DNA of 64,000 bases from assembly GCA_001798075.1 (NCBI GenBank), contig MGRG01000005.1, positions 193,148 to 257,147 on the forward strand. Direction: 5' to 3'. Origin of the DNA: Deltaproteobacteria bacterium RIFCSPHIGHO2_01_FULL_43_49. GTDB taxonomy: Bacteria > UBA10199 > SPLOWO2-01-44-7. Positions 1-64,000 of the stretch are shown here, piece after piece (positions within the stretch are counted from its first letter, which is position 1; the number at the start of each line of letters is the position of its first letter). The notes under the pieces were generated by a model. That model searched no databases, was not told the origin of the DNA, and was given only the letters and a program-made list of their open reading frames with translations. Both the position numbers and the translations under genes were made by a program.

Positions 1-414
1 GACGCCGACAGTGCCCCACCGGAAAGATAAAGAGCCTTAAACCCAACCTGTTTGGCTTGCATCCCAACCAACGGATTAAAAACCCCCGGCAGAACGAGCG
101 GCTTTTTCTTCAATAATTTCCAGAACGTTTGCGAATGCGACATAGATACATGACATATAGTAACAGGCACTATGTGTCAAAAACTTACAGTTCGGAGTGC
201 CCCTGCGAAAAACGCATTAGTACAATGATTGGAGCGAAGGGGTGACATAACATCGTAAGTTGAAAATGACGGGTGGTCGGCGAGACTGGTAGCCCGATCT
301 TTCGGGAGGGCGTGCAGCGAGCCGAGCAGGCCCTGTCATTTTCAACGAATATCAATAGAACCCCGAAGCTCCACTCCATTTTATTCAAGCATTTTTCGCA
401 AAGGTCGGAGAAGG

Positions 415-2028
415 CTACATGCGTTTTGGGATTTTTGTGTTTTGGGTTTTTGTGATCAATGTCCAATAGGTTTGGAACGGTTTTCCGTAGCCTTTCCATG
501 GATCAAAAAAGAGATGCCTAATGTCTGTTTTGGTTAGGTGCCCATCCAGAAGTCCGTAGTAGAGGTGATCGCCCAACATATAGCCAAGCCCGTGAGTAAC
601 GGTGAAAAACAGATCGGGCCTTTTTTGAAAAACATCCATATCACTAATGCCTTCCCCTCTTCGCTCCAACTTTTTGCACTGGTAGATCAACAACGCCGTC
701 TCGTATTCCAGATGTCTTTTGGAAACAGGAGCTACACTTTGGAAATAGCTGATCAGTTTATGATAATCCTTTTCATGATAACATTTTCTTTTGTGATTAA
801 TGATTTTAGATCCAAAAAACCCTAGGGCCTCATGTAACGTGTTGGCATAGAAAGCGTCAAAAGGATCCCTCGGTTTCTCTTCTCCGGAGCAAATGTGTTT
901 GATAAAGTGTGCTGCTTCTTCGGCGGCATGGTTTAGTGAAAGGTTAGATAGATAAACAAACTTCAGTTTGGGAATATAATAACTTTGGCTATGAATAATT
1001 TGATGTTTGATGTTTTGAATTTCTTCTGGCTTGAATCGCTTGCTTTCTTTAACCAATCTTAAAAAGGAAAGGTCGCCGGAGGTAAAAACCTCCACCTTCT
1101 CTTTTTCTCTCCCCAAATCAATTTTTAAAAAATTGCTGATACGATCGGCAATCTCTAAAAAACTATGTTTCGCATCATCATAATCAATTTCTCCTTCTTC
1201 ATGTTCCAGCCAATTAAGATAAGAGCGCTGGCACATAACGGGGGACGTTTGCATCCTGCAAAAACTTTTCGAATCAATTTGAACCACTTCGACTTGGTGC
1301 TCTAGCCCCTGACTTGCCAGTTTCCAGTAAATCGATTCGCTGTTTTGATACAAAATCAACTCTTTTTTGATCAGCCCCAATTCTTTAAGAGCGCGCTGCA
1401 CTTCTTTTGGAAGGTGGGGTGGAGCTATGTGCAAATCACCGATAAAAACAAAGATTTTTTTACCCGGATTCTGCTTGATCAATTTCGCCAGCAATTTAGC
1501 CGAGGCATAATCTCTAGAGCGAATGTTGGAGCCCTTTGGAGCCGCATCAATGCCAAAGACCTGCAGGTCATGATATTTCGCAAAATCAAAGATCGGTTTG
1601 AAATTTTCCCAGAGATCAAAGACCCAATGTTTTTTTAACCCCACCTTTTTCAAAAATGTATCTTCCGAGGCCCTCCCTTTTAGGAAGGCATCCAGGGCAT
1701 TCTGATTTTTGTGATGAAGGAGCTCCAAACCCAAGATGAAATTTTTGTTTTTTTTGACGACCCCCTTTAAAATTCTTAAAAGAGAGCGCTGGGACTGGTT
1801 GCAGGTATGATAATCCCCGACATAAATAATATCGGAGGTTAAGACGGCCTGCATCATTTCTTCGATCGACGCTACTTTTTGGTAGGAACTGACAGATCGT
1901 CTGTAGTTTTTTTCGTAGCGGTCAAAATCAGGTTCTTTAACGAGAATGGATTCATTGATAAGCCGTTGATTGCGCCGAAAAAGGGTTTTTTGAATATTAA
2001 GAAGCTCTTCTCGGGGACTTAAAACCAT
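415..2028 (-). CDS. ChaN/Tiki-like (haem-binding/erythromycin-esterase superfamily) domain protein with about 250-aa C-terminal extension of unknown function
   Basis: The N-terminal half carries GDYH, FGIDAAP and FIGDLHI motifs typical of the ChaN/TraB/Tiki fold. No signal peptide is present. The C-terminal half has no recognisable motifs. Confidence 0.45.
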   Translation of the reverse strand: MVLSPREELLNIQKTLFRRNQRLINESILVKEPDFDRYEKNYRRSVSSYQKVASIEEMMQAVLTSDIIYVGDYHTCNQSQRSLLRILKGVVKKNKNFILGLELLHHKNQNALDAFLKGRASEDTFLKKVGLKKHWVFDLWENFKPIFDFAKYHDLQVFGIDAAPKGSNIRSRDYASAKLLAKLIKQNPGKKIFVFIGDLHIAPPHLPKEVQRALKELGLIKKELILYQNSESIYWKLASQGLEHQVEVVQIDSKSFCRMQTSPVMCQRSYLNWLEHEEGEIDYDDAKHSFLEIADRISNFLKIDLGREKEKVEVFTSGDLSFLRLVKESKRFKPEEIQNIKHQIIHSQSYYIPKLKFVYLSNLSLNHAAEEAAHFIKHICSGEEKPRDPFDAFYANTLHEALGFFGSKIINHKRKCYHEKDYHKLISYFQSVAPVSKRHLEYETALLIYQCKKLERRGEGISDMDVFQKRPDLFFTVTHGLGYMLGDHLYYGLLDGHLTKTDIRHLFFDPWKGYGKPFQTYWTLITKTQNTKIPKRM

Positions 2029-2098
2029 AAGAGGGGCATTCTACATAAATTTCTCCCCACGACAATCATATCTGTTAGGCGATATCTAGAGGAGGGGG

Positions 2099-2587
2099 CT
2101 AAAAGCGATAGGCAACCTGGCCTATTGTTTGAAAATCCCACGTTGAGCTGGAGCCAGCCAAAACATGTAAAGATACATTGGGGCCAATGTAGATTCGGGG
2201 GGTTAACTCGTAAAAAAAGCCGAGTTCCGGAAGCATCAAATCAAACCAACCTTGGCCGCGTGAGTTAACAAGGGCGCCCATACCGGCTCCAGCGTAAGGG
2301 GTAAATTTAGGCCATTTTTTGAGATCGAAGTGATAACGAGCAAAGGGAACAAAGCTAAAGGAAGCCGGGCCCCTCAATAACGTATCGGCATTCAATCCAA
2401 AAGAGATCCTATCGTTCCAAAAATATTCACCGGTGAAGTCCAAATCGAAGCGAACAGGACTGCGCCAACCCATTCCAGCACCAGCGCTGAGCAAAAACTC
2501 CCCATCCCTTGTTTGGGCTTTTAATTCGGAAAAAGAAGAGAGGATCAAAGGCAAAAGAAGACAAAGTTTTAATATTTTTCGCGTCAT
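2099..2587 (-). CDS. small outer-membrane beta-barrel protein (OmpW/OmpA-like beta-barrel family)
   Basis: N-terminal signal peptide MTRKILKLCLLLPLILSSF. Alternating aromatic/Gly-rich beta-strand pattern. C-terminal aromatic residue (YRF). Directly downstream of metE on the same strand. Confidence 0.55.
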   Translation of the reverse strand: MTRKILKLCLLLPLILSSFSELKAQTRDGEFLLSAGAGMGWRSPVRFDLDFTGEYFWNDRISFGLNADTLLRGPASFSFVPFARYHFDLKKWPKFTPYAGAGMGALVNSRGQGWFDLMLPELGFFYELTPRIYIGPNVSLHVLAGSSSTWDFQTIGQVAYRF

Positions 2588-2603
2588 GACCCCCCGCTAT
2601 TTT

Positions 2604-4871
2604 TTATAGCGTTTTACGCACTTCTTTCACCGCTTCTACCATATTTTTCAATGCTGGTGTTACTTCTTTGTACCCTCTTGTTTTTAATCCGCAATCGGGA
2701 TTAATCCAAAGCTGATTTAATGGGACATGTTTTACCAGAAATTGGATCTGTTTTTCAAACTCTTCTTTTGTTGGAACCTTTTCGCTGTGAACATCATAGA
2801 CCCCCGGCCCCATTCCGTTTTGATAATGCATTTCGGCAAGTCCCTTAGCAAGTTTGCCTAAGCTTCTGGAATCTTCGATACTCAAAGAATCGGCGTCGAG
2901 AGCTTGGATCGATTCCAAAATATCGGAGAACTCAGAGTAGCACATATGGGTGTGAATTTGCGTTGTGTTGTTAACACCGCTCGAAGAGAGTTTAAAAGAG
3001 TCAACCGCCCATTTGAGATAATCGGCCCAATCTGATTTCCTCAAAGGTAAACCCTCTCGCAATGCCGGTTCATCGATTTGAATAACTTTTATGCCTGCTT
3101 TTTCCAAATCCGAAACTTCGTCTCGGAGTGCCACACCAATTTGCATGGCTGAAGTGCTCTTGGAGACATCAGCACGTGGAAAAGACCAGTTTACGATGGT
3201 TACAGGGCCGGTTAGCATTCCCTTCATCGGTTTTTTGGTAAAACTTTGAGCAATTTGGGCTTCTTTGACTGTCATCGGCTCTGGTCTGGAGATATCACCA
3301 TAGATCATTGGAGGTCTGATGCAACGGGTTCCATACGATTGAACCCAACCATTTTTGGTGAATTGAAAACCTTTGAGGCGTTCTGCAAAATACTCCACCA
3401 TGTCGGTCCGCTCTGGCTCGCCATGAACCAAGACATCGAGTCCAATTTCTTCTTGGAGTTTTACAACGCGCCCAATTTCTTCACGAATGAACTGCTCATA
3501 TTGAGATTGAGTCAACTCTCCTTTTTTCCATTTGGCTCTGGCTTGTCGGATCTCCTCGGTTTGCGGGAAACTCCCAATGGTTGTTGTGGGCAAAGCGGGA
3601 AGCCCCAAGTCTTTTTGTTGAACGACGTATCTATCTTTAAAGGAAAGCCCGCGTTTGAAATCTGCTGGTTTTAAGTTTTTCAAGCGTTCTTGGACTCCTT
3701 TATCGAGGGCAAAAGAGACGAATTCTTTATCGGTCCAGACGGCATCGTCCGCCTTCAATTCGGATTCAATGGCTTTTGCACCTAAATTGGCACACTTTGT
3801 GAGAATGCTAATTTCTTTTAGCCTTTCACTGGCAAAGGTCAGTCTCTTTTTCAAAACGGTTGGAATATGATCTTCTGTTTCCAATGAGACGGGGAGGTGT
3901 AGGAGGGAACAGCTGGGGTGGATCCATGCCTTGGAAAGATCCAACCACTTGCCCACCCCTTCTAAAGTCGTTGTCACCTCTCTTAAATGTGATCTCCAAA
4001 TGTTTCTTCCGTCAATCAAGCCTAGACCGATCCATTTTTCGGAAGGAACCCCCTTTTCTTTGAGGGCATTTAAGTTTTTCTTGCCGCGCACTAGATCAAG
4101 TCCCACCCCATCGACAGGGAGAGCAGTCAGCTGTGAGTAAATGTTGGCAACATCTCCAAAATAGGTTTGCAACATTATTTTTAAACTTTTCTTTTGGGAA
4201 GTGAGGGTCTCATAAGTTTTCTTTAACCAGCCCAATTCTTCTGTTGTAACATCCCCACACAAAGCCGGCTCATCGATTTGGAGCCACTGGCAGTTTGTTT
4301 GCGCTAATTCAGAAACGATTTTTTGGTAAACTCCAGCTAATTGCTGCAAGTTTTGATCAAAACTTTTATTATTTTTGGCCCGTGAGAGCTTCAAAAATGT
4401 AAAAGGTCCGATCAAAACAGGTCTAAAATTCTTGTTTGGAAATTTTGTAGTGGCCCATTGATAAAATAATGTCAGGCGATTTTCTTTGAGTGTAAAACCC
4501 TCTTCGATTTCTGGAACAATATAATGATAGTTGGTATCAAACCATTTTTTCATCTCACAAGCGGTGACGTCTTGAGTCCCTCTTGCCATGGCGTAATAGC
4601 GATTCCACCCTGAAAGATTTTGGAAACGCTTTGGCACCACCCCTAGCATCAGGGCCGTCTCGAGCATCAGATCATAAGCGCTGAAATCACCCAGAGGAAT
4701 AAAGTCGAGCCCCGCCTCAATTTGGGTGGCAAGATTATCCATGTGAATTTTTTCTAGGTCTTTGTGAAGTTGGTCTGCCGTGATTCCACCCTTCCAAAAA
4801 GACTCAATGATGCGTTTATACTCCCGATTTTTGCCGATCCTGGGAAAACCTAAATTAGTGCTGAGCGCCAT
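2604..4871 (-). CDS. metE: cobalamin-independent methionine synthase (5-methyltetrahydropteroyltriglutamate--homocysteine methyltransferase)
   Basis: 755 aa with a canonical MetE N-terminus (LGFPRIGKNREYKRIIESFWKG) and two-domain length. Duplicated UroD-like halves. Confidence 0.95.
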   Translation of the reverse strand: MALSTNLGFPRIGKNREYKRIIESFWKGGITADQLHKDLEKIHMDNLATQIEAGLDFIPLGDFSAYDLMLETALMLGVVPKRFQNLSGWNRYYAMARGTQDVTACEMKKWFDTNYHYIVPEIEEGFTLKENRLTLFYQWATTKFPNKNFRPVLIGPFTFLKLSRAKNNKSFDQNLQQLAGVYQKIVSELAQTNCQWLQIDEPALCGDVTTEELGWLKKTYETLTSQKKSLKIMLQTYFGDVANIYSQLTALPVDGVGLDLVRGKKNLNALKEKGVPSEKWIGLGLIDGRNIWRSHLREVTTTLEGVGKWLDLSKAWIHPSCSLLHLPVSLETEDHIPTVLKKRLTFASERLKEISILTKCANLGAKAIESELKADDAVWTDKEFVSFALDKGVQERLKNLKPADFKRGLSFKDRYVVQQKDLGLPALPTTTIGSFPQTEEIRQARAKWKKGELTQSQYEQFIREEIGRVVKLQEEIGLDVLVHGEPERTDMVEYFAERLKGFQFTKNGWVQSYGTRCIRPPMIYGDISRPEPMTVKEAQIAQSFTKKPMKGMLTGPVTIVNWSFPRADVSKSTSAMQIGVALRDEVSDLEKAGIKVIQIDEPALREGLPLRKSDWADYLKWAVDSFKLSSSGVNNTTQIHTHMCYSEFSDILESIQALDADSLSIEDSRSLGKLAKGLAEMHYQNGMGPGVYDVHSEKVPTKEEFEKQIQFLVKHVPLNQLWINPDCGLKTRGYKEVTPALKNMVEAVKEVRKTL

Positions 4872-5000
4872 ATAAAATACCCCTTTCTTATTTGGAGTTC
4901 ACTGAGTTAACAAATGAGTCTTAAGTGTCAAGAAGAACTACAGAGAGGGCTAGAAAATTGTTTACAAACCCTCACAGGGGTTATAAAGACCGTCGTATCG

Positions 5001-6029
5001 ATGAAAGCGGTTCAAATCCACCAACATGGTGGTCCGGAAGTTCTGAAATATGAAGAGGTAGCTGACCCCATCTGCGGCAGCGGGGATGTCTTGGTTCAAC
5101 TCAAAGCCGCTTCAATCAATCATCTTGATTTGTGGGTACGCCAAGGAATTCCCGGTTGGAAAGTAAGCCTTCCTTTGACCCCCGGTTGTGACGGGGCTGG
5201 GGTTGTGGCCGGCAAGGGGGAGTTGATCAAAGATTTGAATGTCGGCGATAAAGTTTTGGTCATTCCCAATGTGAGCTGTGGCAACTGCGAATATTGTGTG
5301 AATGGAGATGATAATCTTTGTCCTGAATATGGAATCGTGGGAGAAACCTGCAATGGTTGTGATGCCGAAATGATTGCCCTTCCACGACGCAATATCATCC
5401 CCATCCCAAAAGGGCTGACTTATGAAGAAGCAGCTGCCATTCCACTTGTTTTCATGACTGCCTGGCACATGTTGGTTACCAAAGCACAAGTCAAACCGGA
5501 GCAGTTCGTTTTAGTTTTAGCGGCAGGTTCTGGTGTCGGCTCGGCTGCGATTCAAATCGCAAAACTTCATGGTGCAAAAGTGATTGCCACTGCAGGAAAC
5601 GATGCCAAACTAGAAAAAGCGAAGGGATTGGGTGCCGATTTTCTCATCAATCATTATAAAGAGCCCATTTCGGAGATGGTCAAACAATACACCGAAAATC
5701 GTGGTGTCGATGTTGTGGTAGAACATGTCGGCAAAGCAACATGGGAAGAAAGTTTAAAAAGTCTCGCAAAAGGCGGAAAAATCGTAACGTGTGGGGCGAC
5801 AACCGGATCAGAGGTTAGCATCAATTTAAATTACATTTTTTATAAACACCAGCAGATTATCGGCTCGACGATGTCGACGCGAGGTGAATTATTTGAGATT
5901 TTAAATTTTGTTCGTCAGAAAAAACTCAAACCGGTTATCGATAAAGAATTTATGCTCAAAGAAGTGGCCGATGCCCATCGCTATGTCGCCGAAGGCAAGC
6001 AATTCGGAAAAGTAATCCTCACCATTTAG
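5001..6029 (+). CDS. zinc-dependent medium-chain dehydrogenase/reductase (alcohol dehydrogenase/quinone oxidoreductase family)
   Basis: The MKAVQIHQHGGPEVL start is typical of MDR enzymes. Structural-zinc Cys cluster CGNCEYCVNGDDNLC. Rossmann motif AGSGVGSAAIQ. The ORF track extends to 4914 but the upstream part is probably not translated. Confidence 0.85.
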   Translation: MKAVQIHQHGGPEVLKYEEVADPICGSGDVLVQLKAASINHLDLWVRQGIPGWKVSLPLTPGCDGAGVVAGKGELIKDLNVGDKVLVIPNVSCGNCEYCVNGDDNLCPEYGIVGETCNGCDAEMIALPRRNIIPIPKGLTYEEAAAIPLVFMTAWHMLVTKAQVKPEQFVLVLAAGSGVGSAAIQIAKLHGAKVIATAGNDAKLEKAKGLGADFLINHYKEPISEMVKQYTENRGVDVVVEHVGKATWEESLKSLAKGGKIVTCGATTGSEVSINLNYIFYKHQQIIGSTMSTRGELFEILNFVRQKKLKPVIDKEFMLKEVADAHRYVAEGKQFGKVILTI

Positions 6030-6032
6030 TTT

Positions 6033-7259
6033 ATGGGAGCACCCATCAAAAAACGCAAAAGTTTTCCAGTCAAGATCGGTAGAGTGACTATGGGAGGAGG
6101 CCAACCTGTTGTCATCCAATCGATGACCAACACCGACACCGCTGATATTGAAAAATCGGTACAGCAGACGATGGAACTCTCTGATGCCGGCTCCGAACTG
6201 GTGCGACTCACTGTCAATGTCGATGCGGCCGCCCAGGCCATTCCTCACATTAAAGAAAAAATTCTGGCGAAGGGTTATACCACTCCCATCATTGGGGATT
6301 TTCATTATAATGGCCATACACTTCTCACTAAATATCCTGAGTGCGCTGAGGCTCTCGATAAATATCGAATCAATCCTGGCAATGTCGGTTTTGGAGAGAC
6401 CCACGACAAAAATTTCAAACAGATGATTGAAGTCGCATTGAAACACAACAAGCCGGTTCGAATTGGTGTCAACTGGGGCTCACTCGATCAAACCATTTTA
6501 AATCGAATGATGGATGAAAATGGGCGTTCGGCCAATCCCAAATCAGCAGAGGAGGTAACCATCGATGCGATGGTGGAGTCAGCCTTATCTTCTGCGGCAA
6601 TGGCCCGTGAATATGGAATGAGGCCGGAAAAAATCGTCATCAGTGTAAAGATGAGTCATGTGCAAGATGTGATCAAGGCTTATACGATACTAGCCTCAAA
6701 GTGTGAGTATGCACTGCACGTTGGTTTAACAGAAGCGGGCATGGGGCTCAAGGGAGCCGTTTCTTCGACGGCGGCTTTGGCCAATTTGCTTCAGCAAGGA
6801 ATTGGTGACACCATTCGAGTTTCTCTGACCCCGGCACCCGGTGGTGCACGTACAGAGGAAGTTTTAATCTGTCAGCATATTTTGCAATCACTTGGGATGC
6901 GCCAATTTCAACCCTCCGTTACAGCGTGCCCTGGTTGTGGTCGGACAACCAACACTCTTTTTCAAGAAATGTCTCAAGATATGGAAAATTTTTTCCGCGA
7001 AAAACTCCCCGAATGGCAGAAAAAAGGCTACATTGGAGTTGAGTCTCTAAAAATCGCCGTGATGGGTTGCATTGTGAATGGCCCCGGAGAATCAAAAGTT
7101 GCTGATATCGGTATTAGTCTTCCCGGCACCGGTGAAAACCCAAAAGCCCCTGTCTTTGTGGATGGCAAAAAAGTCACCACCCTCGAAGGCCCCCAAATGA
7201 TGACTCATTTCAAAAAGTTAGTCGAAGATTACGTTAACCAGAAATTTGGTTCCCACTAG
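6033..7259 (+). CDS. ispG: 4-hydroxy-3-methylbut-2-en-1-yl diphosphate synthase (flavodoxin)
   Basis: VKIGRVTMGGGQPVVIQSMTNTDT. TIM-barrel plus 4Fe-4S domain with Cys residues CPGCGRT ... CIVNGPGE. Confidence 0.95.
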   Translation: MGAPIKKRKSFPVKIGRVTMGGGQPVVIQSMTNTDTADIEKSVQQTMELSDAGSELVRLTVNVDAAAQAIPHIKEKILAKGYTTPIIGDFHYNGHTLLTKYPECAEALDKYRINPGNVGFGETHDKNFKQMIEVALKHNKPVRIGVNWGSLDQTILNRMMDENGRSANPKSAEEVTIDAMVESALSSAAMAREYGMRPEKIVISVKMSHVQDVIKAYTILASKCEYALHVGLTEAGMGLKGAVSSTAALANLLQQGIGDTIRVSLTPAPGGARTEEVLICQHILQSLGMRQFQPSVTACPGCGRTTNTLFQEMSQDMENFFREKLPEWQKKGYIGVESLKIAVMGCIVNGPGESKVADIGISLPGTGENPKAPVFVDGKKVTTLEGPQMMTHFKKLVEDYVNQKFGSH

Positions 7260-7297
7260 CAACTTTTTTTGAAATCTACCGAAGCATTTCATAGAGT

Positions 7298-8341
7298 ATG
7301 AGAGTCATTATCTTTGGTTTAACATCAGATCAAAGTTTCATTTTAGCGCAAGCTGCACATAACCTCTCCACTTTTCCATTGGGTTCTTTGATGGAAAAAG
7401 GAGCAGATGCTGGCTTGGGCTTTATTCTCGGTCCTCTCGCATACGCCGAAATTCCCAGAATGGATGAAGGCTATTTGTTAAATGCAGGAAAAGAGCTTGC
7501 TGCCTTAGTCAGAGGCGAGCCGAGTTTACAAAAAGCCATTTTAAAGAGAGACGAGTTGGTCGCCAGCATTAATGACATAGCTCTTTTGCCAGATTCAGCA
7601 CAACTCGAGCAAGGAATGGTTGAGCATGCCTGGATGAAAAACCCAGAAGGGAGAGCCCTTTATCTTCATGAACATCCAGAAGAGGGAACAGATTTTGATG
7701 TAAAAAAACTCGTGGAATATACAAAACGAGCAGAGAAAAAAGGGGAAAGTAGTGAGCTATTTATGCAGGCCCTTTATTTCATTGGGATCAGGCATCCCGA
7801 TCCAGATAGAAAGCAGTTTGCACAAGTTGAGTTTGCATCTGTCCAGGCAGCGCGCAGACAAGCCCTTTTTGAAATGGGTTCTCTAAAATTAGATCTCAAA
7901 GAACTTTGGACAAGATTAAATGAAGTTGTCGCTAGGAGAGAAGTTGATTTGGCCTTCGACATTATTCGTTTGATATGGGCCAAAAATTGTGGAGAAAATG
8001 TACGTGAAAAACTATCTCATCACGTATCTCCCATGATACGTGGAGCCTATATCATGGTTGTGATGCAATCTGATAATAACAAGACAAGCCTAGAAGAACT
8101 GTGGAAAAAACAAGAACCGCTTATCGATAGAGATCTCAAAAATTCCAGTGGTGACATTCGATGTGATGCCCTTTCCGAATTGACAGCATTTGCAGCGCTT
8201 GGTTTGCGAGCGGCTTGGTTAAAGTTAGGCGCGTTGGCCAAAAACCCTGATGACCCGTTAGTCCAAGAAGAATCAATAGGGGCGTTAGAGTTATTGCGGC
8301 AACGGGCAGCACTTAGAGCTGAAAGAGCCAACGTAGCCTGA
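7298..8341 (+). CDS. hypothetical protein, member A of a paralogous family (shares N-terminal roughly 110 aa with 14297..15016)
   Basis: ORF with consistent codon usage. By-eye alignment to the 14297 ORF: NLSTFPLGSLMEKGADAGLGFILGPLAYAEI versus NLLAVDLSTLVADGNEAGLAFALAPAADVYG. No known domain recognised. Confidence 0.6.
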   Translation: MRVIIFGLTSDQSFILAQAAHNLSTFPLGSLMEKGADAGLGFILGPLAYAEIPRMDEGYLLNAGKELAALVRGEPSLQKAILKRDELVASINDIALLPDSAQLEQGMVEHAWMKNPEGRALYLHEHPEEGTDFDVKKLVEYTKRAEKKGESSELFMQALYFIGIRHPDPDRKQFAQVEFASVQAARRQALFEMGSLKLDLKELWTRLNEVVARREVDLAFDIIRLIWAKNCGENVREKLSHHVSPMIRGAYIMVVMQSDNNKTSLEELWKKQEPLIDRDLKNSSGDIRCDALSELTAFAALGLRAAWLKLGALAKNPDDPLVQEESIGALELLRQRAALRAERANVA

Positions 8342-8342
8342 A

Positions 8343-9104
8343 TTACCTTCCCTTAAACTCTGGTTTTCTTTTTTCGAGGAAGGCTCTCATTCCTTCTTTT
8401 TGATCTTGGGTGTCGAAGAGTTCGAAGCAGAGGCGGCGCTCTTCTTTAAGGCCTTGAGCTAATGGAAGTTCAAAAGATTTTAGAATAGCTTGTTTGGCGT
8501 GTGCAACTGCAATAGATCCTTTTTCAGAAATTTTTAAGGCCAACTTTTTGGCTTCGTTTAGATATTCAGCCGCCGGTGTTACTTTGCCAACAAGGCCTGC
8601 TTCAAAGGCTTCTTTGGCGGAGTAAATATTTCCTGTCAAAATCCACTCCATCGCCTTCGATTTTCCAATGAGGTGGGTCAGTCTTTGTGTCCCTCCGGCC
8701 CCCGGAATAATTCCTACATTGATTTCTGGCTGACCAAATTTGGCTGTTTCGGAGGCCACAATCATGTCGCACATCATGGCCAACTCACAGCCTCCACCAA
8801 GACAAAAACCGGAAACGGCCGCAATGATCGGCTTTTTAACATTAGAAATTCTGTCCCATATGGCCAAAGGGTCTTTGGCCAAAAGCTCTTTTGCAGTATG
8901 TGAAACCATCCACTTGAGGTCAGCCCCTGCTGCAAAGGCCTTGTCACTGCCAGTCAAAACAATGCAGCGAATTTTTTCATCGCGATCCAATTCCTCCAGG
9001 GCTGAGACCAATTCCTTCATCAACTCTGGACTTAAGGCATTCAGGGCCTCAGGTCGGTTGAGTTGGACAACAGCAATGGGCTCTTCACGATGTACAAGAA
9101 TCAT
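8343..9104 (-). CDS. enoyl-CoA hydratase/isomerase (crotonase family)
   Basis: LNRPEALNALS ... LTGSDKAFAAGADLKWM. Crotonase-fold oxyanion-hole motifs. Confidence 0.9.
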   Translation of the reverse strand: MILVHREEPIAVVQLNRPEALNALSPELMKELVSALEELDRDEKIRCIVLTGSDKAFAAGADLKWMVSHTAKELLAKDPLAIWDRISNVKKPIIAAVSGFCLGGGCELAMMCDMIVASETAKFGQPEINVGIIPGAGGTQRLTHLIGKSKAMEWILTGNIYSAKEAFEAGLVGKVTPAAEYLNEAKKLALKISEKGSIAVAHAKQAILKSFELPLAQGLKEERRLCFELFDTQDQKEGMRAFLEKRKPEFKGR

Positions 9105-9162
9105 GTCACCTACTTAACAAAAGCCATTGAGATTATCAATTTGACAATTACTTAATTTTTAG

Positions 9163-9248
9163 ATGATGGGTGGCCCGCAGTGTTTCTGTGGGGTTTAGTT
9201 AGGGGCCCCCACAGAAATACGGAGGGGCAGGACCCGTCATCTAAAAAT
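9163..9248. repeat. copy 1 of an 85-bp imperfect palindromic extragenic repeat family (orientation A)
   Basis: gggtggcccgcagtgtttctgtggggtttagttaggggcccccacagaaatacggaggggcaggacccgtcatc. Reverse complement of the copies at 12974 and 29320. Confidence 0.85.
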
Positions 9249-9251
9249 TAT

Positions 9252-9896
9252 ATGAAACCACGTTTTGTACGCATTGCTCGTGAGTTTATTCATCACCTCC
9301 CTTATTCCGCCGTGGGAGTTGCAGCGAGTTTAGGTATTCTTTTAGGTCTAGAAAAAATGGGTTGGGATAAAAACCCCGTTTTTTCTTTTCATGTCACCCA
9401 TCCCACACATATTTTTTTAAGCGCTATTGTGACCACCGCCATGTTTTGGAAGTATGAGCGCAAATTACTCAAGGCGGTATTCATTGGTTTTGTAGGAGTC
9501 ATTCCCATTTGTTCCATCAGCGATGTTTTCATGCCTTACTTGGGCGGATTACTTTTAAAAACACCCGTTCAGTTTCATCTCTGCGCGATTCAAGAACCTT
9601 GGCTTGTTTATCCCGCCTGTTTTTTGGGAATTTTGGGCGGACTTACCCTTTTGAAGTGGATCGAGAAGTTAACTGAATTTTGTCATCTAGCGCACGTCAT
9701 GGTGAGCTCACTAGCCTCTATATTGTATCTGATCTCCTTCGATATTTCTTTGTGGCATGTTTCTATGTTAGCCATCTTTGGAATTACTCTTTTGTCTGTT
9801 TGGATTCCTTGTTGTTTGAGTGATATCGCTTTTCCCTTAGCACTTGTCGAAGAGGGTCATGCACCTTGTTGCGGTCATCACCCCCATTCCTTCTAA
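9252..9896 (+). CDS. hypothetical integral membrane protein
   Basis: Multiple hydrophobic helices. The ORF-track start at 9180 lies inside the palindromic repeat, so the start was moved to the first ATG downstream (MKPRFVRIAREF). Confidence 0.5.
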   Translation: MKPRFVRIAREFIHHLPYSAVGVAASLGILLGLEKMGWDKNPVFSFHVTHPTHIFLSAIVTTAMFWKYERKLLKAVFIGFVGVIPICSISDVFMPYLGGLLLKTPVQFHLCAIQEPWLVYPACFLGILGGLTLLKWIEKLTEFCHLAHVMVSSLASILYLISFDISLWHVSMLAIFGITLLSVWIPCCLSDIAFPLALVEEGHAPCCGHHPHSF

Positions 9897-10795
9897 CGCT
9901 CCAGTGGGCCTTTCAATAACACTTCGTAATTGTGAGGAATAAGACTAAAAGAAAAGCCGTGCCAGTTGCTTTCATCAAAAAGTGGTTTGCAGGACTCTTC
10001 CCATTCCCTACTATTTTTGTGGACGAAATCTCCTTGCGGATTTCTGCAAAAATGCTGCTGTTCTGAAGCGATACGCGTAGCCACGGTTTCCTCTTTTCTT
10101 AAATATATATAGCCCTTTGACTCAATGGTAGCTTGAAGATTTAGCTGAGTCATTTGGGAAGGAAGAATATTTACAGGGCCTTCGATGAGTGATACCGAAA
10201 TTTTTGTTCGCTGTTTTTCAACGTCCTGCAAAATTTCTATATAGCCCCTTAAAGCACTTTCCGAGATGAATTCCATCTTCGTTTTATAATACAATTTCCC
10301 TTCAACCGCCATGTCTTCAAATTTTATGGAGTAATCTTTAAACCGGATGTTACTTGCCTCTGGTCCTGGAAGGTTTCCGGTTTTTTTCGAATTCCAGTCT
10401 ACTTCTGCAATTCTTTTCAACCCCCCCTCGTTTGTTATGTTCCAAATAGTCGCCGTTCGATCGTAGTAGGAATTTTGGCCTGTTCCATATTGGAGGTGAG
10501 CGAAATCAATCGATACTTTATAAATTGCTCCATCTCTTCCGGCGATTTTTCTCTCGAAAGGATATTGTATGGCTAAGTTGGAGGAGTCTTGAGGATAAAA
10601 ATCAAGAAATTTCAAGACAAAGTCTTGCCGCTTGGTGGGCACTTCAAGAAGGTTTGTTAAAAATTGAGTCAACTCTTGAGGGTTTTTTGTTTTTAGAGAT
10701 GTACTTTCCGATTGTGATTGGGAGGAATTGATAAAAAGGGATAAAAAAAGGAGGGCTAGCCCTCCTCTCCACAACATCGCTATTTTTGAACTCAC
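9893..10795 (-). CDS. hypothetical secreted protein
   Basis: Signal peptide MLWRGGLALLFLSLFINSSQS. No recognisable domain. Confidence 0.5.
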   Translation of the reverse strand: MSSKIAMLWRGGLALLFLSLFINSSQSQSESTSLKTKNPQELTQFLTNLLEVPTKRQDFVLKFLDFYPQDSSNLAIQYPFERKIAGRDGAIYKVSIDFAHLQYGTGQNSYYDRTATIWNITNEGGLKRIAEVDWNSKKTGNLPGPEASNIRFKDYSIKFEDMAVEGKLYYKTKMEFISESALRGYIEILQDVEKQRTKISVSLIEGPVNILPSQMTQLNLQATIESKGYIYLRKEETVATRIASEQQHFCRNPQGDFVHKNSREWEESCKPLFDESNWHGFSFSLIPHNYEVLLKGPLER

Positions 10796-10819
10796 AAGCT
10801 AATTATAACGAGGAAAAGC

Positions 10820-11731
10820 TTGGCAAAGAATGGGTTAAATAATACCTTTTATATTTCAATGAGTTGGGATAGGGATCGAGTGGCGGGTCTTGGGAACACC
10901 CACGACATTATGAGTGAAATAAAGAAACATTTAATTACACTTTCGAGCGATTTTGGGTCGGGAAACATCGGCTGTGGGGCGATGGAGGCGATAATTTTTG
11001 AAATCTGTCCTGAGGCCAAAGTCGTTCATTTGTGCCACACGATTAGAGGTTTTGACATCAAAGAAGGGGCCAGAATGTTGGAAGGTGTAGCGAAGCTGCC
11101 GATTGGTTTTCATGTGGGAGTTGTTGATCCAGGTGTTGGAACAAAACGAAAAGGAATTGCAATTCAAACCAAACGAGGTGATTTTTTGATCGGTCCCGAT
11201 AATGGTTTGTTAAGACCGGCTGCAGAATTTTTGGGTGGGATCATAAAAGCTTGGGAACTGTCTAACGATCAGTTTCATCGCAAACCGGTCTCTCCCATTT
11301 TTCACGGAAGAGATATTTTCGCACCGGTTGCCGCCTATCTTGCAAAAGGAATTTCGCCCGACGAATTAGGACCAAAAATAAATAGTGATGGACTCATTGC
11401 TGCCCCCTACCATGAAGCACTTTGGAATGGTGATCAAATTGAGGCCGAAGTGATCCATATTAATGGAAATGGCTCTGTTTTTTTGAATATCAAAGCAGAA
11501 GAATTTACAAAAAGGGCAAAACAAGGGGATAAAATAGCTTTTCACTTACCGCCAGGTACCAGGTACCACACGGTAAATTTTCAGAGGACTTTTGGGGAGG
11601 TGGCAAAAGGCGAACCAGTCATATTGAAAGACGATTTTGGCAGAATTGAACTCGCTATCAACCAAGACAATTTTGCTTTGACTTTTGATATCAAACGAGG
11701 GCAGAAATTGATTTTGAAAAAGGAGAAATAA
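10820..11731 (+). CDS. S-adenosyl-L-methionine hydroxide adenosyltransferase family protein (DUF62; fluorinase/chlorinase-like fold)
   Basis: SDFGSGNIGCGAMEA ... HVGVVDPGVGTKRKGIAIQTKRGDFLIGPDNGLL ... IHINGNGSVFLNIKAEEF. The true start is probably the internal MSEIKK near 10910. Confidence 0.8.
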   Translation: MAKNGLNNTFYISMSWDRDRVAGLGNTHDIMSEIKKHLITLSSDFGSGNIGCGAMEAIIFEICPEAKVVHLCHTIRGFDIKEGARMLEGVAKLPIGFHVGVVDPGVGTKRKGIAIQTKRGDFLIGPDNGLLRPAAEFLGGIIKAWELSNDQFHRKPVSPIFHGRDIFAPVAAYLAKGISPDELGPKINSDGLIAAPYHEALWNGDQIEAEVIHINGNGSVFLNIKAEEFTKRAKQGDKIAFHLPPGTRYHTVNFQRTFGEVAKGEPVILKDDFGRIELAINQDNFALTFDIKRGQKLILKKEK

Positions 11732-11964
11732 TGAGCAACATCAAATGTCTTCGTTGCGGTGCTGAAGCTACCCCACCCGATTTTGTTCCCTACAGCGGTC
11801 CTTTGAAAGAGGCCATTGTGAAACAAGTTTGCGGCCAATGCTGGGAAGAGTGGAAAAAAATGAGTGTGATGGTAGTCAATGAATATAAACTGACACCCTT
11901 TTTGCCCCAACATCGCGAAATTTTAGAACAACAGATGAAGGAATTTTTAAACCTCCAACTGTGA
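11731..11964 (+). CDS. yggX: Fe(II)-trafficking/oxidative damage protection protein YggX family
   Basis: 77 aa. IKCLRCGAEATPPDFVPYSGPLKEAIVKQVCGQCWEEWKKMSVMVVNEYKL...REILEQQMKEFL matches the YggX pattern (C..E...F.PYPG.LG..I...VS..AW..W...TM.INE.KL). The start overlaps the upstream stop (TAATG). Confidence 0.75.
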   Translation: MSNIKCLRCGAEATPPDFVPYSGPLKEAIVKQVCGQCWEEWKKMSVMVVNEYKLTPFLPQHREILEQQMKEFLNLQL

Positions 11965-12977
11965 GACCCAATCTAAATCTTCTCAAAAATGTTTTGAGTT
12001 TGCCCACGGCTCCTTTTCATGAACAAGCCGTTATCCATTTTATCAAAAGCTTTTGTGCCAAATTAGGTGTGGTCTGCAAGCAAGATCGTTTTGGCAATCT
12101 CAAAGCCATTTACAAAAGGGGGAAACAAAAACCGATTGCCTTTACAGCTCACATGGATCACCCAGGCTTTGAAGTGTTGCAGACTAATCGGTTAGGGGCA
12201 AAAGTTCGTTTGCTAGGAGGTGTTCCAGACAAATATTTTCTTAAAGCGCGGGTTGTTCTTGTTGACCAAGATGGTTTAACTAAAGGTCGTGTTTTAAAAA
12301 TTCTAAATAAAAAGAAAAGAGAGTTTTGGGTTCAAACAAAAAGACCTGTTCGAAAAAAAACCTTTGGCTATCTTGACTTGCCCGCTTTCCAGCTTCGCAA
12401 AGGAATGATCCACACCAAAGCAGCCGATAATCTGATGAGTGTCGCCATTCTTTTGAATCTCCTGGAAAAGCTTGTTCGGAAAAAAGCCAGGGCAAATGTC
12501 GTCTGCCTTTTCACGCGGGCTGAAGAAGTCGGTTTCATTGGGGCCTCAAAGGCAATTCAGAATCGGTTTTTGCCGCGAAATATCCCGATTGTTGTTTTGG
12601 AAACAAGTTCCGCCAAGGCTGGAAAAGTCGAGATTGGCAGTGGGCCCGTGCTTAGAGTAGGCGATCGCTTTTCCAGTTTTTCTTGGGAGATGGACTTGTG
12701 TTTAAGATTAGTAGCGCAAGAATTAAAATCAAAAGAAAAAAGTTTTGAGTATCAAAGGGGGCTTTTAGCCGGTGGGCGCTGCGAAGCAAGTCTTTATGTT
12801 GTCAAAAAATATCTTGTGGGAGGGCTGGCCCTTCCTTTGGGTAACTATCATAATGTCGGTGCCAAAAGTTATGCCACAGAATATGTGAGTCTAAAGGATT
12901 ATCAAAATTTGCTGAAGTGGTTGATCTTTCTGTCGGCCAATTTTCCAAAGACTTTAAAGAGGTTAATAAAAAAGTAG
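11961..12977 (+). CDS. M42 family metallopeptidase (glutamyl aminopeptidase/FrvX-like)
   Basis: AHMDHPGFEV active-site region and overall M42 layout. 4-bp overlap with yggX. Confidence 0.7.
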   Translation: MRPNLNLLKNVLSLPTAPFHEQAVIHFIKSFCAKLGVVCKQDRFGNLKAIYKRGKQKPIAFTAHMDHPGFEVLQTNRLGAKVRLLGGVPDKYFLKARVVLVDQDGLTKGRVLKILNKKKREFWVQTKRPVRKKTFGYLDLPAFQLRKGMIHTKAADNLMSVAILLNLLEKLVRKKARANVVCLFTRAEEVGFIGASKAIQNRFLPRNIPIVVLETSSAKAGKVEIGSGPVLRVGDRFSSFSWEMDLCLRLVAQELKSKEKSFEYQRGLLAGGRCEASLYVVKKYLVGGLALPLGNYHNVGAKSYATEYVSLKDYQNLLKWLIFLSANFPKTLKRLIKK

Positions 12978-13056
12978 CGGGTCCTGTCCCTCCGTGTTTC
13001 TGTGGGGGCCCCTAACTAAACCCCACAGCAAACACTCCGGGCCACCCGCTAGTTTT
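12974..13056. repeat. copy 2 of the 85-bp palindromic repeat family (orientation B)
   Basis: agcgggtcctgtccctccgtgtttctgtgggggcccctaactaaaccccacagcaaacactccgggccacccgct. Sits between convergent genes. Confidence 0.85.
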
Positions 13057-13067
13057 TTACTCATTTA

Positions 13068-14201
13068 TTAAAAAACGTAACCAAGTGATAAGCGATAGCT
13101 GGAGCTGGTTTCCCTGTTGTTTCTGTTTTCTCCTTGTGCCTCGAACCCAACAGAATAAGCCCCCAGAAATTCAAATTGGACTCCGCCACCACCAATGTGT
13201 GCCTTGTAATTCACAAAGGGGTTTCCGATTCGGCCTGCCTCAAAACCTCTTTGGGCATAAGAATAAAAACCATAAATGGATAGAAATTCTGTCGGCACCA
13301 CTTTGAGTTCGGCAAATCCTCCATGAAAATTTCTGGAGGTTGTCCCCACCATTAAATTTTGAAATTCGTAACCCCCACCAATCCGCAGGAATTCCATCGG
13401 TTCAAAAAATAGGGCCGGACGAAGCGTGTGCGTATTGGCGCGGGTGAAGTCTTGAAACCGGTAGTGAAATTCCGGCGTCACCTTCCAAATAGTATGAGCA
13501 ATGCCCACTTCGTAATTTTGTCTCGGAAGAATATCAACTTCCGGGGCAAACCCCAAACTCAAATCAAAACGCGTTTTTTCTTTCAGATAATAATGACCAA
13601 AGAGTCTTGTATCAAAACCATCTCTGCCGAAGCGCTGGATATAGGCACTATAAAGTCCCAAGCCATATGTCTTTTCTCTTTCGATTCGGATTTGTTGAAA
13701 CTCACCTTGAGTCTGCGACGAGTAAGAAGGATTTTCAGTGATATAACCACCTTCAATCACAATTCGTGATTTTCTCTCAAGTTGTGGTTGGACCGCTTCA
13801 CTCTCTTCGTTGCCAGGTTCTATTTTTTCAGCTTTATCAAAAAAATCTCTAGCCTTTTTTTGTTTGCCCATGGCCAGATAGGCCTTGCCTGTTCCCACTA
13901 GTGCCGGAACATTTTTAGAATCGAGCTCCAAGACTTTTTCATAAGTTTTAACCGCCTCTTCATAATTGCCTTGCCAATATTGGACTTGGGCCAGACCTGA
14001 GAGGGCCCCCAAGTTTTCGGGATCATGGTGTAAAACCCCCTCATAGAGGCTTTGTGCCCCCTCGTAGTCTCCTGCCTCCTCTTTTTCCTGGGCTTGGCTC
14101 ATTATCCTTTCCGAATCGCCTTTAGGAGAAGTGAAGCCATTGGAAAAAGGTAGGAGGCAAAAGCCAAAAACCATTATGAAAACAAGGAGTAATACACGCA
14201 T
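13068..14201 (-). CDS. TPR-repeat plus C-terminal outer-membrane beta-barrel protein (YaiO/PgaA/BcsC-like architecture)
   Basis: Signal peptide MRVLLLVFIMVFGFCLL. Three to four TPR units (YEGAQSLYEGVL ... YEEAVKTYEKVLELD ... GKAYLAMG). C-terminal alternating beta-strand region ending SLGYVF. Start set at the ATG at 14201, which is preceded by GGAGGAGG. Confidence 0.6.
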   Translation of the reverse strand: MRVLLLVFIMVFGFCLLPFSNGFTSPKGDSERIMSQAQEKEEAGDYEGAQSLYEGVLHHDPENLGALSGLAQVQYWQGNYEEAVKTYEKVLELDSKNVPALVGTGKAYLAMGKQKKARDFFDKAEKIEPGNEESEAVQPQLERKSRIVIEGGYITENPSYSSQTQGEFQQIRIEREKTYGLGLYSAYIQRFGRDGFDTRLFGHYYLKEKTRFDLSLGFAPEVDILPRQNYEVGIAHTIWKVTPEFHYRFQDFTRANTHTLRPALFFEPMEFLRIGGGYEFQNLMVGTTSRNFHGGFAELKVVPTEFLSIYGFYSYAQRGFEAGRIGNPFVNYKAHIGGGGVQFEFLGAYSVGFEAQGENRNNRETSSSYRLSLGYVF

Positions 14202-14296
14202 TTCATTTCCTCCTCCAGGGTTTAACCATATTTTGTTGCGAAAATCACGCAACTTTTTTCTAATTTGCTCGATAAAACCTAGGGAGCATAAAATCA

Positions 14297-15016
14297 ATGA
14301 ATAGCGGAGGACTAGTAACCATTTTTCAACTAGCTGTTCCACAACAGTTAGCCCTTTTAGAGACGGCAACGAATTTGCTTGCAGTCGATTTGAGTACCCT
14401 TGTTGCGGATGGGAATGAGGCCGGTTTGGCCTTCGCGCTGGCTCCTGCCGCAGATGTTTATGGAGAGGATCATTTACTGAGTAGGGCTAGAGAGATTGCA
14501 GGTTTAGCAAAAACAGATCCTGGCGAGGCAGCTGCAAGCAAACAAAGACTTGTAAGAGAGTTTGTCTCGTTGGTTGAGCAGTCTTCAGCTCCCAACCCCC
14601 CTCCACATCAGCTGATATATCTAAAAAGGGTTTTAGGTTTGATGGAGACGACAACAAGGGTTGTGCGTATGGGTATCGATGTTGCGAACGCCATCGCTTT
14701 AAACAATCAGTTGGAAAATGTTTTTCGGACTTTGCAGGAAAGGGGAATCCCCGTCGACATTTTCATTATCGACAGGGACCGCGAGGTAACGGTAAGAAGT
14801 AAATTAATTCACATTGAGGGAGATCCTTCAGGCACTCAAAGACGGATGATCGTGGAAGCCAAAGTAATTAAGGGGAGCATGGAAGGAGAACGCGATTCCT
14901 ATTCGGTAATTTTTTCCGACAGGACACACCCGTTACCTATGGAGCTTAGTAAAGATGTGGAACTCGGTAATCTTAGCTTTAACATCACCTTATTCATTGA
15001 TGGACTACTACTATAA
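14297..15016 (+). CDS. hypothetical protein, member B of a paralogous family (N-terminal module shared with 7298..8341)
   Basis: See 7298..8341. The C-terminal region differs. Confidence 0.55.
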   Translation: MNSGGLVTIFQLAVPQQLALLETATNLLAVDLSTLVADGNEAGLAFALAPAADVYGEDHLLSRAREIAGLAKTDPGEAAASKQRLVREFVSLVEQSSAPNPPPHQLIYLKRVLGLMETTTRVVRMGIDVANAIALNNQLENVFRTLQERGIPVDIFIIDRDREVTVRSKLIHIEGDPSGTQRRMIVEAKVIKGSMEGERDSYSVIFSDRTHPLPMELSKDVELGNLSFNITLFIDGLLL

Positions 15017-15028
15017 AAAGGAGATTTC

Positions 15029-15496
15029 TTGAGACGATATTTTTGCTGTTTGGTTTTGGTCCTGTTGGGATTTGTCAAAACACTGTCCGCGGATTCAGGT
15101 ATGGATCATGCCTTGACGACAACGGTTGCCAGAAAAACTTTGCAAGAGGTGATGATGGCGATTGCCAAAGATATCGAGGAGCTTCAAGGAGATTTTCCAC
15201 AATTAAAAAAATGGAATGATGCCGAAATTTCTCCCGAAGGAATTTATTACCAATATCATTACACAGCTGGGCGATATCCTTTTGCCGAAGAAGAGTTTGG
15301 AAAGAACGGATGCCATCTTGCCATCGATACAAAAGATCAGCTACAGGCATCAGCCTCTCCTCAAATCCTTGGCGAATTAAAACTGGGGATTTATTTGAAG
15401 TTTAAGGCCGTTGGGAAAGATGCGGAAGAGTTAAAAAGACTTATTCAAGAAATCGTTGCTAAACGTTTTGAAATGATCAGGAACCTAAACTCTTAG
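15029..15496 (+). CDS. hypothetical secreted protein
   Basis: Signal peptide MRRYFCCLVLVLLGFVKTLSA. No domain recognised. Confidence 0.5.
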   Translation: MRRYFCCLVLVLLGFVKTLSADSGMDHALTTTVARKTLQEVMMAIAKDIEELQGDFPQLKKWNDAEISPEGIYYQYHYTAGRYPFAEEEFGKNGCHLAIDTKDQLQASASPQILGELKLGIYLKFKAVGKDAEELKRLIQEIVAKRFEMIRNLNS

Positions 15497-15543
15497 GTAA
15501 GCTTCAAAGTTGCTATTTATCCAAAATTTGGTATCAAACCCAA

Positions 15544-15927
15544 ATGGCAGATCCTCTTATCCAAAAAGCCCTAGAGGCCAGAAAGAATGCCTATTCGCCT
15601 TATTCCAAATTTGCCGTGGGGGCGGCTTTGGAGGCCCAAGATGGAACAGTCTTCACTGGCTGCAATGTTGAAAATGCCTCCTATGGTTTGACAATCTGTG
15701 CGGAGAGGGTGGCATTGGCCAAAGCCATTTCTCAAGGGGTCACGAAATTTAAAAGGCTGGCAGTCGTTGCCGACTATCCAGAGCCGGTTCCGCCGTGTGG
15801 CATGTGTCGCCAAGCTTTGTTTGAGTTTGCGCCAGAGCTTGAATTGATTCTGGCCAATACCAAAGGGGAATCAGAAAAAACGATACTCTCCAAACTTCTT
15901 CCAAATGCCTTTCAACTGAAACGCTAG
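15544..15927 (+). CDS. cdd: cytidine deaminase
   Basis: CAERVAL ... PCGMCRQ zinc-binding motifs. 127 aa (tetrameric type). Confidence 0.92.
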   Translation: MADPLIQKALEARKNAYSPYSKFAVGAALEAQDGTVFTGCNVENASYGLTICAERVALAKAISQGVTKFKRLAVVADYPEPVPPCGMCRQALFEFAPELELILANTKGESEKTILSKLLPNAFQLKR

Positions 15928-15943
15928 GTTATTTTTTGCTCCA

Positions 15944-17116
15944 CTAGTATAAAAGGTAGGGCTTACGTTGTCTTACAAAAGAGGAAGAAGGTTCTGCCAC
16001 CCATTCTAAAAGTTCTCTCAAAGGAAGATGCTTTTCCAGTGCCTGGCGCACGGTTGCATCACCTGTTAATAAATCGATTGCCGGAATGTCTTCTATAAAT
16101 TCATAGGGCTCCAGTCTCCATTGGAAGCCTTTATCGTGATAGAGGGTGTACAAAGCCCATATCAAAGCAATACCGGTAACATAAGGCTTGAAAATTTCCC
16201 GATCCGTAACTTTCAGGCGAACACCAAAACATTTTTGACCTACCCATTTTTGGAGTGTCGGCGTGAATTCAACAGGCTCAAACTGAACTCCGGGCAGGCG
16301 AAATTCACTTAAGGATTCTAGACATTCTGCTGGTTTAACAAATGGAGCCCCCGTAATTTCAAATGGGATGTCTGTTCCTCTTCCCTCTGAGATGTTTGTC
16401 CCTTCCAGTAAACAAGTCCCCGGATACAATAGCGCTTGCAAAGGCGAGCGCATGTTTGGAGAGGGGTTGGTCCATTTCAAACCGGTTTGATCCCAAAACC
16501 ATTCGCGCTGCCAACCTTCCATTGGCATCACTGTCAGATCACAATTCAAATCTTCCGTGTCATTGATCATGCGGGCCATTTCGCCAATTGTCATCCCGTG
16601 CCGCACCGGCATTGGGTAGAGCCCCACAAAAGAAGTGTAGCCTTCTTTGTTGCTCTCCCCCTCAACAGAAAGACCATTAATTGGATTGGGCCTGTCACAA
16701 ACAATCACCTCTTTTTTATATTTAGCACAAGCTTCCATGCACATGGTGGTCGTCCAAATATAGGTGTAGTAGCGAGCTCCAACATCTTGCAAATCAATCA
16801 CCAAGCAGTCGATATTTTTAAGCATCTCTTCGGTTGGTTTCAGTTCCTTTTCGGAATGGCCATAAAGACTGTAAAGAGGCAACCCCGTTGGTTTGTGGGT
16901 GCCAGAGTGGACCGGCTCCATGTCTTGAGCTGAAGTAGTAATGCCGTGTTCGGGTCCAAAAAGGGTTGTGACTTTCCAATCTTTTGAGTCAACAAGTAAG
17001 TCCAGGATATGTTGGCCCTTTGAATTGACACTGGCTTGATGGCCCAAAATGCCAACTCTTTTTCCCTTCAATTTGTCTTTGAAATCTCTAGTTAAAATGT
17101 CGAGCCCAAGTAGCAT
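15944..17116 (-). CDS. DUF1343 family protein (exo-beta-N-acetylmuramidase NamZ-like)
   Basis: GLDILTRDF..LKGKRVGILGHQASV ... LFGPEHG matches the DUF1343 N-terminus. Confidence 0.75.
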   Translation of the reverse strand: MLLGLDILTRDFKDKLKGKRVGILGHQASVNSKGQHILDLLVDSKDWKVTTLFGPEHGITTSAQDMEPVHSGTHKPTGLPLYSLYGHSEKELKPTEEMLKNIDCLVIDLQDVGARYYTYIWTTTMCMEACAKYKKEVIVCDRPNPINGLSVEGESNKEGYTSFVGLYPMPVRHGMTIGEMARMINDTEDLNCDLTVMPMEGWQREWFWDQTGLKWTNPSPNMRSPLQALLYPGTCLLEGTNISEGRGTDIPFEITGAPFVKPAECLESLSEFRLPGVQFEPVEFTPTLQKWVGQKCFGVRLKVTDREIFKPYVTGIALIWALYTLYHDKGFQWRLEPYEFIEDIPAIDLLTGDATVRQALEKHLPLRELLEWVAEPSSSFVRQRKPYLLY

Positions 17117-17174
17117 GGCGGGATGCGCATATCATAACTTGCCTGGTTGTCAAAGTGTGCTATGGAAACCCGCC

Positions 17175-17588
17175 ATGCATATTTCTCGCAAACAACATTT
17201 TATTGACGCCGCCCTTTTGTGGACGATCACAGGTTCTGCGCTCGGTTTTTTTGGGATGAAGTGGGTTGTATTGGGGTTTCCTCAAAAATGGGCTCTTATA
17301 TGGATTGGTGTTTGTATTGCAGTCGGTTTTCTTAAAGGACATTTTGCCATTGCCCGTTCTGCAGATCGCGCCATTCAAAGAATTCAGAATTTTCCGGAGC
17401 GCACCCCCTTCTTCAAAGTCTTTGGCAAAGGACAGTGGATTTTGGTAACAGCGATGATGGGGTTGGGAATGATTTTGCGCGTTTTGCATGTTGATAAAAG
17501 CTACCGCGGAATTGTTTTAAGTATTGTGGGTGTTGCTTTGCTATGGGCCTCTCGGGAATTTTGGAAAGCAGCATGCAAGCAATCCTGA
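17175..17588 (+). CDS. hypothetical small membrane protein
   Basis: Three to four hydrophobic helices. Start uncertain (the ORF-track start at 17049 overlaps the upstream gene). Confidence 0.4.
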   Translation: MHISRKQHFIDAALLWTITGSALGFFGMKWVVLGFPQKWALIWIGVCIAVGFLKGHFAIARSADRAIQRIQNFPERTPFFKVFGKGQWILVTAMMGLGMILRVLHVDKSYRGIVLSIVGVALLWASREFWKAACKQS

Positions 17589-17959
17589 CAGAAAAAGCAC
17601 CCAAACCGATTGGTCCTTACTCTCAAGCAATTCTTGCCAACGGCTTTCTTTTTTTATCGGGCCAAATTCCAATCGACCCTAAAACAAATGCGGTTTCCCT
17701 TTTTGATGGAGATGTTGGAAAGCAAACGGAACTTGTTTTAAAAAATATTCAAGCCATTCTCGATTCGCAAAAACTTTCTTTAGCCTCGGTTGTTAAAACG
17801 TCCATTTTTTTGAAAGATTTATCTCAATTTAATAAGGTCAACGAAATCTACGCCAAATTTTTTGGGCCTCACAAACCTGCCCGCACAACGGTTGAAGTTT
17901 CAAACCTTCCAAAAGGTGCGGCGATAGAAATCGAAGCAATCGCTATTGCTGTTGTTTAG
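17573..17959 (+). CDS. ridA: RidA family reactive-intermediate deaminase (YjgF/TdcF)
   Basis: APKPIGPYSQAI..NGFLFLSGQIP ... ARTTVEVSNLPKGAAIEIEAIA. Canonical RidA. Confidence 0.88.
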   Translation: MQAILTEKAPKPIGPYSQAILANGFLFLSGQIPIDPKTNAVSLFDGDVGKQTELVLKNIQAILDSQKLSLASVVKTSIFLKDLSQFNKVNEIYAKFFGPHKPARTTVEVSNLPKGAAIEIEAIAIAVV

Positions 17960-19131
17960 ACAAGTTCGGGTAAAACCTTCTCAAAAAAATCTTTATAGGA
18001 AAGAGCACATTCTCCCTTTGAAAACACTTGTCGAGTTTGCCCAGTGTAAACTAAAAATTTATCTACTTTCTTGTGGGCGACACTTTCAAAAGAACGAAGC
18101 CCTTTCATGTCAACCTCTTGCGCATTTTTTGAGAGCTTACATTCAATAGCAATGAGTTTTTCCCCAATGTCTAAGATAAAATCAACTTCGACACCCGTGT
18201 CTGTGCGGTAGGCGCTAAATTTCCACTCTTTCTTTTCAGAGTGAATAAAATGAATGCATTCAAGGCAGACCCATTGTTCAAAGAGTTTGCCTGTTTCAAT
18301 AGGGCTTAGTTTTTGCTTGTGTAGCCCCAAAATGGCATTCCTCACCCCCATATCAAAAAAAACAAAGCGATCGCGTTGACTCACACGTCTTTTACTGGAA
18401 GTTGGCCTAAAGGGGGGAATTCTAAAAACGATTAATGTTTCCTCAAGGATAGTGTAGAATCTTCGGATTGTCTCTTTGGGGATTTCGCTATCGTTTGCTA
18501 TTTTGCTGTAATTGACCCACTCGCCACTGCTTTGCGCAGCTAAATCAAGAAAACGGGCATACGCCCCGATGTTTTTGGCAATGGCTTCACTTTGAATTTC
18601 CTCTCTCAAATAAGTATTGGCATAACTAGAAAGGGTTTCGGCCCCTTCTTCCTCATCTAGATAGACTCCAGGGAGTGAGCCAGTTTGCAACGCTTTTTCT
18701 AAGTTAAAGAGAGAGCCTAGTTCCCAGAAAGAAAGTGGATCTAAATACTCTAGCAAAATCCGTCCGGGAAGAAGATTGGCTCCACCCCGTTTTAATTTGC
18801 GTGCACTGGAACCAGTCAAAATAAATCGGTGTGGAGAGCCAACATCTAGATGAGCTTGAAGAGTATTCAATAGCGAAGGGATTCTCTGAATTTCATCGAA
18901 GACAATTAAGGAGGGTTTGTCGATTGCCGCTAGTTCCCTTTTTATTTTCCCCGGATCTTTTGAATAAGAGAGATAGAGTTCTTCATCGGCCAAATTAATA
19001 ATGAGGTTTGGATTTAGGGATTGGGCGAGTGTTGATTTTCCAACTTGGCGTGGACCAAGCAAGAGTATGTTTTTATTAGATTTTTTTAGTGAGTCGGTTA
19101 TTTTGCGAACTATCATATAGGTCATATACAT
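17956..19131 (-). CDS. AAA family ATPase with C-terminal DUF4143-like domain
   Basis: Walker A GPRQVGKST. About 390 aa with the AAA_14 plus DUF4143 layout. Confidence 0.65.
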   Translation of the reverse strand: MYMTYMIVRKITDSLKKSNKNILLLGPRQVGKSTLAQSLNPNLIINLADEELYLSYSKDPGKIKRELAAIDKPSLIVFDEIQRIPSLLNTLQAHLDVGSPHRFILTGSSARKLKRGGANLLPGRILLEYLDPLSFWELGSLFNLEKALQTGSLPGVYLDEEEGAETLSSYANTYLREEIQSEAIAKNIGAYARFLDLAAQSSGEWVNYSKIANDSEIPKETIRRFYTILEETLIVFRIPPFRPTSSKRRVSQRDRFVFFDMGVRNAILGLHKQKLSPIETGKLFEQWVCLECIHFIHSEKKEWKFSAYRTDTGVEVDFILDIGEKLIAIECKLSKNAQEVDMKGLRSFESVAHKKVDKFLVYTGQTRQVFSKGECALSYKDFFEKVLPELV

Positions 19132-19199
19132 TGAAAATGACCTAAGCGCAAGTCAAAATGGGAGCAACTTTTCTCAAAATTTGCCGATAACTATAAGGA

Positions 19200-20426
19200 A
19201 TGGCGCCTATAGCGAATATATTGGGTATTGGTACTGCACAAGCCTCTTTAGCCCAAATGGAGGCCAGTCTTGTCATCTCTCAAGATGAGACAGGGGTTGA
19301 AAATCCACCAGCTAATGCAGACCAATTTGTAATAGCAGATGAGCCCCTTATTTCTCCAAAAATTCATTCTAACTCGTCTCCTGAATCACTTGCGGCTTTC
19401 GGGATGTTTGGTCTTTCACCTCTATCACTAGCGATTTGTGCGGGCGGTTTGTTAATGGCAAAATTAATGCGCCGACCCCTCTCGCAACTCCTTATCACTA
19501 CGCTTGGGACAACTTGGGCAGCAACGACTATGGTTGAAGGAAATTGGCCTCTTGCCATTGAGCTCTATCTTAGCGGGTGTGCAACGTTAAGAATGATCAA
19601 ACATTTCAATATACACCCCTCTACTCAAAAACCAATAGATGCCAGAAGTTTTCGGGACTATTTTGATGTTTCAAAATTACCTCGGCTTCGTGATAAGTAT
19701 GGTCGCGATGAATGTTATACAAAAGCAGTAGACGCACTCGAAAAAATTTTAATGGACAATCCTAAACTGCAGCAGTTTTTTGATTTCGATCCGCGCCACC
19801 AAAGTTTGTTGGATGAAATGGGTTGGGTAAGAATTGCAGACGACTATATAGGAAAAATTTCAACGGCAACAGGTTCAGCAAAAGGCATTTTTGTTCCCAT
19901 GGATGAAACGTTATATACGGGTGGTGTTGTTGAATTTGGTGTCCATGAATTAGCACACGTTCTTCATTTTACTGCTATTAGAAAGAAAGTGTCATTCAAT
20001 GATCTTCAGAGGGTTAAAGAATACTTTGATACTCATGATGTCCATCAACGCATTGCCCCTTTTTTAGATACGGTGAGACAACATTTAGTGAAGAGTGATT
20101 CGGGATCTCCAATTCCACATGAAGTAAGAAATGCAGCAGCAATATTAATCTTCCAAATTGGCAAAGGAGAATTTGGAGGTCACCATGAAAGTGTCCCCAC
20201 ATTTTTACAAACAAAACTCAGTTTTTTTGCAAGAAGCCTAAAATTCAGGCCTTGGATGTTTATAAATCAATTAATCGCCTGGTTCCTCATGCCGATGGCT
20301 TGGATTGGTGGAATTCATCGCGACACTCAGTTTTTGAATCCTCTCTTTGCTTATGACAATCCATTTATTCTTAGGCGCGTTCTTAAATTAGGTCCAATTG
20401 ATTCACTTCTGGGAAGCGAAGGTTAA
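19200..20426 (+). CDS. hypothetical protein with HEXXH zinc-metallopeptidase-like motif
   Basis: GVVEFGVHELAHVLHF. Hydrophobic segments near residues 60-90. Weak N-terminal resemblance to the 7298/14297/29459 family (GIGTAQASLAQ versus GLTSDQSFILAQ). Confidence 0.5.
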   Translation: MAPIANILGIGTAQASLAQMEASLVISQDETGVENPPANADQFVIADEPLISPKIHSNSSPESLAAFGMFGLSPLSLAICAGGLLMAKLMRRPLSQLLITTLGTTWAATTMVEGNWPLAIELYLSGCATLRMIKHFNIHPSTQKPIDARSFRDYFDVSKLPRLRDKYGRDECYTKAVDALEKILMDNPKLQQFFDFDPRHQSLLDEMGWVRIADDYIGKISTATGSAKGIFVPMDETLYTGGVVEFGVHELAHVLHFTAIRKKVSFNDLQRVKEYFDTHDVHQRIAPFLDTVRQHLVKSDSGSPIPHEVRNAAAILIFQIGKGEFGGHHESVPTFLQTKLSFFARSLKFRPWMFINQLIAWFLMPMAWIGGIHRDTQFLNPLFAYDNPFILRRVLKLGPIDSLLGSEG

Positions 20427-20792
20427 TCAGGAAAGCGATTCTTGTTGCCAACCATGACAAAGGGCATTGAGCCAGGCAAGTTTTCCCTGAGATGCTTTTG
20501 AAATAGGAGAGTTTGATTTTTGAAGAAGGCTTTGAAAAAAAGGCTCGACGATTTCTTCTCGTTCCTCTTTGGTGGTCGCCGCCATCAATTTGACAAAAAG
20601 GTCTCCAACCAATTTGCCATCCCCAATGTGAGGGGACAGAATTGCAGCACGAAAAGTAGCCAACCTTGTATTTAAATCTCCTTTTTCAAAAACTTTTTGC
20701 AAGAGATGGGTGGCTTCTTTAGGCCTGAAAGTGGCAACCTTTTGAAGACCATAAAGATAAGCATGCGTTTTTCCGTTCAATACATTTAACAT
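20427..20792 (-). CDS. hypothetical protein
   Basis: ORF only. Translationally coupled (7-nt overlap) to 20786..21268. Confidence 0.4.
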   Translation of the reverse strand: MLNVLNGKTHAYLYGLQKVATFRPKEATHLLQKVFEKGDLNTRLATFRAAILSPHIGDGKLVGDLFVKLMAATTKEEREEIVEPFFQSLLQKSNSPISKASQGKLAWLNALCHGWQQESLS

Positions 20793-21268
20793 AGGCTATC
20801 TAATGCCGGCAAAATAGCGCCAATATCTCCACAAGCAATTTGAACCAAACGAAACCAGGGCTCACTTAGTTTATTTGTTGAAGTGTTCAAAGCATCTTTA
20901 AGCATCTGTTGAACAACCAATGGTTGCAGCTCACTTAAAGTTACCAATCTTGGCAAATCGTTATCAAAGAAATATCGAATGACATTATCTGGAGCGGTAG
21001 AAAGTCTTTCAATTTTGGCAATCAGTTGGGTTGTCTCTTCTTTGACATGGCGCCTTGTCAATAATGTTTGCACCCATCGGATCGGCCTCCACGTCGGCTC
21101 CGCTAATTTTACCGATTGTTCTTCTTGTGGTGGGATATATTCATCTATTGCGATACCTGGATCGGTGACTTCATCGTTGTCATTGCGAGGCTGTAAGGCC
21201 GAAGCAATCTCCCGTGTGATCGTAGATTGCTTCGCTTCGCTCGCAATGACAAATTTAAACCAGCTCAT
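20786..21268 (-). CDS. hypothetical protein
   Basis: ORF only. 4-bp overlap with queF upstream. Confidence 0.4.
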
Positions 21269-21639
21269 CGTTCAATATCCCTCGATTTTTCTCCATGCGT
21301 TGCGGTAACCGTTGTTGTAATTCCGCCTCTCACACTAAAAACTGCTTGAATTTCCATCCAGCTCGGCTCCACCACATAAACCAGATCATTTAAAATTTGG
21401 TTCGCCACTTTTTCGTGAAAAGCCCCTTCATTGCGAAAAGACCAGAGGTAATTTTTGAGTGCTTTGAGTTCAAAACACATTTTGGCCGGCACATATCGAA
21501 TATGGATAGTTGCAAAATCGGGCTGTCCCGTTCTGGGACAAAGACAGGTAAATTCCGGGCATTCACAGTGAACGACGTAATTTCTTTCCGGATAAGGGTT
21601 TGGAAAAACCTCTATATTTTTTGATGGTTCGCTTGACAC
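21265..21639 (-). CDS. queF: NADPH-dependent 7-cyano-7-deazaguanine reductase (YkvM type)
   Basis: [29 protein letters not shown] ... the FRN.G motif. The ORF-track start at 21675 is a TTG. The GTG at 21639 is preceded by AAGAGGGGAG and is more plausible. Confidence 0.88.
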
Positions 21640-21700
21640 TGCTCCCCTCTTATCAAATTGATTTGGGCACCGCAACCGATTTTAAATCGCCGATTAGGAG

Positions 21701-21736
21701 TTGTTCTTCCCAGTGGCGAACCACTGGGAAGAACAA
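21701..21736. other. perfect 16-bp stem-loop with 4-nt loop (UUCG on the queF-sense strand)
   Basis: ttgttcttcccagtgg cgaa ccactgggaagaacaa. Sits in the divergent region between queF and the exonuclease gene. Confidence 0.7.
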
Positions 21737-21808
21737 TGCACCATACTATCGCGGCGTTTGCCAACAGCCACCGGCTGTTGTTTTCCGCCTTGATTTCCCT
21801 CGTTTTGG

Positions 21809-22417
21809 TTGATAAGCAGCTCTTCTATGTCTGGCCAAAACATTATTGTTTTAGACCTAGAAACCAAAAGGACCTTTGAAGATGTTGGTGGAAGGGAAAA
21901 CTTGGGCGAATTGGGGGTTTCTTTGGTGGGGGTTTATTCTTATCTTCATGGCGACTATCAAGCTTTTTGGGAAGATGATTTTCCAAAACTCTTGAGTCTG
22001 CTCGTTAGCAAACCGTTGGTAGTTGGCTTCAATCAGAAACGTTTTGATCTGCCTGTTTTGCAGCCTTATTTTAAAAATTTTGATCTCAAAAGTTTACCAA
22101 TACTCGATATTTTGGATGAGTTGACCAAAACTTTGGGCCACCGAGTCAGTTTGGATAGTGTGGCGCAGGCAACACTGGGGACTAGAAAAAGTGGCCATGG
22201 TTTGGATGCGATTCGCTACTGGAACCGAAAGGAACTCGATAAATTAAAAAAATATTGTTTGGATGATGTACGCATTACAAAAGAGGTTTATGAATATGGG
22301 GCCAAGCATGGTGAACTTATATTTATGGATAAATTCAGCACCTCAAAATTAAAAGCGCCGGTTTCTTGGAAGTTGCAAACTAACGAAAAGGAAGATAAAC
22401 AGTATTCTCTTTTTTAA
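21809..22417 (+). CDS. DEDDy-type 3'-5' exonuclease domain protein
   Basis: IIVLDLETK (Exo I), FNQKRFDLPVL (Exo II-like), and the Y-x3-D motif YCLDD near the C-terminus. Confidence 0.55.
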   Translation: MISSSSMSGQNIIVLDLETKRTFEDVGGRENLGELGVSLVGVYSYLHGDYQAFWEDDFPKLLSLLVSKPLVVGFNQKRFDLPVLQPYFKNFDLKSLPILDILDELTKTLGHRVSLDSVAQATLGTRKSGHGLDAIRYWNRKELDKLKKYCLDDVRITKEVYEYGAKHGELIFMDKFSTSKLKAPVSWKLQTNEKEDKQYSLF

Positions 22418-22420
22418 ATT

Positions 22421-23332
22421 ATGACGGATGATTTTATCATTATTGGTGGTGGGCCCGCTGGATGTTCGGCTGCCCTTTTTGCGGCTCGTGTGAAAAGAAA
22501 AGTGGTCATGATCCACAAAGGAACAACCCCTCTTATTCATTCTTTCAATTGGTTGCTCCCTGGTTTTCCGAATGGATTGGGTCCCGCCGAGTGGCTTAAA
22601 AACATGCGTTCCCAAATTGAAACTTCCGGATTTACCTTTGTGGAAGAAGAGGTTACCCAAGCAGCGCTTGGGGCCAGTGTGAAACAAATTATCACCAGCT
22701 CTGGAAAGGTTTGGGAAGGCCCCGCCATCATTTTGGCAACCGGTTGTTATGACCGAACCGGCTTTATAGAAGGAGAGGCAAAATTTGTCGGTCACGGCGT
22801 TTTTTACAACGCCTATCAAGATGCCTCTTTGTGTGATGGTCAGAGTGTGGTTGTGGAAGGAAAGAATGATCAGGCAATTAGAGAAGCCCTTTATCTTTCT
22901 CGTTTTGCCAGCAAAATCTATTTTATTGTTCCTGCCATGAAATTAGAAGCGGATGAAAAATTGATTGGCGCTCTTCGGGCCAATCCCAATGTTAATCTTC
23001 TCTTGAGTGCCAGCATTAAAAAAATCGAAGGGGAAAATCAACTGGAAGGGGTAACTGTGTTGAGCGCTGGTGAAGAAAAAAAGATTGAGGCAAAAGCGGT
23101 CTTCCTTTTTGCCCGCCAGAGCAAACCAAAATATGATTTTCTCAAGGGAACTATTGAAATTTCTGAAGAAGGTTGTGTTTTGGTGGATGATCAAATGATG
23201 ACTTCAATTCCTGGTGTTTTTGCCTGTGGGGATATGCTCTCCGGTGCGCCACAACTCCAGTTTGTATCCGCCGCGCAAGGTTTAGTTGCCGCCATGAATG
23301 CCGATCGATATCTTTCCAATCCTAATCTGTGA
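22421..23332 (+). CDS. NAD(P)/FAD-dependent oxidoreductase (thioredoxin-reductase-like fold)
   Basis: N-terminal FAD motif IIGGGPAGCSAA. Second dinucleotide-binding region. GVFACGDM near the C-terminus. Confidence 0.75.
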   Translation: MTDDFIIIGGGPAGCSAALFAARVKRKVVMIHKGTTPLIHSFNWLLPGFPNGLGPAEWLKNMRSQIETSGFTFVEEEVTQAALGASVKQIITSSGKVWEGPAIILATGCYDRTGFIEGEAKFVGHGVFYNAYQDASLCDGQSVVVEGKNDQAIREALYLSRFASKIYFIVPAMKLEADEKLIGALRANPNVNLLLSASIKKIEGENQLEGVTVLSAGEEKKIEAKAVFLFARQSKPKYDFLKGTIEISEEGCVLVDDQMMTSIPGVFACGDMLSGAPQLQFVSAAQGLVAAMNADRYLSNPNL

Positions 23333-23946
23333 CCCCACGGGCCCTCATTTTTGATTTTGACGGCGTGTTGGTTGATTTAGAACCCTTGCACATGAAAGCC
23401 TGGCAAGAAGTTTTAAAACCGATTGATCTTACTTTTTCGGACAAAGACTATGAAGAGCGTTATTTGGGACTCAATGACAGAGATTTTTTAGCCCTCCGTT
23501 TTAAAGAGGCGGGCAAAAAACTTAGTCAGACCCTTTGCAATGAATTGATCCAAAAAAAAGAACACAAAACAACAAAGTTTTTTTCAAAAGAGATACCACT
23601 CATTGATGGGGTTCAAGATTTTTTGAAAAAAGTTTCTCAAAAATATCCGTTAGCTATTGTTACGGGTGGGCTTTCTAATGAAGTCTATTTTGTTTTGGAT
23701 CATTTAAAATGGAGACCTTTGTTTAAAATTATTATTACTTCTGGCGATGTTCAAAAGGGCAAACCCGACCCCGAAGGATTTTTGAAGGCGTACGAAAAAT
23801 TAAAAAATCTTTGTGAGTGGAACCCCCCTTTGCAAAAATCAGAATGCCTTATTTTTGAAGACTCTCAGTATGGCATGGAAGCTGCCAAGAGAGCGGGCAT
23901 CCCATTTGTGCAAGTTCGCGGGAGTCTTAGAGGTTTTGATTATTGA
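23329..23946 (+). CDS. HAD-IA family hydrolase (beta-phosphoglucomutase-like phosphatase)
   Basis: LIFDFDGVLVD motif I. K..DP motif. EDS.YG motif IV. Confidence 0.85.
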   Translation: MTPRALIFDFDGVLVDLEPLHMKAWQEVLKPIDLTFSDKDYEERYLGLNDRDFLALRFKEAGKKLSQTLCNELIQKKEHKTTKFFSKEIPLIDGVQDFLKKVSQKYPLAIVTGGLSNEVYFVLDHLKWRPLFKIIITSGDVQKGKPDPEGFLKAYEKLKNLCEWNPPLQKSECLIFEDSQYGMEAAKRAGIPFVQVRGSLRGFDY

Positions 23947-25790
23947 ATGACTTTTAAAAGTTCCAGGACCGCCTCATATTTTCCAAACGGCGGGAAGATA
24001 TAAACTCCTTTGACCCCAGTCATGTCATGGGCTTCTTTGAGGGCTTCTTGGGCGACTTTAAGACCGATTTCCCGCTGGGCCTCTTTTGTAGCGGCCTTTT
24101 TCAATTGATCCATAACGGAGTTGGGGACTTGCATCCCTGGCACTTCATTATGCAAAAACTCTGCGTTTTTGAGGCTGGCTAGAGGCAAGATGCCAACAAA
24201 AAATGGAATTTTTAAAAAAGAACGAGACTTGGCTAAAAATTTATCGAGGAGTTTCGATTCATAAACCGGTTGTGAAAAAATAAACTCGGCTCCCGCTTCG
24301 ATTTTTTTGCGTAGTCTTTCCACTTCTATATCCATATCAATCGCTCCAGGGTTGCAACCACATCCAATAACAAGCGAAGTAGCTTCACCGATCGGGCGAT
24401 TCGCAAAATCCAAACCATGATTCAAATTGTTGATGAAATGGATGAGTCCAATGGCATCGACATCAAAGACAGCCGTCGCATCGGGATATTCCCCCATTTT
24501 TGGAGGGTCTCCCGTAATGACCAAAATATTTTTAAGGCCAACCGCATTGGCACCAATCAGATCCATTTGCATCCCGAGCAAGTTACGATCGCGGCAGCAA
24601 TAATGAATCACGGTTTCCATCCCTAGCTGTTGTTTGATGAGAACCGACATTGCTATGGGGCTCATGCGGGCCATGGCCCTGGGACCATCTGCGATGTTGA
24701 TCACATCAACCCCATGCTCTTTTAAGAATTTAGCCCCTTCGATTGCCCTGCTGGCATCCAGACCTTTGGGAGGATCAATCTCTACGCTCACGGCAAACTT
24801 TTTTCCAAGAATGGCACCAAAAGCACTTCTTTTTTCAACCGGCATCGGAGTTATTTTTTTAATTTCTTCCGTGGGGGTTAAAGTGATAATGGATTCAATT
24901 CGTTTGGTCGGTCTTAGCGTTTTTAAGTAGCGCTTCATCTCTTTGATCATCTCGGGAGTTGTTCCGCAGCAGCCACCAACCAGATGGGCACCCGCTTGAA
25001 CAAGCCGCCTTGCGAACTCCGCCATGTATTCTGGTGTGGCCAAATAAAGAAGCCGATTTTGTTTGACCTGAGGAAGCCCCGCGTTTGGAAAAGCCGATAA
25101 TGGTTTTGTGGCAACCGGAGTCATCAGCTTAATCGCCTCCAAAACACCGACTGGGCCGGTACAACAATTCACACCGACGACATCAGCCCCCCATCCACAC
25201 ATCAAGCGACATGCCTCGGCCGGTTGAATGCCTTTGAAACCTTCTTCTCCTTCATATTTCAGCGTGACTTGTGTGACGATAGGAAGATTTTTTTTAACCG
25301 ATCTCGCCGCTTCATAGGCTAATTTTAATTCATCAAGATTCAGGAAAGTTTCCAAGATAATCAAATCCACCCCTCCTTCGACTAGACCTTGAATCTGTTC
25401 TGCAAAAATAGCTTTGATGTCATTATCTCCCAAAACACTAGCCTGTTTGAATGTCCAAGAAACGGGCCCCACCGCACCCGCAATATAGGCCTGTCCCTTA
25501 GCGGCATCTTTGGCGATTTTTGCACCGGCTCGGTTGATCTCTTTAACTTTATTTTCAAATCCAAAAGCGGCCAATGCCGGGCGGTTGGCGGTAAAGGTGT
25601 TGGTTTCCAAAACCTGGGCACCGGCATTGAGATAATCGAGATGAATATCGCGGATTAAAGTCGGGCTAGATAAATTAAGTTCATCATAGTTGCGGTTCAA
25701 AAAGATGCCCCGGCCATAGATCTCGGTCCCCATTGCCCCGTCGCCCAAGACACCTTCTTCCGACAGCTTTTCCAGAAACGGCTTGTCCAT
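23940..25790 (-). CDS. bifunctional homocysteine S-methyltransferase / 5,10-methylenetetrahydrofolate reductase
   Basis: The N-terminal roughly 290 aa is an S-methyltransferase (Hcy-binding) domain (GAMGTEI ... NTFTANR ... GGCCGT). The C-terminal roughly 290 aa is MTHFR-like. Confidence 0.85.
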   Translation of the reverse strand: MDKPFLEKLSEEGVLGDGAMGTEIYGRGIFLNRNYDELNLSSPTLIRDIHLDYLNAGAQVLETNTFTANRPALAAFGFENKVKEINRAGAKIAKDAAKGQAYIAGAVGPVSWTFKQASVLGDNDIKAIFAEQIQGLVEGGVDLIILETFLNLDELKLAYEAARSVKKNLPIVTQVTLKYEGEEGFKGIQPAEACRLMCGWGADVVGVNCCTGPVGVLEAIKLMTPVATKPLSAFPNAGLPQVKQNRLLYLATPEYMAEFARRLVQAGAHLVGGCCGTTPEMIKEMKRYLKTLRPTKRIESIITLTPTEEIKKITPMPVEKRSAFGAILGKKFAVSVEIDPPKGLDASRAIEGAKFLKEHGVDVINIADGPRAMARMSPIAMSVLIKQQLGMETVIHYCCRDRNLLGMQMDLIGANAVGLKNILVITGDPPKMGEYPDATAVFDVDAIGLIHFINNLNHGLDFANRPIGEATSLVIGCGCNPGAIDMDIEVERLRKKIEAGAEFIFSQPVYESKLLDKFLAKSRSFLKIPFFVGILPLASLKNAEFLHNEVPGMQVPNSVMDQLKKAATKEAQREIGLKVAQEALKEAHDMTGVKGVYIFPPFGKYEAVLELLKVIQ

Positions 25791-25810
25791 ATTTAATAAT
25801 CTGATGAAAA

Positions 25811-25895
25811 AGTAGCGGGTGCCCCGGAGTGTTTGTTGTGGGGTTTAGTTAGGGGCCCCCGCAAAAACACGAAGGGGCAGGCCCTGCCACTTTTT
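25811..25895. repeat. copy 3 of the 85-bp palindromic repeat family (orientation A)
   Basis: agcgggtgccccggagtgtttgttgtggggtttagttaggggcccccgcaaaaacacgaaggggcaggccctgccac. Confidence 0.85.
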
Positions 25896-25951
25896 TATCG
25901 ACTCCTCAAAGAGGGTTAGTGGAAAGAAAACCTCAAGGCAAGGGGTTTTAT

Positions 25952-26593
25952 TTATACCCCTCTCACTCCAAAAAAATAATCTTTGCCTTGAGCTGCGGCG
26001 GCCAAATAGGGATTGGTTTTTTTCTGATGGCCCAGGGTATCCGTTGGTTTGGGGCCATAGTCATGGCCAGGATAGACAATAATATCATCTGGCATTTGGG
26101 TTAGCCTTTTTAGTGTCTCAAACATTTTTTCTGGGCTGGAACCTGGAAGATCGACCCTTCCACAGCCATCCACAAATAAAACATCCCCTGTGATCAGATG
26201 ATTTTCAACGAGATAACAAATCATTCCTGGTGTATGGCCTGGCATATGAAGGCACTTTACAGAAAGATTCCCGACTTTGATGATTTCATCGGTCGCAACA
26301 GCCTTGACTGACACTCCCATTTCTTCAATCGCACTGATCTCAAATCCATGAACATAGACTGGAACCTTTAGTTTTTGATAAGCTGTCTCCAATTCTTGAA
26401 TGTGATCAAAATGGGTGTGGGTGAGTAGAATTTTTTCAATCTGCCAGGCTTCTTTTGTTGCAACGGCCATGACTTTTTCAGACTCAAATCCAGGATCGAC
26501 ATACGCCGCCTTTTTGGTGCCGGTGTCCACAATCAGATACGAAAAGTTCGCCATCGGACCCACTGCGATTTGTTTGATCAATACCGGTTGCAT
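25952..26593 (-). CDS. MBL-fold metallo-hydrolase (hydroxyacylglutathione-hydrolase-like)
   Basis: THTHFDH motif. Downstream Asp/His ligands (GHTPG, GDVLF). Confidence 0.85.
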   Translation of the reverse strand: MQPVLIKQIAVGPMANFSYLIVDTGTKKAAYVDPGFESEKVMAVATKEAWQIEKILLTHTHFDHIQELETAYQKLKVPVYVHGFEISAIEEMGVSVKAVATDEIIKVGNLSVKCLHMPGHTPGMICYLVENHLITGDVLFVDGCGRVDLPGSSPEKMFETLKRLTQMPDDIIVYPGHDYGPKPTDTLGHQKKTNPYLAAAAQGKDYFFGVRGV

Positions 26594-26665
26594 TTGATAA
26601 TCCGTTTATGCTAGGAAGCGCCCACTTGTAAAGTACCGTGTGGTACCAGGTACCTGGTGGTAACA

Positions 26666-27139
26666 ATGATCAAAGCTCCAATGACCCCTGAGGGGCATAA
26701 AAAGTTGCAAGAAAAGCTGAAACATTTGAAGGCCGTCGAACGCCCAAAAGTCATACATGCCATTGAAATAGCCAGGGGCCATGGCGACCTTTCTGAAAAT
26801 GCAGAATACGATGCCGCCAAAGAAGCCCAAGCTCACTTGAGCCGAGAAATCGCAGAGACTGAAGATAGGCTTTCAAGAGCCGAAGTGATTGATCCCTCCA
26901 AGCTCAATCATGAGAAAATATCGTTTGGAGCCACTGTGACTATAGAAGAGACAGAAAGTGGCACAAAGGTGACCTATCAGATTGTTGGCGCCCATGAATC
27001 GGATGTTAAATTGGGTAAAATCTCTATCGAATCACCCATCGCGAAGGCCTTAATTGGCAAACAAGCGGGTGATGCCACGCAGGTCCACACCCCAAAAGGG
27101 GTCAGAGAATACGAAGTTCTTATCATAGAATACAAATAA
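26666..27139 (+). CDS. greA: transcription elongation factor GreA
   Basis: MIKAPMTPEGHKKLQEKLKHLKAVERPKVI. C-terminal FKBP-like domain. The ORF-track start is a GTG at 26657, but the ATG at 26666 matches the canonical GreA N-terminus. Confidence 0.95.
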   Translation: MIKAPMTPEGHKKLQEKLKHLKAVERPKVIHAIEIARGHGDLSENAEYDAAKEAQAHLSREIAETEDRLSRAEVIDPSKLNHEKISFGATVTIEETESGTKVTYQIVGAHESDVKLGKISIESPIAKALIGKQAGDATQVHTPKGVREYEVLIIEYK

Positions 27140-27141
27140 TC

Positions 27142-27162
27142 TTTGACAGCAAGATTGTCAAA
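27142..27162. other. 7-bp stem hairpin directly downstream of greA, weak or non-canonical terminator candidate
   Basis: tttgaca gcaagat tgtcaaa, followed by an A-run rather than a T-run on the + strand. Confidence 0.3.
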
Positions 27163-27304
27163 AAAATGACGTTTACCCACCAAAAGAGGTATTTCCTTAC
27201 CCGCCTGTAGCTAAGCGCCGGATAACGCCCATCAACAAGTCCTAGAAATCACTCTAAATTTTCGAAATCCCGAGAAAATTCCAATTGGCATACCGCTTGC
27301 TCCT

Positions 27305-27805
27305 TTGAGGGGGGAGGTTTCCAAAATGGGGTTTTTAAAGGCTTTTACAATTATTACTTTATGGATTCTCCTCTCCTTTTTTTGGGTCAGTATGGGTCAG
27401 TCTAAAGAGATGGAATGTAAAAATTATGGAGAAGTGGAGAGCTGGCTTGGACCCCATGTGGTGTTGCGTGATTGGTACCAATTCTATGTTGCAAGACATG
27501 CCTGCCTGCCACAACAGGAAGCAGAATTTTTCAAGGCCCTCGCAAGTAGCGAGACTTTATCAACTAAACTCAATCAAGCCAAAGTAACCTTCGACCAGTT
27601 TTACATCCCGATTGCAAATTTGATTGATATCGATTGGAAAAAAGTCAAAGAAGTCAAAGCTCAAAATATTCAGAGTGATCTGACATTGATTGATATCAGC
27701 CTCAAAAAAACACTCTCTAAAATGTCAACATTGGATCAAGATTATTTCCGCGCCGTTGTTCTTTTGGACTTACCCAGCGAGTTTGCTTTCATCTATCCTG
27801 AATAG
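27305..27805 (+). CDS. hypothetical exported protein
   Basis: Internal start MGFLKAFTIITLWILLSFFWVSMG looks like a signal or anchor sequence. No domain recognised. Confidence 0.45.
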   Translation: MRGEVSKMGFLKAFTIITLWILLSFFWVSMGQSKEMECKNYGEVESWLGPHVVLRDWYQFYVARHACLPQQEAEFFKALASSETLSTKLNQAKVTFDQFYIPIANLIDIDWKKVKEVKAQNIQSDLTLIDISLKKTLSKMSTLDQDYFRAVVLLDLPSEFAFIYPE

Positions 27806-27846
27806 ACTTGTCTTAAAATCTAAACAATCCTATATAGCCTCCTCCT

Positions 27847-29304
27847 ATGAATTGGCGTGCCCTTGCAAAACTTTTAGGAATCTTTTCTTGCGCCGTTGGT
27901 TTTTTAATTGGTTTATCCGCGCTCGTTTCTTTGCTTTTTCATGAAAGAGAGGCCCTTTGGCTTGCCCTTTCCGCACTCATTCCTCTTATTGGTGGCTTGG
28001 GGTTGATGCAGCTTTCTTGGGAAACGGATGTGGAAAATTTGTCCCACCGTGAGGCCACTCTTCTCATTGCCTTGTCGTGGCTGGTGGCTATTCTGTGGGG
28101 CGCCTTTCCTTACTATTTAACACGAGCCTTTGGCGATTATTCACCCCTTTCTTTTTTGAATTGTCTTTTTGAAGCAACCTCTGGATTCACGGCAACCGCC
28201 GCTTCCGTTTTGATTCCACACATTGCCTTGGAAAATCTCTCTCGCGGTCTTATTTTTTGGCGCTCCATGAGCCAATGGTTAGGGGGTTTAGGGATTATTC
28301 TAATTGCTTTGTTGTATTTGCCGTTGATTCGCGCCGGTGGGATGGAACTTTTTCAAACCAGCTCCATTGTGAGAGAAAGACTGCGCACCAAAGTAGGAGA
28401 GACATCCCGAACAGTTTTGCTCATCTATTTGAGTTTTACACTGTTGGAAGTGATTGTATTGAAGTTAGGTGGGATGGGGTTATTTGACGCCCTCTGCCAC
28501 AGTTTTTCAACCATTTCTTCTGGCGGTTTTTCCACACAGACATCCAACATTGGTGGATATAACAGCTTGTTCATCGAAATGACCCTCATTATTTTTATGA
28601 TTTTAGGCACAACCAACTTCGCCCTTCATTATTCCTTTCTCCAAAAAGATTGGCTGGCCTATTGGAAGAGCTTTGAGTTGCGGCTTTATCTGGGGGTATT
28701 GTTAGTAGCAATTTTGGCTGTTGGAATTAACCTTAAGGCAAACGGGGTCTCCAATCATTGGAGAGAGGCTATTTTTAATACCGTTTCGATTGGATCGACA
28801 ACCGGTTTTTGGAATGCGGATGTCAGTTTGTGGCCTTCTTTTTCGAGGGCGATTTTGTTGATCTTGATGTTTGTTGGTGGGACCGTTGGTTCTACCTCGG
28901 GCTCGATCAAGTGTTTTCGCATGGGGCTACTCATCAAATATGCCTATCGTGAAATTTTTAGAATCATTCACCCCGCAGGGTTTACCCCCGTGAAATTGGA
29001 AGGAAGAGTCGTGGATAGAGAGATCTTAGAGGGAGTGGCCGCTTTCTTTTTTCTCTATATGATCATCTTTACCGCAGGTTCCTTGATTATGCAGGCCTTA
29101 GGGTTCGAAATGATGGTGGCCGCCTCCAGTGTTGCGGCGGCCCTAGGGGGCGTGGGGCCCGGGTTTCATGAATTGGGGGCGATGGGGGGCTATTATAATG
29201 TGCCGGTTTTGGGAAAGATTACGCTGATGTGTTGTATGATCTTGGGGCGTGTCGAAATTTTCCCTATCCTCGTTGTAATCTCTAGGGAATTTTGGAGAAA
29301 ATAG
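27847..29304 (+). CDS. trkH: TrkH/KtrB family potassium transporter
   Basis: 485 aa. Repeated M1-P-M2 units with selectivity-filter-like GFxxTG/GGxxxG segments (TSGFTATA, SSGGFSTQ, STTGFWN, GGTVGSTSGS). Confidence 0.9.
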   Translation: MNWRALAKLLGIFSCAVGFLIGLSALVSLLFHEREALWLALSALIPLIGGLGLMQLSWETDVENLSHREATLLIALSWLVAILWGAFPYYLTRAFGDYSPLSFLNCLFEATSGFTATAASVLIPHIALENLSRGLIFWRSMSQWLGGLGIILIALLYLPLIRAGGMELFQTSSIVRERLRTKVGETSRTVLLIYLSFTLLEVIVLKLGGMGLFDALCHSFSTISSGGFSTQTSNIGGYNSLFIEMTLIIFMILGTTNFALHYSFLQKDWLAYWKSFELRLYLGVLLVAILAVGINLKANGVSNHWREAIFNTVSIGSTTGFWNADVSLWPSFSRAILLILMFVGGTVGSTSGSIKCFRMGLLIKYAYREIFRIIHPAGFTPVKLEGRVVDREILEGVAAFFFLYMIIFTAGSLIMQALGFEMMVAASSVAAALGGVGPGFHELGAMGGYYNVPVLGKITLMCCMILGRVEIFPILVVISREFWRK

Positions 29305-29319
29305 GTGGATTGGCGAAAA

Positions 29320-29405
29320 ATTAGCGGGTCCTGTTCCTCCGTGTTTCTGTGGGGGCCCCTAACCAAACCCCACAGCAAACACTCCGGACCACCCGCTAAT
29401 TTTTT
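29320..29405. repeat. copy 4 of the 85-bp palindromic repeat family (orientation B)
   Basis: agcgggtcctgttcctccgtgtttctgtgggggcccctaaccaaaccccacagcaaacactccggaccacccgct. Confidence 0.85.
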
Positions 29406-29458
29406 GAGCCCCAAATTTTTAGGCAACTTTTTTGGGAAACAACCGATGACTACCTTGT

Positions 29459-30544
29459 ATGATTTCTATTGCAAATGTGGCGATTAGCCGGGCCGCTTTT
29501 CAACTGGCTGATCCCGCCTTTCTGGATCTAAGCCTTTCCCAAGTAGAGCGCGTTCTTGCGCCCGTCACCCCTTTTTCTGGGGTGTATGAAGGGAGAGCAG
29601 ATCTGCTGGAAGCTTTAGAAAAGGGGAGGTCCGAAGAAGTAGCACTTTCCAGAGCAGCGCTCTTAAAAAAATTAGTTGGGGATACCCCGGGTGTTTCTAA
29701 ATTATTTGCAGACCCACAAGATCTCTTTAGAAATGTGAGAGAGGTTTTAGGTCTACAGAAAGATTTCAAATCAGCCCTTCTCCCAGACCCAGAACTAATT
29801 ACAAAAGAACAAAAACTGACTGATCACAATAACAGAAAAGAAGTTTATATCGTTAAGGATTTGGCAGACCTAGGAATTTTGGGGCTTTCAACATGGAAAT
29901 ATGTTGTTGTGGAGCTAGCCGATGGGACACAAGAGATTCGGATCGGATCATACAAAGGTTTGCATGTGGAAATGATGTTGGACGATGAAAAAATTGTTGG
30001 GGCAGGGTATATTGAAAATAAAGAGGGTATTATTGAACTGGATGGCTCAAGCACTTTCCTGTCCACTTATCCTGATAGAGTAGAGAATTCTCACCGTCCA
30101 ATAGCAGAAGAAAGCGGTTTGAAGGCAGTGAGGAAGGCCTTTCGAAAAATTTTGGGTAAAGATTTTAATTTGATGGTTCGAGGATTACCAAACGAGCCGG
30201 AATCTCTTAGTATTGAGAGTTCTGAAATCCTTTTTCAAAGAACCAACGGTGCAAAAAAGAGATATCTCCTCATTGTCACTATCGATGGGGAGCCCAAATT
30301 CCGTCTTGTTGATGAAGGGAATGAAGATGGGATAGAAACGATGGATCCTGGCGATGCGGCTGTCGATATAGGAGAGGTTTATCAATCTAGAACAGCAGAT
30401 GGAAAGCCGGTCTATGTTTTAACGGGAACTCAGTCTGGCTTAACAGACTCTTTATTGTTTCTCAAAAAGCTTCTTGGGAATGCTGCCATCGTTGCTAGCT
30501 TGGGCGAGTGGATGTTGCATCCTCAAAACCCCGCTCTTCAGTAA
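29459..30544 (+). CDS. hypothetical protein (N-terminus weakly resembles the 19200 ORF: M..IAN....A..LA.....L..SQ.E)
   Basis: ORF only. No known motif. Confidence 0.45.
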   Translation: MISIANVAISRAAFQLADPAFLDLSLSQVERVLAPVTPFSGVYEGRADLLEALEKGRSEEVALSRAALLKKLVGDTPGVSKLFADPQDLFRNVREVLGLQKDFKSALLPDPELITKEQKLTDHNNRKEVYIVKDLADLGILGLSTWKYVVVELADGTQEIRIGSYKGLHVEMMLDDEKIVGAGYIENKEGIIELDGSSTFLSTYPDRVENSHRPIAEESGLKAVRKAFRKILGKDFNLMVRGLPNEPESLSIESSEILFQRTNGAKKRYLLIVTIDGEPKFRLVDEGNEDGIETMDPGDAAVDIGEVYQSRTADGKPVYVLTGTQSGLTDSLLFLKKLLGNAAIVASLGEWMLHPQNPALQ

Positions 30545-30645
30545 TTGACTTAGCTTGGTACCTGGTCGCGGCTCGCGGCTATTTATTTCATCATTTCAAT
30601 TAATTATGCTGGTACCTGGTCGCGGGGTGTGGCAAAAACCGTTTT

Positions 30646-32778
30646 ATGATCTCCCAACAATTTAAGCTCTCCATTGAGGGGATGCATTGTGCCAGTTGTG
30701 TAGCTACGATCGAAAAAGGTCTGCGCAAAATCCCCGGCGTCCTTTCGGCCTCTGTCAATTTGGGTCTTGAACAGGCAGTTGTCAGTGCTCAAGAAGATAA
30801 AGTCAAACCAGAACAGCTCATCCAAACCATCCAAACGTTAGGTTATAAGGCAAAACCTTTTGAACCCGCTAAAGACGGCAGCGATCCTTATAAAAAAGAA
30901 TGTCGTGATTGGCTCTGGCGCTTGTTGCTTGCCCTTCCTTTCACGCTGATTCTCATGATCTTTACGGGAAAATATTTTTGGTTGGATGTTGCTTTTGGCG
31001 GCATCGTTTATTTTGTCGCCGGCTTTCCTTTTTTGAAGGGGATGATTGTTTCTTTATGGCGCAGGCATCCCGACATGAATGCCTTGATTGGTATTGGGGC
31101 GACTGCCGCATATCTTTACGGCTATTTTGAAACGACCGCCACACTCCTTAGTTTCTTGATCTTGGGGCGTTTTTTGGAAGCCAAGGCTAAGAGGGCAACC
31201 AGTCAATCCTTGCGCGCCCTTTTTCAATCCATTCCTCAGATTGCTCATAGAAAAGTGAAAGATGGTTTTGAGGATCTTTCCCCTGAAAGTTTGGGGGTGG
31301 GAGATATTATTTTAATAAAACCTGGAGAAAAAGTTCCGGCGGATGGAGAGATTATCGATGGAGTCAGCAGCTTTGACGAAAGCTTGATTACCGGTGAGTC
31401 CTTCCCCGTTTACAAAAGAATTGGGGAAAAAGTTTTTGCAGGGATACACAATCAGGATGGTGCAGTGACGGTGAGGGTGAGCAAAAATTCCGGTGAAACC
31501 TATCTGGCTCAGATTGCAACTTTGGTGGAAAGCGCTTTGGCCAACAAAGCACCCATCGAAAGACTTGCTGACAAAATTTCAGGGATCTTTGTCCCCATTG
31601 TTCTCTTGATCGCCTTTGTCACTTTTTGGTTTTGGTGGAATTTAGGTCCAGAACCTAAGCTTGCGAATGCCCTGGAATTTGCCGTGGCGGTTTTGATTAT
31701 CGCTTGTCCTTGTGCTTTGGGGTTGGCTACTCCAACCGCAGTGATCGCCGGAGTGGGCAAAGGCGCAAAACATGGAATTTTGATCAAAGGTGGGGATGTT
31801 TTAGAAAAGGTGCGCGACTTGCACACCATTGTGCTCGACAAGACCGGAACACTCACAGAAGGAAGGCCTCGTGTTAAAGAGGTGATAGCCCTCTCTGGCA
31901 ACAAAGAGGAGGTGTTAAAGCTTGCAGCCCAGGTCGAAATTTATTCAGAGCATCTTTTGGCGCATGCCATTATAAGAGAGGCCCGCATTAAAGGATTGCA
32001 TTTGGCCCCTCTTCAGAACTTCAAGAATTTTCCTGGCCTTGGGACAAAGGCTCATTTCGGCGACAATGAAGTGTTGGTGGGGTCCCCCGTTCTTTTCGCA
32101 GAGAATGGTATTACAATTTCTCCCCTTGCAGAACTTGCAGAGGAAAAAAGGGAGTTGGGATTCAATGTTATTTTTGTGGCTTTAAATCAAAAACTCCTGG
32201 GTGCGATTGTGTTGGAAGACGAAATCAAAGAAAATTCCATGAAAGTCATTCAAAAACTCAAAGAGATGGAGTTCAATGTCTGGATGATTACAGGAGATCA
32301 AAAGGCAGCGGCAGAACTGGTGGCTCAAACCCTAGGCATTTCCAAGGTTCTCTCTTCAATGAAGCCCGATGAAAAGGCTTCAGCCATTGCTGAGCTTAAA
32401 AAAGAGGGGTTAGGCATTGCCTTTGTGGGGGATGGGATTAATGATGCCCCGGCATTGGCCGCAGCCGATGTGGGGATTGCCTTTGCAACAGGGAGTGACA
32501 TTACCAAAGCAGCCTCGGATATCACACTGGTCCACGGTGATCCTTTAGCCATTGTTGAGGCGATAAAACTCGCCAAAAAAACCTACGCTGCGATTCAACA
32601 AAACCTATGGCTTTCTTTTATTTATAACGTACTGGCTATCCCCATTGCGGCCGGTGTTTTGTATTCCTCTTTTAAACTTCGTCTCACACCCGAAATTGCC
32701 GCCATCGCAATGAGTTTGAGCTCGATTTCCGTGGTGTTAAATAGCCTGAGGCTCAAATGGACTCGGGTGGGGTCATGA
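30646..32778 (+). CDS. copA: copper-translocating P1B-type ATPase
   Basis: N-terminal HMA domain GMHCASC. CPC transmembrane metal site. DKTGTLT phosphorylation motif. GDGINDAP. Confidence 0.95.
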   Translation: MISQQFKLSIEGMHCASCVATIEKGLRKIPGVLSASVNLGLEQAVVSAQEDKVKPEQLIQTIQTLGYKAKPFEPAKDGSDPYKKECRDWLWRLLLALPFTLILMIFTGKYFWLDVAFGGIVYFVAGFPFLKGMIVSLWRRHPDMNALIGIGATAAYLYGYFETTATLLSFLILGRFLEAKAKRATSQSLRALFQSIPQIAHRKVKDGFEDLSPESLGVGDIILIKPGEKVPADGEIIDGVSSFDESLITGESFPVYKRIGEKVFAGIHNQDGAVTVRVSKNSGETYLAQIATLVESALANKAPIERLADKISGIFVPIVLLIAFVTFWFWWNLGPEPKLANALEFAVAVLIIACPCALGLATPTAVIAGVGKGAKHGILIKGGDVLEKVRDLHTIVLDKTGTLTEGRPRVKEVIALSGNKEEVLKLAAQVEIYSEHLLAHAIIREARIKGLHLAPLQNFKNFPGLGTKAHFGDNEVLVGSPVLFAENGITISPLAELAEEKRELGFNVIFVALNQKLLGAIVLEDEIKENSMKVIQKLKEMEFNVWMITGDQKAAAELVAQTLGISKVLSSMKPDEKASAIAELKKEGLGIAFVGDGINDAPALAAADVGIAFATGSDITKAASDITLVHGDPLAIVEAIKLAKKTYAAIQQNLWLSFIYNVLAIPIAAGVLYSSFKLRLTPEIAAIAMSLSSISVVLNSLRLKWTRVGS

Positions 32779-33654
32779 TAAAAAGCTACCGATCAAGGTT
32801 TTATAGACTTGTCCTTTAGACACTTTTATAATGGTGTCGCTCTTTGGCCAGACTTTTGAGGTCTCCAGGAGCTGTAAGGTCTGAAACCCGAGTCTCACAG
32901 GCAACCTCACAACCGCTTTCAATCGAAGTGCAAACCAGGGAAAATAACTGCAATATCTTTCATATTCTTTGAGATAGTTTTTGGCCAACTCGAAAAGGAC
33001 TGAAATGGGGACCTCTTTTGGAATATACGAGCGACCTCTTTTTAGATCCTGAGGGATATCTCTTAGGATGTTGACGAGCTGCAGACCCTTCCCAATTTTT
33101 TCGCCAATGAACTCGCTTTCCTTCCCAAAATTGTTGGAAAAACTAAAGTGGGACTTCATCATTTTTGTCCAAAACTTTCCCACACAACCGGCGACAAAGT
33201 AAATATATTGATCGAGTTCTTCTAGCGTTTGGGTAGGTTTCCCTTCAAGGTCTTTTTGCATCCCTTGAGTCAATTCCAGAACAAGTTCTTGGATAAGCAA
33301 CCAATCCTTGGGCTCAAGTCTTGAGAGGGCCTCCATTAACGCGGGCAACCCTTCAATAAGGGCCTTTTCAGAAGAAGAGCCCCCGGAAGGTTTTGATACA
33401 GAAGAGACAATACTTTGGGGGAATCCATCTGTGGGTCTTGCAAACATTTCTTGGTAAGCATCCAATAATTTAAGACGTTCTGATTTGGGAATTAGCTCCG
33501 TGTCAGCAATCGTATCGGCTGCTTTGCAGGCTAGAAAAGCCAGCCCCATTTGTAGGCGAATTTTTCTTGGGAGCAAAATAAGACTCAAATAAAAGGACCG
33601 CGAGGTCCCTTTCAGAATTTTTTTGAGATTAGAATTTTGGTAGACCCAGCGCAT
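32773..33654 (-). CDS. squalene/phytoene synthase family protein (HpnC-like hydroxysqualene synthase candidate)
   Basis: trans-isoprenyl diphosphate synthase head-to-head fold. Tandem with a second paralog, as in hpnCD pairs. Confidence 0.65.
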   Translation of the reverse strand: MRWVYQNSNLKKILKGTSRSFYLSLILLPRKIRLQMGLAFLACKAADTIADTELIPKSERLKLLDAYQEMFARPTDGFPQSIVSSVSKPSGGSSSEKALIEGLPALMEALSRLEPKDWLLIQELVLELTQGMQKDLEGKPTQTLEELDQYIYFVAGCVGKFWTKMMKSHFSFSNNFGKESEFIGEKIGKGLQLVNILRDIPQDLKRGRSYIPKEVPISVLFELAKNYLKEYERYCSYFPWFALRLKAVVRLPVRLGFQTLQLLETSKVWPKSDTIIKVSKGQVYKTLIGSFLS

Positions 33655-34492
33655 AGAGAATTTCTTTCAGGGCAATTTTTAGTTTTTCGCCAAAGCCCAA
33701 TGAAACCTTTTCCTTGAAAACAGCCAAGGGATTTCTGCTTATTTTACTGAGTAAGGCTTCATAGGTTTTTCCCATCAAAAAGGCGGCGATCATTTGGCGC
33801 CTTAATTTTCCAGGTCTTGGAAAGGCCTTCCAAGCAGCTTTATAAAAATTTCTAGCTCGTTCCATTTCAAAATAAAGAAGATCATAAAGATTTAAATTAT
33901 CTTTGGCATTTCCAGACAAATCTTGGAGGGTCACGCTGAATTTTTTGAGATCTTCTTGGGGGAGATAAATCCTTTCCCGGCCCAGATCGGTAACAATATC
34001 TCTTAAAATATTGGTCAGTTGAAGGGCTTTGCCTAAGGTAATGGCCCCTTCTTTTAGTTCCGGCGTTAGTGGAACACCAAAAATATGGAGACAGACAAGT
34101 CCCACGCAAGAAGCCACTTTATAGCAATAGACTTCCAATTCTTGGAAAGTAGCGTAGTTTTTTTTGGTTAAATCCATCTCGCAACCGGCAATAATTTCTT
34201 CGAGATATTGTTTGGGGATTTTGTAATCGCGAACAACTTGGCTTAGGGCTTTCGAAATCAGGTGCTTGGGGTGTCCTTCGTAGATTTGTAAAACTTCTTG
34301 TCTCCAAAATCTCAATTTTTCTTTGGCCTGCTCAAAGCTAACCGCCTTATCGACACTATCATCAACTTCTCGGCAAAAGGCATAGAAGACCTCTAGCGCG
34401 AGGCGTTTTTTCCTCCCCAAAAGATAGAAGGTATAAACAAAATTGGAGCCACTTTTCTTGCAAACTTGGTGACAAAGTTTTTGTGGATTCAT
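33629..34492 (-). CDS. squalene/phytoene synthase family protein (HpnD-like presqualene diphosphate synthase candidate)
   Basis: FYAFCREVDDSVD Asp-rich motif. Second Asp-rich region near the middle. About 287 aa. Confidence 0.7.
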   Translation of the reverse strand: MNPQKLCHQVCKKSGSNFVYTFYLLGRKKRLALEVFYAFCREVDDSVDKAVSFEQAKEKLRFWRQEVLQIYEGHPKHLISKALSQVVRDYKIPKQYLEEIIAGCEMDLTKKNYATFQELEVYCYKVASCVGLVCLHIFGVPLTPELKEGAITLGKALQLTNILRDIVTDLGRERIYLPQEDLKKFSVTLQDLSGNAKDNLNLYDLLYFEMERARNFYKAAWKAFPRPGKLRRQMIAAFLMGKTYEALLSKISRNPLAVFKEKVSLGFGEKLKIALKEILYALGLPKF

Positions 34493-35655
34493 CCTTTGCT
34501 ATAAGTCAATTCGTAGGTTTTGACTTCTTCTACACCCTTTTTAACAAGAGAGTCTATTTCTAAACGAAGCTCAACTCTATCTAACCCTTCTTTGGTCGAG
34601 CGGGTTTTAGGGTGCTTGGGTAACATCAAACTACAGCAATCTTCATGTGGTTTTATGGAGATGTCAAAGGTTCCAATCTTGCGGGCCTGTTCAATAATTT
34701 CTAGCTTATCCATTCCGATAAGGGGTCTAAAAACAGGTAAATTTGAGACGCTCTCAATTGCACTGAGGTTGGATAAAGTTTGAGAGGCTACTTGCGAAAG
34801 GGCTTCGCCTGTAACCAAAGCTTGGCAACCATTTTTAATTGCCAGATTCTCAGCAATCCGAAGCATCATTCTGCGATAAAGAAGAACCCGGTAATCTTCA
34901 GGTGCTTTAGACACAATTTGTCTCTGAATCTCCCCAAAAGGGACGCAGAGCAGGCTTCCTCCATCCTGATAGTTAGCCAGCATTTCTGCAAGTTCAAGCG
35001 CTTTGTCCTCCGATTGCGCTGAGGCAAAAGGAGCAGAGTGAAAATGAATGAATAAGGCCTCGCAACCCCTTTTCATCATTCGCCAAGCCGCTACAGGGGA
35101 ATCAATGCCCCCTGACAAGAGGACTGCAACCTTTCCAGAAACCCCCACCGGAAGTCCACCCAAGCCAGGAATTTTCTCAAAACTGTAAAAGATGTGATTT
35201 TGGAAGAGTTCAATATGAACGGTTGTTTCTGGCTGATCTAGATTGACTCTTGCATTTGTTTTGAGCTGGATGAAGCGACCAATCTCCTCATTGACGTACT
35301 GAGAACCAACCGGAAAATTTTTTTCTGCTCTTTTTGCTCGCACTGCGAACGTAGAAAATTTTTGTGTGATGAGGCTGCGATCCAAATTTTCTTTGAGATT
35401 CTCAAGAGAGGCCTCTGCTCTCTCGCACGGCATAAAGTTTGCCAGCCCAAAAATTTTGGAGAGCTTGTTTTGCACGACTTGCGCATTTGGGGTGACAGCA
35501 AACTCCATCCAAAAACGACCTGGAAGTTTGTGAAGCGTGAGGGGTGCAATTTCTCTGCACCTAAGCGCCACCCTCCTTTGCAAAGCATTTTCAAAGAAGG
35601 ATCGATTTTTATTTTTAAGCGCAATTTCTCCGTAGTGCAAAATGTAGTGTTGCAT
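34489..35655 (-). CDS. thiI: tRNA 4-thiouridine(8) synthase
   Basis: THUMP-like N-terminus. PP-loop LLSGGIDSPVAA. Confidence 0.9.
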   Translation of the reverse strand: MQHYILHYGEIALKNKNRSFFENALQRRVALRCREIAPLTLHKLPGRFWMEFAVTPNAQVVQNKLSKIFGLANFMPCERAEASLENLKENLDRSLITQKFSTFAVRAKRAEKNFPVGSQYVNEEIGRFIQLKTNARVNLDQPETTVHIELFQNHIFYSFEKIPGLGGLPVGVSGKVAVLLSGGIDSPVAAWRMMKRGCEALFIHFHSAPFASAQSEDKALELAEMLANYQDGGSLLCVPFGEIQRQIVSKAPEDYRVLLYRRMMLRIAENLAIKNGCQALVTGEALSQVASQTLSNLSAIESVSNLPVFRPLIGMDKLEIIEQARKIGTFDISIKPHEDCCSLMLPKHPKTRSTKEGLDRVELRLEIDSLVKKGVEEVKTYELTYSKG

Positions 35656-35757
35656 GATCTAACTTACTTAATTGACTTGAATTTTTTACAAAGGCAAGGT
35701 CTTGTAACAAGGAAATTGAGAAAAAAGTTGACAAATGGGTCGAAAAATCGTTTGACA

Positions 35758-35815
35758 CCGCAACATATTGTGGTTTAACATTGAGCCATACACAATATGT
35801 TGTGGATAAAGAGGG
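35758..35815 (+). promoter_or_regulatory. two putative NrdR boxes upstream of nrdJ
   Basis: Box 2 acacaatatgttgtgg (35800-35815) matches the NrdR consensus acaCwAtATaTwGtgt at 14 of 16 positions. Box 1 ccgcaacatattgtgg (35758-35773) matches at 11 of 16. Centres are about 42 bp apart, four helical turns. Confidence 0.55.
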
Positions 35816-35870
35816 ACCGGAAGGGGATATTTCTCGTTAAGTTATTGAAATAACTAAAAAATTAGGATTA

Positions 35871-38800
35871 ATGACTTATCAACAAGGGGGCTTCGTGTCT
35901 GAAAAACTTAAAAAACGTGAAAAGGTGATCGTAAAACAAGAGATATCACCGGTTCTTCACTCTGTGCCGAAAGGATTGACTCTGAATCGTCTTTTTGCAA
36001 AAGAGGGGAGCGACCCCCTAGATCAAGCTCGTTATGCGAAACGCTCCTCCTTTATCAATAATACCGATGGCTCTGTTGTTTTTAAAATGGAAGATTGTGA
36101 AGTGTCAGAGAGTTGGACGCAACTAGCAACCGATATCTTAGTATCCAAATATTTTAGAAAAAGAGGGGTTGAAGGAGAAGGGCGTGAAACCTCCATTAAG
36201 CAAGTTGTCAACCGAATTGCCAAATCAATTCGAAAGGGGGGGGAAGAGCTGGGAAGTTATTTTGCAACCCCTCAAGATGCCCAAAATTTTGAAGATGAGT
36301 TGAAGTTTTTGTTAGTTCATCAGTATGGAGCTTTTAATTCACCCGTCTGGTTTAATGTGGGACTTTATCATGCTTACGGGATTGAGGGGTCGGGGGGAAA
36401 TTGGCGTTGGGATCCTGCAAGCGATTCGATCGTAGAAACAGAAACAGCCTACAAAAATCCACAGGCTTCAGCCTGTTTTATCCAATCGGTTTCTGATGAT
36501 TTGATGTCTATCTTTGATTTAGCCAAAGCTGAGGCAAAACTTTTCAAATATGGAAGCGGGACAGGGACTAATTTTTCAAGCCTCAGAGGCCGTCAGGAAA
36601 AACTCTCTGGGGGTGGAACATCCTCTGGGTTGATGTCTTTTTTGGAGGTTTTGGACAGAGGAGCTGGGGCCACCAAATCTGGGGGGACAACCAGAAGGGC
36701 AGCCAAAATGGTATGCCTCGATATGGATCATCCTGAAATTGGTGACTTTGTTGAGTGGAAGGTCAGAGAAGAAAGAAAGGCGCAGGCCCTTATTGCCTCT
36801 GGTTTGGATGCGGATTTCAATGGAGAGGCCTATAAAACGGTTTCTGGACAGAATTCCAACAACTCGGTTCGTATCCCCGATGAGTTTATGTATGCCTACT
36901 TGAACGACGGGGATTGGAAGACAAAGTTTAGAACCACCGGTGAGGTTTGCGAAACCTTTAAAGCCAGAGATTTGATGAAAAAGATCGCCTCTGCGGCGTG
37001 GCGCTGTGCCGATCCGGGTGTGCAGTTTGATACTAATACAAATAAATGGCATACTTGTAAAAGTTCAGGAAGAATCAATGCTTCGAATCCCTGCGGAGAG
37101 TATAATTTTTTAGATGACAGCGCCTGCAATTTGGCAAGTCTCAACTTGACGAAATTTTATAATGAAGAGACGCGAACCTTCGACATTGAAAAATTTAGAC
37201 ATGCCTGCAAGATTTTTATTACCGCCCAAGAAATTTTGGTCGATTTTTGTTCCTATCCAACCAAGACCGTTGCTAAAAATAGCCACGATTATCGACCTTT
37301 GGGTCTGGGCTACGCAAATTTAGGGACACTCTTAATGGTTATGGGGCTTTCCTACGACTCGGACGCAGCCAGAAGCATTTGTGCTGCCATTACCGCCGTG
37401 ATGACAGGTCGTAGCTATTTGATCTCCGCAGAGATTGCCTCTCACAAAGGAGCTTTTCCAGGTTTTGCAAAGAATAGAGAACCGATGTTGGAGGTAATGA
37501 GCATGCATAGAGATGCAGCTCTCACCATCGACAAAGAAAAATGCCCTAATTATTTGCGCGAGGCTGCAATAGAAGATTGGAACCGCTGCCTCGAAGCGGG
37601 AGAAAAACATGGCTATCGTAATGCCCAAGCAACGGTCTTAGCTCCAACTGGAACGATTGGTTTGTTGATGGATTGCGACACCACTGGAATCGAACCCGAT
37701 TTTGCCCTCGTCAAATTTAAAAAACTGGCAGGAGGTGGCTATTTTAAAATCGTTAACCAAAGTCTTCCAAAAGCATTGAGGAGTTTGGGTTATACGGAGA
37801 GCCAAATCACCGATATTGTGACTTATATTGTAGGGACTGCTTCTCTGATAGGGGCCCCTCACATTAATTCAGAAAGTTTAAGGGCCAAAGATTTCACCCA
37901 GGAAGAACTTGCTAAAGTAGAAAAGACACTCCCCAGTGTCTTTGATCTCCCCAATGCCTTTACCGTTCATATTTTGGGAAAAGAGACACTGGCACGATTT
38001 GGGCTCACCGAAGAACAATACACAAAGCCCAATTTTAATATGTTGAAAGCCCTAGGTTTTAGTCCTGTGCAGATAGAAGAGGCCTCTTTAGTCATTTGTG
38101 GGAGAATGACAGTGGAGGGGGCCCCTCATTTGAAAGAAGAGCATCTTCCCGTTTTTGATTGTGCTAACAAATGTGGAAAATCAGGAAAGCGTTTCTTGGC
38201 CCCCATGTCCCATGTGAAGATGATGGCAGCTGCACAGCCTTTTATCAGCGGAGCCATTTCGAAGACAATCAATATTCCCAATGAAGCCACTATTGAAGAT
38301 ATAGAAAATCTTTATGTGGAAACCTGGCGTTTGGGATTGAAAGCCGTTGCCCTCTATCGTGATGGTTGCAAAATGTCTCAGCCGCTCAATGCGATGAGCG
38401 ATTCCCAGGCCAAGAAACAGACTGAAGCAGAAAAGAGTGCCCCGGCACCACAGCAGGTTGTTTTAAAACGACGCAGGCTTTCGAAGAAGCGTCGTGGGTT
38501 TACATTGGAAGCAAGAGTAGGGGGTCAGAAAGTTTATTTAAGAACGGGTGAATACAACGAAGGGGGCCTGGGGGAAATCTTTGTCGACATGCACAAGGAG
38601 GGGGCTGCGTTTAGAAGCATGATGAACTGTTTTGCCATCGCTGTCTCTTTGGGACTCCAATATGGGGTTCCCCTCGAAGAATATGTCGACTGCTTTACCT
38701 TTACCCGGTTTGAACCGCATGGAGTAGTCGATCATCCCAACATCAAGATGGCAACCTCTGTAATCGATTTTATCTTTAGAGTTTTGGGGATGGAATATTT

Positions 38801-39098
38801 AGGAAGGACCGATTTTGTCCAGGTCAAGCCCTCCAAAGATGAAGATGTCGTTTTAGAGCTGGAGAGTAAGAACAGAGAACAGAAGTCAGAGAACAGAAAA
38901 CAGAAAACAGATGGCAATGTAGTGCCCTTAAGTATTCGAACCTCGAACCTCGAACCTCGAACCTCGAACAGCCCCAACGAACATCTATCCACTATGATGG
39001 GGGATGCCCCTTTTTGCGATTCTTGCGGTCATGTAACAGTGCGGAACGGATCTTGTTACCGCTGCCTGAACTGCGGCAATTCAATGGGGTGTAGTTAA
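35871..39098 (+). CDS. nrdJ: adenosylcobalamin-dependent (class II) ribonucleoside-diphosphate reductase
   Basis: 1075 aa. Active-site NPCGEY. C-terminal zinc ribbon [13 protein letters not shown]. Contains a low-complexity K/E/N/Q-rich insert and an RTSNLEP tandem repeat near residue 1020. Confidence 0.9.
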
Positions 39099-40039
39099 AG
39101 TTTCAAGCGGCGGCGGAGATCGCTGAGTTCTCGTTGGATGCGAACATCAGAGGCTTCTTCTTTCTTGAGTTGGTTCAAACGCTTTTCTTCAATCTCTGGC
39201 CACAATCCTTTTTCTTTTAATGCTTTTGAGAGTAGTTCTGCCTCAGAGTGGGAAAGAGTTGTAGTATGGAGCACATGTTCTTCAAACGCCTCCCAAGCAA
39301 TCGGACAATATTGTTTCACAAAATGGGCCATGGCTTCGGCAAAAACACGGATTTCTTTTTGGGCATGGGCATCTAGGCGCAGGCTTAGGAAATGCAAGAG
39401 GTTATGAAGATCAATTTTCCAATACCATTCGGTATAAATAGATAGGGGAAGATTGGCTCTAGCCACTTCTCTGGCAACCCCCACCTTCAGGTAGTGTTGG
39501 TATTCCTCGTAGAGTCTTTTTTGGTCTTCCTGAAACGATTTTTGGATCTCTTTGGCCTCAGGGATTGCAACCGCTTCTTCTTCTGAAGAACCTTGCCTGT
39601 TCGTTACCGATTGTTTGCGTAAATCTTCAGTTTCTGGAATCCAGAAAACATCTTCCATGATGGAATAACGCCCACTCATTTCGTTGACGTTAGCAGTGCG
39701 GTGTCTGATCCACTGGCGAGCGACAAAAATAGGCATTTTGCAGTGAAACTTGAATTCCACCATTTCAAAAGGGGTAGTATGGCGGTGTTGCATCAGATAA
39801 AAAATCAAAGCGCGGTCGGCACGAACCGATTTTGTCCCTTTGCCGTAGGAAACGCGGGCTGACTGAACGATGGAGGAATCGTCTCCCATCACCTCCACAA
39901 GGCGGACAAAACCTTTATCAAGGCAAGGAATATAGTTGGGGTCTGATTTGATGTCGTAGTCTTCCTTGGGATTTACTTGTGTGATTTCGCCCATAGAGTT
40001 TGCTTGACCTCTTCTGGAACATCCCTTAGAAATATGCAT
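39095..40039 (-). CDS. thyX: FAD-dependent thymidylate synthase
   Basis: ThyX signature [14 protein letters not shown]. The probable true start is the ATG at 39994 (MGEITQ). Confidence 0.9.
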
Positions 40040-40047
40040 TCCGTCAA

Positions 40048-40662
40048 ATGGAAATTTCCCAACGTAAACCTTGGCTAGAAAGAACGATCACTCTGTTGCT
40101 GATTGCCTATTTCATCTTTGGTTATCTTCCCATCGCAAGCTGGAATGAATCTAGGGGTTTTTATCATATCCTTGGATTTTCCTGGGAAGAAAAGATCCCT
40201 TTTATAACCCCCTTTATCTTGGGCTACAGCCTCGTTTATGGAAGTGTATTTTTTATTTATTGGGTCATTCCCAATTGGGTTGTTTTCAAAAAGATGGCGT
40301 GGGGATTTTTTTGGGTTACAACCATTCATTATGTTTTTTTCGTTCTTTATCCGGTCAAGATGGTTTGGAGACCAGAAATTGTTGAAGCAAAAGACCTATT
40401 TGAATGGATTGCTAAATTTATTTTTTCACTCGACAACACCTATAATTGTTTTCCTTCACTCCATGTTGCCTACCCCACACTCGCCACCACCCTTGCCTGG
40501 AAGTTTGTTCCCAAGATGCGATATTGGTTTGCGGCCATGGCCCTCATTACCGCTATTTCAGTCGTGTTGGTGAAACAGCACTATATTGTGGATGCCATCG
40601 GAGGGATGGTTGTTTCCATTCTGATTGGTTTGGTGCTGATAAGAACAAGCTCAAATGGTTAG
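40048..40662 (+). CDS. PAP2-superfamily-like integral membrane protein
   Basis: Five to six TM helices. PSLH and KQHYIVDAIGG resemble the PAP2 motifs 2 and 3. The assignment is tentative. Confidence 0.45.
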   Translation: MEISQRKPWLERTITLLLIAYFIFGYLPIASWNESRGFYHILGFSWEEKIPFITPFILGYSLVYGSVFFIYWVIPNWVVFKKMAWGFFWVTTIHYVFFVLYPVKMVWRPEIVEAKDLFEWIAKFIFSLDNTYNCFPSLHVAYPTLATTLAWKFVPKMRYWFAAMALITAISVVLVKQHYIVDAIGGMVVSILIGLVLIRTSSNG

Positions 40663-40689
40663 CGATAGGCTAACCCCCTGACACTTTTC

Positions 40690-40859
40690 GTTCCCAAGCA
40701 GGCGTGGCGGAAGGCTAACCCAAGGGACGTTATCAAAATGGGGGTGATCCCCCATTTTGCACTCTCTCTCGCCCCGCCAATTATTCAGAACCCCCATAAT
40801 GTGTGGCGGGGCTGCGAGAAGCCGCTTGGGTTAGCCTTCCGCCACGCCTGCTTGGGAAC
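40690..40859. repeat. 34-bp perfect inverted repeat pair flanking a 102-bp internally palindromic core (MITE-like or structured-RNA candidate)
   Basis: gttcccaagcaggcgtggcggaaggctaacccaa at 40690-40723. Its exact reverse complement is at 40826-40859. The core contains aaaatgggggtgatcccccatttt and gccccgcca...tggcggggc. Confidence 0.8.
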
Positions 40860-41066
40860 GGACAAGACTAGACTGGTGAAAAAGTCGCGCGAGGGATGCG
40901 TTTTGAGAAAAGCGTCTCGGAGCCCATTTTCACAAACGGGAAATAAAGATAAAATGGGCGAGAGTCGAGCGGCGATTTTGGGTCGTCCAAAAATCGACCA
41001 CGTCTTTTCGAAAAACCATCCCGGAAGCGACTTTTTCATCATATCCAAAAAATATCAGAGGGCTGG

Positions 41067-41642
41067 CTATCGATAGGGGATTTTTTGAACAGGTGGTGGC
41101 TCGGAATAAGGGATATGAATAGTTTTCTTTGTTTTTTGCGTCGGAATAGTTTTAGTCTCACTTTTTGGATAAACATCGTAGGTATCAGAGGAAACTTGTG
41201 TGGTTCCAAAAATTTGGTTGGACAACAATGTATCCCTTGACACGGCTTTTTTAACCTCTCCCTGGTCCTTGTTTTTAGTTTTTTTGGATGGGAGCTCTCC
41301 CAGTTCGTAGGTTCCCTCACCTTTTTGTTTTTTCTCTTCTTCAAAAGAGTCATAGATCACTTTGATTTCCATTTCTCCAGCCTTGCCCGTTTTTTTAAGA
41401 GGGGCCTGTTTCGTTGTGGTTGTGGAAGGTAATGCAGGAGGGGGTGGTTTGGCATAGGGTTCTCCTGTGAGTGGTTGCACGACAGGAGTCCCTACCGGTT
41501 GGACCACTTGACCAATCCCTGTTGTCAACGTTGTGTTGGGATCATTTCCGAGAAGTGCTTTGCGAGTATCATCGTTTGCCTGCGCATACACTTTTTGGCT
41601 GAGGCAACAAGCAATTAGAATTGACAAGACGCAGCATTTCAT
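41067..41642 (-). CDS. hypothetical secreted Pro/Lys/Thr-rich protein
   Basis: Signal peptide MKCCVLSILIACCLSQKVYAQA. Low-complexity PPPP/TTTT/KK-rich body. Confidence 0.5.
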   Translation of the reverse strand: MKCCVLSILIACCLSQKVYAQANDDTRKALLGNDPNTTLTTGIGQVVQPVGTPVVQPLTGEPYAKPPPPALPSTTTTKQAPLKKTGKAGEMEIKVIYDSFEEEKKQKGEGTYELGELPSKKTKNKDQGEVKKAVSRDTLLSNQIFGTTQVSSDTYDVYPKSETKTIPTQKTKKTIHIPYSEPPPVQKIPYR

Positions 41643-41731
41643 ACACTTCAGTATATCAGGTGCCAGGTACCTTTTGCAACAATTTCAACTAGAGTTTTGC
41701 ATTGCACGAAAAAGGTACCTGGCACCTTTAT

Positions 41732-42154
41732 ATGAAAAAGGTTCTTTTTATTTGTCTTGGTAACGCCTGCCGTTCTCAAATTGCAGAAGCCTTTGCTAAG
41801 GTTTATGGGGAGGGGTTCATTGAGGCTTATAGTGCAGGGGTTAAGCCGGCCGGTTTTGTCCATGACAAGACAATTGCTGTAATGGATGAAGTGGAAATTG
41901 ACTTGCGCGGGGCTGCTTCCAAACCGATTGATCCTGTCTTATTGTCTCAGGTTGATTGGCTTGTCACTTTGTCTGAAGAAGCCAAGCCCATATTTCCTGC
42001 CACTTCAAATCATGCCCGTAAACTCCATTGGTCGATTGATGACCCCGTTTCTGTTTTTGGCAAGGAAGAAAGAATCTTTCAGGCATTTCGGATGACTCGC
42101 GATGAAATAGAAAGAAGGGTAAAAACCCTAATGGATCAAATTAAGCAGTCCTAG
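41732..42154 (+). CDS. low-molecular-weight protein-tyrosine phosphatase / ArsC family protein
   Basis: P-loop CLGNACRSQIAEAF. It lacks the Cys82/Cys89 pair of thioredoxin-coupled ArsC, so it may be the phosphatase partner of the adjacent BY-kinase. Confidence 0.75.
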   Translation: MKKVLFICLGNACRSQIAEAFAKVYGEGFIEAYSAGVKPAGFVHDKTIAVMDEVEIDLRGAASKPIDPVLLSQVDWLVTLSEEAKPIFPATSNHARKLHWSIDDPVSVFGKEERIFQAFRMTRDEIERRVKTLMDQIKQS

Positions 42155-44135
42155 AGAAAATTTTCTCCCACCAACTTTTCCCTTGTGATTTTTTTCTATG
42201 CCGTTCTCGAACTAATTGTTCGTCGGGCCCATAGTATTCTTTATAGTAGTAGTAAGTGGGGGCCATCTTCATCTCTGCGGCCTTGATGTTATTGAGGACA
42301 ACACCCAAAACATTGGCTCCAGTGCTCGCCATCTGTACCTTGGCGCGCTTCAAGGCCCCTCTGGCAGTTCTTCCCACTTGATAGACAAGGATAACGCCAT
42401 CTACTTGCGGGCCCAAAACTGAAGCATCGGAGACGGGTAAAACAGGGGGGGTGTCAATGATCACGAAATCAAAATTTTGTCGCAGCTCCGTTAAAAGGGT
42501 TCTCATCTTATCAAGGGATAAAAGTTCTGCGGGGTTGGGTGGGAGTCTGCCCGAGGTCAAAAGATAAAAATTATCAATTCCCATGGTTTGGAGAATTCTA
42601 TCGGGCGGAAGTTCGCCAACGAGCAGATCTGTTGTTTTGCGAATAACATCTGACCAGGGGATATCTTTGGTGAGTATCTCGACTAAGCCCGGTTCTTTGT
42701 TCACCCCCAAGATTCTACTCACGGTTTCCCTTCTTAAATCCCCTGAGACAAGACAGGTCTTTTGGCCATTTTGGGCCAAAGTGAGGCTTAAGTTAAGAGC
42801 GGTGAGTGATTTACCCTCTCTGGCCCCTGCGCTGGTGATTTCCAAAATTTGTCCCTTCTTTTGGGCTACCGCAAAATTGACGTTTGTTCTTAGGGTTTTA
42901 TAGGCCTCCAAAGACGAAAATTGATGCTCCTCGCCACTGAGCATAATCAGTTTTCTAACCTCTTCGATGGCCGTTATGTCACTTCCTCCAGACCGCTGAA
43001 AAGCCTTGAAGGGTAAAAATTTCAGCCAATTCCTCCACTCCCATTTTTTTTCAGGAGGGGTGAAGTGGACCATTTCTGGGATAACTCCAAGAATTGGCAC
43101 TTGGAGGAAATCCTCAACCTCTTCGATTGTGGAAATAGAGGTGTCGACATTTTCTTTAACGAAAGCCAACAAAATTCCCAGGATCAGAGAAATGACAGCG
43201 CCAATCGTGACATTTTTTTGAAGATCAGGAGCAATGGGGGAGTCGGGGGGGCTGGCAACATCTAGAATAGTTATTCCAGAAACAGTTTGGGCTTCGGCAA
43301 TTTTGGCATCTTCATATTTTTGCTTGAGACCTCCATAGATAGAGTTCAAGGATTGTAATTCCCCTGTTAACTTATTGAATTGCATTTCCAGTTCAGGAAA
43401 TTTTGCCAACCTTACTTTTAGATTTTCAATTTGTCCCCTTAACTCAGTGACTTCTGGATGTCTGTCGGTATATTTTTCTAGGAGATTGCTAAGTTTGATC
43501 TCCATGTCGACCACTTGTGACTGAAAGGTTCCTAGTGAAGCCCCAATGGGATTTTTTTCCTTAAACTCTCTAACTTCTACTTCTTTCAGGCGCAATTTTT
43601 CCTCGTTTTCCTTTAGTAAATCCCATACATATTCCCGAACCTGTTTTGCTTGTTCATTATGATCTTTGAGACTCCATATTTGATAACCTTTGGCTACGGC
43701 ATTAACAATCATGGCGGCCTGTTTGGAATCGTTGGTTGTCACTGAGATATCGAGGATGTTTGTATTTCCTCTTTTAGAAGGGATAACTCCTTGAAAGGGT
43801 TCGATAATAGCTCCGACCTCCTTTTCGGTCATACCTTCTTTTATGAGTCCAAGAGCAGATGCGGCCTCGTGAGCAACACCACTTGTGCTAATAACTTCCA
43901 TTTGAGCTTCAAAAAAATCAGTTCCCTCCCATACATCAAATGTCGGGTCCGTCGTTCCTGCTGTTCTTGGTTTGTCCACTTTTACCGAGGCAGCGGCTTT
44001 ATAAGTGGGAGGAATGCGTGAGGTATGGATCCAAATGGCCGCTGTAATGATGAAAAATGTTCCTAAAACAATGACTTTACGCCTTTTGACAATACGCCAA
44101 TAATCGCCAAGATCTAATTCATACGTTTTGGGCAT
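42141..44135 (-). CDS. polysaccharide co-polymerase / BY-kinase (Wzc/GumC-like chain-length determinant with C-terminal tyrosine autokinase ATPase)
   Basis: N-terminal TM helix. Long periplasmic coiled-coil domain. Second TM helix. C-terminal Walker A SAGAREGKS, DTPP Walker B, and a terminal Tyr-rich tail (YYYYKEYY). Confidence 0.85.
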   Translation of the reverse strand: MPKTYELDLGDYWRIVKRRKVIVLGTFFIITAAIWIHTSRIPPTYKAAASVKVDKPRTAGTTDPTFDVWEGTDFFEAQMEVISTSGVAHEAASALGLIKEGMTEKEVGAIIEPFQGVIPSKRGNTNILDISVTTNDSKQAAMIVNAVAKGYQIWSLKDHNEQAKQVREYVWDLLKENEEKLRLKEVEVREFKEKNPIGASLGTFQSQVVDMEIKLSNLLEKYTDRHPEVTELRGQIENLKVRLAKFPELEMQFNKLTGELQSLNSIYGGLKQKYEDAKIAEAQTVSGITILDVASPPDSPIAPDLQKNVTIGAVISLILGILLAFVKENVDTSISTIEEVEDFLQVPILGVIPEMVHFTPPEKKWEWRNWLKFLPFKAFQRSGGSDITAIEEVRKLIMLSGEEHQFSSLEAYKTLRTNVNFAVAQKKGQILEITSAGAREGKSLTALNLSLTLAQNGQKTCLVSGDLRRETVSRILGVNKEPGLVEILTKDIPWSDVIRKTTDLLVGELPPDRILQTMGIDNFYLLTSGRLPPNPAELLSLDKMRTLLTELRQNFDFVIIDTPPVLPVSDASVLGPQVDGVILVYQVGRTARGALKRAKVQMASTGANVLGVVLNNIKAAEMKMAPTYYYYKEYYGPDEQLVRERHRKKSQGKSWWEKIFSRTA

Positions 44136-44189
44136 AATTACCGATTTATCATGGATTTAGCTATTTGTATAGAGGATCTTGAATAAAAT

Positions 44190-45233
44190 CTACCTAACCA
44201 AATCTTTAACATCCCTATAAACAGAAGTTCCTAGGAGGGTATTTGATAAAAGAGGGGTGATGCGAGAGATGGCAATATTGAGATTGGCAATAAATAGTCT
44301 TGGAACGTAGACGATGTCACTAGAAGCAAGGGCTATATTTTGACTCAGGTCCCCTTTTAAAATTCTTGCAAGGTTGAGGCGGTAGATTTCTGGTTGTTGC
44401 AATCCTCCACGGATAAGAATTGTTCCCTTTTTAACGGCATCATTGGTAAAACCTCCGGCCAAAGCAATGAGATCAATAATGTTCGATCCTCCGGGAGGGG
44501 AATAAACACCGGGAGATTTTACCTCACCCAATAGAATTACTTTCATTCCGGCGAATTTTTGGATGGCAACGGATACTTGTGGATTTCTGATAAAATTGCT
44601 CAAAGAACTTGTCAGTCTTTCGTCAATCTCCATTAATGTCAAACCAGCCGCAGAAATTTCGCCTACAAACGGATAAGAAATGGAACCATCGGGACGGACA
44701 ATGACAATTTTATCTAAATCAACATTCCTCCAAACAGAGATTTCTAAAACGTCTCCGACTCCAACGCGATAAGGCTGTGGCTTTGCTAGTGGGGTCTCCT
44801 CTGCCATGGCGGGGTATTCCTCTTGCGCGGGGGGATAAACGGTTTCTTCTTCAACCGGCGCTTCTTTTTTCTCTTTCGCTGCTAACTTTTTTGCCTCCCT
44901 TTGCTTAACTTTTTCCTCTTTGAGTCGTTCTTTTTCTTCTTTTTCCTTATCCCGCTGGGCTTGAGACTCTTGCTTAATGGCTGTTTTTGCCATATTGCTG
45001 TAACATTTTTTTAAATAGACATCGGCTTGTTTATAATTAGCATTCAGCTCAATGACTTTTTGAAAAAGTATCTTGGCACTTTCATAATCCTCTTTGGAGT
45101 AAAAGGTCTTTGCCTGGCTGTAGCAATCTTCCATGGTTTCTTGTGTGCAAAGGGAATCACCCGATTGGGCTAAAAGATCGCTGGTGCTAACCACGAAGAA
45201 GAGGAAACTTAAAACTAGAGCGCTATTTCGCAT
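44190..45233 (-). CDS. Wza-like polysaccharide export protein with N-terminal Cys-containing module and K/E-rich coiled coil
   Basis: Signal peptide. Poly_export/SLBB region PQPYRVGVGDVLEISVWRN...VRPDGSISYPFVGEISAAGLTLMEI. Confidence 0.7.
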   Translation of the reverse strand: MRNSALVLSFLFFVVSTSDLLAQSGDSLCTQETMEDCYSQAKTFYSKEDYESAKILFQKVIELNANYKQADVYLKKCYSNMAKTAIKQESQAQRDKEKEEKERLKEEKVKQREAKKLAAKEKKEAPVEEETVYPPAQEEYPAMAEETPLAKPQPYRVGVGDVLEISVWRNVDLDKIVIVRPDGSISYPFVGEISAAGLTLMEIDERLTSSLSNFIRNPQVSVAIQKFAGMKVILLGEVKSPGVYSPPGGSNIIDLIALAGGFTNDAVKKGTILIRGGLQQPEIYRLNLARILKGDLSQNIALASSDIVYVPRLFIANLNIAISRITPLLSNTLLGTSVYRDVKDLVR

Positions 45234-45236
45234 TTT

Positions 45237-46520
45237 CTATTTGCTAGATGTTAGGTGTGTAGATTGTTGAGGTCTCACAACAACTTTGGGTTCTTTAATG
45301 TAATTTTTAAGTTGTTCCGTCAACTCTTGGGTCAGCGCATTAACGGTCAAGCCGGTTGCCTTTATTTTGCCAATCAAAGGGTAGGTTATGGTGCCATCTG
45401 GCTGGACGGTAACACTCTTGTCTAAATCCGGAACTTTAGAGACAGAAACATATAAAGTATCCCCTTGCATAATAGCGCGGGTTTTTTCTTGCGCTGACTC
45501 CATTGCCGGAGGGTATTTTTCAATCAGCTTGGTAGAGGCTTTCTTGGGAGAAGCCATCACCGTTTTAGGAGCAGGGGAAGTTTGGATTGGGCTAAAATCT
45601 TGTTTACCATAGAGGAGTTCTTTGCGTCTTTTTTCTTCAATCTCTCGTTGTTTTAACTTTTCCCTTTCAAGGGCTAGAAGTATTTCTTGCTTTCTTTTTT
45701 CCTCTATTTCCCTTTGCTTTTGTTCTTCTTTCATCAAAGGGGCTAGCAACTCCTGCCTTCTTTTCATCTCCAATTCCCTTTGCTTTTGCTCCTCTTTTTC
45801 CAAAGCAAGGAGGGCCTCTCGTCTCTTTTGCATCTCAGCTTCTCTTTGTTGTTCTTCTAGCCCTTTGAGCTCTATTAAAATTTCCTGGCGTCTTTTAGCT
45901 TCTTGCTGAATTTTTTCTTCCTCTTGTCTTGATTTTTCGAGGAGCTCTTGTTGTTGTTTTTTGGCTTCTTCCTGAAGCCTTTTTTGCTGTTCTCTCATTT
46001 CGGCCATCAGTTCTTGTTTTTGCCTTCTAGCCTCGGCATCGATTTGTCTTTGCTCTTCTCTTCGTTTCGCCAGAATTTCTTGTTCCCAGTCTCTGGGCTC
46101 CCATTTAGAAACAGTACTCAATACTTGAGCTGGGTCAGGGATCTTTTTAGTCTCCAATTGTATTTGTCGCTCTTCTTTTTGTGCTTGTTTTTGGGCCGCC
46201 AATTTCTCTTCAATAATTAGCTTGGCGATTTCGGTATGACATTTCGTAAGGTATACCGAAGCCTTCTTGTAGTTGACGTCAATAGTAATGACTTTTCCAA
46301 AAAGGGATTTTGCACCCTCAAAATCTTTATTGTTAAAAAGATTAACCCCTTCTTCATAGCACTCTGAAAGACTCTCTTTGGTGCAAGAGAGCTCCTCTTG
46401 CTCGAGAGCGAAAACCAAGGGTGAAAAAAACAAGGAAAGCAACAAGGAAACACCAGCTAATGCGACTTTTTGCCTCCCCATAGGTGGCACAAACCTACTA
46501 AATATGGATTTAAGTGTCAA
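45237..46520 (-). CDS. Wza-like polysaccharide export protein, tandem paralog with extended 22-aa K/E/Q/R repeats
   Basis: The N-terminal module is homologous to the neighbour (LSCTKESLSECYEEG...AKSLFGKVITIDVNYKKASVYLTKC). C-terminal IMQGDTLYVSVSKVPDLDKSVTVQPDGTITYPLIGKIKATGLT. Confidence 0.65.
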   Translation of the reverse strand: MTLKSIFSRFVPPMGRQKVALAGVSLLLSLFFSPLVFALEQEELSCTKESLSECYEEGVNLFNNKDFEGAKSLFGKVITIDVNYKKASVYLTKCHTEIAKLIIEEKLAAQKQAQKEERQIQLETKKIPDPAQVLSTVSKWEPRDWEQEILAKRREEQRQIDAEARRQKQELMAEMREQQKRLQEEAKKQQQELLEKSRQEEEKIQQEAKRRQEILIELKGLEEQQREAEMQKRREALLALEKEEQKQRELEMKRRQELLAPLMKEEQKQREIEEKRKQEILLALEREKLKQREIEEKRRKELLYGKQDFSPIQTSPAPKTVMASPKKASTKLIEKYPPAMESAQEKTRAIMQGDTLYVSVSKVPDLDKSVTVQPDGTITYPLIGKIKATGLTVNALTQELTEQLKNYIKEPKVVVRPQQSTHLTSSK

Positions 46521-46578
46521 TTTTTACTTTATCTTTAAAAACGTTTACAGAATGTCTTAAATTGTTTAGAATTCAACC

Positions 46579-47388
46579 ATGTACCTTAACTATTGGCGTT
46601 TGAAGGAAAGGCCTTTCGAGACGGCTCCGGAAACGAAGTTCTTTTTTTCCTCCCACAATCATGAAGAGGCCCTTCAGAGACTTTTGTTTTCCTGTCATGA
46701 GCATCGTGGCTGTATGGTTTTAACTGGGGAATATGGATGTGGTAAGACACTTTTGAGCCGGGTTTTAATCCGCGAACTGGCTAGAGATGTTCGTTGCCAA
46801 ATTGCCCTCATTATCAATCCTCGCCTTGCCCCCAAGGAATTTTTGGAGATGATTTGGTTTGAGCTGGGAGGCTCAAAGGAAAAAAGCGGGATGGACAAAG
46901 TCCTTCTCCTCGAACATATCAAACAACTTCTGGAAGGCAATGCAAAGGCGGGCCGAGAAACAACCCTTATTATTGATGAAGCTCAGGCCATTGAGAATGA
47001 AGAGGTCTTAGAAGAAATTCGACTCCTTATGAATATTCAAGATGGCGAGGAGTTATTGCTGAATATGATTTTTATCGGCCAGCCCGAACTCAAAGAAAGG
47101 ATATTAAAACTAAAGCAGCTTGCCCAGAGAATACAAATGTGGTTTCACCTCCCCCCACTTACTCCAGAAGAGACCCATCACTACATCCAATACCGTTTAA
47201 CGATTTCGGGTGGCCATTCTGAGATTTTTACGTCGGAGGCCTGCCAAAAAGTTCATGCCCTGGCAGGCGGAATTCCCAGGCTCATCAATAATATATGTAA
47301 TATGGCCTTGTGGATTGGCGAAAAAAATCAATTACAAAAAATTAATCCAGAAACGGTTGAAATGGCCTTTCAAACACTGAAAGGGTAA
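46579..47388 (+). CDS. ExeA/GspA-like AAA ATPase (PEP-CTERM-locus type secretion ATPase family)
   Basis: RPFETAPETKFFFSSHNHEEALQRLLF ... Walker A GEYGCGKT ... Walker B LIIDEAQ. Confidence 0.7.
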   Translation: MYLNYWRLKERPFETAPETKFFFSSHNHEEALQRLLFSCHEHRGCMVLTGEYGCGKTLLSRVLIRELARDVRCQIALIINPRLAPKEFLEMIWFELGGSKEKSGMDKVLLLEHIKQLLEGNAKAGRETTLIIDEAQAIENEEVLEEIRLLMNIQDGEELLLNMIFIGQPELKERILKLKQLAQRIQMWFHLPPLTPEETHHYIQYRLTISGGHSEIFTSEACQKVHALAGGIPRLINNICNMALWIGEKNQLQKINPETVEMAFQTLKG

Positions 47389-47399
47389 ATAGGGCAAAG

Positions 47400-48260
47400 A
47401 TGAAGCGATTTTCATCCATCACCTTTCAAATGCTTTTCTTTTTGGCCCTTGGTGTTTTAACAGTGGGAGGCCTCTTTTTTTCTAGTCTTTCTTATAACAT
47501 TCAAGCCAGGGGGCTTTTGGGGAACGTTGAAAAAGATACGGAGTTTCTTAATCAAGTTAAAGAAATTCGCTACCATTTCAGTTTTGCAAGAAAAGAGGAG
47601 AAAAACTGGATTTTATTTAGGAATCCCAGTTACCTTGCATCGAGGAAGAAATCTCTTACGAGAGGAGAGAGCCTATTAGTAGATATTAAAAAACAGATGG
47701 CCACTCCGGAACTCGACGAATTGTTAGAATCTCTTGAGAGCCATCTGTTACACTACACGGCACTGGGTGAAGAATTGATGAGTGCCGATACGATAAAAAA
47801 AGTCGATCATTTTACAAAAAAGGCAAAGACAATCGATGAGGGGGTGACAGAGCAGATTTCTGAAATCACGGGGTTTCTATTGAAACGAGTCGATGAAAGT
47901 CAAAAAATAGCAACAGGAGCGTTTCAAACCTATTTTGTTTGGTCTCTTGTTTCTGTTTTTTCTGGGTTGGCTTTGTTCGTGGGTGCAGGGCTCCTTTGGA
48001 CTTATCGTTTGAAGGTGCGTTTGAAAAAACTCCTCAGGGCTACACGTAAAATGGCGATTGGAGACTATTCCCCACAATTGGAGACCCTCTATTCCGATGA
48101 GCTAGGTGTTTTGGCCGCCAATTTTAATGAAATGGCTGCAAAAATCGCCGAGCGTGAGGAAAAAATTAACCAGATCACCCAGGAGCTCATTCAGGCGAAT
48201 AATTTGCTTAAGAAAAGCGCAACCCCTATCCATCAGATTCCGAAATCTACAATTCGGTAA
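47400..48260 (+). CDS. membrane protein with HAMP-like domain and coiled coils
   Basis: Signal anchor. Periplasmic helical region. TM helix YFVWSLVSVFSGLALFVGAGLLW, then a HAMP-like segment RATRKMAIGDYSP...DELGVLAANFNEMA. No kinase domain. Confidence 0.5.
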   Translation: MKRFSSITFQMLFFLALGVLTVGGLFFSSLSYNIQARGLLGNVEKDTEFLNQVKEIRYHFSFARKEEKNWILFRNPSYLASRKKSLTRGESLLVDIKKQMATPELDELLESLESHLLHYTALGEELMSADTIKKVDHFTKKAKTIDEGVTEQISEITGFLLKRVDESQKIATGAFQTYFVWSLVSVFSGLALFVGAGLLWTYRLKVRLKKLLRATRKMAIGDYSPQLETLYSDELGVLAANFNEMAAKIAEREEKINQITQELIQANNLLKKSATPIHQIPKSTIR

Positions 48261-48262
48261 TC

Positions 48263-49873
48263 TTGGACTCGCTCTTCCAACCTTCCTACTACCTCATTGA
48301 CCCTCTAAGAAAAAAATCCTATAGGTTGAACATGGACAAGAGATGGCGCTCCACAACGCCCTGTAAAGTTAGCCTTATTCGCCCCCCTTCTATTGTTTCC
48401 CGCTATGCCATAGTGGCTCCTCTAGCTGTGCCGTTAGGGGTAGCATATCTTGCCTCTAGCTTGCGAGAGGCGGGTCATCGGGTTCAACTCATTGATGGAG
48501 TTGGGCTTAATACCAAGGAACCAAGACCTTGGAGTGATACTACGATTTATCGAGGTCTTTCCTTCGAAGAGATAGCAACACTCGTTGACCCTCAAACCAA
48601 TGTGATTGGGGTGTCTTGCATGTTTTCTAGCGACTGGCCGTTTGTGCGAGAGATGATTGAAACAATCCACCATAAGCATCCAGAAATCCCTATTGTACTG
48701 GGTGGTGAACATGTCACGGCTATTCCCGAGATCTGCCTAAACAGTTGCCCTTACGTCTCAGCATGTGTCGTTGGAGAGGGTGAGGAAACTTTTTTAGAAT
48801 TTTTAGAACATTTCAGTGAAAAGAAACCTTTAAACTCAGTAGCTGGACTGGTGTTTCGTAATGCAGAGCAGCACATCGTACATACTACTCCAAGAAACCG
48901 CATCCGTAATATTGACGATATTCCTTGGCCGGCATGGGATTTAGTACCGATGGAAAACTATCTTTCTCAACACCTCAGCGCAGGTACTCGCCATGGAAGA
49001 TCGATCGGCATGTTGGCCTCACGTGGTTGCCCTTACCAATGTACCTTCTGCTCCAACCTTAATATGTGGACTCCACGTTGGTTCGCTCGCGATCCCGAGA
49101 AAGTCATTGACGAAATCGAACACTATGTTCGTTGCTACCAAGTCGAAAATGTAGAATTTTTCGATCTCACGGCGATCATTAAAAGAGAATGGATATTATC
49201 ATTCTGCAATGGCCTAAAACGCCGTGGAATCAAAATCGTATGGCAGTTTCCTGTCGGCACTCGTTCGGAAGCGGTGGATAGGGAAGTTGCTAGGGCAATG
49301 ATATCGAGTGGCTGTCTTATAATGGGTTATGCACCGGAGAGTGGTTCGCCCGATACTCTCAAACAAATCAAAAAAATGGTTCATCTGCCCAGGCTCAAAC
49401 AATCTATGAGGGAGTGCCATGAAGCAGGACTAAACATGAAAGCGAATATGATGCTTGGTTTTCCAAGCGAAACACATCGCAACGTATGGGAAACTTTAAA
49501 ATTCCTTTTGGCTATGAGCTGGATAGGCGTTCATGACATATCGTTTTTCCCATTTGCGCCTTATCCTGGTTCACCTCTTTTCGAGGAATTGCGAAAAAAA
49601 GATAAACTTCCAGATATTTTCTCGGATCAATGGTTTTTCTCTCTTGCCTTCAGTAAGCTGGTGGGCTTTAAATGCTACTCTGAACACTATGGCAAAGGAA
49701 TGCTGCGCCTTTATCAAGCTTTAGGTTATATGATTTTTTATGGAACAGCATTTCTTTTTAGACCTGTGCGAATCTTGAGGATGATCAAAAATTTGGTCAC
49801 AGATAGTCATCAATCTCGTAGTGAAACCGTCCTCCTCTACTTTTTTCGCCGCCTGGCACACAAACCGGGCTAA
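48263..49873 (+). CDS. B12-binding domain radical SAM protein (class B)
   Basis: N-terminal Rossmann-like cobalamin-binding region. Radical SAM cluster motif CPYQCTFCSN. The true start is probably the internal MDKRW near 48332. Confidence 0.8.
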   Translation: MDSLFQPSYYLIDPLRKKSYRLNMDKRWRSTTPCKVSLIRPPSIVSRYAIVAPLAVPLGVAYLASSLREAGHRVQLIDGVGLNTKEPRPWSDTTIYRGLSFEEIATLVDPQTNVIGVSCMFSSDWPFVREMIETIHHKHPEIPIVLGGEHVTAIPEICLNSCPYVSACVVGEGEETFLEFLEHFSEKKPLNSVAGLVFRNAEQHIVHTTPRNRIRNIDDIPWPAWDLVPMENYLSQHLSAGTRHGRSIGMLASRGCPYQCTFCSNLNMWTPRWFARDPEKVIDEIEHYVRCYQVENVEFFDLTAIIKREWILSFCNGLKRRGIKIVWQFPVGTRSEAVDREVARAMISSGCLIMGYAPESGSPDTLKQIKKMVHLPRLKQSMRECHEAGLNMKANMMLGFPSETHRNVWETLKFLLAMSWIGVHDISFFPFAPYPGSPLFEELRKKDKLPDIFSDQWFFSLAFSKLVGFKCYSEHYGKGMLRLYQALGYMIFYGTAFLFRPVRILRMIKNLVTDSHQSRSETVLLYFFRRLAHKPG

Positions 49874-49892
49874 TGAATTTCACGGTAACTCA

Positions 49893-51320
49893 TTAATCTA
49901 CAATTCTGTAATTTTGCACCCGACTTTCCAATCCTTCCCAAATCGCTTCTACCGCCAAACCGTCAGTCAACCCATTGGCAATAAACCGCCCCATATCTAC
50001 GCAATGGTCGCTATTATTGTAATTGTAAAAACCGATCCGCCCGGTGGAAATAAAATTACTATTTTTTTTCAACTCCCTGTAGAGGGAACTCGTAATCTCT
50101 TTATAATGCAGATCATAACGAGGATAAAATTTTGGAAAACGTTTTACAAAAGAAAAAAGGACATCCCCTTTATCTATTAAGCCACATCGCTCTAAACCAT
50201 TTATGCAAAGGTGAGATAATTCTGTGTCGCTCCTATTCCATAACTCACCGCCATATTCTCCCGTAAAGTCACAGCAAAGGAGAGTTTTGTCTTGTGGTAT
50301 CATATCGATGCTCATATTCTTTTGTTCAAAAACCCTCCCAAATAAAAATTCCCTTCCTGGAAAAAAGATCCAATGGTCCTTCGTCACCTGTTTTTTCATA
50401 AGACCGATATAAACCAAAAACACGGCTCGGTATTGAAGTCTTTTAGACAATGCCAATAATTCTCCTGTTGTCTTATCCTTCTCATGACTCATTAGTTCCA
50501 AAGCAACATCAAAGGGAAGAGTGGAAATTAAATAATCAACTGGTAAAGTTATAGTGCCGCTGGGCCGATTGATAGTTACTTCCTTGATTCTATTCTTTTC
50601 TAAATAAATCTTCAGTGGCGTGGCCTGAGTAAAAATCTGTCCTCCATGCTTTGTTATTTCTTCTCCCATTCTAAGCGGGATGCGACCGAATCCCATTTTG
50701 GGATAATAAAAATAAGTCGCGTCGGTAAGGACGTTTTCTTTTTTTAGGCGCACAATTCTTGTCATTAGCTCAAGTACATTTTGACTGGGTATCCTAGCCT
50801 TTGCAATATCTGCCGACAATGTCTCGGGCGATCCCCATGTTTTTTCAGCTAAAGGCCTAAAAACTAAATCATAGATAGTACGGCCAAAATGGTGGAGGCA
50901 ATATTCTTCAAAAGAAAGACTGTTCTTTTGACGAGAGGCCGTGTTTTTTAGAAGGATTTTCAGAAAATCAAGCCCACAGTGAAAAATATTTCTGAACCTC
51001 ATTTGCAAAGCGAGTTCTGAAAATTGAAGAGGGTAGTTTAAATATTTTCCAAAGAGATAAATACGATTTTTTTTTTCGTGTGTTAATAATTCATTTCCCA
51101 TCAATGTTTTAATTTCATCCAGAACTCCGGGAAGGGTAGAAAAACACTTGTGGGGACCGTAGTCCAATAACATATCCTCATGGGAAAAAGTGCCACACAT
51201 CCCCCCCAAAACGGACTCCTTCTCAATAACCGTCACATCAAACCGGCCGGTACGGGAAAGCATCCATCCTGCCGAAAGTCCCCCGACTCCCCCCCCAAAA
51301 ATAACGACCTTCTTTTTCAT
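49893..51320 (-). CDS. FAD-dependent oxidoreductase (amine-oxidase/protoporphyrinogen-oxidase-like fold)
   Basis: VVIFGGGVGGLSAGWML ... VTVIEKESVLGG dinucleotide-binding motif. Confidence 0.7.
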   Translation of the reverse strand: MKKKVVIFGGGVGGLSAGWMLSRTGRFDVTVIEKESVLGGMCGTFSHEDMLLDYGPHKCFSTLPGVLDEIKTLMGNELLTHEKKNRIYLFGKYLNYPLQFSELALQMRFRNIFHCGLDFLKILLKNTASRQKNSLSFEEYCLHHFGRTIYDLVFRPLAEKTWGSPETLSADIAKARIPSQNVLELMTRIVRLKKENVLTDATYFYYPKMGFGRIPLRMGEEITKHGGQIFTQATPLKIYLEKNRIKEVTINRPSGTITLPVDYLISTLPFDVALELMSHEKDKTTGELLALSKRLQYRAVFLVYIGLMKKQVTKDHWIFFPGREFLFGRVFEQKNMSIDMIPQDKTLLCCDFTGEYGGELWNRSDTELSHLCINGLERCGLIDKGDVLFSFVKRFPKFYPRYDLHYKEITSSLYRELKKNSNFISTGRIGFYNYNNSDHCVDMGRFIANGLTDGLAVEAIWEGLESRVQNYRIVD

Positions 51321-51323
51321 CCC

Positions 51324-52253
51324 TTATCTCTTCCAAGCAATGACAAGTGTTTGACCTATCCAGTAAGGAACTTGCACGCTTTGTAACCTCAATTTTTGGA
51401 CAAGTTTTTTACCAAGGTGGCCCATTTTTGGAAAATAAGCCTGCATGCGACGAAAAATATATTCAACTTCTAATGTTTGGAAATGAGGTTTGAATGCAAC
51501 AATTTTGAAGCCACAGTGCTTTAGTAAATTTGTGATGGAAGTTTTTGTAAAGTAATAAAGATGAACGGAGAGTAGAAAGACCCATTTTCTACCCATAAAC
51601 TTTGAAATCCAGCTGCCAACGTCGGGATAATTGACGATAAGCAATCCCCCCGGGCGTAAAATGCGATGACATTCCTCCAAAACTTTTCTGGGTGATGGAG
51701 TGTGTTCCAAAACATCCCAAAGAGTAATAATATCAAAAGTTGCATCCTCACAATTCAAGCTTTGGATTTCTCCAGCATGAATGGGAATTCCATATTGTTT
51801 TTGTCCCCATTCACAAAGCCATCGGTTTGGTTCACAACCCACCACATCCCACCCTCTTTTTTTGGCAACATACAAAAAGGAGCCTCCGGCTGCGCCAACA
51901 TCCAAAATTTTTCCCTTGTCCGATTTTTTCCAGAACCTCTCCACAATATTGAGACAACGCTCAAAGGTTCTTTCCCTTGCTTTTGCTTGGGAAACAAAAG
52001 TGGTGTCATTGCCACTGGCGTATCCCTCTAGAATCAGTGAGGCATTCAAACGAGGATTCACATAGGTCAGACCACACTGGGTACACCGAACAACTTGATC
52101 AATAAGGATTTCATCTCCAGAGCTTCTGAATTTTTCTTCGATATCGGTGTATCGTTGTTTTTCATAACAGGCGGGGTAAATAATTATATAGTTATCGCTT
52201 TCACACAGATCACATTTTATCTGTTCTAAGGGAAGATTCGTAGAAACAGTCAT
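51324..52253 (-). CDS. class I SAM-dependent methyltransferase with N-terminal Cys4 zinc ribbon
   Basis: CDLCES...CTQCGL zinc ribbon. ILDVGAAGGSF motif I. Confidence 0.75.
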   Translation of the reverse strand: MTVSTNLPLEQIKCDLCESDNYIIIYPACYEKQRYTDIEEKFRSSGDEILIDQVVRCTQCGLTYVNPRLNASLILEGYASGNDTTFVSQAKARERTFERCLNIVERFWKKSDKGKILDVGAAGGSFLYVAKKRGWDVVGCEPNRWLCEWGQKQYGIPIHAGEIQSLNCEDATFDIITLWDVLEHTPSPRKVLEECHRILRPGGLLIVNYPDVGSWISKFMGRKWVFLLSVHLYYFTKTSITNLLKHCGFKIVAFKPHFQTLEVEYIFRRMQAYFPKMGHLGKKLVQKLRLQSVQVPYWIGQTLVIAWKR

Positions 52254-53134
52254 TTTCTTTTTAGGAGGATATGCAGCTCTCGGAAGCGGGTATTGACAGA
52301 ACTCAAAACCATCCCAATTCCGAACATGAAAAAGGAGAGCAGGAGTAAGGCTACGGCAAGAATGGTCCCGAAAGTATTAGCAATCTTGAGATAGCATCCG
52401 ATACTTAAGAAGGCCATTAGCAGAGCAACAGCCGAAAAAATACGTAAGGGATGATGATCCCGAAGCAAAACAGCAATGGTGAGCAAGATGCGGTATCCAT
52501 CATAGAAAGTGTGTAGTTTCGAGTGACTACCGCGGGGGCGTTCTTTGTACCCAATGGGGATCTCTTTGATGGTCATTCTTTGCTCGATGGCTTGCAAGGT
52601 GAGTTCTGTCTCGATTTGGAAGCCGGTAGTAATTAATGGGATGTGCCTGACAAAATTTTTGCTAAAGACCCTATAACCTGACAAGATATCCTTGAATTTT
52701 GTTCTGAAGCAAAAATTGAGAAAGCCTGTAAGCAAGTGGTTGCCAAATCGGTGTAGCCAACGCATTCCATTGCCTCCAGGAGTTTCCAATCTTGTTCCAA
52801 CAACCATATCGGCTTCACCTTTTTGAATACAATCTACCATAGGATGGACGCTTTTCACGGGATAAGTGTCATCCCCATCCACTAGGACAATGATGTCTGA
52901 CTGAACGTGAGCAAAGATGGCCTGGACAACACTTCCTTTTCCTTTGCGATTTACTCGAACAACGGTCGCATTTTTGCTTTTTGCAATGGAGGCTGTCCTG
53001 TCGGTTGAGTTATTGTCAAAGACAATCATTTCGGCTTGTGGCAACTCTTTGCGAAAATCGTCAATGACTTTACCAATGGTTGACTCTTCATTAAAACAAG
53101 GGATGACTACGCAGATTGTCGGTTCTTTATCCAA
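52250..53134 (-). CDS. GT2 polyprenyl-phosphate glycosyltransferase (GtrB/ArnC/DPM1-like, two C-terminal TM helices)
   Basis: ICVVIPCFNEE, DNNSTD and VLVDGDD motifs. Two C-terminal TM segments. The ORF track runs to 53278, overlapping the upstream gene by 142 bp. The TTG at 53134 is preceded by GGAGAA and is the likely start. Confidence 0.8.
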   Translation of the reverse strand: MDKEPTICVVIPCFNEESTIGKVIDDFRKELPQAEMIVFDNNSTDRTASIAKSKNATVVRVNRKGKGSVVQAIFAHVQSDIIVLVDGDDTYPVKSVHPMVDCIQKGEADMVVGTRLETPGGNGMRWLHRFGNHLLTGFLNFCFRTKFKDILSGYRVFSKNFVRHIPLITTGFQIETELTLQAIEQRMTIKEIPIGYKERPRGSHSKLHTFYDGYRILLTIAVLLRDHHPLRIFSAVALLMAFLSIGCYLKIANTFGTILAVALLLLSFFMFGIGMVLSSVNTRFRELHILLKRK

Positions 53135-53136
53135 TG

Positions 53137-54600
53137 TCAGATTCTCCTTGCTTTCAAAATGAGCCCCCAAGTTTTCAAGGCGCGGTAAGGGGTCATCTCC
53201 ATTTTTGTCTCGAAGCGCAGCTTCAGAAAATTCATTATTTGCCTTAATATTTTTTGTGGATGGTAAAGGAGTTTCCATAAGAGAAAGCGACGATATAATC
53301 GAAAGCGAAATTTCGCCAATTTTTTATAGTCTCTTCTCCAAGAAGGGGAGAAAGTCAATTCCGAATAGTTTTTAAACCCGGAAAATTCGTTATAGATTTT
53401 AGAGCCAGGTACGGGGGTAATGATAAATTGGGCTATTTCATCAATACCAGCCTTTGTTAGGAGGCGCGCCAAATTTATTGTCTGTTTTCTGTCTTCATCA
53501 TCTTCCCCCGGGAATCCCAAAACAAAACAGGCCTGGGAGAAAATTCCAAAATGATTCATTGCCTTCACAAGCTGTGTAGCATGTCCAATATTAAATGGTT
53601 TTTGGATCTTTTGCATAATTTTGGGCGAGCCCGATTCGGGCGAAATGGAAATGTAACGGCATCCTGCTTTGGCCATCCATTCAATTGTTTTTTCACTTTT
53701 GATCGATTCCACTTTTGTGCCGGCGGCAATTTTCCAAATAATTTTTAGTTTTTTCTCCACGATTTTTTGGCACAAAGTCTGGATGCGTTCATCATTAATA
53801 GTGGGATTAACATCTTCAATGTGAAATTCACTAACTCCCAGGGTTTTTTGAAACCATTCCATCTCGGCAACAACATTTTCCGCCGATCTGGCGCGCCATT
53901 TCTGATTATTAGTTTCAGGAATAACGCAAAACCGACAAGGATAGGGACATCCTCTGGAGGTTAGCAAAGGAAGATAGCGTTTTGTTTCAAAGGGCCCATG
54001 TGCATAACGCAAATTCCAGTAGTTTTGGAGTGGAAAGAGATCCCAAGCAGGGAAGGGGAGTTTGTCTAAGTCTTCAATTTGTTTGTCATTTTCAAGAAGG
54101 GTATGCAATTCTTCAGAAGAACCATTTTTTTCCAGAGCCCCAACAAATTTTAAGCCCTTTTCTTCAACTTCTCCCGTCAAAACATAGTCGACGCCGACTG
54201 AATAAAAATCTTTTTGGACCGCTTTGAGTGAATAAGCGGTTACAGCCTGAGTGTTTTCAAAAACAATAATGGGAATTTTTGGAAAACTTTGTTTTAATCT
54301 CTTTGCAATTTCAATAGTTGAATAATGGCTGGCAAGGTTGATGGCATAGAGAAAAAACGCTTTTGTTTGAGGCGCGATTTTATCAACAACATCTTGGGTT
54401 GTTAATCCCCGAATCACAAAGCCATTTTCGAAACGACTTTTTTGTGGTGCCTCTCCAAAAGCATCGATGATCCCAAACTTTATTTTGTTTTGTCTCAAGA
54501 CAGCAGCGAAATAAGCCAACCCGATTGGCATATAAACGATACCTGTTGTAAAGGGGTCTGATTTCTGAACAATCAAATTAGGATTGATGAGGGTATACAT
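53137..54600 (-). CDS. B12-binding domain radical SAM protein (class B), paralog of 48263..49873
   Basis: N-terminal B12-binding-like domain. Radical SAM cluster motif SRGCPYPCRFCVIP. Confidence 0.8.
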   Translation of the reverse strand: MYTLINPNLIVQKSDPFTTGIVYMPIGLAYFAAVLRQNKIKFGIIDAFGEAPQKSRFENGFVIRGLTTQDVVDKIAPQTKAFFLYAINLASHYSTIEIAKRLKQSFPKIPIIVFENTQAVTAYSLKAVQKDFYSVGVDYVLTGEVEEKGLKFVGALEKNGSSEELHTLLENDKQIEDLDKLPFPAWDLFPLQNYWNLRYAHGPFETKRYLPLLTSRGCPYPCRFCVIPETNNQKWRARSAENVVAEMEWFQKTLGVSEFHIEDVNPTINDERIQTLCQKIVEKKLKIIWKIAAGTKVESIKSEKTIEWMAKAGCRYISISPESGSPKIMQKIQKPFNIGHATQLVKAMNHFGIFSQACFVLGFPGEDDEDRKQTINLARLLTKAGIDEIAQFIITPVPGSKIYNEFSGFKNYSELTFSPSWRRDYKKLAKFRFRLYRRFLLWKLLYHPQKILRQIMNFLKLRFETKMEMTPYRALKTWGLILKARRI

Positions 54601-54602
54601 GG

Positions 54603-55787
54603 TTAGCTATTTGATTCCTTGTCTCTAAGATAGGAATACCGCTCTTTGGTTAGAAGTTTTGCCCCTGGGAATTTTTGTATTTTGTGCATGATATTATGCA
54701 ATGATACATCATTGAGAGGGCAGGTATTGCAAATGTTCAAATCACACCGATTTGTTTTTAGTTTTACACGAAAAGTTTGATAACCCTTCCCATTCCAGAC
54801 TTCTTCAAACGATTTTTCCTGGAGGTTTCCAAGCTTCATTTGGTAATCGTAATAGAGACAACAGGGATTGACTCGTCCATCCCAGGAAACAGCCACAACA
54901 TAGTAGGGAAAATAACAGGGCCCTTTTCCATCGAGGGAATTCTTTAGGTCCTCAGAAATGGTTGTCAGATTCCTAACGACCTCTGTCATTTTATATTGTG
55001 CAGCCAGCCCAATTGCTTGACTCAGAATTTCTTGAATCAGGGGTGAGTTTTTCAGAATTCTAGACTGTTGTTGTTCGATGTCGTAACCGTAACCCCTCGC
55101 AAAAGTTGGAATAATTTTCAATTTTTCATGGCAGAATTGAACCATCAACGGCACTTCATGGATATTGTCTTGAGTGATCGTGAAATTAATCGTAATAACT
55201 ATTTTTGATTTTTCTTGTTCGGTAATCTTTTTAAATTCTTGAATCCCTTCAATGGTTTTTTGAAATTTGGCCCCGACCCTTATTTTTTCAAAATTTTCCG
55301 GGGTTGGGCTATCTATGGAAAACCATATCTGATCTAGTCCGGTCTTGATGATTTCACGGGAAAGTTTGCTATTGAGCATGGTTGCATTAGAAGAGATGCG
55401 GGCGGTAATTTTTCTTTTCTTACAATACCTTACCATTTCCAGTATTTGTGGATTCAAAAAAGGTTCGCCAAATCCGACAAATGCGACGAAAATAGGATCA
55501 ATACCGCCACAGATTTTTTTGAAAAACTCAAATTTCATATGTCTTAAATCGCGGGTAATCGATTCGGTGCGAGGGCACATTGTGCATTTTAAATTACAAA
55601 CACCTGTTGGCTCTATATGAAGGAAGAGGGGATTTTTTGCCCTTTTTGTTCCACGATACATGGCAAAGCCCGTTTCAAACATCCTTTTGACATTCCGAGG
55701 GCTTAATTTCAAAACTTGCAACGCCACCTGAAAATGTTGGGATGACTCTTGCAGTTTTTTGATGAGTAAATGTTTAGTGTCAAACAT
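54603..55787 (-). CDS. radical SAM protein with C-terminal SPASM/twitch-like Cys cluster
   Basis: GVCNLKCTMCPR CxxxCxxC motif. The C-terminal region has additional Cys residues (CYFPYY...CCLYYD...CNTCPLN). Confidence 0.78.
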   Translation of the reverse strand: MFDTKHLLIKKLQESSQHFQVALQVLKLSPRNVKRMFETGFAMYRGTKRAKNPLFLHIEPTGVCNLKCTMCPRTESITRDLRHMKFEFFKKICGGIDPIFVAFVGFGEPFLNPQILEMVRYCKKRKITARISSNATMLNSKLSREIIKTGLDQIWFSIDSPTPENFEKIRVGAKFQKTIEGIQEFKKITEQEKSKIVITINFTITQDNIHEVPLMVQFCHEKLKIIPTFARGYGYDIEQQQSRILKNSPLIQEILSQAIGLAAQYKMTEVVRNLTTISEDLKNSLDGKGPCYFPYYVVAVSWDGRVNPCCLYYDYQMKLGNLQEKSFEEVWNGKGYQTFRVKLKTNRCDLNICNTCPLNDVSLHNIMHKIQKFPGAKLLTKERYSYLRDKESNS

Positions 55788-55789
55788 GA

Positions 55790-56431
55790 CTACGATATTC
55801 TTTTAGCTAAAACACCTAGTTCTGAAATGACAGATGTTCTAGCAATAATTTGAAAGTTGTGTTGATTCAACACTGTCTCTAATTCTTGCAATGACCATGG
55901 CACCTCAGGGACTTCGTCTAGTAAATGAAAATAGCTGAAAATGCCTTCATTCAGGATGCGATACCACGCATTGCGAATAGGGACTAAAATAAGCAAGTAT
56001 CCTTGATCGCTTACAAGATTGCAGTGGATATCAATGATTTTTTGCCGCGTACTTCCGATAAAGTGTTCAATAAGTCCCCCAGAATGGACAAGATCAAATT
56101 TTTTATTAAGACTATCTAATTCAAAAACGTCGTTTTCTAGAATCTGAAAGGATTTTTGAAAATTTTTAAAGGACTTTTTACTTAAGTCCAACGCTGTTTT
56201 GTTATTGTCTACAATGATAATTTGCGCATCGTATTTTTCACCAAGAAAGCGGCTCATAACAGCAGTGCCAGCGCCCAATTCACAAAAATGGGAAGCTTTT
56301 CTAAAAGTAATGCCTCTTAGTAATCTTTCATAAGCACCTTTGACTAAACGGGACCTAAGAGATTCGATTAAAGGTTTGTTTACAAAGTTTTTGAAATAGC
56401 CATCCCAATTTACAGGCAGTTTTTCATTCAT
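55790..56431 (-). CDS. class I SAM-dependent methyltransferase
   Basis: FCELGAGTAVMS motif I and IIIVDNN motif II. Confidence 0.7.
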   Translation of the reverse strand: MNEKLPVNWDGYFKNFVNKPLIESLRSRLVKGAYERLLRGITFRKASHFCELGAGTAVMSRFLGEKYDAQIIIVDNNKTALDLSKKSFKNFQKSFQILENDVFELDSLNKKFDLVHSGGLIEHFIGSTRQKIIDIHCNLVSDQGYLLILVPIRNAWYRILNEGIFSYFHLLDEVPEVPWSLQELETVLNQHNFQIIARTSVISELGVLAKRIS

Positions 56432-56603
56432 GAGTAATATTGTTGAATTGTTTGTTGATAGAGTTTCTTTAATAACCTATTTTGAAATAGTGGCTTGGGC
56501 TAAATGGCATACGACTGATTTCTAAGTTCCGGACTTTTTTGGTAGAGGGAAAACATCGGTGCATCATAATGAAGGCCGGCAATGCGGATGATTCTAAAGC
56601 TTC

Positions 56604-57755
56604 TCACTGTGGAGGTGGTGGGAGATAAAATGTCGCGCCGAATTTTGCAAGACGATGGTGTATTTTCTGCGCCAAGGGAAATGGCTGCGCAATCAACACA
56701 TGGCTATTTTCGGGAAGATCCGATGGTGTGTAAACAGGGCGGTTCATAAAGGTTTTGTTGATGCGGCCGAGATCTTCATCTACAAAAAAATCAACTTTGT
56801 CTTCTAATTCACAAGCGAGCCAGGTGGCAGCAATACCCGTTCCGAATACTCCAAGGGGACCCTTCACTGGAAGTCTTGAAAAATGGTCAAAAGTGGCTTC
56901 AAGCCATTTAATGGCTTGAGTCACTGAGTCTAAGGAGAGAGGTTCCTTTTTGGGGGTGACCGTTTTTTTATGAGCTTTTCTCTTGCATGCGACAACCGAT
57001 ATTTTTTTAGGAATCCAATGGGTTGCTATGGTTATTATCTCATATTGCTCCGGGATGATTTCTTTTATTGTAGAAGGGGTGAAGTGTGTACAATGATCGG
57101 CAACGAGCAGGTCAAATGGGTCTTCCAAATAGTTGGGGAATTCCAGGATTAATAATCCATTGGATTCAAGTTTATCCGAAAGTTTCATCAAAAAATCTTT
57201 GGGATTAGGGATGTGTTCCAACACTTCAATAATCGTAATAAGATCGAATGTGCCCGCAATTTCGAAGGGAGGGCATGTGTGAAACGCCTTAACACCATTG
57301 ATTTTTTCCACATGTGAGCGAGTTATGTCATTCAACTCTGTGCCGGTGAGAGACCATTGGGGGGCAAATTGATTAAATGTATGGAGCCAACTGCCATTTC
57401 CACAACCGATATCAAGTAAGTTCCCCATTTTTGGAAAGTGGAGTTGAGATTCCAGACATTGTAAAAGACGCTTGGAACGGGGTAGCACCATTCCAGAGGC
57501 GCTGTCGAAGACGAGAGGCTCCTTGCCGTTGTTTTGATAATTGATCTGATAGACTTTGTAAATCTCATCGACCTCCTGCTGCCAAATTTCATCAATGATT
57601 TTTTGTACACAATGACATGTTGGGCATATCGCCAATCTCCCACCTTTACGCCAAGGTCTGCAATCTGAGGTGATGCAGTGTCGGGCCTCATAGCCCGCTA
57701 TCGTTGTGAGTCTTTCATGACCACAAAGGTGACAACAAATGCCGTCTTGGTTCAT
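56604..57755 (-). CDS. SAM-dependent methyltransferase with N-terminal zinc-binding domain (NDP-hexose C-methyltransferase-like architecture)
   Basis: N-terminal CCHLCG...CPTCHC zinc-binding domain. LLDIGCGNGSW motif I. A C-terminal extra domain, as in TylC3/EryBIII-type C-methyltransferases. Confidence 0.6.
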   Translation of the reverse strand: MNQDGICCHLCGHERLTTIAGYEARHCITSDCRPWRKGGRLAICPTCHCVQKIIDEIWQQEVDEIYKVYQINYQNNGKEPLVFDSASGMVLPRSKRLLQCLESQLHFPKMGNLLDIGCGNGSWLHTFNQFAPQWSLTGTELNDITRSHVEKINGVKAFHTCPPFEIAGTFDLITIIEVLEHIPNPKDFLMKLSDKLESNGLLILEFPNYLEDPFDLLVADHCTHFTPSTIKEIIPEQYEIITIATHWIPKKISVVACKRKAHKKTVTPKKEPLSLDSVTQAIKWLEATFDHFSRLPVKGPLGVFGTGIAATWLACELEDKVDFFVDEDLGRINKTFMNRPVYTPSDLPENSHVLIAQPFPLAQKIHHRLAKFGATFYLPPPPQ

Positions 57756-57758
57756 TTT

Positions 57759-58859
57759 TTAAATTTTTTCCGATTCCAGGACTGTTTGTATAATAAATTC
57801 GATTTGGCTTTCTGCAAGTTCTGGATACATGGGTAAACTCACTACTTGATTGGCTGCCCTTTCCGTTATCGGCAGTGATCCATAAGGAATTTGCTGATTG
57901 CTGCAAGCAGGCTGTCGATGCAAAGGGATTGGGTAGTGAATTCCCGTAACAATTCCTTGTTCCTTTAATTTCGCTTGTAGAGTTGTTCGATTGGAATGAC
58001 GAATAACAAAAAGATGCCAGACCGATTCTGTTTGAAGGCTGGTTTTAGGAAGAACAATATCGCTTTCCTTTAAAGCCTCCAGATAACAAGAGGCAAGGTG
58101 GCGTCGTTTGGCGTTCCATGAATCGAGATATTTGAGTTTCACACGAAGGATTGATGCTTGCAGTTCATCAAGCCTGCTATTTATGCCAAGAGTTTTGTGA
58201 GTGTATTTTTCTTGCCGACCGTGGTTGGCAAGCATTCTAACCTTTTGGATGAGACTTTCATTTTGGCTTATAACAGCCCCTCCATCACCAAAAGCCCCCA
58301 GATTTTTTCCAGGATAAAAACTGAAACAGGCTGCATCACCAAAACTGCCGACTCTTTTTTGTTTCCAGCGAGCTCCATGGGCCTGTGCAGCATCCTCGAT
58401 AACCTTTAATTGATATTTTTTGGCAATGTTTACGATGGCATCCATGTCACAAGGCTGGCCATACAGATGAACTGGGATAATGGCCCGAGTGGCTTTCGTG
58501 ATGGCTTTTTCAACCAGGGCTGGATTCATCAGCATGGTATCTTCACAAATATCGACAAAAACCGGTTTTGCGCCGACAGAGGCAATAGCCTCAATTGTGG
58601 CAATAAATGTGTTGGCCACGGTGATGACTTCATCGCCGGCTCCAATTCCTAAGGCCCTTAGGGTAAGGTGAAGCGCATCCGTTCCATTACCAACCCCCAC
58701 GCAGGCTTTTATTTCACAGTAGCTGGAAAATTCTTTTTCAAAACAGTCTACTTCTTTGCCTTGGATAAAAGTTCCCCCTTCCAAAACGTTGCGTATGGCG
58801 GCATCTATCTCTCCTTGGATTGTTTTATACTGGGCTTTAAGATCAATGAGTGGAATCAT
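57759..58859 (-). CDS. DegT/DnrJ/EryC1/StrS family PLP-dependent sugar aminotransferase (ArnB/WbpE-like)
   Basis: [11 protein letters not shown] start. [18 protein letters not shown], where the Lys in PGKNLG is the PLP-binding residue. Confidence 0.9.
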
Positions 58860-60768
58860 TTCTTTTGTAAAAATCAAAATATGAAAATTGATGATGTAGC
58901 GTGTAATGGGGTTTCAAATTTCGAACCAGTTTTTCCGGTTTTGGGAAGAAGGAGTTTTCCAGACCATAAGGATATAATGATCGATTAATCACAACCCACT
59001 CAATGCGCTTTTCATCGATTTCCTTGGCGAAGGCGTCCAGGTTTTTATCCAGCGGTGCTTCATGAAAGTTGCTTTGCATAGTGGGAAAGGGTTTATCTGC
59101 CAAAAAGAAGGGGAGTGCCAGATCAGGATATCCAGCAATGGTATCTTGTTTTGGCAATTTTTTGAGTTCATTTACTACCTCCACAAAAGGTCTATTCCAT
59201 TCATGAGTGTATCCTCGCCATCTTTCCAAATCCACTTTGATGCTGAATTGGGGATTAATGATCCAACGTTCGTGGATTCCGACGAATGCCACGACAACGA
59301 TGAAGAGACCACCACTGAGAAGCCCAGCAATTTTTTGATGATATGGCCGGGGTTCTTTATCGTTCGTTAACAAAGTGATGAAAGTGGAACCAAAAATTAT
59401 ACAAGATGTAATAAAAATACCAGATGTATAAAGAGTTGAGGGATAAGGGAACATGAGAGCTGAGATGGTCGACGTAAAAATCAATGTTGCTGCCATTGTC
59501 ATCACAGCAGGTTCTTTGGATTTGGTTCTTAGAAAAAACCAAGAGGTCAGGAGTCCTATTGGCAACCAAATAATAGCAAACCATTGCCAATGGTAATTAG
59601 TAGCATCGGAAAACCATAAAAGGTAGTTGGCAACTCTCCATTCCAAAACCGCTTTAGGTCCATACAAAACACACCCTGTTAAAACTATTGATAGAAATAG
59701 TAACAATCCCCAAGTTAAAATGTATAAACCATTTGACCGGTATTGCGCCTTTTTCAAAAAAATACTCACACCGAAAGTGCCAAAAATCCCAAACCATAAA
59801 GTTATATCTTGCAAGGTGATGTCAGGTATCGGCGCTATCCAATGATCTATGGTTTTTGGCATTCGAATAAAAGTTTCGTGAATTATTTGTAAAAGATTAA
59901 CTCCCTTAAACAAGTACCAGAGGCAGAGTGGTGCCAACCCAATGATTATAGAAAACACAAGAATTGCTAAATGACGGACAAAATCACCAACACCCCTCAC
60001 GTTGTTTGATGCGAATCGTTCTTTTCCCGGGAACAATGCAAAGAGCAAAATGAGCATTGTCGATAAAACCCATGGGATGAGAAGCCAATAATTTTGAGTT
60101 GGAAAAGAAAGATGGCTGTTTAGTCTCAGAGGGATAAAGGCAAGAAGGAGGATCAATCCTGGGAGCGTAAAAAATATTCGATGCCATCTCTTTACATTAG
60201 AGAAAACACAAAATTGAAGGGAAATTATTTGGACCAGAGCCACAACAGAAAAAACTCCAGTCTGTTTGAAATTAAAACAAAAACCTGCAAGAAACCCTGC
60301 AAGCATTAAAAATAGCATCTTCCTTGTTTTTATCCATTCAAGCATGCCACCAAGACAACCGATCATTAGAATTTGTGTGACAGTTCCTGGTCCTGAAAAC
60401 CAAAGGACAAGGCCGGACATCCAAAAGGAACTCAGGGCCACTGTAGCAGATAGAAAAGGGTTGACAAAGCGTGAACATATAAAAAACACGACGCAGGCAA
60501 GCAATACAAAAAGAAAAAACGTCAGAGCGTGGTAGATGCTGCCATGGAGTCCAAATAACTTGAAAAGAAAGGCTAGAAAGACAGAATAACCACCCATATA
60601 TCCCAAGTGGTTATCGACGTTAGGAATTTGTCCTAGATAAGTTCTCCAAGCGTCAACAATCATAACTCCATCATTCCAATTGTCGACCAATTTCCCCATT
60701 CTTCCAAAACCAACTAGTCCCACGAGAACAATGAGAACAAAAAAAATAAGAAATTTTTTTAAAGACAT
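58843..60768 (-). CDS. large polytopic membrane protein, GT-C-like glycosyltransferase candidate (ArnT/PMT/GtrC-like)
   Basis: About 12 TM helices. Acidic first extracytoplasmic loop (DNWNDG, VDAW). About 130-aa soluble C-terminal domain. Confidence 0.4.
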
Positions 60769-61343
60769 TTGGCAGGATTTCCGGCGACGGTTGTTTTCGG
60801 ATCCACATTTTTTGTAACGACAGCACCAGCACCCACAATTGCAGAAGCTCCAACAATGACACCGGGCAGAATCGTTGCATTGGCTCCAATCACGGCATTT
60901 TTATCAATCACCACGCCCTTGAGATTTTGTTTAGTCATAGGGGTGTTTGGATATTTTGCATTCGTCAAAACAACGTTGGGGCCTATCCAGCATCCATCCT
61001 CCAAAATACAATATTCGGGAATGAAGGCCTGTGTGTGGACCCGAACTCCGTTGCCAATGGTGACATGGTGCTCCACAACCGATAAAGTTCCAATACTTAC
61101 ATTATCACCTATTTGGTTGCCCTCTCGGATATTAGTTTTGTTACCCGTTTTGAAATTTTTTCCAATGATGTTTCCGGCGTAGATGACTGTGTGGGATCGA
61201 ATAACTGCGTTGTCTCCTATTATTGTTTCATAGTTTTTCGGATCTTGACCAACCGGTGGAATGCCAATGATGCAAAAATCCTCAACAATACAGTTTTTAC
61301 CGAGCTTCGTATTCGGATAAATGATGGCGTTGGAACTAATCAT
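60759..61343 (-). CDS. hexapeptide-repeat sugar N-acyltransferase (left-handed beta-helix; WbpD/PglD-like)
   Basis: Consecutive [LIV]-G-x-x-x-x hexads (IGDNAVI, IGKNF, IGDNVSIG, IGNGVRV, IGPNVVL, IGANATI). Confidence 0.8.
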   Translation of the reverse strand: MISSNAIIYPNTKLGKNCIVEDFCIIGIPPVGQDPKNYETIIGDNAVIRSHTVIYAGNIIGKNFKTGNKTNIREGNQIGDNVSIGTLSVVEHHVTIGNGVRVHTQAFIPEYCILEDGCWIGPNVVLTNAKYPNTPMTKQNLKGVVIDKNAVIGANATILPGVIVGASAIVGAGAVVTKNVDPKTTVAGNPAKCL

Positions 61344-61352
61344 CCTCGTCTC

Positions 61353-62198
61353 TTATCTATCCTTGGACAAAGGGACTTGAGCCTTTACTACCATGTAAAA
61401 TCCCAGCCGCCCCTCCAGTTTTTTGTCGATAAGTCTTAGAACAGTTTTAAATCGTGACATCCTTTTCAAACACTCTGGTATTCTTGTAAAGCCAGTTTGG
61501 TAACAATCAATTTCTATATCTTTAAACCTACCGAACATTTTTTTTGCTTCACGTTTAGAAAAACTCTTAAGCACAGGACACTTAAATAACTCGAATAGCG
61601 ATGTCCCATGTTCTGGATTTTCAGCATTTGGATCAATTTTGAGAATCTTATGGGATAAATTCAACAAGGCATCAGCCCCTAGTATTTTTGAAAGCTGTCG
61701 TATTAAAAAAATGACTGTCTGTTGCAGTGCATATTTTCTATAAAGCATCACAATGGCCTTCCCTCCTGGTCTTAAAACTCTATAAATCTCACTGACCGCT
61801 TTCTGGGGATGAGGAGTATGATGTAAAACCCCATACGAATAGGCTATATCAAAAACATTATTCCCAAACGGAAATTTTTCACCATCCCCCTGAATTAATC
61901 TTGCTCTTTCTAAAATACCTGTTTCATCAAGCCCAATTTTTGCTTGCCTCAACGATTCCCCCGATAAATCAATTGCTGTTACTTCTCCACCTTTAATTGC
62001 TATAAGGGTTGTATCCAATCCTGGGCCACAACCTATTTCAACCACCTGTTTATTTTCAAAATCTTCTCCATTTATCAAATCAAAGATATGTGGCTCCCTT
62101 TCATACCTCCATGTCATCTTCAACCTATGGGAAGTCCACCTGCCACCCATTGGATGGGTATCCCAAAATTTTCTTACCTCCGCTTTAATGTTATCCAT
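61353..62198 (-). CDS. class I SAM-dependent methyltransferase
   Basis: VVEIGCGPGLD motif I. AIDLS motif II. Confidence 0.75.
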   Translation of the reverse strand: MDNIKAEVRKFWDTHPMGGRWTSHRLKMTWRYEREPHIFDLINGEDFENKQVVEIGCGPGLDTTLIAIKGGEVTAIDLSGESLRQAKIGLDETGILERARLIQGDGEKFPFGNNVFDIAYSYGVLHHTPHPQKAVSEIYRVLRPGGKAIVMLYRKYALQQTVIFLIRQLSKILGADALLNLSHKILKIDPNAENPEHGTSLFELFKCPVLKSFSKREAKKMFGRFKDIEIDCYQTGFTRIPECLKRMSRFKTVLRLIDKKLEGRLGFYMVVKAQVPLSKDR

Positions 62199-62221
62199 AA
62201 AAGGTCACAGGTAAAGTGCAA

Positions 62222-63259
62222 TCAAATATTTTTGATACATTGTGATTTTAACGCTTTCTGTCCCGCCTCCAAAACAGCCACCACATCTCTTGCGTGTTTT
62301 GGGCCTGTCAGTGGCTCCGAGCCATTTAGGATACAACCTAAAAAATGATCCACTTCAACTTTTAAGGGTTCTTCAGAAGAGATTTTTGGAAACCAAACAT
62401 CGCCTTTGCGTTGTAGAAATTGGAAGTTGGCAAAATTATCATAGTCCATTTGTTCACCAACTCGCGGAATTCGATCAATTCCCTTGTCTAAAATCGTAAT
62501 TTTGTTTTCGCTAATGTCATCATAGATTGCCATTTTCTTCTCACCCACCACCGTCATTTTTCGCACTCTATCCGGATCCAGCCAGCTCACATGAATATTG
62601 GCTATGACTTTGTTTTCCCACACCAGATGGGCAAAGACGACATCTTCAATGCCTCGTTGAATATAATCCATTCCATGAGCCCTTACCTCAGAGGGAAGTT
62701 TTCCATCCATCAAATAAAGCAAGATGCTTACATCGTGGGGAGCAAGATTGAACCAGGCGTTGATATCACTGCGCAGTTGGCCCAAGTTGAGACGCTGGCT
62801 ATAAATATAATAAATATGTCCCAACTCACCTTCAACAATTAATTTTTTCAAGTAGCGCACGGCGGGATGATATAAAAACGTATGTCCCACCATTAAAACG
62901 CGCCCTCTTTTCTGAAAGCTCGTTGATAGCTCCTCTGTTTGTTGCACTGTCATGGCAAGTGGTTTTTCCACCAAAACATGCTTGCCGGCCTCAAGTGCTA
63001 TTTTGGCGAGTTCAAAATGTGTAGCAGCCGGTGTGGCGATCACAATGGCATCAATTTCTTTGTCATCGAGGACCTTTTTAAAATCGGGTGTTGCCTTGCT
63101 TAGAGGGAAGTGCGTTTCTACATAAGCTCTTCTTTCAGCGTTGGTTTCCACAACCCACTTAACATGGCAGTTGGGGTGAGCGGTAAAATTGCGCAGCAAG
63201 TTCGGCCCCCAATAACCGCATCCTATTTGCGCAACGTTAATTTTTTTTTGATTGGTCAT
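62222..63259 (-). CDS. Gfo/Idh/MocA family NAD(P)-dependent oxidoreductase (NDP-sugar dehydrogenase WbpB-like)
   Basis: VAQIGCGYWG Rossmann motif. EKPLA motif. Confidence 0.85.
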   Translation of the reverse strand: MTNQKKINVAQIGCGYWGPNLLRNFTAHPNCHVKWVVETNAERRAYVETHFPLSKATPDFKKVLDDKEIDAIVIATPAATHFELAKIALEAGKHVLVEKPLAMTVQQTEELSTSFQKRGRVLMVGHTFLYHPAVRYLKKLIVEGELGHIYYIYSQRLNLGQLRSDINAWFNLAPHDVSILLYLMDGKLPSEVRAHGMDYIQRGIEDVVFAHLVWENKVIANIHVSWLDPDRVRKMTVVGEKKMAIYDDISENKITILDKGIDRIPRVGEQMDYDNFANFQFLQRKGDVWFPKISSEEPLKVEVDHFLGCILNGSEPLTGPKHARDVVAVLEAGQKALKSQCIKNI

Positions 63260-64000
63260 GCCTTCGAATGGGTTTGAAGTGTCATTGGGCGCTCATGGAT
63301 GTGACCTTTTTCATCGTACTGATGACCGACTGTGTTAAAACGCTCTCCACACATTACAGCGCATCTTTCTAGCTTTCCATGTGCCACCGTTTTCAAACGC
63401 CAAGATTGCTCAATCAAATTAAAAAAAGTCTCTTCGACAATTGTTTTTAACGGACGCTTTTTTGCATTGATGGAGTCCATCCCACCGTTTTTGTCGATCA
63501 TTGCTAATAACTGTTTGGAAGAAGGGGTATCTTCCACTTGAATACCATACAGCCGGTCGTGAAGCCAGCCACAAGGAAATACTAAACCTTCTGCTGAGAC
63601 GTAAAGTTCCGACTTTCGTTTGGCATTACAGGTGATGTGTGTCTGATCCAGATACTTCGAAAAAGACCCGTACTTTTTTACAACATTCTCATATAAGGAT
63701 AGGCTTTGATTCTGATATTGTGGTTGTTCCGGTTTTTCCAAAAAATATTCAATTTCACCATTTTTATTGAGCACGGGTTGCTTGTCCAACATTTTATGGT
63801 TCTTATCAAAAAAACGCCCTGTCCTTTTAGCTGTGAAATTTGAAAACCCCATTTCTTTGGAGAATTGCCTAGCGCTTTCCACTTGGTGTTCGTTGTGCTT
63901 AAAAACAATAAAATCCCAGTTAGCTCGCCCACCCTCTCCAATAAATATTTTGGCGTTCTCAATAATTTTTTTGAAGCTCGTATTTCTTCGATAAATGGCG
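63256..64000 (-). CDS. hypothetical Cys-containing protein, 5' end beyond the window (partial)
   Basis: The reading frame stays open upstream of the ORF-track GTG start (63882) all the way to the window edge (...GEGGRANWDFIVFKHNEHQVESARQF...). The C-terminal region has scattered Cys residues (CNAKRK...FPCGW...CAVMCG). First gene of the minus-strand glycan operon as seen here. Confidence 0.45.
   Translation of the reverse strand, partial: AIYRRNTSFKKIIENAKIFIGEGGRANWDFIVFKHNEHQVESARQFSKEMGFSNFTAKRTGRFFDKNHKMLDKQPVLNKNGEIEYFLEKPEQPQYQNQSLSLYENVVKKYGSFSKYLDQTHITCNAKRKSELYVSAEGLVFPCGWLHDRLYGIQVEDTPSSKQLLAMIDKNGGMDSINAKKRPLKTIVEETFFNLIEQSWRLKTVAHGKLERCAVMCGERFNTVGHQYDEKGHIHERPMTLQTHSKA

What the first reader, a model, noticed from the sequence alone, without database searches (positions are those of the whole stretch)
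40690..40859. 34-bp perfect inverted repeat pair enclosing a highly structured 102-bp core downstream of the PAP2-like gene
gttcccaagcaggcgtggcggaaggctaacccaa (40690-40723) is exactly reverse-complementary to 40826-40859. The enclosed sequence contains two further perfect palindromes: aaaatgggggtgatcccccatttt, and gccccgcca...tggcggggc. The two ORFs called over it (40738..41076 on the plus strand and 40785..41048 on the minus strand) are mutually overlapping and read through the palindromes, so they are probably non-coding. It could be a MITE with terminal inverted repeats, a structured sRNA, or a large bidirectional terminator between the PAP2-like gene and the convergent secreted-protein gene.
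Basis: seen in the sequence. Interest (0 to 1): 0.55.

Follow-up and report, generated by a model that had tools for sequence, protein, structure and literature searches.

The report
T-shaped palindromic DNA repeat element
The perfect inverted repeat is real and is one copy of an uncatalogued family of about 170-bp non-coding DNA palindromes, each a long stem capped by two small hairpins, that is scattered between housekeeping genes in several bacterial phyla and most likely spreads as a small parasitic DNA element.

Summary
The perfect inverted repeat is 36 nt (40689-40724 / 40825-40860), with two perfect inner hairpins.

The neighbouring weaker palindrome (e2, 40874-41041) is a diverged homologue in inverted orientation. 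A covariance model built from these copies found more than 30 members. They occur at three loci of the same species, including one 96.6% copy of e2. They also occur in MAGs labelled Deltaproteobacteria/Myxococcales, Pseudobdellovibrionaceae, Patescibacteria, Chloroflexi, Acidobacteria and Planctomycetes.

All members share one plan: a long closing stem whose sequence differs between copies, two hairpins, and conserved junction motifs (GACG; CTCG-N-CTCTCGGC; GCCTCCGAGACGC).

Covariation is strong, but the pairs are Watson-Crick only, with no G-U enrichment. There is no Rfam hit, no U-tract, no target-site duplication, no conserved termini and no linked protein. Several copies sit at contig ends. 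The overlapping ORFs are not coding.

Best reading: a REP/REPIN-like, DNA-level, non-autonomous mobile palindrome. The mobilising enzyme is unknown. A classical MITE, an sRNA and a terminator are each poorly supported.

No second copy of e1's own arm sequence was found. This is a new family of a known general kind, of moderate interest.

The parts
40689..40860 (+). Element e1: a complete T-shaped palindromic module, with its sense orientation on the + strand. It is the most divergent family member, yet every stem is perfect.
   Evidence: 36-nt perfect arms. Covariance models R1 and R2 match 40707-40842 on the + strand at 110.7 and 73.6 bits. Fold z-scores are -13 as RNA and -15 as DNA.
40689..40724 (.). 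Left arm of the e1 closing stem.
   Evidence: 100% complementary to 40825-40860.
40825..40860 (.). Right arm of the e1 closing stem.
40726..40729 (+). 5' junction motif GACG; the family consensus is (G/T)ACG.
   Evidence: Conserved column in alignment A8; sequence.
40734..40759 (+). Hairpin H1 of e1: CAAAATGGGGG-TGAT-CCCCCATTTTG.
   Evidence: I11. This is helix 2 of the family structure, in which all 12 pairs covary.
40766..40822 (+). Hairpin H2 of e1 with its conserved base: CTCTCGCC ... GGCTGCGAGAAGC. The distal stem is 40771-40779 / 40804-40812.
   Evidence: The base of H2 (TCTC/GAGA plus GSC/GSC) is nearly invariant across 28 members (helices 3 and 4).
40874..41041 (-). Element e2: an older sibling module in inverted orientation, sense on the - strand, lying 3' end to 3' end with e1. 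The arms are 40874-40915 / 41000-41041 (71% complementary). On the + strand, H1 is 40973-40996, H2 is 40923-40958, and the motifs are GCGTCTCGGAGCC at 40911-40923 and GGCGAGAG at 40957-40964.
   Evidence: I2. Fold z = -5.6. Homology to e1 with 18 of 42 pairs compensatory. Model match 40893-41023 on the - strand at 125.8 bits. A 96.6% copy lies at an unrelated locus, L009 4191-4370.
40861..40873 (.). 13-nt spacer between the 3' ends of e1 and e2.
40656..40675 (+). Small hairpin GGTTAGC-GATAG-GCTAACC spanning the PAP2 stop codon. Its 3' half (40662-40676) matches the inner part of the e1 left arm (40707-40721) at 13 of 15 positions. The meaning is unclear.
   Evidence: D5, I6.
40048..40662 (+). 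PAP2_3 family gene. The e1 arm starts 26 nt after its stop codon, in the sense orientation.
41067..41642 (-). Convergent 191-aa gene with a signal-peptide-like N-terminus. The e2 arm starts 25 nt after its stop codon, in the sense orientation.

Best explanation
Element e1 (40689-40860) is one copy of a dispersed family of non-coding T-shaped DNA palindromes, 140-220 bp long. Each member has three parts. The first is a long closing stem of 17-45 bp, near-perfect, whose sequence differs between subfamilies. The second is a pair of internal hairpins, H1 and H2. The third is a set of conserved nucleotides at the three-way junction and at the base of H2: (G/T)ACG, CTCG-N-CTCTCGGC and GCCTCCGAGACGC.

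e1 lies 3' end to 3' end with an older, diverged sibling (e2, 40874-41041). Together they fill the spacer between two convergent genes.

Shown: the family is repeated within genomes at unrelated intergenic sites. Copies usually begin a few nucleotides after a stop codon. The family is found in several phyla. Its helices covary strongly but use Watson-Crick pairs only.

Inferred: it is a non-autonomous mobile element that works at the DNA level, as a single-stranded DNA hairpin or an extruded cruciform, in the manner of REP/BIME/REPIN elements. An unlinked, structure-specific enzyme would copy it in trans by recognising the conserved junction rather than the termini. An HUH/Y1-type transposase is the most plausible candidate, but that is a guess.

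Also inferred: the perfect complementarity of the arms is kept or restored by hairpin-templated copying or repair. This would explain why a sequence-divergent copy such as e1 still has flawless stems.

Any effect on the flanking genes, such as protecting the mRNA 3' end or blocking read-through, would be secondary.
For: - Sibling next door: e1 and e2 are homologous in inverted orientation. The alignment score is about 4 SD above shuffles, and 18 of 42 consensus pairs are compensatory.
- Copies in the same species: e2 has a 96.6% copy between acpS and yjeF, again paired with an inverted sibling. A third locus, between purC and purS, carries a 90.6% copy of that sibling. The two MAG names share an identical PAP2 protein.
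- Copies elsewhere: a motif scan of GTDB genomes followed by covariance-model filtering gave members at 27-114 bits. They come from MAGs labelled Myxococcales, Deltaproteobacteria, Pseudobdellovibrionaceae, Patescibacteria, Chloroflexi, Acidobacteria and Planctomycetia.
- Multi-copy within genomes: one MAG has five copies, and two MAGs have copies at the very ends of contigs. In one Myxococcales MAG the whole pair is duplicated at about 88% identity.
- Structure: 92.5% of cells are paired against 62% in shuffles and 41-51% in slid controls. There are 175 double-change cells against 52 in shuffles.
- DNA-level signature: 757 Watson-Crick pairs, 14 G-T and 15 A-C. Wobble pairs are therefore not favoured on either strand.
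- No RNA family: no Rfam match on any member.
- No linked protein: 129 flanking ORFs show no recurrent family and no transposase. Neighbours include rplC, trkA, gatC, ligA, uvrC, purC and purS.
- Compensated changes in the arms between copies of one genome.
- Not coding.
Against: - No second copy of e1's own arm sequence was found. There were none in the window, none in GTDB representative genomes, and only two chance hits in JGI metagenomes. These collections also missed the source locus itself, so the negative is weak.
- e1 is the most divergent member, at no more than 55% core identity to any other. It deviates at two conserved motifs: GAGAAGC in place of GAGACGC, and it lacks GCTCG.
- No empty site was recovered, so movement is inferred from copy distribution and was not observed.
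- No mobilising enzyme, no conserved termini and no target-site duplication were found. Known copy numbers are low: at least 5 modules in the source species.
- Copies lie right after stop codons in the sense orientation in 16 of 27 cases (the two further sense-orientation cases are). This placement would also suit a 3'-UTR RNA element.
- The motif used for the genome scan was required to be present, so its apparent invariance across the family is partly due to how members were found.
- Phylum assignments rest on MAG binning.
Confidence: 0.6

Rival explanations
1. It is a classical MITE: an internally deleted derivative of a DDE-type insertion sequence. Its transposase would bind the terminal inverted repeats, and insertion would duplicate the target site.
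For: The element is short, non-coding and intergenic. It has long terminal inverted repeats and belongs to a multi-copy family with near-identical copies at unrelated loci. Copies break assemblies at contig ends.
Against: The terminal arms are the least conserved part of the family, while the internal junction is the most conserved. That is the reverse of what transposase-bound TIRs predict. No target-site duplication is visible where boundaries can be set by comparing copies. No transposase recurs among 129 neighbouring ORFs. No pair of modules flanks a transposase; the only separated pair, in L101, flanks a glycosyltransferase-like gene.
Confidence: 0.12
2. It is a structured RNA: a 3'-UTR element or small RNA transcribed with or after the upstream gene. 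The T-shaped fold would bind a protein or protect the mRNA 3' end.
For: Helices covary strongly and junction and loop nucleotides are conserved. Modules often start 4-60 nt after a stop codon in the sense orientation, as e1, e2, L009 A, L138, L141, L080, L058 and L024 do. The RNA fold is very stable.
Against: G-U pairs are not enriched over A-C (14 against 15 among 839 cells). Selection on RNA on one strand would tolerate G-U but not A-C. There is no Rfam family, no promoter-like or terminator-like site at the element, and no U-tract. Eleven of 27 modules are antisense or divergent to the adjacent gene. A 36-bp perfect duplex is untypical of bacterial small RNAs. Near-identical copies next to unrelated genes are better explained by mobility.
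Confidence: 0.15
3. It is a purely local feature: a large bidirectional terminator or insulator between the convergent PAP2 and 191-aa genes that evolved in place.
For: It lies between convergent genes, with one stable hairpin facing each gene.
Against: No T/U tract follows either stem, and no terminator-like site was called within 40663-41066. Homologous modules occur inside co-directional operons (acpS|yjeF, purC|purS, after rplC) and upstream of divergent genes. Relatives that keep the RNR-thyX-PAP2 synteny have a short 3' spacer of 73-135 bp with no module.
Confidence: 0.05
4. It is an assembly or amplification artefact, such as a fold-back chimera.
For: Perfect long palindromes can arise as artefacts.
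Against: The sequence is identical in an NCBI MAG and in two independent ENA re-assemblies made with different assemblers. The element has the conserved family architecture.
Confidence: 0.01

Closest known systems
REP / BIME / REPIN elements mobilised by RAYT (TnpA-REP, Y1 HUH) transposases, including the CGTC-tagged REPs of Di Nocera et al. 2013 (PMC3733652)
   Same: Both are extragenic palindromes that lie mostly downstream of coding regions and between co-directional or convergent genes. Both often occur as inverted dimers whose partners differ (heterodimers). Neither makes a target-site duplication. Both form within-genome families, have no adjacent transposase, and are recognised by structure plus a short unpaired tag. 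A GACG/CGTC tetranucleotide sits next to the stems here, and on the complementary strand H2 reads 5'-CGTC-stem. The REP properties are taken from PMC3733652.
   Different: REPs are 20-40 nt single hairpins; the CGTC type has 8-9 bp stems, 4-5 nt loops and a CCA tail. These modules are 140-220 bp three-way junctions with 17-45 bp closing stems. REPs occur in hundreds of copies, whereas only a handful per genome are documented here. The REP consensus sequences are not met. A RAYT gene could not be looked for.
Bacterial MITEs with stable folded structures (Correia/NEMIS, ERIC, RUP, BOX, bcr1, Nezha); properties recalled from my own knowledge
   Same: Both are non-coding intergenic repeats of 100-200 bp with terminal inverted repeats and stable predicted folds, and both are sometimes co-transcribed with neighbouring genes.
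   Different: Those families have conserved termini and usually a target-site duplication (for example TA for Correia). Each is restricted to one genus or family. Here the termini vary, the junction is conserved, no duplication is seen, and members occur in several phyla.
T-shaped inverted terminal repeats of parvoviruses (AAV ITR) and the Y-shaped telomere fold-backs of Streptomyces linear replicons; a structural analogy only, from my own knowledge
   Same: Both have a long stem capped by two small palindromes that form a three-way junction. Both are DNA-level structures and occur in inverted orientation at the two ends of a unit. Rolling-hairpin copying of such ends restores perfect complementarity. 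A GCTC-type repeat lies next to the junction (GCTCGGCTCTCG in e2, against the GAGC repeats of the AAV Rep-binding element).
   Different: There is no Rep/NS1 gene, no linear replicon and no flip/flop isomers. The elements sit inside bacterial chromosomes with little or nothing between the two ends. No sequence homology was tested or claimed.
IS200/IS605-derived PATEs and integron attC sites
   Same: In both, single-stranded DNA hairpins are recognised by structure rather than sequence, and no target-site duplication is made.
   Different: IS200/IS605 ends carry hairpins in direct, not inverted, orientation. The attC R''/R' boxes (RYYYAAC...GTTRRRY) are absent: e1 reads GTTCCCA...TGGGAAC, and other members have unrelated ends.

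Membership tests
Classical MITE (DDE-transposon derivative) | Terminal inverted repeats whose sequence is conserved among copies, as the transposase-binding site. | tested here: not met
   Every member has long arms, but arm sequences differ completely between subfamilies, and the conserved part is internal. Arms are shared only between recent copies.
Classical MITE (DDE-transposon derivative) | Target-site duplication flanking the element. | tested here: inconclusive
   No direct repeat appears at boundaries defined by comparing copies: Ac.bin.255, L009 A against L138, the Myxococcales pair and e1 itself. Without an empty site, a 2-3 bp duplication cannot be excluded.
Classical MITE (DDE-transposon derivative) | Multiple copies in the genome. 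| tested here: met
   This holds at family level: at least 5 modules at 3 loci in the source species and 5 copies in Ac.bin.255. For e1's own subfamily no second copy was found.
Classical MITE (DDE-transposon derivative) | A related autonomous insertion sequence with the same ends. | tested here: inconclusive
   None was found in about 35 loci of roughly 8 kb each. Whole genomes could not be searched.
REP / REPIN-RAYT system | A 20-40 nt imperfect palindrome with a conserved GTAG or CGTC head. | tested here: not met
   Modules are 140-220 bp three-way junctions. A GACG/CGTC tetranucleotide adjoins the stems, but the stem and loop dimensions of CGTC REPs are not met.
REP / REPIN-RAYT system | Extragenic location, mainly downstream of ORFs, often as inverted dimers. 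| tested here: met
   All members are intergenic. Sixteen of 27 lie directly after a stop codon in the sense orientation (the two further sense-orientation cases are). Inverted 3'-to-3' pairs occur at 5 loci in 3 genomes.
REP / REPIN-RAYT system | A cognate RAYT (Y1 HUH) gene in the same genome. | not testable with these tools
   The host genomes could not be retrieved whole, and no Y1_Tnp hit ranked among the flanking ORFs.
Structured non-coding RNA (an Rfam family) | A match to a curated covariance model. | tested here: not met
   No match at gathering threshold in the window or in 13 member loci, and only noise at E up to 10.
Structured non-coding RNA (an Rfam family) | Covariation that tolerates G-U on the transcribed strand. 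| tested here: not met
   Covariation is strong, but G-T (14) is about equal to A-C (15), and both are rare against 757 Watson-Crick pairs.
Intrinsic (Rho-independent) terminator | A GC-rich stem followed by a U-tract. | tested here: not met
   No terminator-like site lies within 40663-41066 on either strand, and no T run follows either stem.
Integron attC site | R''(RYYYAAC)...R'(GTTRRRY) boxes at the ends of an imperfect palindrome. | tested here: not met
   The e1 ends read GTTCCCA...TGGGAAC, which is the opposite arrangement, and other members have unrelated ends.

The most novel reading that the evidence does not exclude
These modules are the visible part of an undescribed class of prokaryotic DNA element that spans several phyla, including Patescibacteria. 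Each is a T-shaped single-stranded DNA hairpin, analogous to a parvoviral ITR. An unknown structure-specific enzyme, possibly of the HUH/Rep type, would recognise the conserved three-way junction. The arms would be regenerated by hairpin-templated synthesis at each copying event. That would explain the copy-specific yet perfect stems, the Watson-Crick-only covariation, the absence of target-site duplications and the 3'-to-3' pairs.
Probability: 0.25. Interest if true: 0.75.

Novelty: new variant of a known kind. Interest (0 to 1): 0.55.

Why it matters
Small interspersed palindromes such as REPs, REPINs and MITEs shape bacterial genome structure, mRNA stability and assembly quality. Those known so far are simple hairpins or TIR-bounded elements, and each is confined to a narrow lineage.

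This family differs in four ways. Its architecture is a three-way junction. The junction, not the termini, is conserved. Its helices covary without wobble pairs. It occurs in distant phyla, including the tiny genomes of Patescibacteria.

If a dedicated enzyme recognises the junction, that would be a new structure-guided way of mobilising DNA. In practice the family breaks MAG assemblies and generates spurious 'hypothetical protein' calls; the 112-aa and 125-aa proteins deposited for this species are examples. A covariance model would let annotators mask it.

Tried and rejected
- An exact 20-mer from the e1 arm found nothing in GTDB representative genomes. In JGI metagenomes it gave two chance hits inside unrelated sequence. 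Neither collection returned the source locus, so e1-specific copy number remains unknown.
- Rfam at gathering threshold and at E up to 10 gave nothing relevant.
- A motif scan of viral contigs gave only chance matches, all at or below 14 bits. BLASTN of e1 plus e2 against plasmids and phages found no match.
- A query made by concatenating the six-frame translations of e1, e2 and L009 A saturated the candidate list and returned nothing. That search was wasted.
- Looking for decayed partner modules next to single copies, with the speed filters off, found none.
- Looking for an autonomous element, meaning two inverted modules around a gene, turned up only L101. The gene between those modules looks like a glycosyltransferase.
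- Looking for a recurrent neighbouring protein found none. The three 23S_rRNA_IVP hits all come from one locus.
- Looking for a conserved target motif or duplication at element boundaries found none.
- PAP2 orthologue loci in related species were examined as possible empty sites. Synteny breaks right after PAP2, so they are uninformative.
- Literature searches for the motif and for T-shaped bacterial elements found nothing relevant.
- The DNA of the P0123 variant of this locus could not be retrieved.

Full report
**Observation.** The feature is real. The repeat finder gives arms of 36 nt, 40689-40724 and 40825-40860, 100% complementary and 100 nt apart. The core holds two further perfect hairpins: 40734-40759 (11-bp stem) and GCCCCGCCA/TGGCGGGGC at 40771-40779/40804-40812. 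The whole element folds into a long stem capped by two hairpins. As RNA it reaches -128 kcal/mol on either strand (z about -13.4 and -13.9). As DNA it reaches -79 kcal/mol (z = -15). The same sequence appears in an NCBI MAG contig (GCA_001798285.1, MGRS01000022.1) and in two independent ENA re-assemblies, so it is not an artefact. The source organism is 'Deltaproteobacteria bacterium RIFCSPLOWO2_12_FULL_44_12' from the Rifle aquifer.

**A second copy next door.** The remainder of the 404-nt spacer between the PAP2_3 gene (40048-40662, +) and the convergent 191-aa gene (41067-41642, -) holds a weaker inverted repeat, e2. Its arms are 40874-40915 and 41000-41041, 42 nt, 71% complementary. It has the same long-stem-plus-two-hairpins fold (z = -5.6).

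- Aligned as a reverse complement, e2 is homologous to e1. The score is 83 against 47 +/- 9 for shuffles.
- Short blocks are shared: GACG, CTCTCGCC and GGGCTNCGAGA.
- Eighteen of 42 consensus pairs changed on both sides while keeping the pair.

The two modules therefore lie 3' end to 3' end, 13 nt apart. Each starts about 25 nt after the stop codon of the gene it follows.

**A dispersed family.** The 112-aa ORF laid over the elements has only one relative, P0002. P0002 lies between acpS and yjeF on another contig. That MAG shares an identical PAP2 protein with the source, so it is the same species. The acpS-yjeF spacer contains a 96.6% copy of e2, again paired 3'-to-3' with a diverged sibling, 'A'.

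I built a covariance model from these four modules. I then scanned GTDB genomes with the shared motif CTCTCGSC-N28-40-GSCTSCGAGAMGC. Most of the 115 stretches returned were chance hits in GC-rich genomes. Filtering with the model, and then with a model rebuilt from the first matches, identified about 30 true members at 27-114 bits. They come from MAGs labelled as follows:

- Myxococcales (L018, L088)
- Deltaproteobacteria (L016, L124, L068)
- Pseudobdellovibrionaceae (L129)
- an unclassified bacterium, Ac.bin.255, with five copies
- Patescibacteria (L024, L058, L065, L080, L109, L114)
- Chloroflexi (L074)
- Acidobacteria (L066)
- Planctomycetia (L071, L101)

A profile made from the spurious ORFs found further copies. 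One is a third locus in the source species, a single module exactly filling the purC-purS spacer and 90.6% identical to A. Another, in a different organism from the same sample, lies directly after a TonB-receptor gene.

**Signs of multi-copy status and copying.**
- Several copies lie at or within about 100 nt of contig ends: L050, L078, L124, L016 and L080. This is typical of repeats that break assemblies.
- In the Myxococcales MAG the whole pair is duplicated at about 88% identity.
- Partners within a pair are never each other's closest relatives. Pairs are therefore not local inverted duplications.

**Anatomy.** Every member has a closing stem of roughly 17-45 bp, often perfect (37 bp in L068, 31 bp in L016). 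The stem sequence is unrelated between subfamilies. The conserved positions are internal: (G/T)ACG before H1, CTCG-N-CTCTCGGC leading into H2, and GCCTCCGAGACGC closing H2.

On 20 members, 92.5% of cells are paired, against 62% in column shuffles and 41-51% when partners are slid. There are 175 double-change cells against 52 in shuffles. The four pairs at the base of H2 are nearly invariant, which suggests sequence-specific recognition there. That apparent invariance is partly circular, because the scan required the motif.

The non-canonical cells are informative. Among 839 cells there are 757 Watson-Crick pairs, 14 G-T and 15 A-C. Selection on an RNA fold on one strand would tolerate G-U and remove A-C. 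Equal and rare counts instead fit a DNA palindrome that must pair on both strands, or a process that copies one arm from the other. Copies within a single genome also show compensated changes in the arms.

**What it is not.**
- Not a protein. The ORFs have no homologues other than other copies. The frame through the conserved blocks is open in only 15 of 27 members, and the translations are not conserved.
- Not a known RNA family. There is no Rfam match in the window or in 13 member loci.
- Not a canonical terminator. There is no T tract and no terminator-like call.
- Not a classical MITE. The termini vary while the interior is conserved. No target-site duplication appears at boundaries defined by copy comparison. 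No transposase or any other recurrent family occurs among 129 flanking ORFs, which are ordinary housekeeping genes.
- Not found in phages or plasmids.
- Not an attC site. The end boxes are absent.

**Position relative to genes.** The 5' side of a module almost always abuts a gene boundary, with the core 4-66 nt from it. The 3' side faces a longer spacer or a partner module. In 16 of 27 cases the 5' neighbour is co-directional, so the module follows a stop codon (the two further sense-orientation cases are). In the other 11 cases the neighbour is on the opposite strand; gene starts there are uncertain because I used longest ORFs. Related species that keep the RNR-thyX-PAP2 synteny have a short spacer with no module after PAP2, and different downstream genes.

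**Interpretation.** The best-supported reading is a REP/BIME/REPIN-like element. It would be a non-autonomous, DNA-level palindrome copied in trans by an unlinked enzyme that reads structure plus a few junction bases. The REP literature describes the same placement downstream of ORFs, inverted heterodimers, absence of target-site duplications, an unpaired tetranucleotide tag (including a CGTC class with no known transposase), and possible cruciform or large-hairpin formation (PMC3733652). The differences are large, though. These modules are five times longer, are three-way junctions, are known only at low copy number, and occur across phyla. I therefore do not file it as a REP.

The architecture resembles the T-shaped ITR of parvoviruses. 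That is an analogy from my own knowledge, not a tested relationship. It suggests one way perfect, copy-specific arms could be regenerated, namely hairpin-templated synthesis. The identity of the enzyme is inference only. I consider an HUH/Y1 enzyme the most plausible.

**Caveats specific to e1.** It is the most divergent member, at no more than 55% core identity. It deviates at two motifs. No second copy of its arms was found, although the collections I could scan did not return the source locus either. One protein record (P0123, from run SRR3989338) appears to be a strain variant of this very locus. It keeps e2, the flank and the outer roughly 16 nt of both e1 arms, but has a different interior of about 54 nt. 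Its DNA could not be retrieved. If the variant is real, the outer stem may pre-date the T-shaped core, or the core may be exchangeable.

**Verdict.** This is a new family within the known general class of bacterial interspersed palindromic repeats, with unusual architecture and phylogenetic breadth. Interest is moderate.

Noticed in passing
window 40874-41041: A second, older module (e2) homologous to the reported element lies 13 nt away in inverted orientation. It has a 96.6% copy at the acpS-yjeF locus of the same species.
   Followed up: yes
protein P0123 (SRR3989338), corresponding to window ~40654-41048 on the minus strand: This looks like a strain variant of this locus. Its translation matches e2, the spacer, the outer ~16 nt of both e1 arms and the PAP2-side flank. 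The e1 interior, however, is replaced by about 18 codons of different sequence (LAAAGAPTAARPAPAGGR). The DNA was not retrievable.
   Followed up: partly
window 40656-40676 versus 40707-40721: A 7-bp hairpin spans the PAP2 stop codon. Its 3' half, GCGATAGGCTAACCC, matches the inner e1 arm, GCGGAAGGCTAACCC, at 13 of 15 positions. It could be chance or a trace of how the arms arose.
   Followed up: no
window 41658-41675 / 41710-41727: A perfect 18-nt inverted repeat (AGGTGCCAGGTACCTTTT) with a 34-nt loop lies between the divergent 191-aa gene and the LMW-phosphatase/ArsC-like gene, overlapping the latter's possible start. It may be an operator or a leader hairpin.
   Followed up: no
window 9153-9250: Nested inverted repeats lie in a short stretch: 19 nt at 95% with 60 nt between the arms, enclosing a 23-nt repeat at 83%. 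It is another structured intergenic element of unknown kind, and it is not matched by the family model.
   Followed up: no
L003/L006 (ERZ27254846 k141_1156243) versus window ~39098: In one assembly of the same organism, the class II ribonucleotide reductase upstream of thyX is replaced by a 483-aa gene and a DsbD_N gene. Identity to the window resumes close to the RNR/thyX stop-codon overlap. This is either a strain rearrangement or a mis-join.
   Followed up: partly
L117 2370-2591 and the homologous flank in L078: In MAG Ac.bin.255 a different ~220-nt long palindrome (33-nt arms at 88%, DNA fold z = -7.6) sits on the 3' side of the module at two loci. It is not matched by the family model.
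   Followed up: partly
L018 281-664, 2456-2824, 5690-6103: Three genes of the 23S_rRNA_IVP (four-helix-bundle, Avd-like) family lie within 6.7 kb around the module pair in a Myxococcales MAG. This was seen in no other member locus.
   Followed up: partly
L074 6833-6958 versus L066 4145-4241: Module cores from a MAG labelled Chloroflexi and one labelled Acidobacteria (Ca. Acidiferrales) are 88% identical. That suggests horizontal transfer or a binning error.
   Followed up: no
L058 4604-4752; L114 5816-5950: In Patescibacteria MAGs the 5' arm of the module overlaps the last codons and the stop codon of the upstream gene (rplC in L058). Insertions can therefore reshape the 3' ends of genes.
   Followed up: no

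What the first reader, a model, noticed from the sequence alone, without database searches (positions are those of the whole stretch)
49893..64000. Arn-like polyprenyl-phosphate amino-sugar pathway carrying three radical SAM enzymes and four methyltransferases in a single minus-strand operon
About 14 co-directional, mostly overlapping genes. The core resembles lipid-linked amino-sugar modification pathways (ArnB-like DegT aminotransferase, Gfo/Idh/MocA dehydrogenase, hexapeptide acyltransferase, GtrB/ArnC-like GT2 with two C-terminal TM helices, a 641-aa GT-C-like membrane protein). The tailoring load is atypical for such pathways. Two paralogous B12-binding class B radical SAM proteins are present (48263..49873 on the facing strand and 53137..54600). 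Class B enzymes are normally methylases of unactivated carbon or phosphorus centres. There is also a SPASM-type radical SAM, four class I methyltransferases (two with zinc ribbons, one with C-methyltransferase-like architecture), and an FAD oxidoreductase. This predicts a heavily C/N/O-methylated, N-acylated amino sugar delivered through a polyprenyl-phosphate carrier to a lipid or glycan acceptor. I cannot match this combination to a described pathway. The region also appears AT-richer by eye than the flanking housekeeping genes, which would fit horizontal acquisition.
Basis: partly seen in the sequence, partly recalled or inferred. Interest (0 to 1): 0.8.

Follow-up and report, generated by a model that had tools for sequence, protein, structure and literature searches.

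The report
Surface-sugar gene island hiding a conserved cassette
This stretch of an uncultured groundwater bacterium is a patchwork cell-surface sugar gene island, and inside it sits a four-gene cassette (a radical enzyme, a lipid-carrier sugar transferase, a methyltransferase and a sugar ring-contracting enzyme) that recurs across many bacterial and archaeal phyla and has no known product.

Summary
The genes are present as described: 13 complete and one cut-off co-directional minus-strand genes, with the stated domain families. The cluster runs at least 10 kb past the window end. It is not one Arn-like pathway but a mosaic.

(1) The Gfo/Idh/MocA, DegT and hexapeptide genes look like the ordinary UDP-GlcNAc 3-dehydrogenase, 3-aminotransferase and N-acetyltransferase set. 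The DegT protein is far closer to C3-aminotransferases than to ArnB.

(2) Window 49893-54600 is a conserved cassette: rSAM487, a Dol-P-Man-synthase-like GT2, the zinc-ribbon methyltransferase MT309, and a flavoprotein. The flavoprotein keeps residues aligned to six UDP-galactopyranose mutase active-site positions. In 83 other loci the rSAM (45-59% identical) travels with the methyltransferase (71), the GT2 (63) and the mutase-like gene (49). It never travels with the amino-sugar genes.

(3) The 641-aa protein has a GT-C fold.

(4) The SPASM rSAM and the facing-strand B12-rSAM are accessories, found embedded with the cassette in one other lineage.

rSAM487 lacks the B12 fingerprint, and its best structural match is the AprD4 diol dehydratase. 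The GC dip is real but small (40.7% against 43.9%).

Most likely function: a lipid-linked, probably furanose, sugar is tailored by the rSAM and methyltransferase, then transferred outside the cytoplasm. I found no description of the cassette.

The parts
48263..49873 (+). rSAM536: class B-type radical SAM protein with a canonical B12-binding domain. It is the last gene of a plus-strand operon with the ATPase and HAMP genes, convergent with the cassette.
   Evidence: Pfam B12-binding 68.4 bits (cutoff 32.1) and Radical_SAM 61.9 bits. It carries the CPYQCTFC motif and a 'VLGGEH' GG motif. It is 27% identical to rSAM487. A 53.5% orthologue sits inside a cassette in a Magnetococcales MAG, L067. Elsewhere the family lies beside DegT and GT2 genes.
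49893..51320 (-). UDP-galactopyranose-mutase-like flavoprotein (475 aa), a cassette member. Probably a nucleotide-sugar pyranose/furanose mutase.
   Evidence: The best solved relatives are eukaryote-type UGMs, matched over the full length (4dsg, E 1.9e-16). Family-invariant H57, R176, R329, Y399 and Y434, and near-invariant N435/N436, align with A. fumigatus UGM H63, R182, R327, Y419, Y453 and N457. Pfam GLF reaches only 17 bits, below its cutoff. It co-occurs with rSAM487 orthologues in 49 of 83 loci at a median 42% identity.
51324..52253 (-). MT309: zinc-ribbon plus class I SAM methyltransferase, a cassette member.
   Evidence: Methyltransf_23 93.7 bits. It is the most faithful partner of rSAM487, present in 71 of 83 loci at a median 51% identity.
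52250..53134 (-). GT2 polyprenyl-phosphate glycosyltransferase with two C-terminal TM helices, a cassette member. The ORF extends to 53278, but the likely start is 53134.
   Evidence: Glycos_transf_2 93.9 bits. The best NCBIfam hit is AglJ (222 bits, cutoff 325). The best PDB match is P. furiosus Dol-P-Man synthase 5mlz, with ArnC weaker. TM helices lie at 280-298 and 306-324. The gene call on the source contig gives 294 aa. Present in 63 of 83 loci.
53137..54600 (-). rSAM487: the cassette's signature radical SAM enzyme, with an N-terminal Rossmann domain and a radical SAM barrel. Cobalamin use is uncertain.
   Evidence: Radical_SAM 69.5 bits with no Pfam B12-binding hit. All NCBIfam class-B hits fall far below their cutoffs. 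Orthologues are 45-61% identical across many bacterial phyla and four archaeal MAG lineages. The AF2 model has pLDDT 89. Its best fold match is AprD4 (TM 0.67-0.72), followed by MgmA, TsrM, OxsB and TokK.
54603..55787 (-). SPASM394: radical SAM enzyme with a SPASM domain, an accessory to the cassette.
   Evidence: Radical_SAM 60 bits and SPASM 59 bits. Orthologues of 35-68% identity lie next to the cassette in L015, L069, L075 and L067, and next to an rSAM536 orthologue in L086.
55790..56431 (-). MT213: small class I methyltransferase.
   Evidence: Methyltransf_25 and Methyltransf_11 hits. A 60% orthologue lies beside the SPASM gene in L015.
56604..57755 (-). MT383: zinc-ribbon plus class I methyltransferase with a C-terminal extension. 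Specificity unknown.
   Evidence: Methyltransf_23 62 bits. It gave no Methyltransf_13/14 hit, and no sugar C-methyltransferase appeared among its PDB matches. No orthologue was found beside the cassette elsewhere.
57759..58877 (-). DegT-family sugar aminotransferase of the C3-aminotransferase clade.
   Evidence: DegT_DnrJ_EryC1 425 bits. PDB matches: 7b0d 427, DesV 391, QdtB 376, WbpE 318 and ArnB 197 bits.
58843..60768 (-). 641-aa polytopic membrane protein with a GT-C glycosyltransferase fold and a C-terminal soluble domain.
   Evidence: No Pfam, NCBIfam or PDB sequence hit. An exhaustive HMMER search found 108 distant homologues, and 30 of the 46 aligned match PMT_2. The AF2 model has pLDDT 86 and pTM 0.89. 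The top 22 Foldseek PDB matches are all GT-C enzymes: STT3, PglB, DPY19, AftA, ArnT, Emb, Pmt4 and ALG3. About 11 TM segments.
60759..61343 (-). Left-handed beta-helix (hexapeptide) sugar N-acetyltransferase.
   Evidence: Hexapep 91 bits. The best NCBIfam hit is the NeuD/PglB/VioB family at 94 bits, below its 161-bit cutoff.
61353..62198 (-). MT281: class I methyltransferase.
   Evidence: Methyltransf_11 83.6 bits.
62222..63259 (-). Gfo/Idh/MocA oxidoreductase, probably a UDP-GlcNAc 3-dehydrogenase.
   Evidence: GFO_IDH_MocA 96 bits. The best NCBIfam hit is the archaeal UDP-GlcNAc 3-dehydrogenase (151 bits, cutoff 450). The best PDB match is 7bvj.
63256..64000 (-). C-terminal 247 codons of a fourth radical SAM protein (380 aa), cut by the window end.
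   Evidence: The full gene lies on the source contig at L001 8862-10004, equivalent to window 63256-64398. It has C19xxxC23xxC26 and C-terminal Cys residues. Only weak NCBIfam SPASM/twitch-type hits were found.
42141..48260 (.). Context genes: a Wzc-like tyrosine autokinase (42141-44135, minus strand), two Wza-like export proteins (44190-46520, minus strand), an XrtA/PEP-CTERM-type ATPase-like gene (46579-47388, plus strand) and a HAMP-domain membrane protein (47400-48260, plus strand).
   Evidence: TIGR01007 168 bits, which passes its 108-bit cutoff. Poly_export and SLBB hits. TIGR03015 208 bits, below its 324-bit cutoff. HAMP domain.

Best explanation
The region is part of a surface-glycan biosynthesis island of at least 24 kb in an uncultured Rifle-aquifer bacterium. 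The island sits next to Wza/Wzc-type export genes and is built from separable modules.

**Module 1 (inferred from family resemblance).** This is a standard cytoplasmic nucleotide-sugar line.
- The Gfo/Idh/MocA enzyme oxidises UDP-GlcNAc at C3.
- The DegT enzyme aminates C3.
- The hexapeptide transferase N-acetylates, giving a 2,3-diacetamido sugar.
- A 6-dehydrogenase and AglZ/HisF2-type acetamidino genes lie just beyond the window.

**Module 2 (gene linkage shown, chemistry inferred).** This is a widely conserved cassette.
- The UGM-like flavoprotein converts a nucleotide hexopyranose to the furanose.
- The Dol-P-Man-synthase-like GT2 loads that sugar onto polyprenyl phosphate.
- rSAM487 and its constant partner MT309 modify the sugar. 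The likely changes are C-methylation or a radical rearrangement or dehydration, plus O-methylation.
- A GT-C enzyme then transfers the modified sugar to a glycan or protein outside the cytoplasmic membrane. Here the 641-aa protein is the only GT-C in the window.

**Accessories.** SPASM394, rSAM536, the truncated rSAM380 and three further methyltransferases are lineage-variable tailoring genes.
For: **Source and extent**
- The window matches a 321-kb Rifle metagenome scaffold, and the cluster continues beyond the window.
- The continuation holds a nucleotide-sugar dehydrogenase (TIGR03026, passes cutoff) and an AglZ/HisF2 acetamidino protein (NF038364, 350 bits against a 310-bit cutoff).
- All products are named 'hypothetical protein' in the MAG records.

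**Module 1**
- The DegT protein is nearest to C3-aminotransferases, including WbpE.
- The Gfo protein is nearest to UDP-GlcNAc 3-dehydrogenase models.

**Module 2**
- 80 GTDB loci and 3 other contigs carry rSAM487 orthologues at 45-59% identity.
- Within 10 kb, MT309 orthologues occur in 71 of the 83 loci, the GT2 in 63 and the UGM-like gene in 49.
- The order rSAM-GT2-MT-UGM is strict in 25 loci.
- The UGM-like gene and an alternative sugar-supply set never occur together (set annotated). That set comprises a beta-phosphoglucomutase-like HAD, a GlmU-N-like nucleotidyltransferase and a CofD/YvcK-like::GT2 fusion. This is what interchangeable donor-supply modules would look like.
- A polytopic membrane protein (6-18 TM) lies directly upstream of the rSAM in roughly half of the loci. 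Several reach PMT_2, and one matches YfhO.
- In the UGM-type version of the cassette, most GT2 orthologues have 2-3 predicted C-terminal TM helices.
- Residues aligned to six UGM active-site positions are conserved.
- The GT-C fold of the 641-aa protein is supported.

**Accessories**
- In L067, SPASM and rSAM536 orthologues are embedded inside a cassette.
- SPASM orthologues follow the cassette in L015, L069 and L075.
Against: - No flippase gene (GtrA, MATE or Wzx type) was recognised in the window.
- The 641-aa GT-C is separated from the cassette by four genes. A 28%-identical homologue (P0149) sits in a glycan cluster without the rSAM, so pairing this GT-C with the cassette's GT2 is only an inference.
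- rSAM487 lacks the canonical B12-binding signature, and its best fold match is a dehydratase, so the chemistry at that step is open.
- In the alternative cassette version the GT2 is soluble, so a lipid carrier is less certain there.
- All assignments rest on family-level similarity below curated equivalog cutoffs.
- No product is known from any organism that carries the cassette.
Confidence: 0.6

Rival explanations
1. All of these genes form one Arn-like linear pathway. A UDP-amino sugar is made, N-acylated and heavily C/N/O-methylated by the rSAM enzymes and methyltransferases. It is then loaded on polyprenyl phosphate by the GT2 and transferred by the GT-C.
For: - The genes are co-directional and tightly packed, with overlapping stops and starts.
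- A DegT aminotransferase, an acyltransferase, a GT2 with TM helices and a GT-C enzyme are all present.
Against: - In 83 loci with the rSAM487 cassette, the Gfo, GT-C and acetamidino genes were never found within 10 kb. A DegT-type gene appeared in only 5 loci and a hexapeptide-type gene in 1.
- The DegT protein belongs with C3-aminotransferases, not ArnB.
- The ArnB and ArnC models score far below their cutoffs.
- No match to ArnA-, ArnD- or ArnE/F-type families appeared among the Pfam/NCBIfam hits for any gene.
- The cassette carries its own donor-supply enzyme, the UGM-like protein, which an amino-sugar route would not need.
Confidence: 0.1
2. The gene architecture is the same as in the best explanation, but rSAM487 is not a cobalamin-dependent methylase. 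It would be a B12-independent radical SAM enzyme of the AprD4 kind that dehydrates, epimerises or rearranges a vicinal diol of the sugar, for example the exocyclic 5,6-diol of a hexofuranose. MT309 would then provide the only methyl group.
For: - The best structural match is the diol dehydratase AprD4 (TM 0.67-0.72, E 9e-18), ahead of the cobalamin enzymes MgmA, TsrM, OxsB and TokK.
- rSAM487 gave no Pfam B12-binding hit.
- Where rSAM536 has 'VSCM' and 'LGGEH', positions of the classical SxL...GG cobalamin fingerprint, rSAM487 has 'YAINL' and the family-invariant 'E115-N116-T-Q118'.
Against: - By sequence, the family scores higher against class B models (Sden_1168 P-methyltransferase 143 bits, HpnJ 131, BchE 110) than against the AprD4 model (68 bits).
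- About a quarter of the listed orthologues carry a precomputed Pfam B12-binding hit.
- AprD4 works with a partner reductase (from memory), and no reductase is conserved in the cassette.
- The genome does use cobalamin, as shown by a class II ribonucleotide reductase at 35871-39098.
Confidence: 0.3
3. The cassette does not decorate a glycan. The modified polyprenyl-phosphate sugar, or a glycolipid derived from it, would be the end product and a membrane component.
For: - No flippase was recognised.
- The GT-C gene is variable, and it is absent next to the rSAM in roughly half of the loci.
- The cassette occurs in organisms with very different cell envelopes, including DPANN-type archaea.
Against: - The cassette is normally embedded among GT4, GT2, epimerase, ABC-transporter and MarR-EPS regulator genes typical of surface polysaccharide loci.
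- Here it sits beside Wza/Wzc export genes.
- A polytopic protein, often PMT_2-like, lies directly upstream of the rSAM in many loci.
Confidence: 0.1

Closest known systems
Three-component extracytoplasmic glycosylation systems: GtrA/GtrB/GtrV O-antigen glucosylation, ArnC/ArnT, and the polyprenyl-phospho-pentofuranose / MATE / GT136 system of Citrobacter (Kelly et al. 2024, PMC11127046)
   Same: - A membrane-anchored GT2 resembling Dol-P-Man synthase, AglJ and ArnC makes a polyprenyl-phosphate sugar.
- A GT-C-fold enzyme is encoded nearby.
- The setting is a surface-polysaccharide locus.
- A furanose donor is plausible, as in the pentofuranose systems.
   Different: - No flippase gene was recognised.
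- The donor would come from a UGM-like mutase plus a GT2, rather than from a PRPP-dependent synthase.
- A radical SAM enzyme and a methyltransferase are constant members of the cassette, and no described three-component system has them.
- The GT-C proteins match no curated GT-C family model.
UDP-2,3-diacetamido-2,3-dideoxy-glucose(uronic acid) pathway: WbpA/WbpB/WbpE/WbpD of Pseudomonas aeruginosa, WlbA-C of Bordetella, GnnA/GnnB, and the archaeal N-glycan AglXYZ acetamidino step
   Same: - A Gfo/Idh/MocA 3-dehydrogenase-like gene, a C3-type DegT aminotransferase (WbpE at 318 bits) and a hexapeptide N-acetyltransferase are present.
- A nucleotide-sugar 6-dehydrogenase and an AglZ/HisF2 acetamidino protein lie just beyond the window.
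   Different: - All hits except AglZ/HisF2 and the generic dehydrogenase model fall below equivalog cutoffs.
- No WbpI-type 2-epimerase was identified.
- A methyltransferase gene is interleaved with the set.
Cobalamin-dependent (class B) radical SAM enzymes acting on sugars or lipids (GenK, GenD1, Fom3, HpnJ, HpnR), and the B12-independent look-alike AprD4
   Same: - A two-domain build: an N-terminal Rossmann domain plus a radical SAM barrel with CxxxCxxC.
- A carbohydrate setting.
- rSAM536 has a bona fide B12-binding domain.
   Different: - rSAM487 scores well below every curated family cutoff and lacks the SxL...GG fingerprint.
- rSAM487 forms its own highly conserved family (about 58% identity across phyla) with fixed GT2 and methyltransferase neighbours.
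- Neither its substrate nor its reaction is known.
UDP-galactopyranose mutase (eukaryote-type, e.g. Aspergillus fumigatus and Trypanosoma cruzi UGM)
   Same: - Full-length similarity (E about 1e-16).
- An FAD-binding GxGxxG motif.
- Invariant residues aligned with the His loop, both diphosphate-binding arginines and the two active-site tyrosines.
   Different: - The Pfam GLF and TIGR00031 models are not reached.
- Sequence identity to solved UGMs is low.
- The substrate sugar and nucleotide are unknown.
- It is always linked to a lipid-carrier GT2 rather than to a Leloir galactofuranosyltransferase.

Membership tests
Arn (L-Ara4N lipid A modification) pathway | ArnB-type UDP-4-keto-pentose C4 aminotransferase | tested here: not met
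   NF008658 scores 249 bits against a 631-bit cutoff. The PDB ArnB match is 197 bits, against 318-427 bits for C3-aminotransferases.
Arn (L-Ara4N lipid A modification) pathway | ArnC undecaprenyl-phosphate Ara4FN transferase | tested here: not met
   NF007986 scores 31.9 bits against a 529-bit cutoff. The GT2 is closer to AglJ and Dol-P-Man synthase.
Arn (L-Ara4N lipid A modification) pathway | ArnA (decarboxylase/formyltransferase), ArnD (deformylase) and ArnE/F (flippase) genes | tested here: not met
   Every ORF of at least 180 aa in 42000-64000, and the genes between the window end and the hisH-like gene on the source contig (about 9 kb), were scanned against NCBIfam. The window ORFs were also scanned against Pfam. 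No ArnA-, ArnD- or ArnE/F-type match was listed.
Three-component (Gtr-type) extracytoplasmic glycosylation system | GT2 polyprenyl-phosphate sugar synthase with C-terminal TM anchor | tested here: met
   Glycos_transf_2 93.9 bits. The best PDB match is Dol-P-Man synthase 5mlz. Two TM helices lie at 280-324. Activity was not tested.
Three-component (Gtr-type) extracytoplasmic glycosylation system | GT-C fold transferase | tested here: met
   The AF2 model has pLDDT 86. The top 22 Foldseek PDB matches are all GT-C enzymes, and 30 of 46 homologues hit PMT_2. The consensus 'DEG' of the first loop reads N32-D33-G34 in this protein.
Three-component (Gtr-type) extracytoplasmic glycosylation system | Dedicated flippase (GtrA, MATE or similar) | tested here: not met
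   No small polytopic ORF and no flippase family hit was found in 49893-64000. A 513-aa protein with 9 TM segments and no family hit lies beyond the window and was not examined further.
Class B (cobalamin-dependent) radical SAM enzymes | CxxxCxxC radical SAM cluster motif | tested here: met
   rSAM536 has CPYQCTFC and rSAM487 has CPYPCRFC. C218, C222 and C225 are invariant in the rSAM487 family.
Class B (cobalamin-dependent) radical SAM enzymes | N-terminal cobalamin-binding Rossmann domain | tested here: inconclusive
   For rSAM536 the feature is met (PF02310, 68 bits against a 32-bit cutoff). For rSAM487 it is unresolved:
- Its N-terminal domain is homologous to that of rSAM536 and is modelled as a Rossmann fold.
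- It gave no Pfam hit, the GG motif is replaced, and the best fold match is AprD4.
- Some orthologues do reach PF02310.
Class B (cobalamin-dependent) radical SAM enzymes | Cobalamin-dependent methyl transfer to an unactivated carbon or phosphorus | not testable with these tools
   This needs reconstituted enzyme and a substrate. Every curated class B equivalog model scores below its cutoff.
UDP-GlcNAc3NAc(A) pathway (WbpA/B/E/D type) | C3 dehydrogenase, C3 aminotransferase and N-acetyltransferase encoded together | tested here: inconclusive
   All three families are present within 5.5 kb. The aminotransferase belongs to the C3 clade. The dehydrogenase's best model is UDP-GlcNAc 3-dehydrogenase, at 151 bits against a 450-bit cutoff. 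The acetyltransferase is assigned at family level only.
UDP-galactopyranose mutase | FAD-binding fold plus conserved His loop, two Arg and two Tyr of the active site | tested here: met
   H57, R176, R329, Y399 and Y434 are invariant in 28 family members, and they align with AfUGM H63, R182, R327, Y419 and Y453. The residue roles are recalled from the UGM literature and were not tested here.
UDP-galactopyranose mutase | Match to curated UGM models (Pfam GLF, TIGR00031) | tested here: not met
   PF03275 scores 17.4 bits against a 26.3-bit cutoff, and TIGR00031 scores 26.8 against 303.75. About one third of homologues have a precomputed GLF hit.
SPASM-domain radical SAM enzymes | Radical SAM core plus C-terminal SPASM Cys-rich domain | tested here: met
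   PF04055 scores 60 bits and PF13186 scores 59 bits against a 21.5-bit cutoff. No equivalog model is reached.

The most novel reading that the evidence does not exclude
rSAM487, MT309 and the GT2 form an ancient, horizontally mobile cassette found across many bacterial phyla and several archaeal lineages. They are joined either by a UGM-like mutase or by a phosphomutase, nucleotidyltransferase and CofD-like set. In this reading the cassette makes a so far undescribed modified sugar on a polyprenyl-phosphate carrier. A radical SAM enzyme would act directly on the lipid-linked, probably furanose, sugar, which would be a new kind of radical SAM chemistry in glycan decoration.
Probability: 0.3. 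Interest if true: 0.8.

Novelty: new variant of a known kind. Interest (0 to 1): 0.6.

Why it matters
Extracytoplasmic decoration of surface glycans through lipid-linked single sugars is a known theme. In the examples I know (Gtr, Arn and the pentofuranose systems) no radical SAM enzyme takes part.

- **Breadth.** The cassette's core enzyme is about 58% identical across phyla. It occurs in Chloroflexota, Planctomycetota, Nitrospirota, Bdellovibrionota, Omnitrophota, Elusimicrobiota, SAR324, a Pelagibacteraceae genome and DPANN-type archaea.
- **Implication.** This points to a common, unrecognised sugar modification on environmental cell surfaces.
- **Tractability.** Two cultured carriers exist, Dissulfurispira thermophila and Fluviispira multicolorata, so the product and the radical SAM reaction can be tested directly.
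- **For this locus.** The result replaces a speculative single pathway with a modular reading in which most parts are ordinary.

Tried and rejected
- **Arn pathway membership.** Rejected on model scores and missing genes.
- **Sugar C-methyltransferase architecture for MT383.** Not supported. It gave no Methyltransf_13/14 hit, and its PDB matches are generic N-methyltransferases.
- **Ladderane, hopanoid, BchE and P-methyltransferase identities for the class B rSAM proteins.** All equivalog scores are 3-8 fold below their cutoffs.
- **HpnE or protoporphyrinogen oxidase identity for the flavoprotein.** Only the N-terminal FAD motif matches.
- **Word-based homologue search for the 641-aa protein.** It found only the protein itself. 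The exhaustive HMMER search was needed.
- **PDB sequence searches with the 641-aa protein and with its family profile.** Neither found anything. Only the fold search identified it.
- **Orthology between rSAM536 and the second rSAM beside the cassette in D. thermophila.** Rejected at 27% identity.
- **Similarity between the 641-aa protein and the D. thermophila PMT_2 protein.** None was found.
- **Riboswitch search.** The window has no Rfam hit at gathering thresholds, so no cobalamin riboswitch.
- **Promoter and terminator scans.** Counts were no higher than in shuffled sequence.
- **Literature.** Eight full-text searches found no description of the cassette. A 2026 review of B12-dependent radical SAM enzymes does not contain the words sugar, glycan or lipid.
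- **Link to the unidentified 174-Da methylated sugar of the Kuenenia S-layer glycan.** This remains only a lead.

Full report
**1. What is in the sequence**

Between 49893 and the window end lies an uninterrupted run of minus-strand ORFs. Most gaps are between -35 and +23 nt. There is one 172-nt gap (56432-56603). An apparent 142-nt overlap disappears when the GT2 start used by the gene call on the source contig (window 53134) is adopted.

Pfam and NCBIfam scans give the following order, from the 3' end of the operon:

| Gene | Family assignment |
|---|---|
| 475 aa | FAD/NAD_binding_8 flavoprotein |
| MT309 | zinc-ribbon class I methyltransferase |
| GT2 | family 2 glycosyltransferase with two C-terminal TM helices |
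| rSAM487 | radical SAM |
| SPASM394 | radical SAM with SPASM domain |
| MT213 | small class I methyltransferase |
| MT383 | zinc-ribbon class I methyltransferase |
| DegT | aminotransferase (425 bits) |
| 641 aa | membrane protein with no family hit |
| Hexapeptide | transferase |
| MT281 | class I methyltransferase |
| Gfo/Idh/MocA | oxidoreductase |
| Truncated ORF | cut by the window end |

On the facing strand, a 536-aa protein with Pfam B12-binding (68 bits) and Radical_SAM domains ends 19 nt from the flavoprotein gene. It is the last gene of a plus-strand operon that begins with an XrtA/PEP-CTERM-type ATPase-like gene and a HAMP-domain gene. Upstream on the minus strand are a Wzc-like tyrosine autokinase and two Wza-like export proteins.

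GC content is 40.7% in the region and 43.9% in 1-41000 (Mann-Whitney p = 9e-4). The dip is real but modest.

**2. Source and true extent**

The proteins match, residue for residue, those of Rifle-aquifer MAGs named 'Deltaproteobacteria bacterium RIFCSPLOWO2...', where all are annotated as hypothetical. On a 321-kb scaffold the cluster continues past the window end.

The truncated ORF is a 380-aa radical SAM protein with CxxxCxxC. It is followed on the scaffold by:
- an SDR;
- a nucleotide-sugar dehydrogenase (TIGR03026, passes its cutoff);
- a second GT2;
- two proteins with no family hit, one with about 9 TM segments;
- a fifth methyltransferase;
- a GT1-like protein;
- an AglZ/HisF2-family acetamidino-modification protein (350 bits against a 310-bit cutoff) with its glutamine amidotransferase partner.

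The window therefore shows about half of a surface-glycan island.

**3. The amino-sugar genes are an ordinary set, and not Arn-like**

The DegT protein's nearest solved relatives are sugar C3-aminotransferases: 7b0d at 427 bits, DesV at 391, QdtB at 376 and WbpE at 318. ArnB scores 197. The ArnB and ArnC NCBIfam models score 249 against a 631-bit cutoff and 32 against 529.

The Gfo/Idh/MocA protein's best NCBIfam model is the archaeal UDP-GlcNAc 3-dehydrogenase (151 bits, below its cutoff). Its best PDB match is 7bvj, which I recall as the UDP-GlcNAc 3-dehydrogenase GnnA. That identification is from memory.

Taken with the hexapeptide N-acetyltransferase, the downstream 6-dehydrogenase and the acetamidino pair, these genes resemble the well-known route to 2,3-diacetamido-2,3-dideoxy-hexuronic acids and their acetamidino derivatives. 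Examples are the Pseudomonas WbpA/B/E/D route, Bordetella Wlb and methanogen N-glycans. This is inference from family resemblance.

**4. A conserved cassette hidden in the operon**

Homologues of rSAM487 are unusually conserved. The best 120 clusters are 55-61% identical over the full length. The named sources include Chloroflexota, a cyanobacterium, Verrucomicrobiota, Bdellovibrionota and the cultured Nitrospirota species Dissulfurispira thermophila.

A scan of one genome per GTDB species confirmed 141 relatives. I kept 80 loci with 10-kb flanks, at 45-59% identity. They include:
- Planctomycetota, Omnitrophota, Elusimicrobiota, Magnetococcales, Nitrospina, SAR324 and a Pelagibacteraceae genome;
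- the cultured Fluviispira multicolorata;
- four archaeal MAGs (Woesearchaeota, Aenigmatarchaeota, Micrarchaeota and Methanocellaceae).

I searched these 80 loci, plus three fetched by exact look-up, with every protein of the island. Counts are the number of the 83 loci with a hit covering at least 60% of the query.

| Island gene | Loci with a homologue within 10 kb (of 83) | Median identity |
|---|---|---|
| MT309 | 71 | 51% |
| GT2 | 63 | 41.5% |
| Flavoprotein | 49 | 42% |
| SPASM394 | 4 | - |
| MT213 | 1 | - |
| DegT-type | 5 (2 at 35% or more) | - |
| Hexapeptide-type | 1 | - |
| Gfo, 641-aa protein, HisF-like | 0 | - |

The order rSAM-GT2-MT-flavoprotein is strict in 25 loci.

A second version of the cassette replaces the flavoprotein with three genes:
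- a beta-phosphoglucomutase-family HAD protein;
- a GlmU-N-terminal-like nucleotidyltransferase;
- a CofD/YvcK-like domain fused to a GT2.

The two versions never occur together. This suggests two interchangeable ways of supplying the donor sugar to a constant trio of rSAM, methyltransferase and GT2.

**5. What the cassette proteins are**

*GT2.* Its best solved relative is the Pyrococcus dolichol-phosphate mannose synthase, and its best NCBIfam model is AglJ. ArnC is weaker. In the flavoprotein version, most orthologues have 2-3 predicted C-terminal TM helices.

*Flavoprotein.* It matches eukaryote-type UDP-galactopyranose mutases over its full length (E about 1e-16). I counted residues in the printed alignment to A. 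fumigatus UGM and checked a 28-member family alignment. The correspondences are:

| Family residue | Conservation | A. fumigatus UGM position |
|---|---|---|
| H57 | invariant | H63 |
| R176 | invariant | R182 |
| R329 | invariant | R327 |
| Y399 | invariant | Y419 |
| Y434 | invariant | Y453 |
| N435/N436 | nearly invariant | N457 |

The roles of those residues are recalled from the UGM literature. The curated UGM models are not reached. The protein therefore probably works like a UGM, but it is not a member of the characterised family.

*rSAM487.* It gave no Pfam B12-binding hit, and all class B NCBIfam models score far below their cutoffs. Its N-terminal domain aligns with the B12-binding domain of rSAM536 (27% identity over the full length). 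However, where rSAM536 has 'VSCM' and 'LGGEH', rSAM487 has 'YAINL' and the family-invariant E115-N116-T-Q118. Those are the SxL and GG positions of the classical cobalamin fingerprint, which is established knowledge rather than something tested here.

The AlphaFold model (pLDDT 89) is most similar to the diol dehydratase AprD4 (TM 0.67-0.72). I recall AprD4 as cobalamin-independent. The next matches are the cobalamin enzymes MgmA, TsrM, OxsB and TokK, and the methylthiotransferases. Whether rSAM487 uses cobalamin, and whether it methylates at all, is therefore open.

**6. The 641-aa protein is a GT-C enzyme**

It has no Pfam, NCBIfam or PDB sequence match, and the word-based search found only itself. 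An exhaustive HMMER search found 108 distant homologues of similar length. Of the 46 I aligned, 30 match Pfam PMT_2.

The AlphaFold model (pLDDT 86, pTM 0.89) has as its top 22 PDB fold matches only GT-C glycosyltransferases: STT3, PglB, DPY19, AftA, ArnT, EmbB/C, Pmt4 and ALG3.

In the other loci, a polytopic membrane protein lies directly upstream of the rSAM in roughly half of the cases. Of the ten I scanned, four reach PMT_2 weakly, one matches YfhO and one is a GT1-family fusion. In D. thermophila a PMT_2 protein closes the cassette.

These membrane proteins are not orthologous to one another or to the 641-aa protein. A 28%-identical homologue of the 641-aa protein (P0149) sits in a glycan cluster without the rSAM. 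Pairing the 641-aa GT-C with the cassette's GT2 in this genome is thus an inference from proximity.

**7. The other radical SAM genes**

In a Magnetococcales MAG (L067), orthologues of SPASM394 (35%) and of rSAM536 (53.5%) lie inside a co-directional second-version cassette that ends with an rSAM487 orthologue. SPASM394 orthologues (49-68%) also follow the cassette in one Planctomycetales and two Omnitrophota MAGs. In one of these a 60% orthologue of MT213 is also present.

A metagenome scan for the rSAM536 family (36-52% identity, 50 loci) placed it mostly beside DegT and GT2 genes without rSAM487 orthologues. One locus again showed SPASM followed by rSAM536.

These genes are therefore recurrent but optional companions in glycan loci.

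**8. Mechanism proposed**

Shown here:
- the gene linkage;
- the fold and family assignments;
- conservation of residues aligned to UGM active-site positions.

Inferred:
- The mutase-like enzyme makes a nucleotide hexofuranose.
- The GT2 transfers it to polyprenyl phosphate.
- rSAM487 and MT309 modify it.
- A GT-C enzyme transfers it to a glycan or protein outside the membrane.
- Meanwhile, the diacetamido and acetamidino sugars are built on nucleotides and used by Leloir transferases.

The closest conceptual precedent is the family of three-component systems, most recently extended to pentofuranoses (PMC11127046).

Weak points:
- No flippase was recognised.
- The rSAM chemistry is unknown.
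- The GT2 is soluble in the second cassette version.
- No product is known from any carrier.

**9. Novelty and score**

Each protein family is known, and the island as a whole is an ordinary kind of hypervariable surface-glycan locus. What is not described, as far as NCBIfam (no model reached) and eight literature searches can tell, is the conserved cassette: a radical SAM enzyme, a methyltransferase and a lipid-carrier GT2, with a mutase-like or nucleotidyltransferase supply module.

I rate it a new variant of a known kind, with interest 0.6. It remains well above ordinary, because the cassette is widespread, highly conserved and experimentally tractable in two cultured species.

Noticed in passing
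window 35871-40039: A class II, B12-dependent ribonucleotide reductase (1075 aa, with a TSCPD domain) lies next to a ThyX thymidylate synthase gene. The organism therefore uses cobalamin, which bears on the radical SAM question.
   Followed up: partly
window 32773-34492: Two tandem squalene/phytoene-synthase family genes (SQS_PSY, 293 and 287 aa) are arranged like HpnC/HpnD, next to ThiI. No HpnE or cyclase gene was found among the ORFs scanned, and the ORFs in 1-27800 were not scanned.
   Followed up: no
window 44190-46520: Both Wza-like export proteins carry long N-terminal extensions. The 427-aa protein has a highly charged, repetitive E/K/Q/R-rich stretch with repeated 'EKEEQKQRE.E.KRR.E.L' units before its Poly_export domain.
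   Followed up: no
window 46579-49873: An XrtA/PEP-CTERM-type ATPase-like gene (TIGR03015, 208 bits, below its cutoff), a HAMP-domain membrane protein and the B12-binding radical SAM gene form one tight plus-strand operon with gaps of 11 and 2 nt. This is an odd pairing of a secretion- or regulation-type ATPase with a radical SAM enzyme.
   Followed up: partly
L005 10001-16856; also L016, L032, L036, L050, L059, L067: An alternative cassette version occurs in Bdellovibrionota, Elusimicrobia, SAR324, Nitrospina and Magnetococcales. It consists of rSAM, methyltransferase, a beta-phosphoglucomutase-like HAD, a GlmU-N-like nucleotidyltransferase, a CofD/YvcK-like::GT2 fusion and a soluble GT2. It never co-occurs with the mutase-like gene.
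   Followed up: partly
L001 1-9260 (beyond the window end): The island continues with an AglZ/HisF2-family acetamidino-modification protein (which passes its NCBIfam cutoff) and its amidotransferase partner. It also holds a nucleotide-sugar 6-dehydrogenase, an SDR, a GT2, a GT1-like protein, a fifth methyltransferase and two proteins with no family hit, one with about 9 TM segments.
   Followed up: partly
L011 (Brocadiaceae MAG), with PMC5088730: An anammox-family MAG carries the rSAM and methyltransferase pair. The S-layer O-glycan of Kuenenia stuttgartiensis contains an unidentified 174-Da unit, described as a dimethyl-deoxyhexose or trimethyl-pentose. No link between the two was tested.
   Followed up: no
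window 56432-56603: This is the only sizeable intergenic gap (172 nt) in the minus-strand run, between MT383 and MT213. It could hold an internal promoter that separates the amino-sugar and GT-C half from the cassette half. The consensus scans were uninformative.
   Followed up: partly
L003 14842-18107 (Dissulfurispira thermophila): In this cultured species the cassette is followed by a second radical SAM gene that carries a B12-binding domain. Its product is only 27% identical to rSAM536. A 596-aa PMT_2 GT-C protein comes next. Second rSAM paralogues also occur beside the cassette in L006, L009, L032, L073 and L077.
   Followed up: partly
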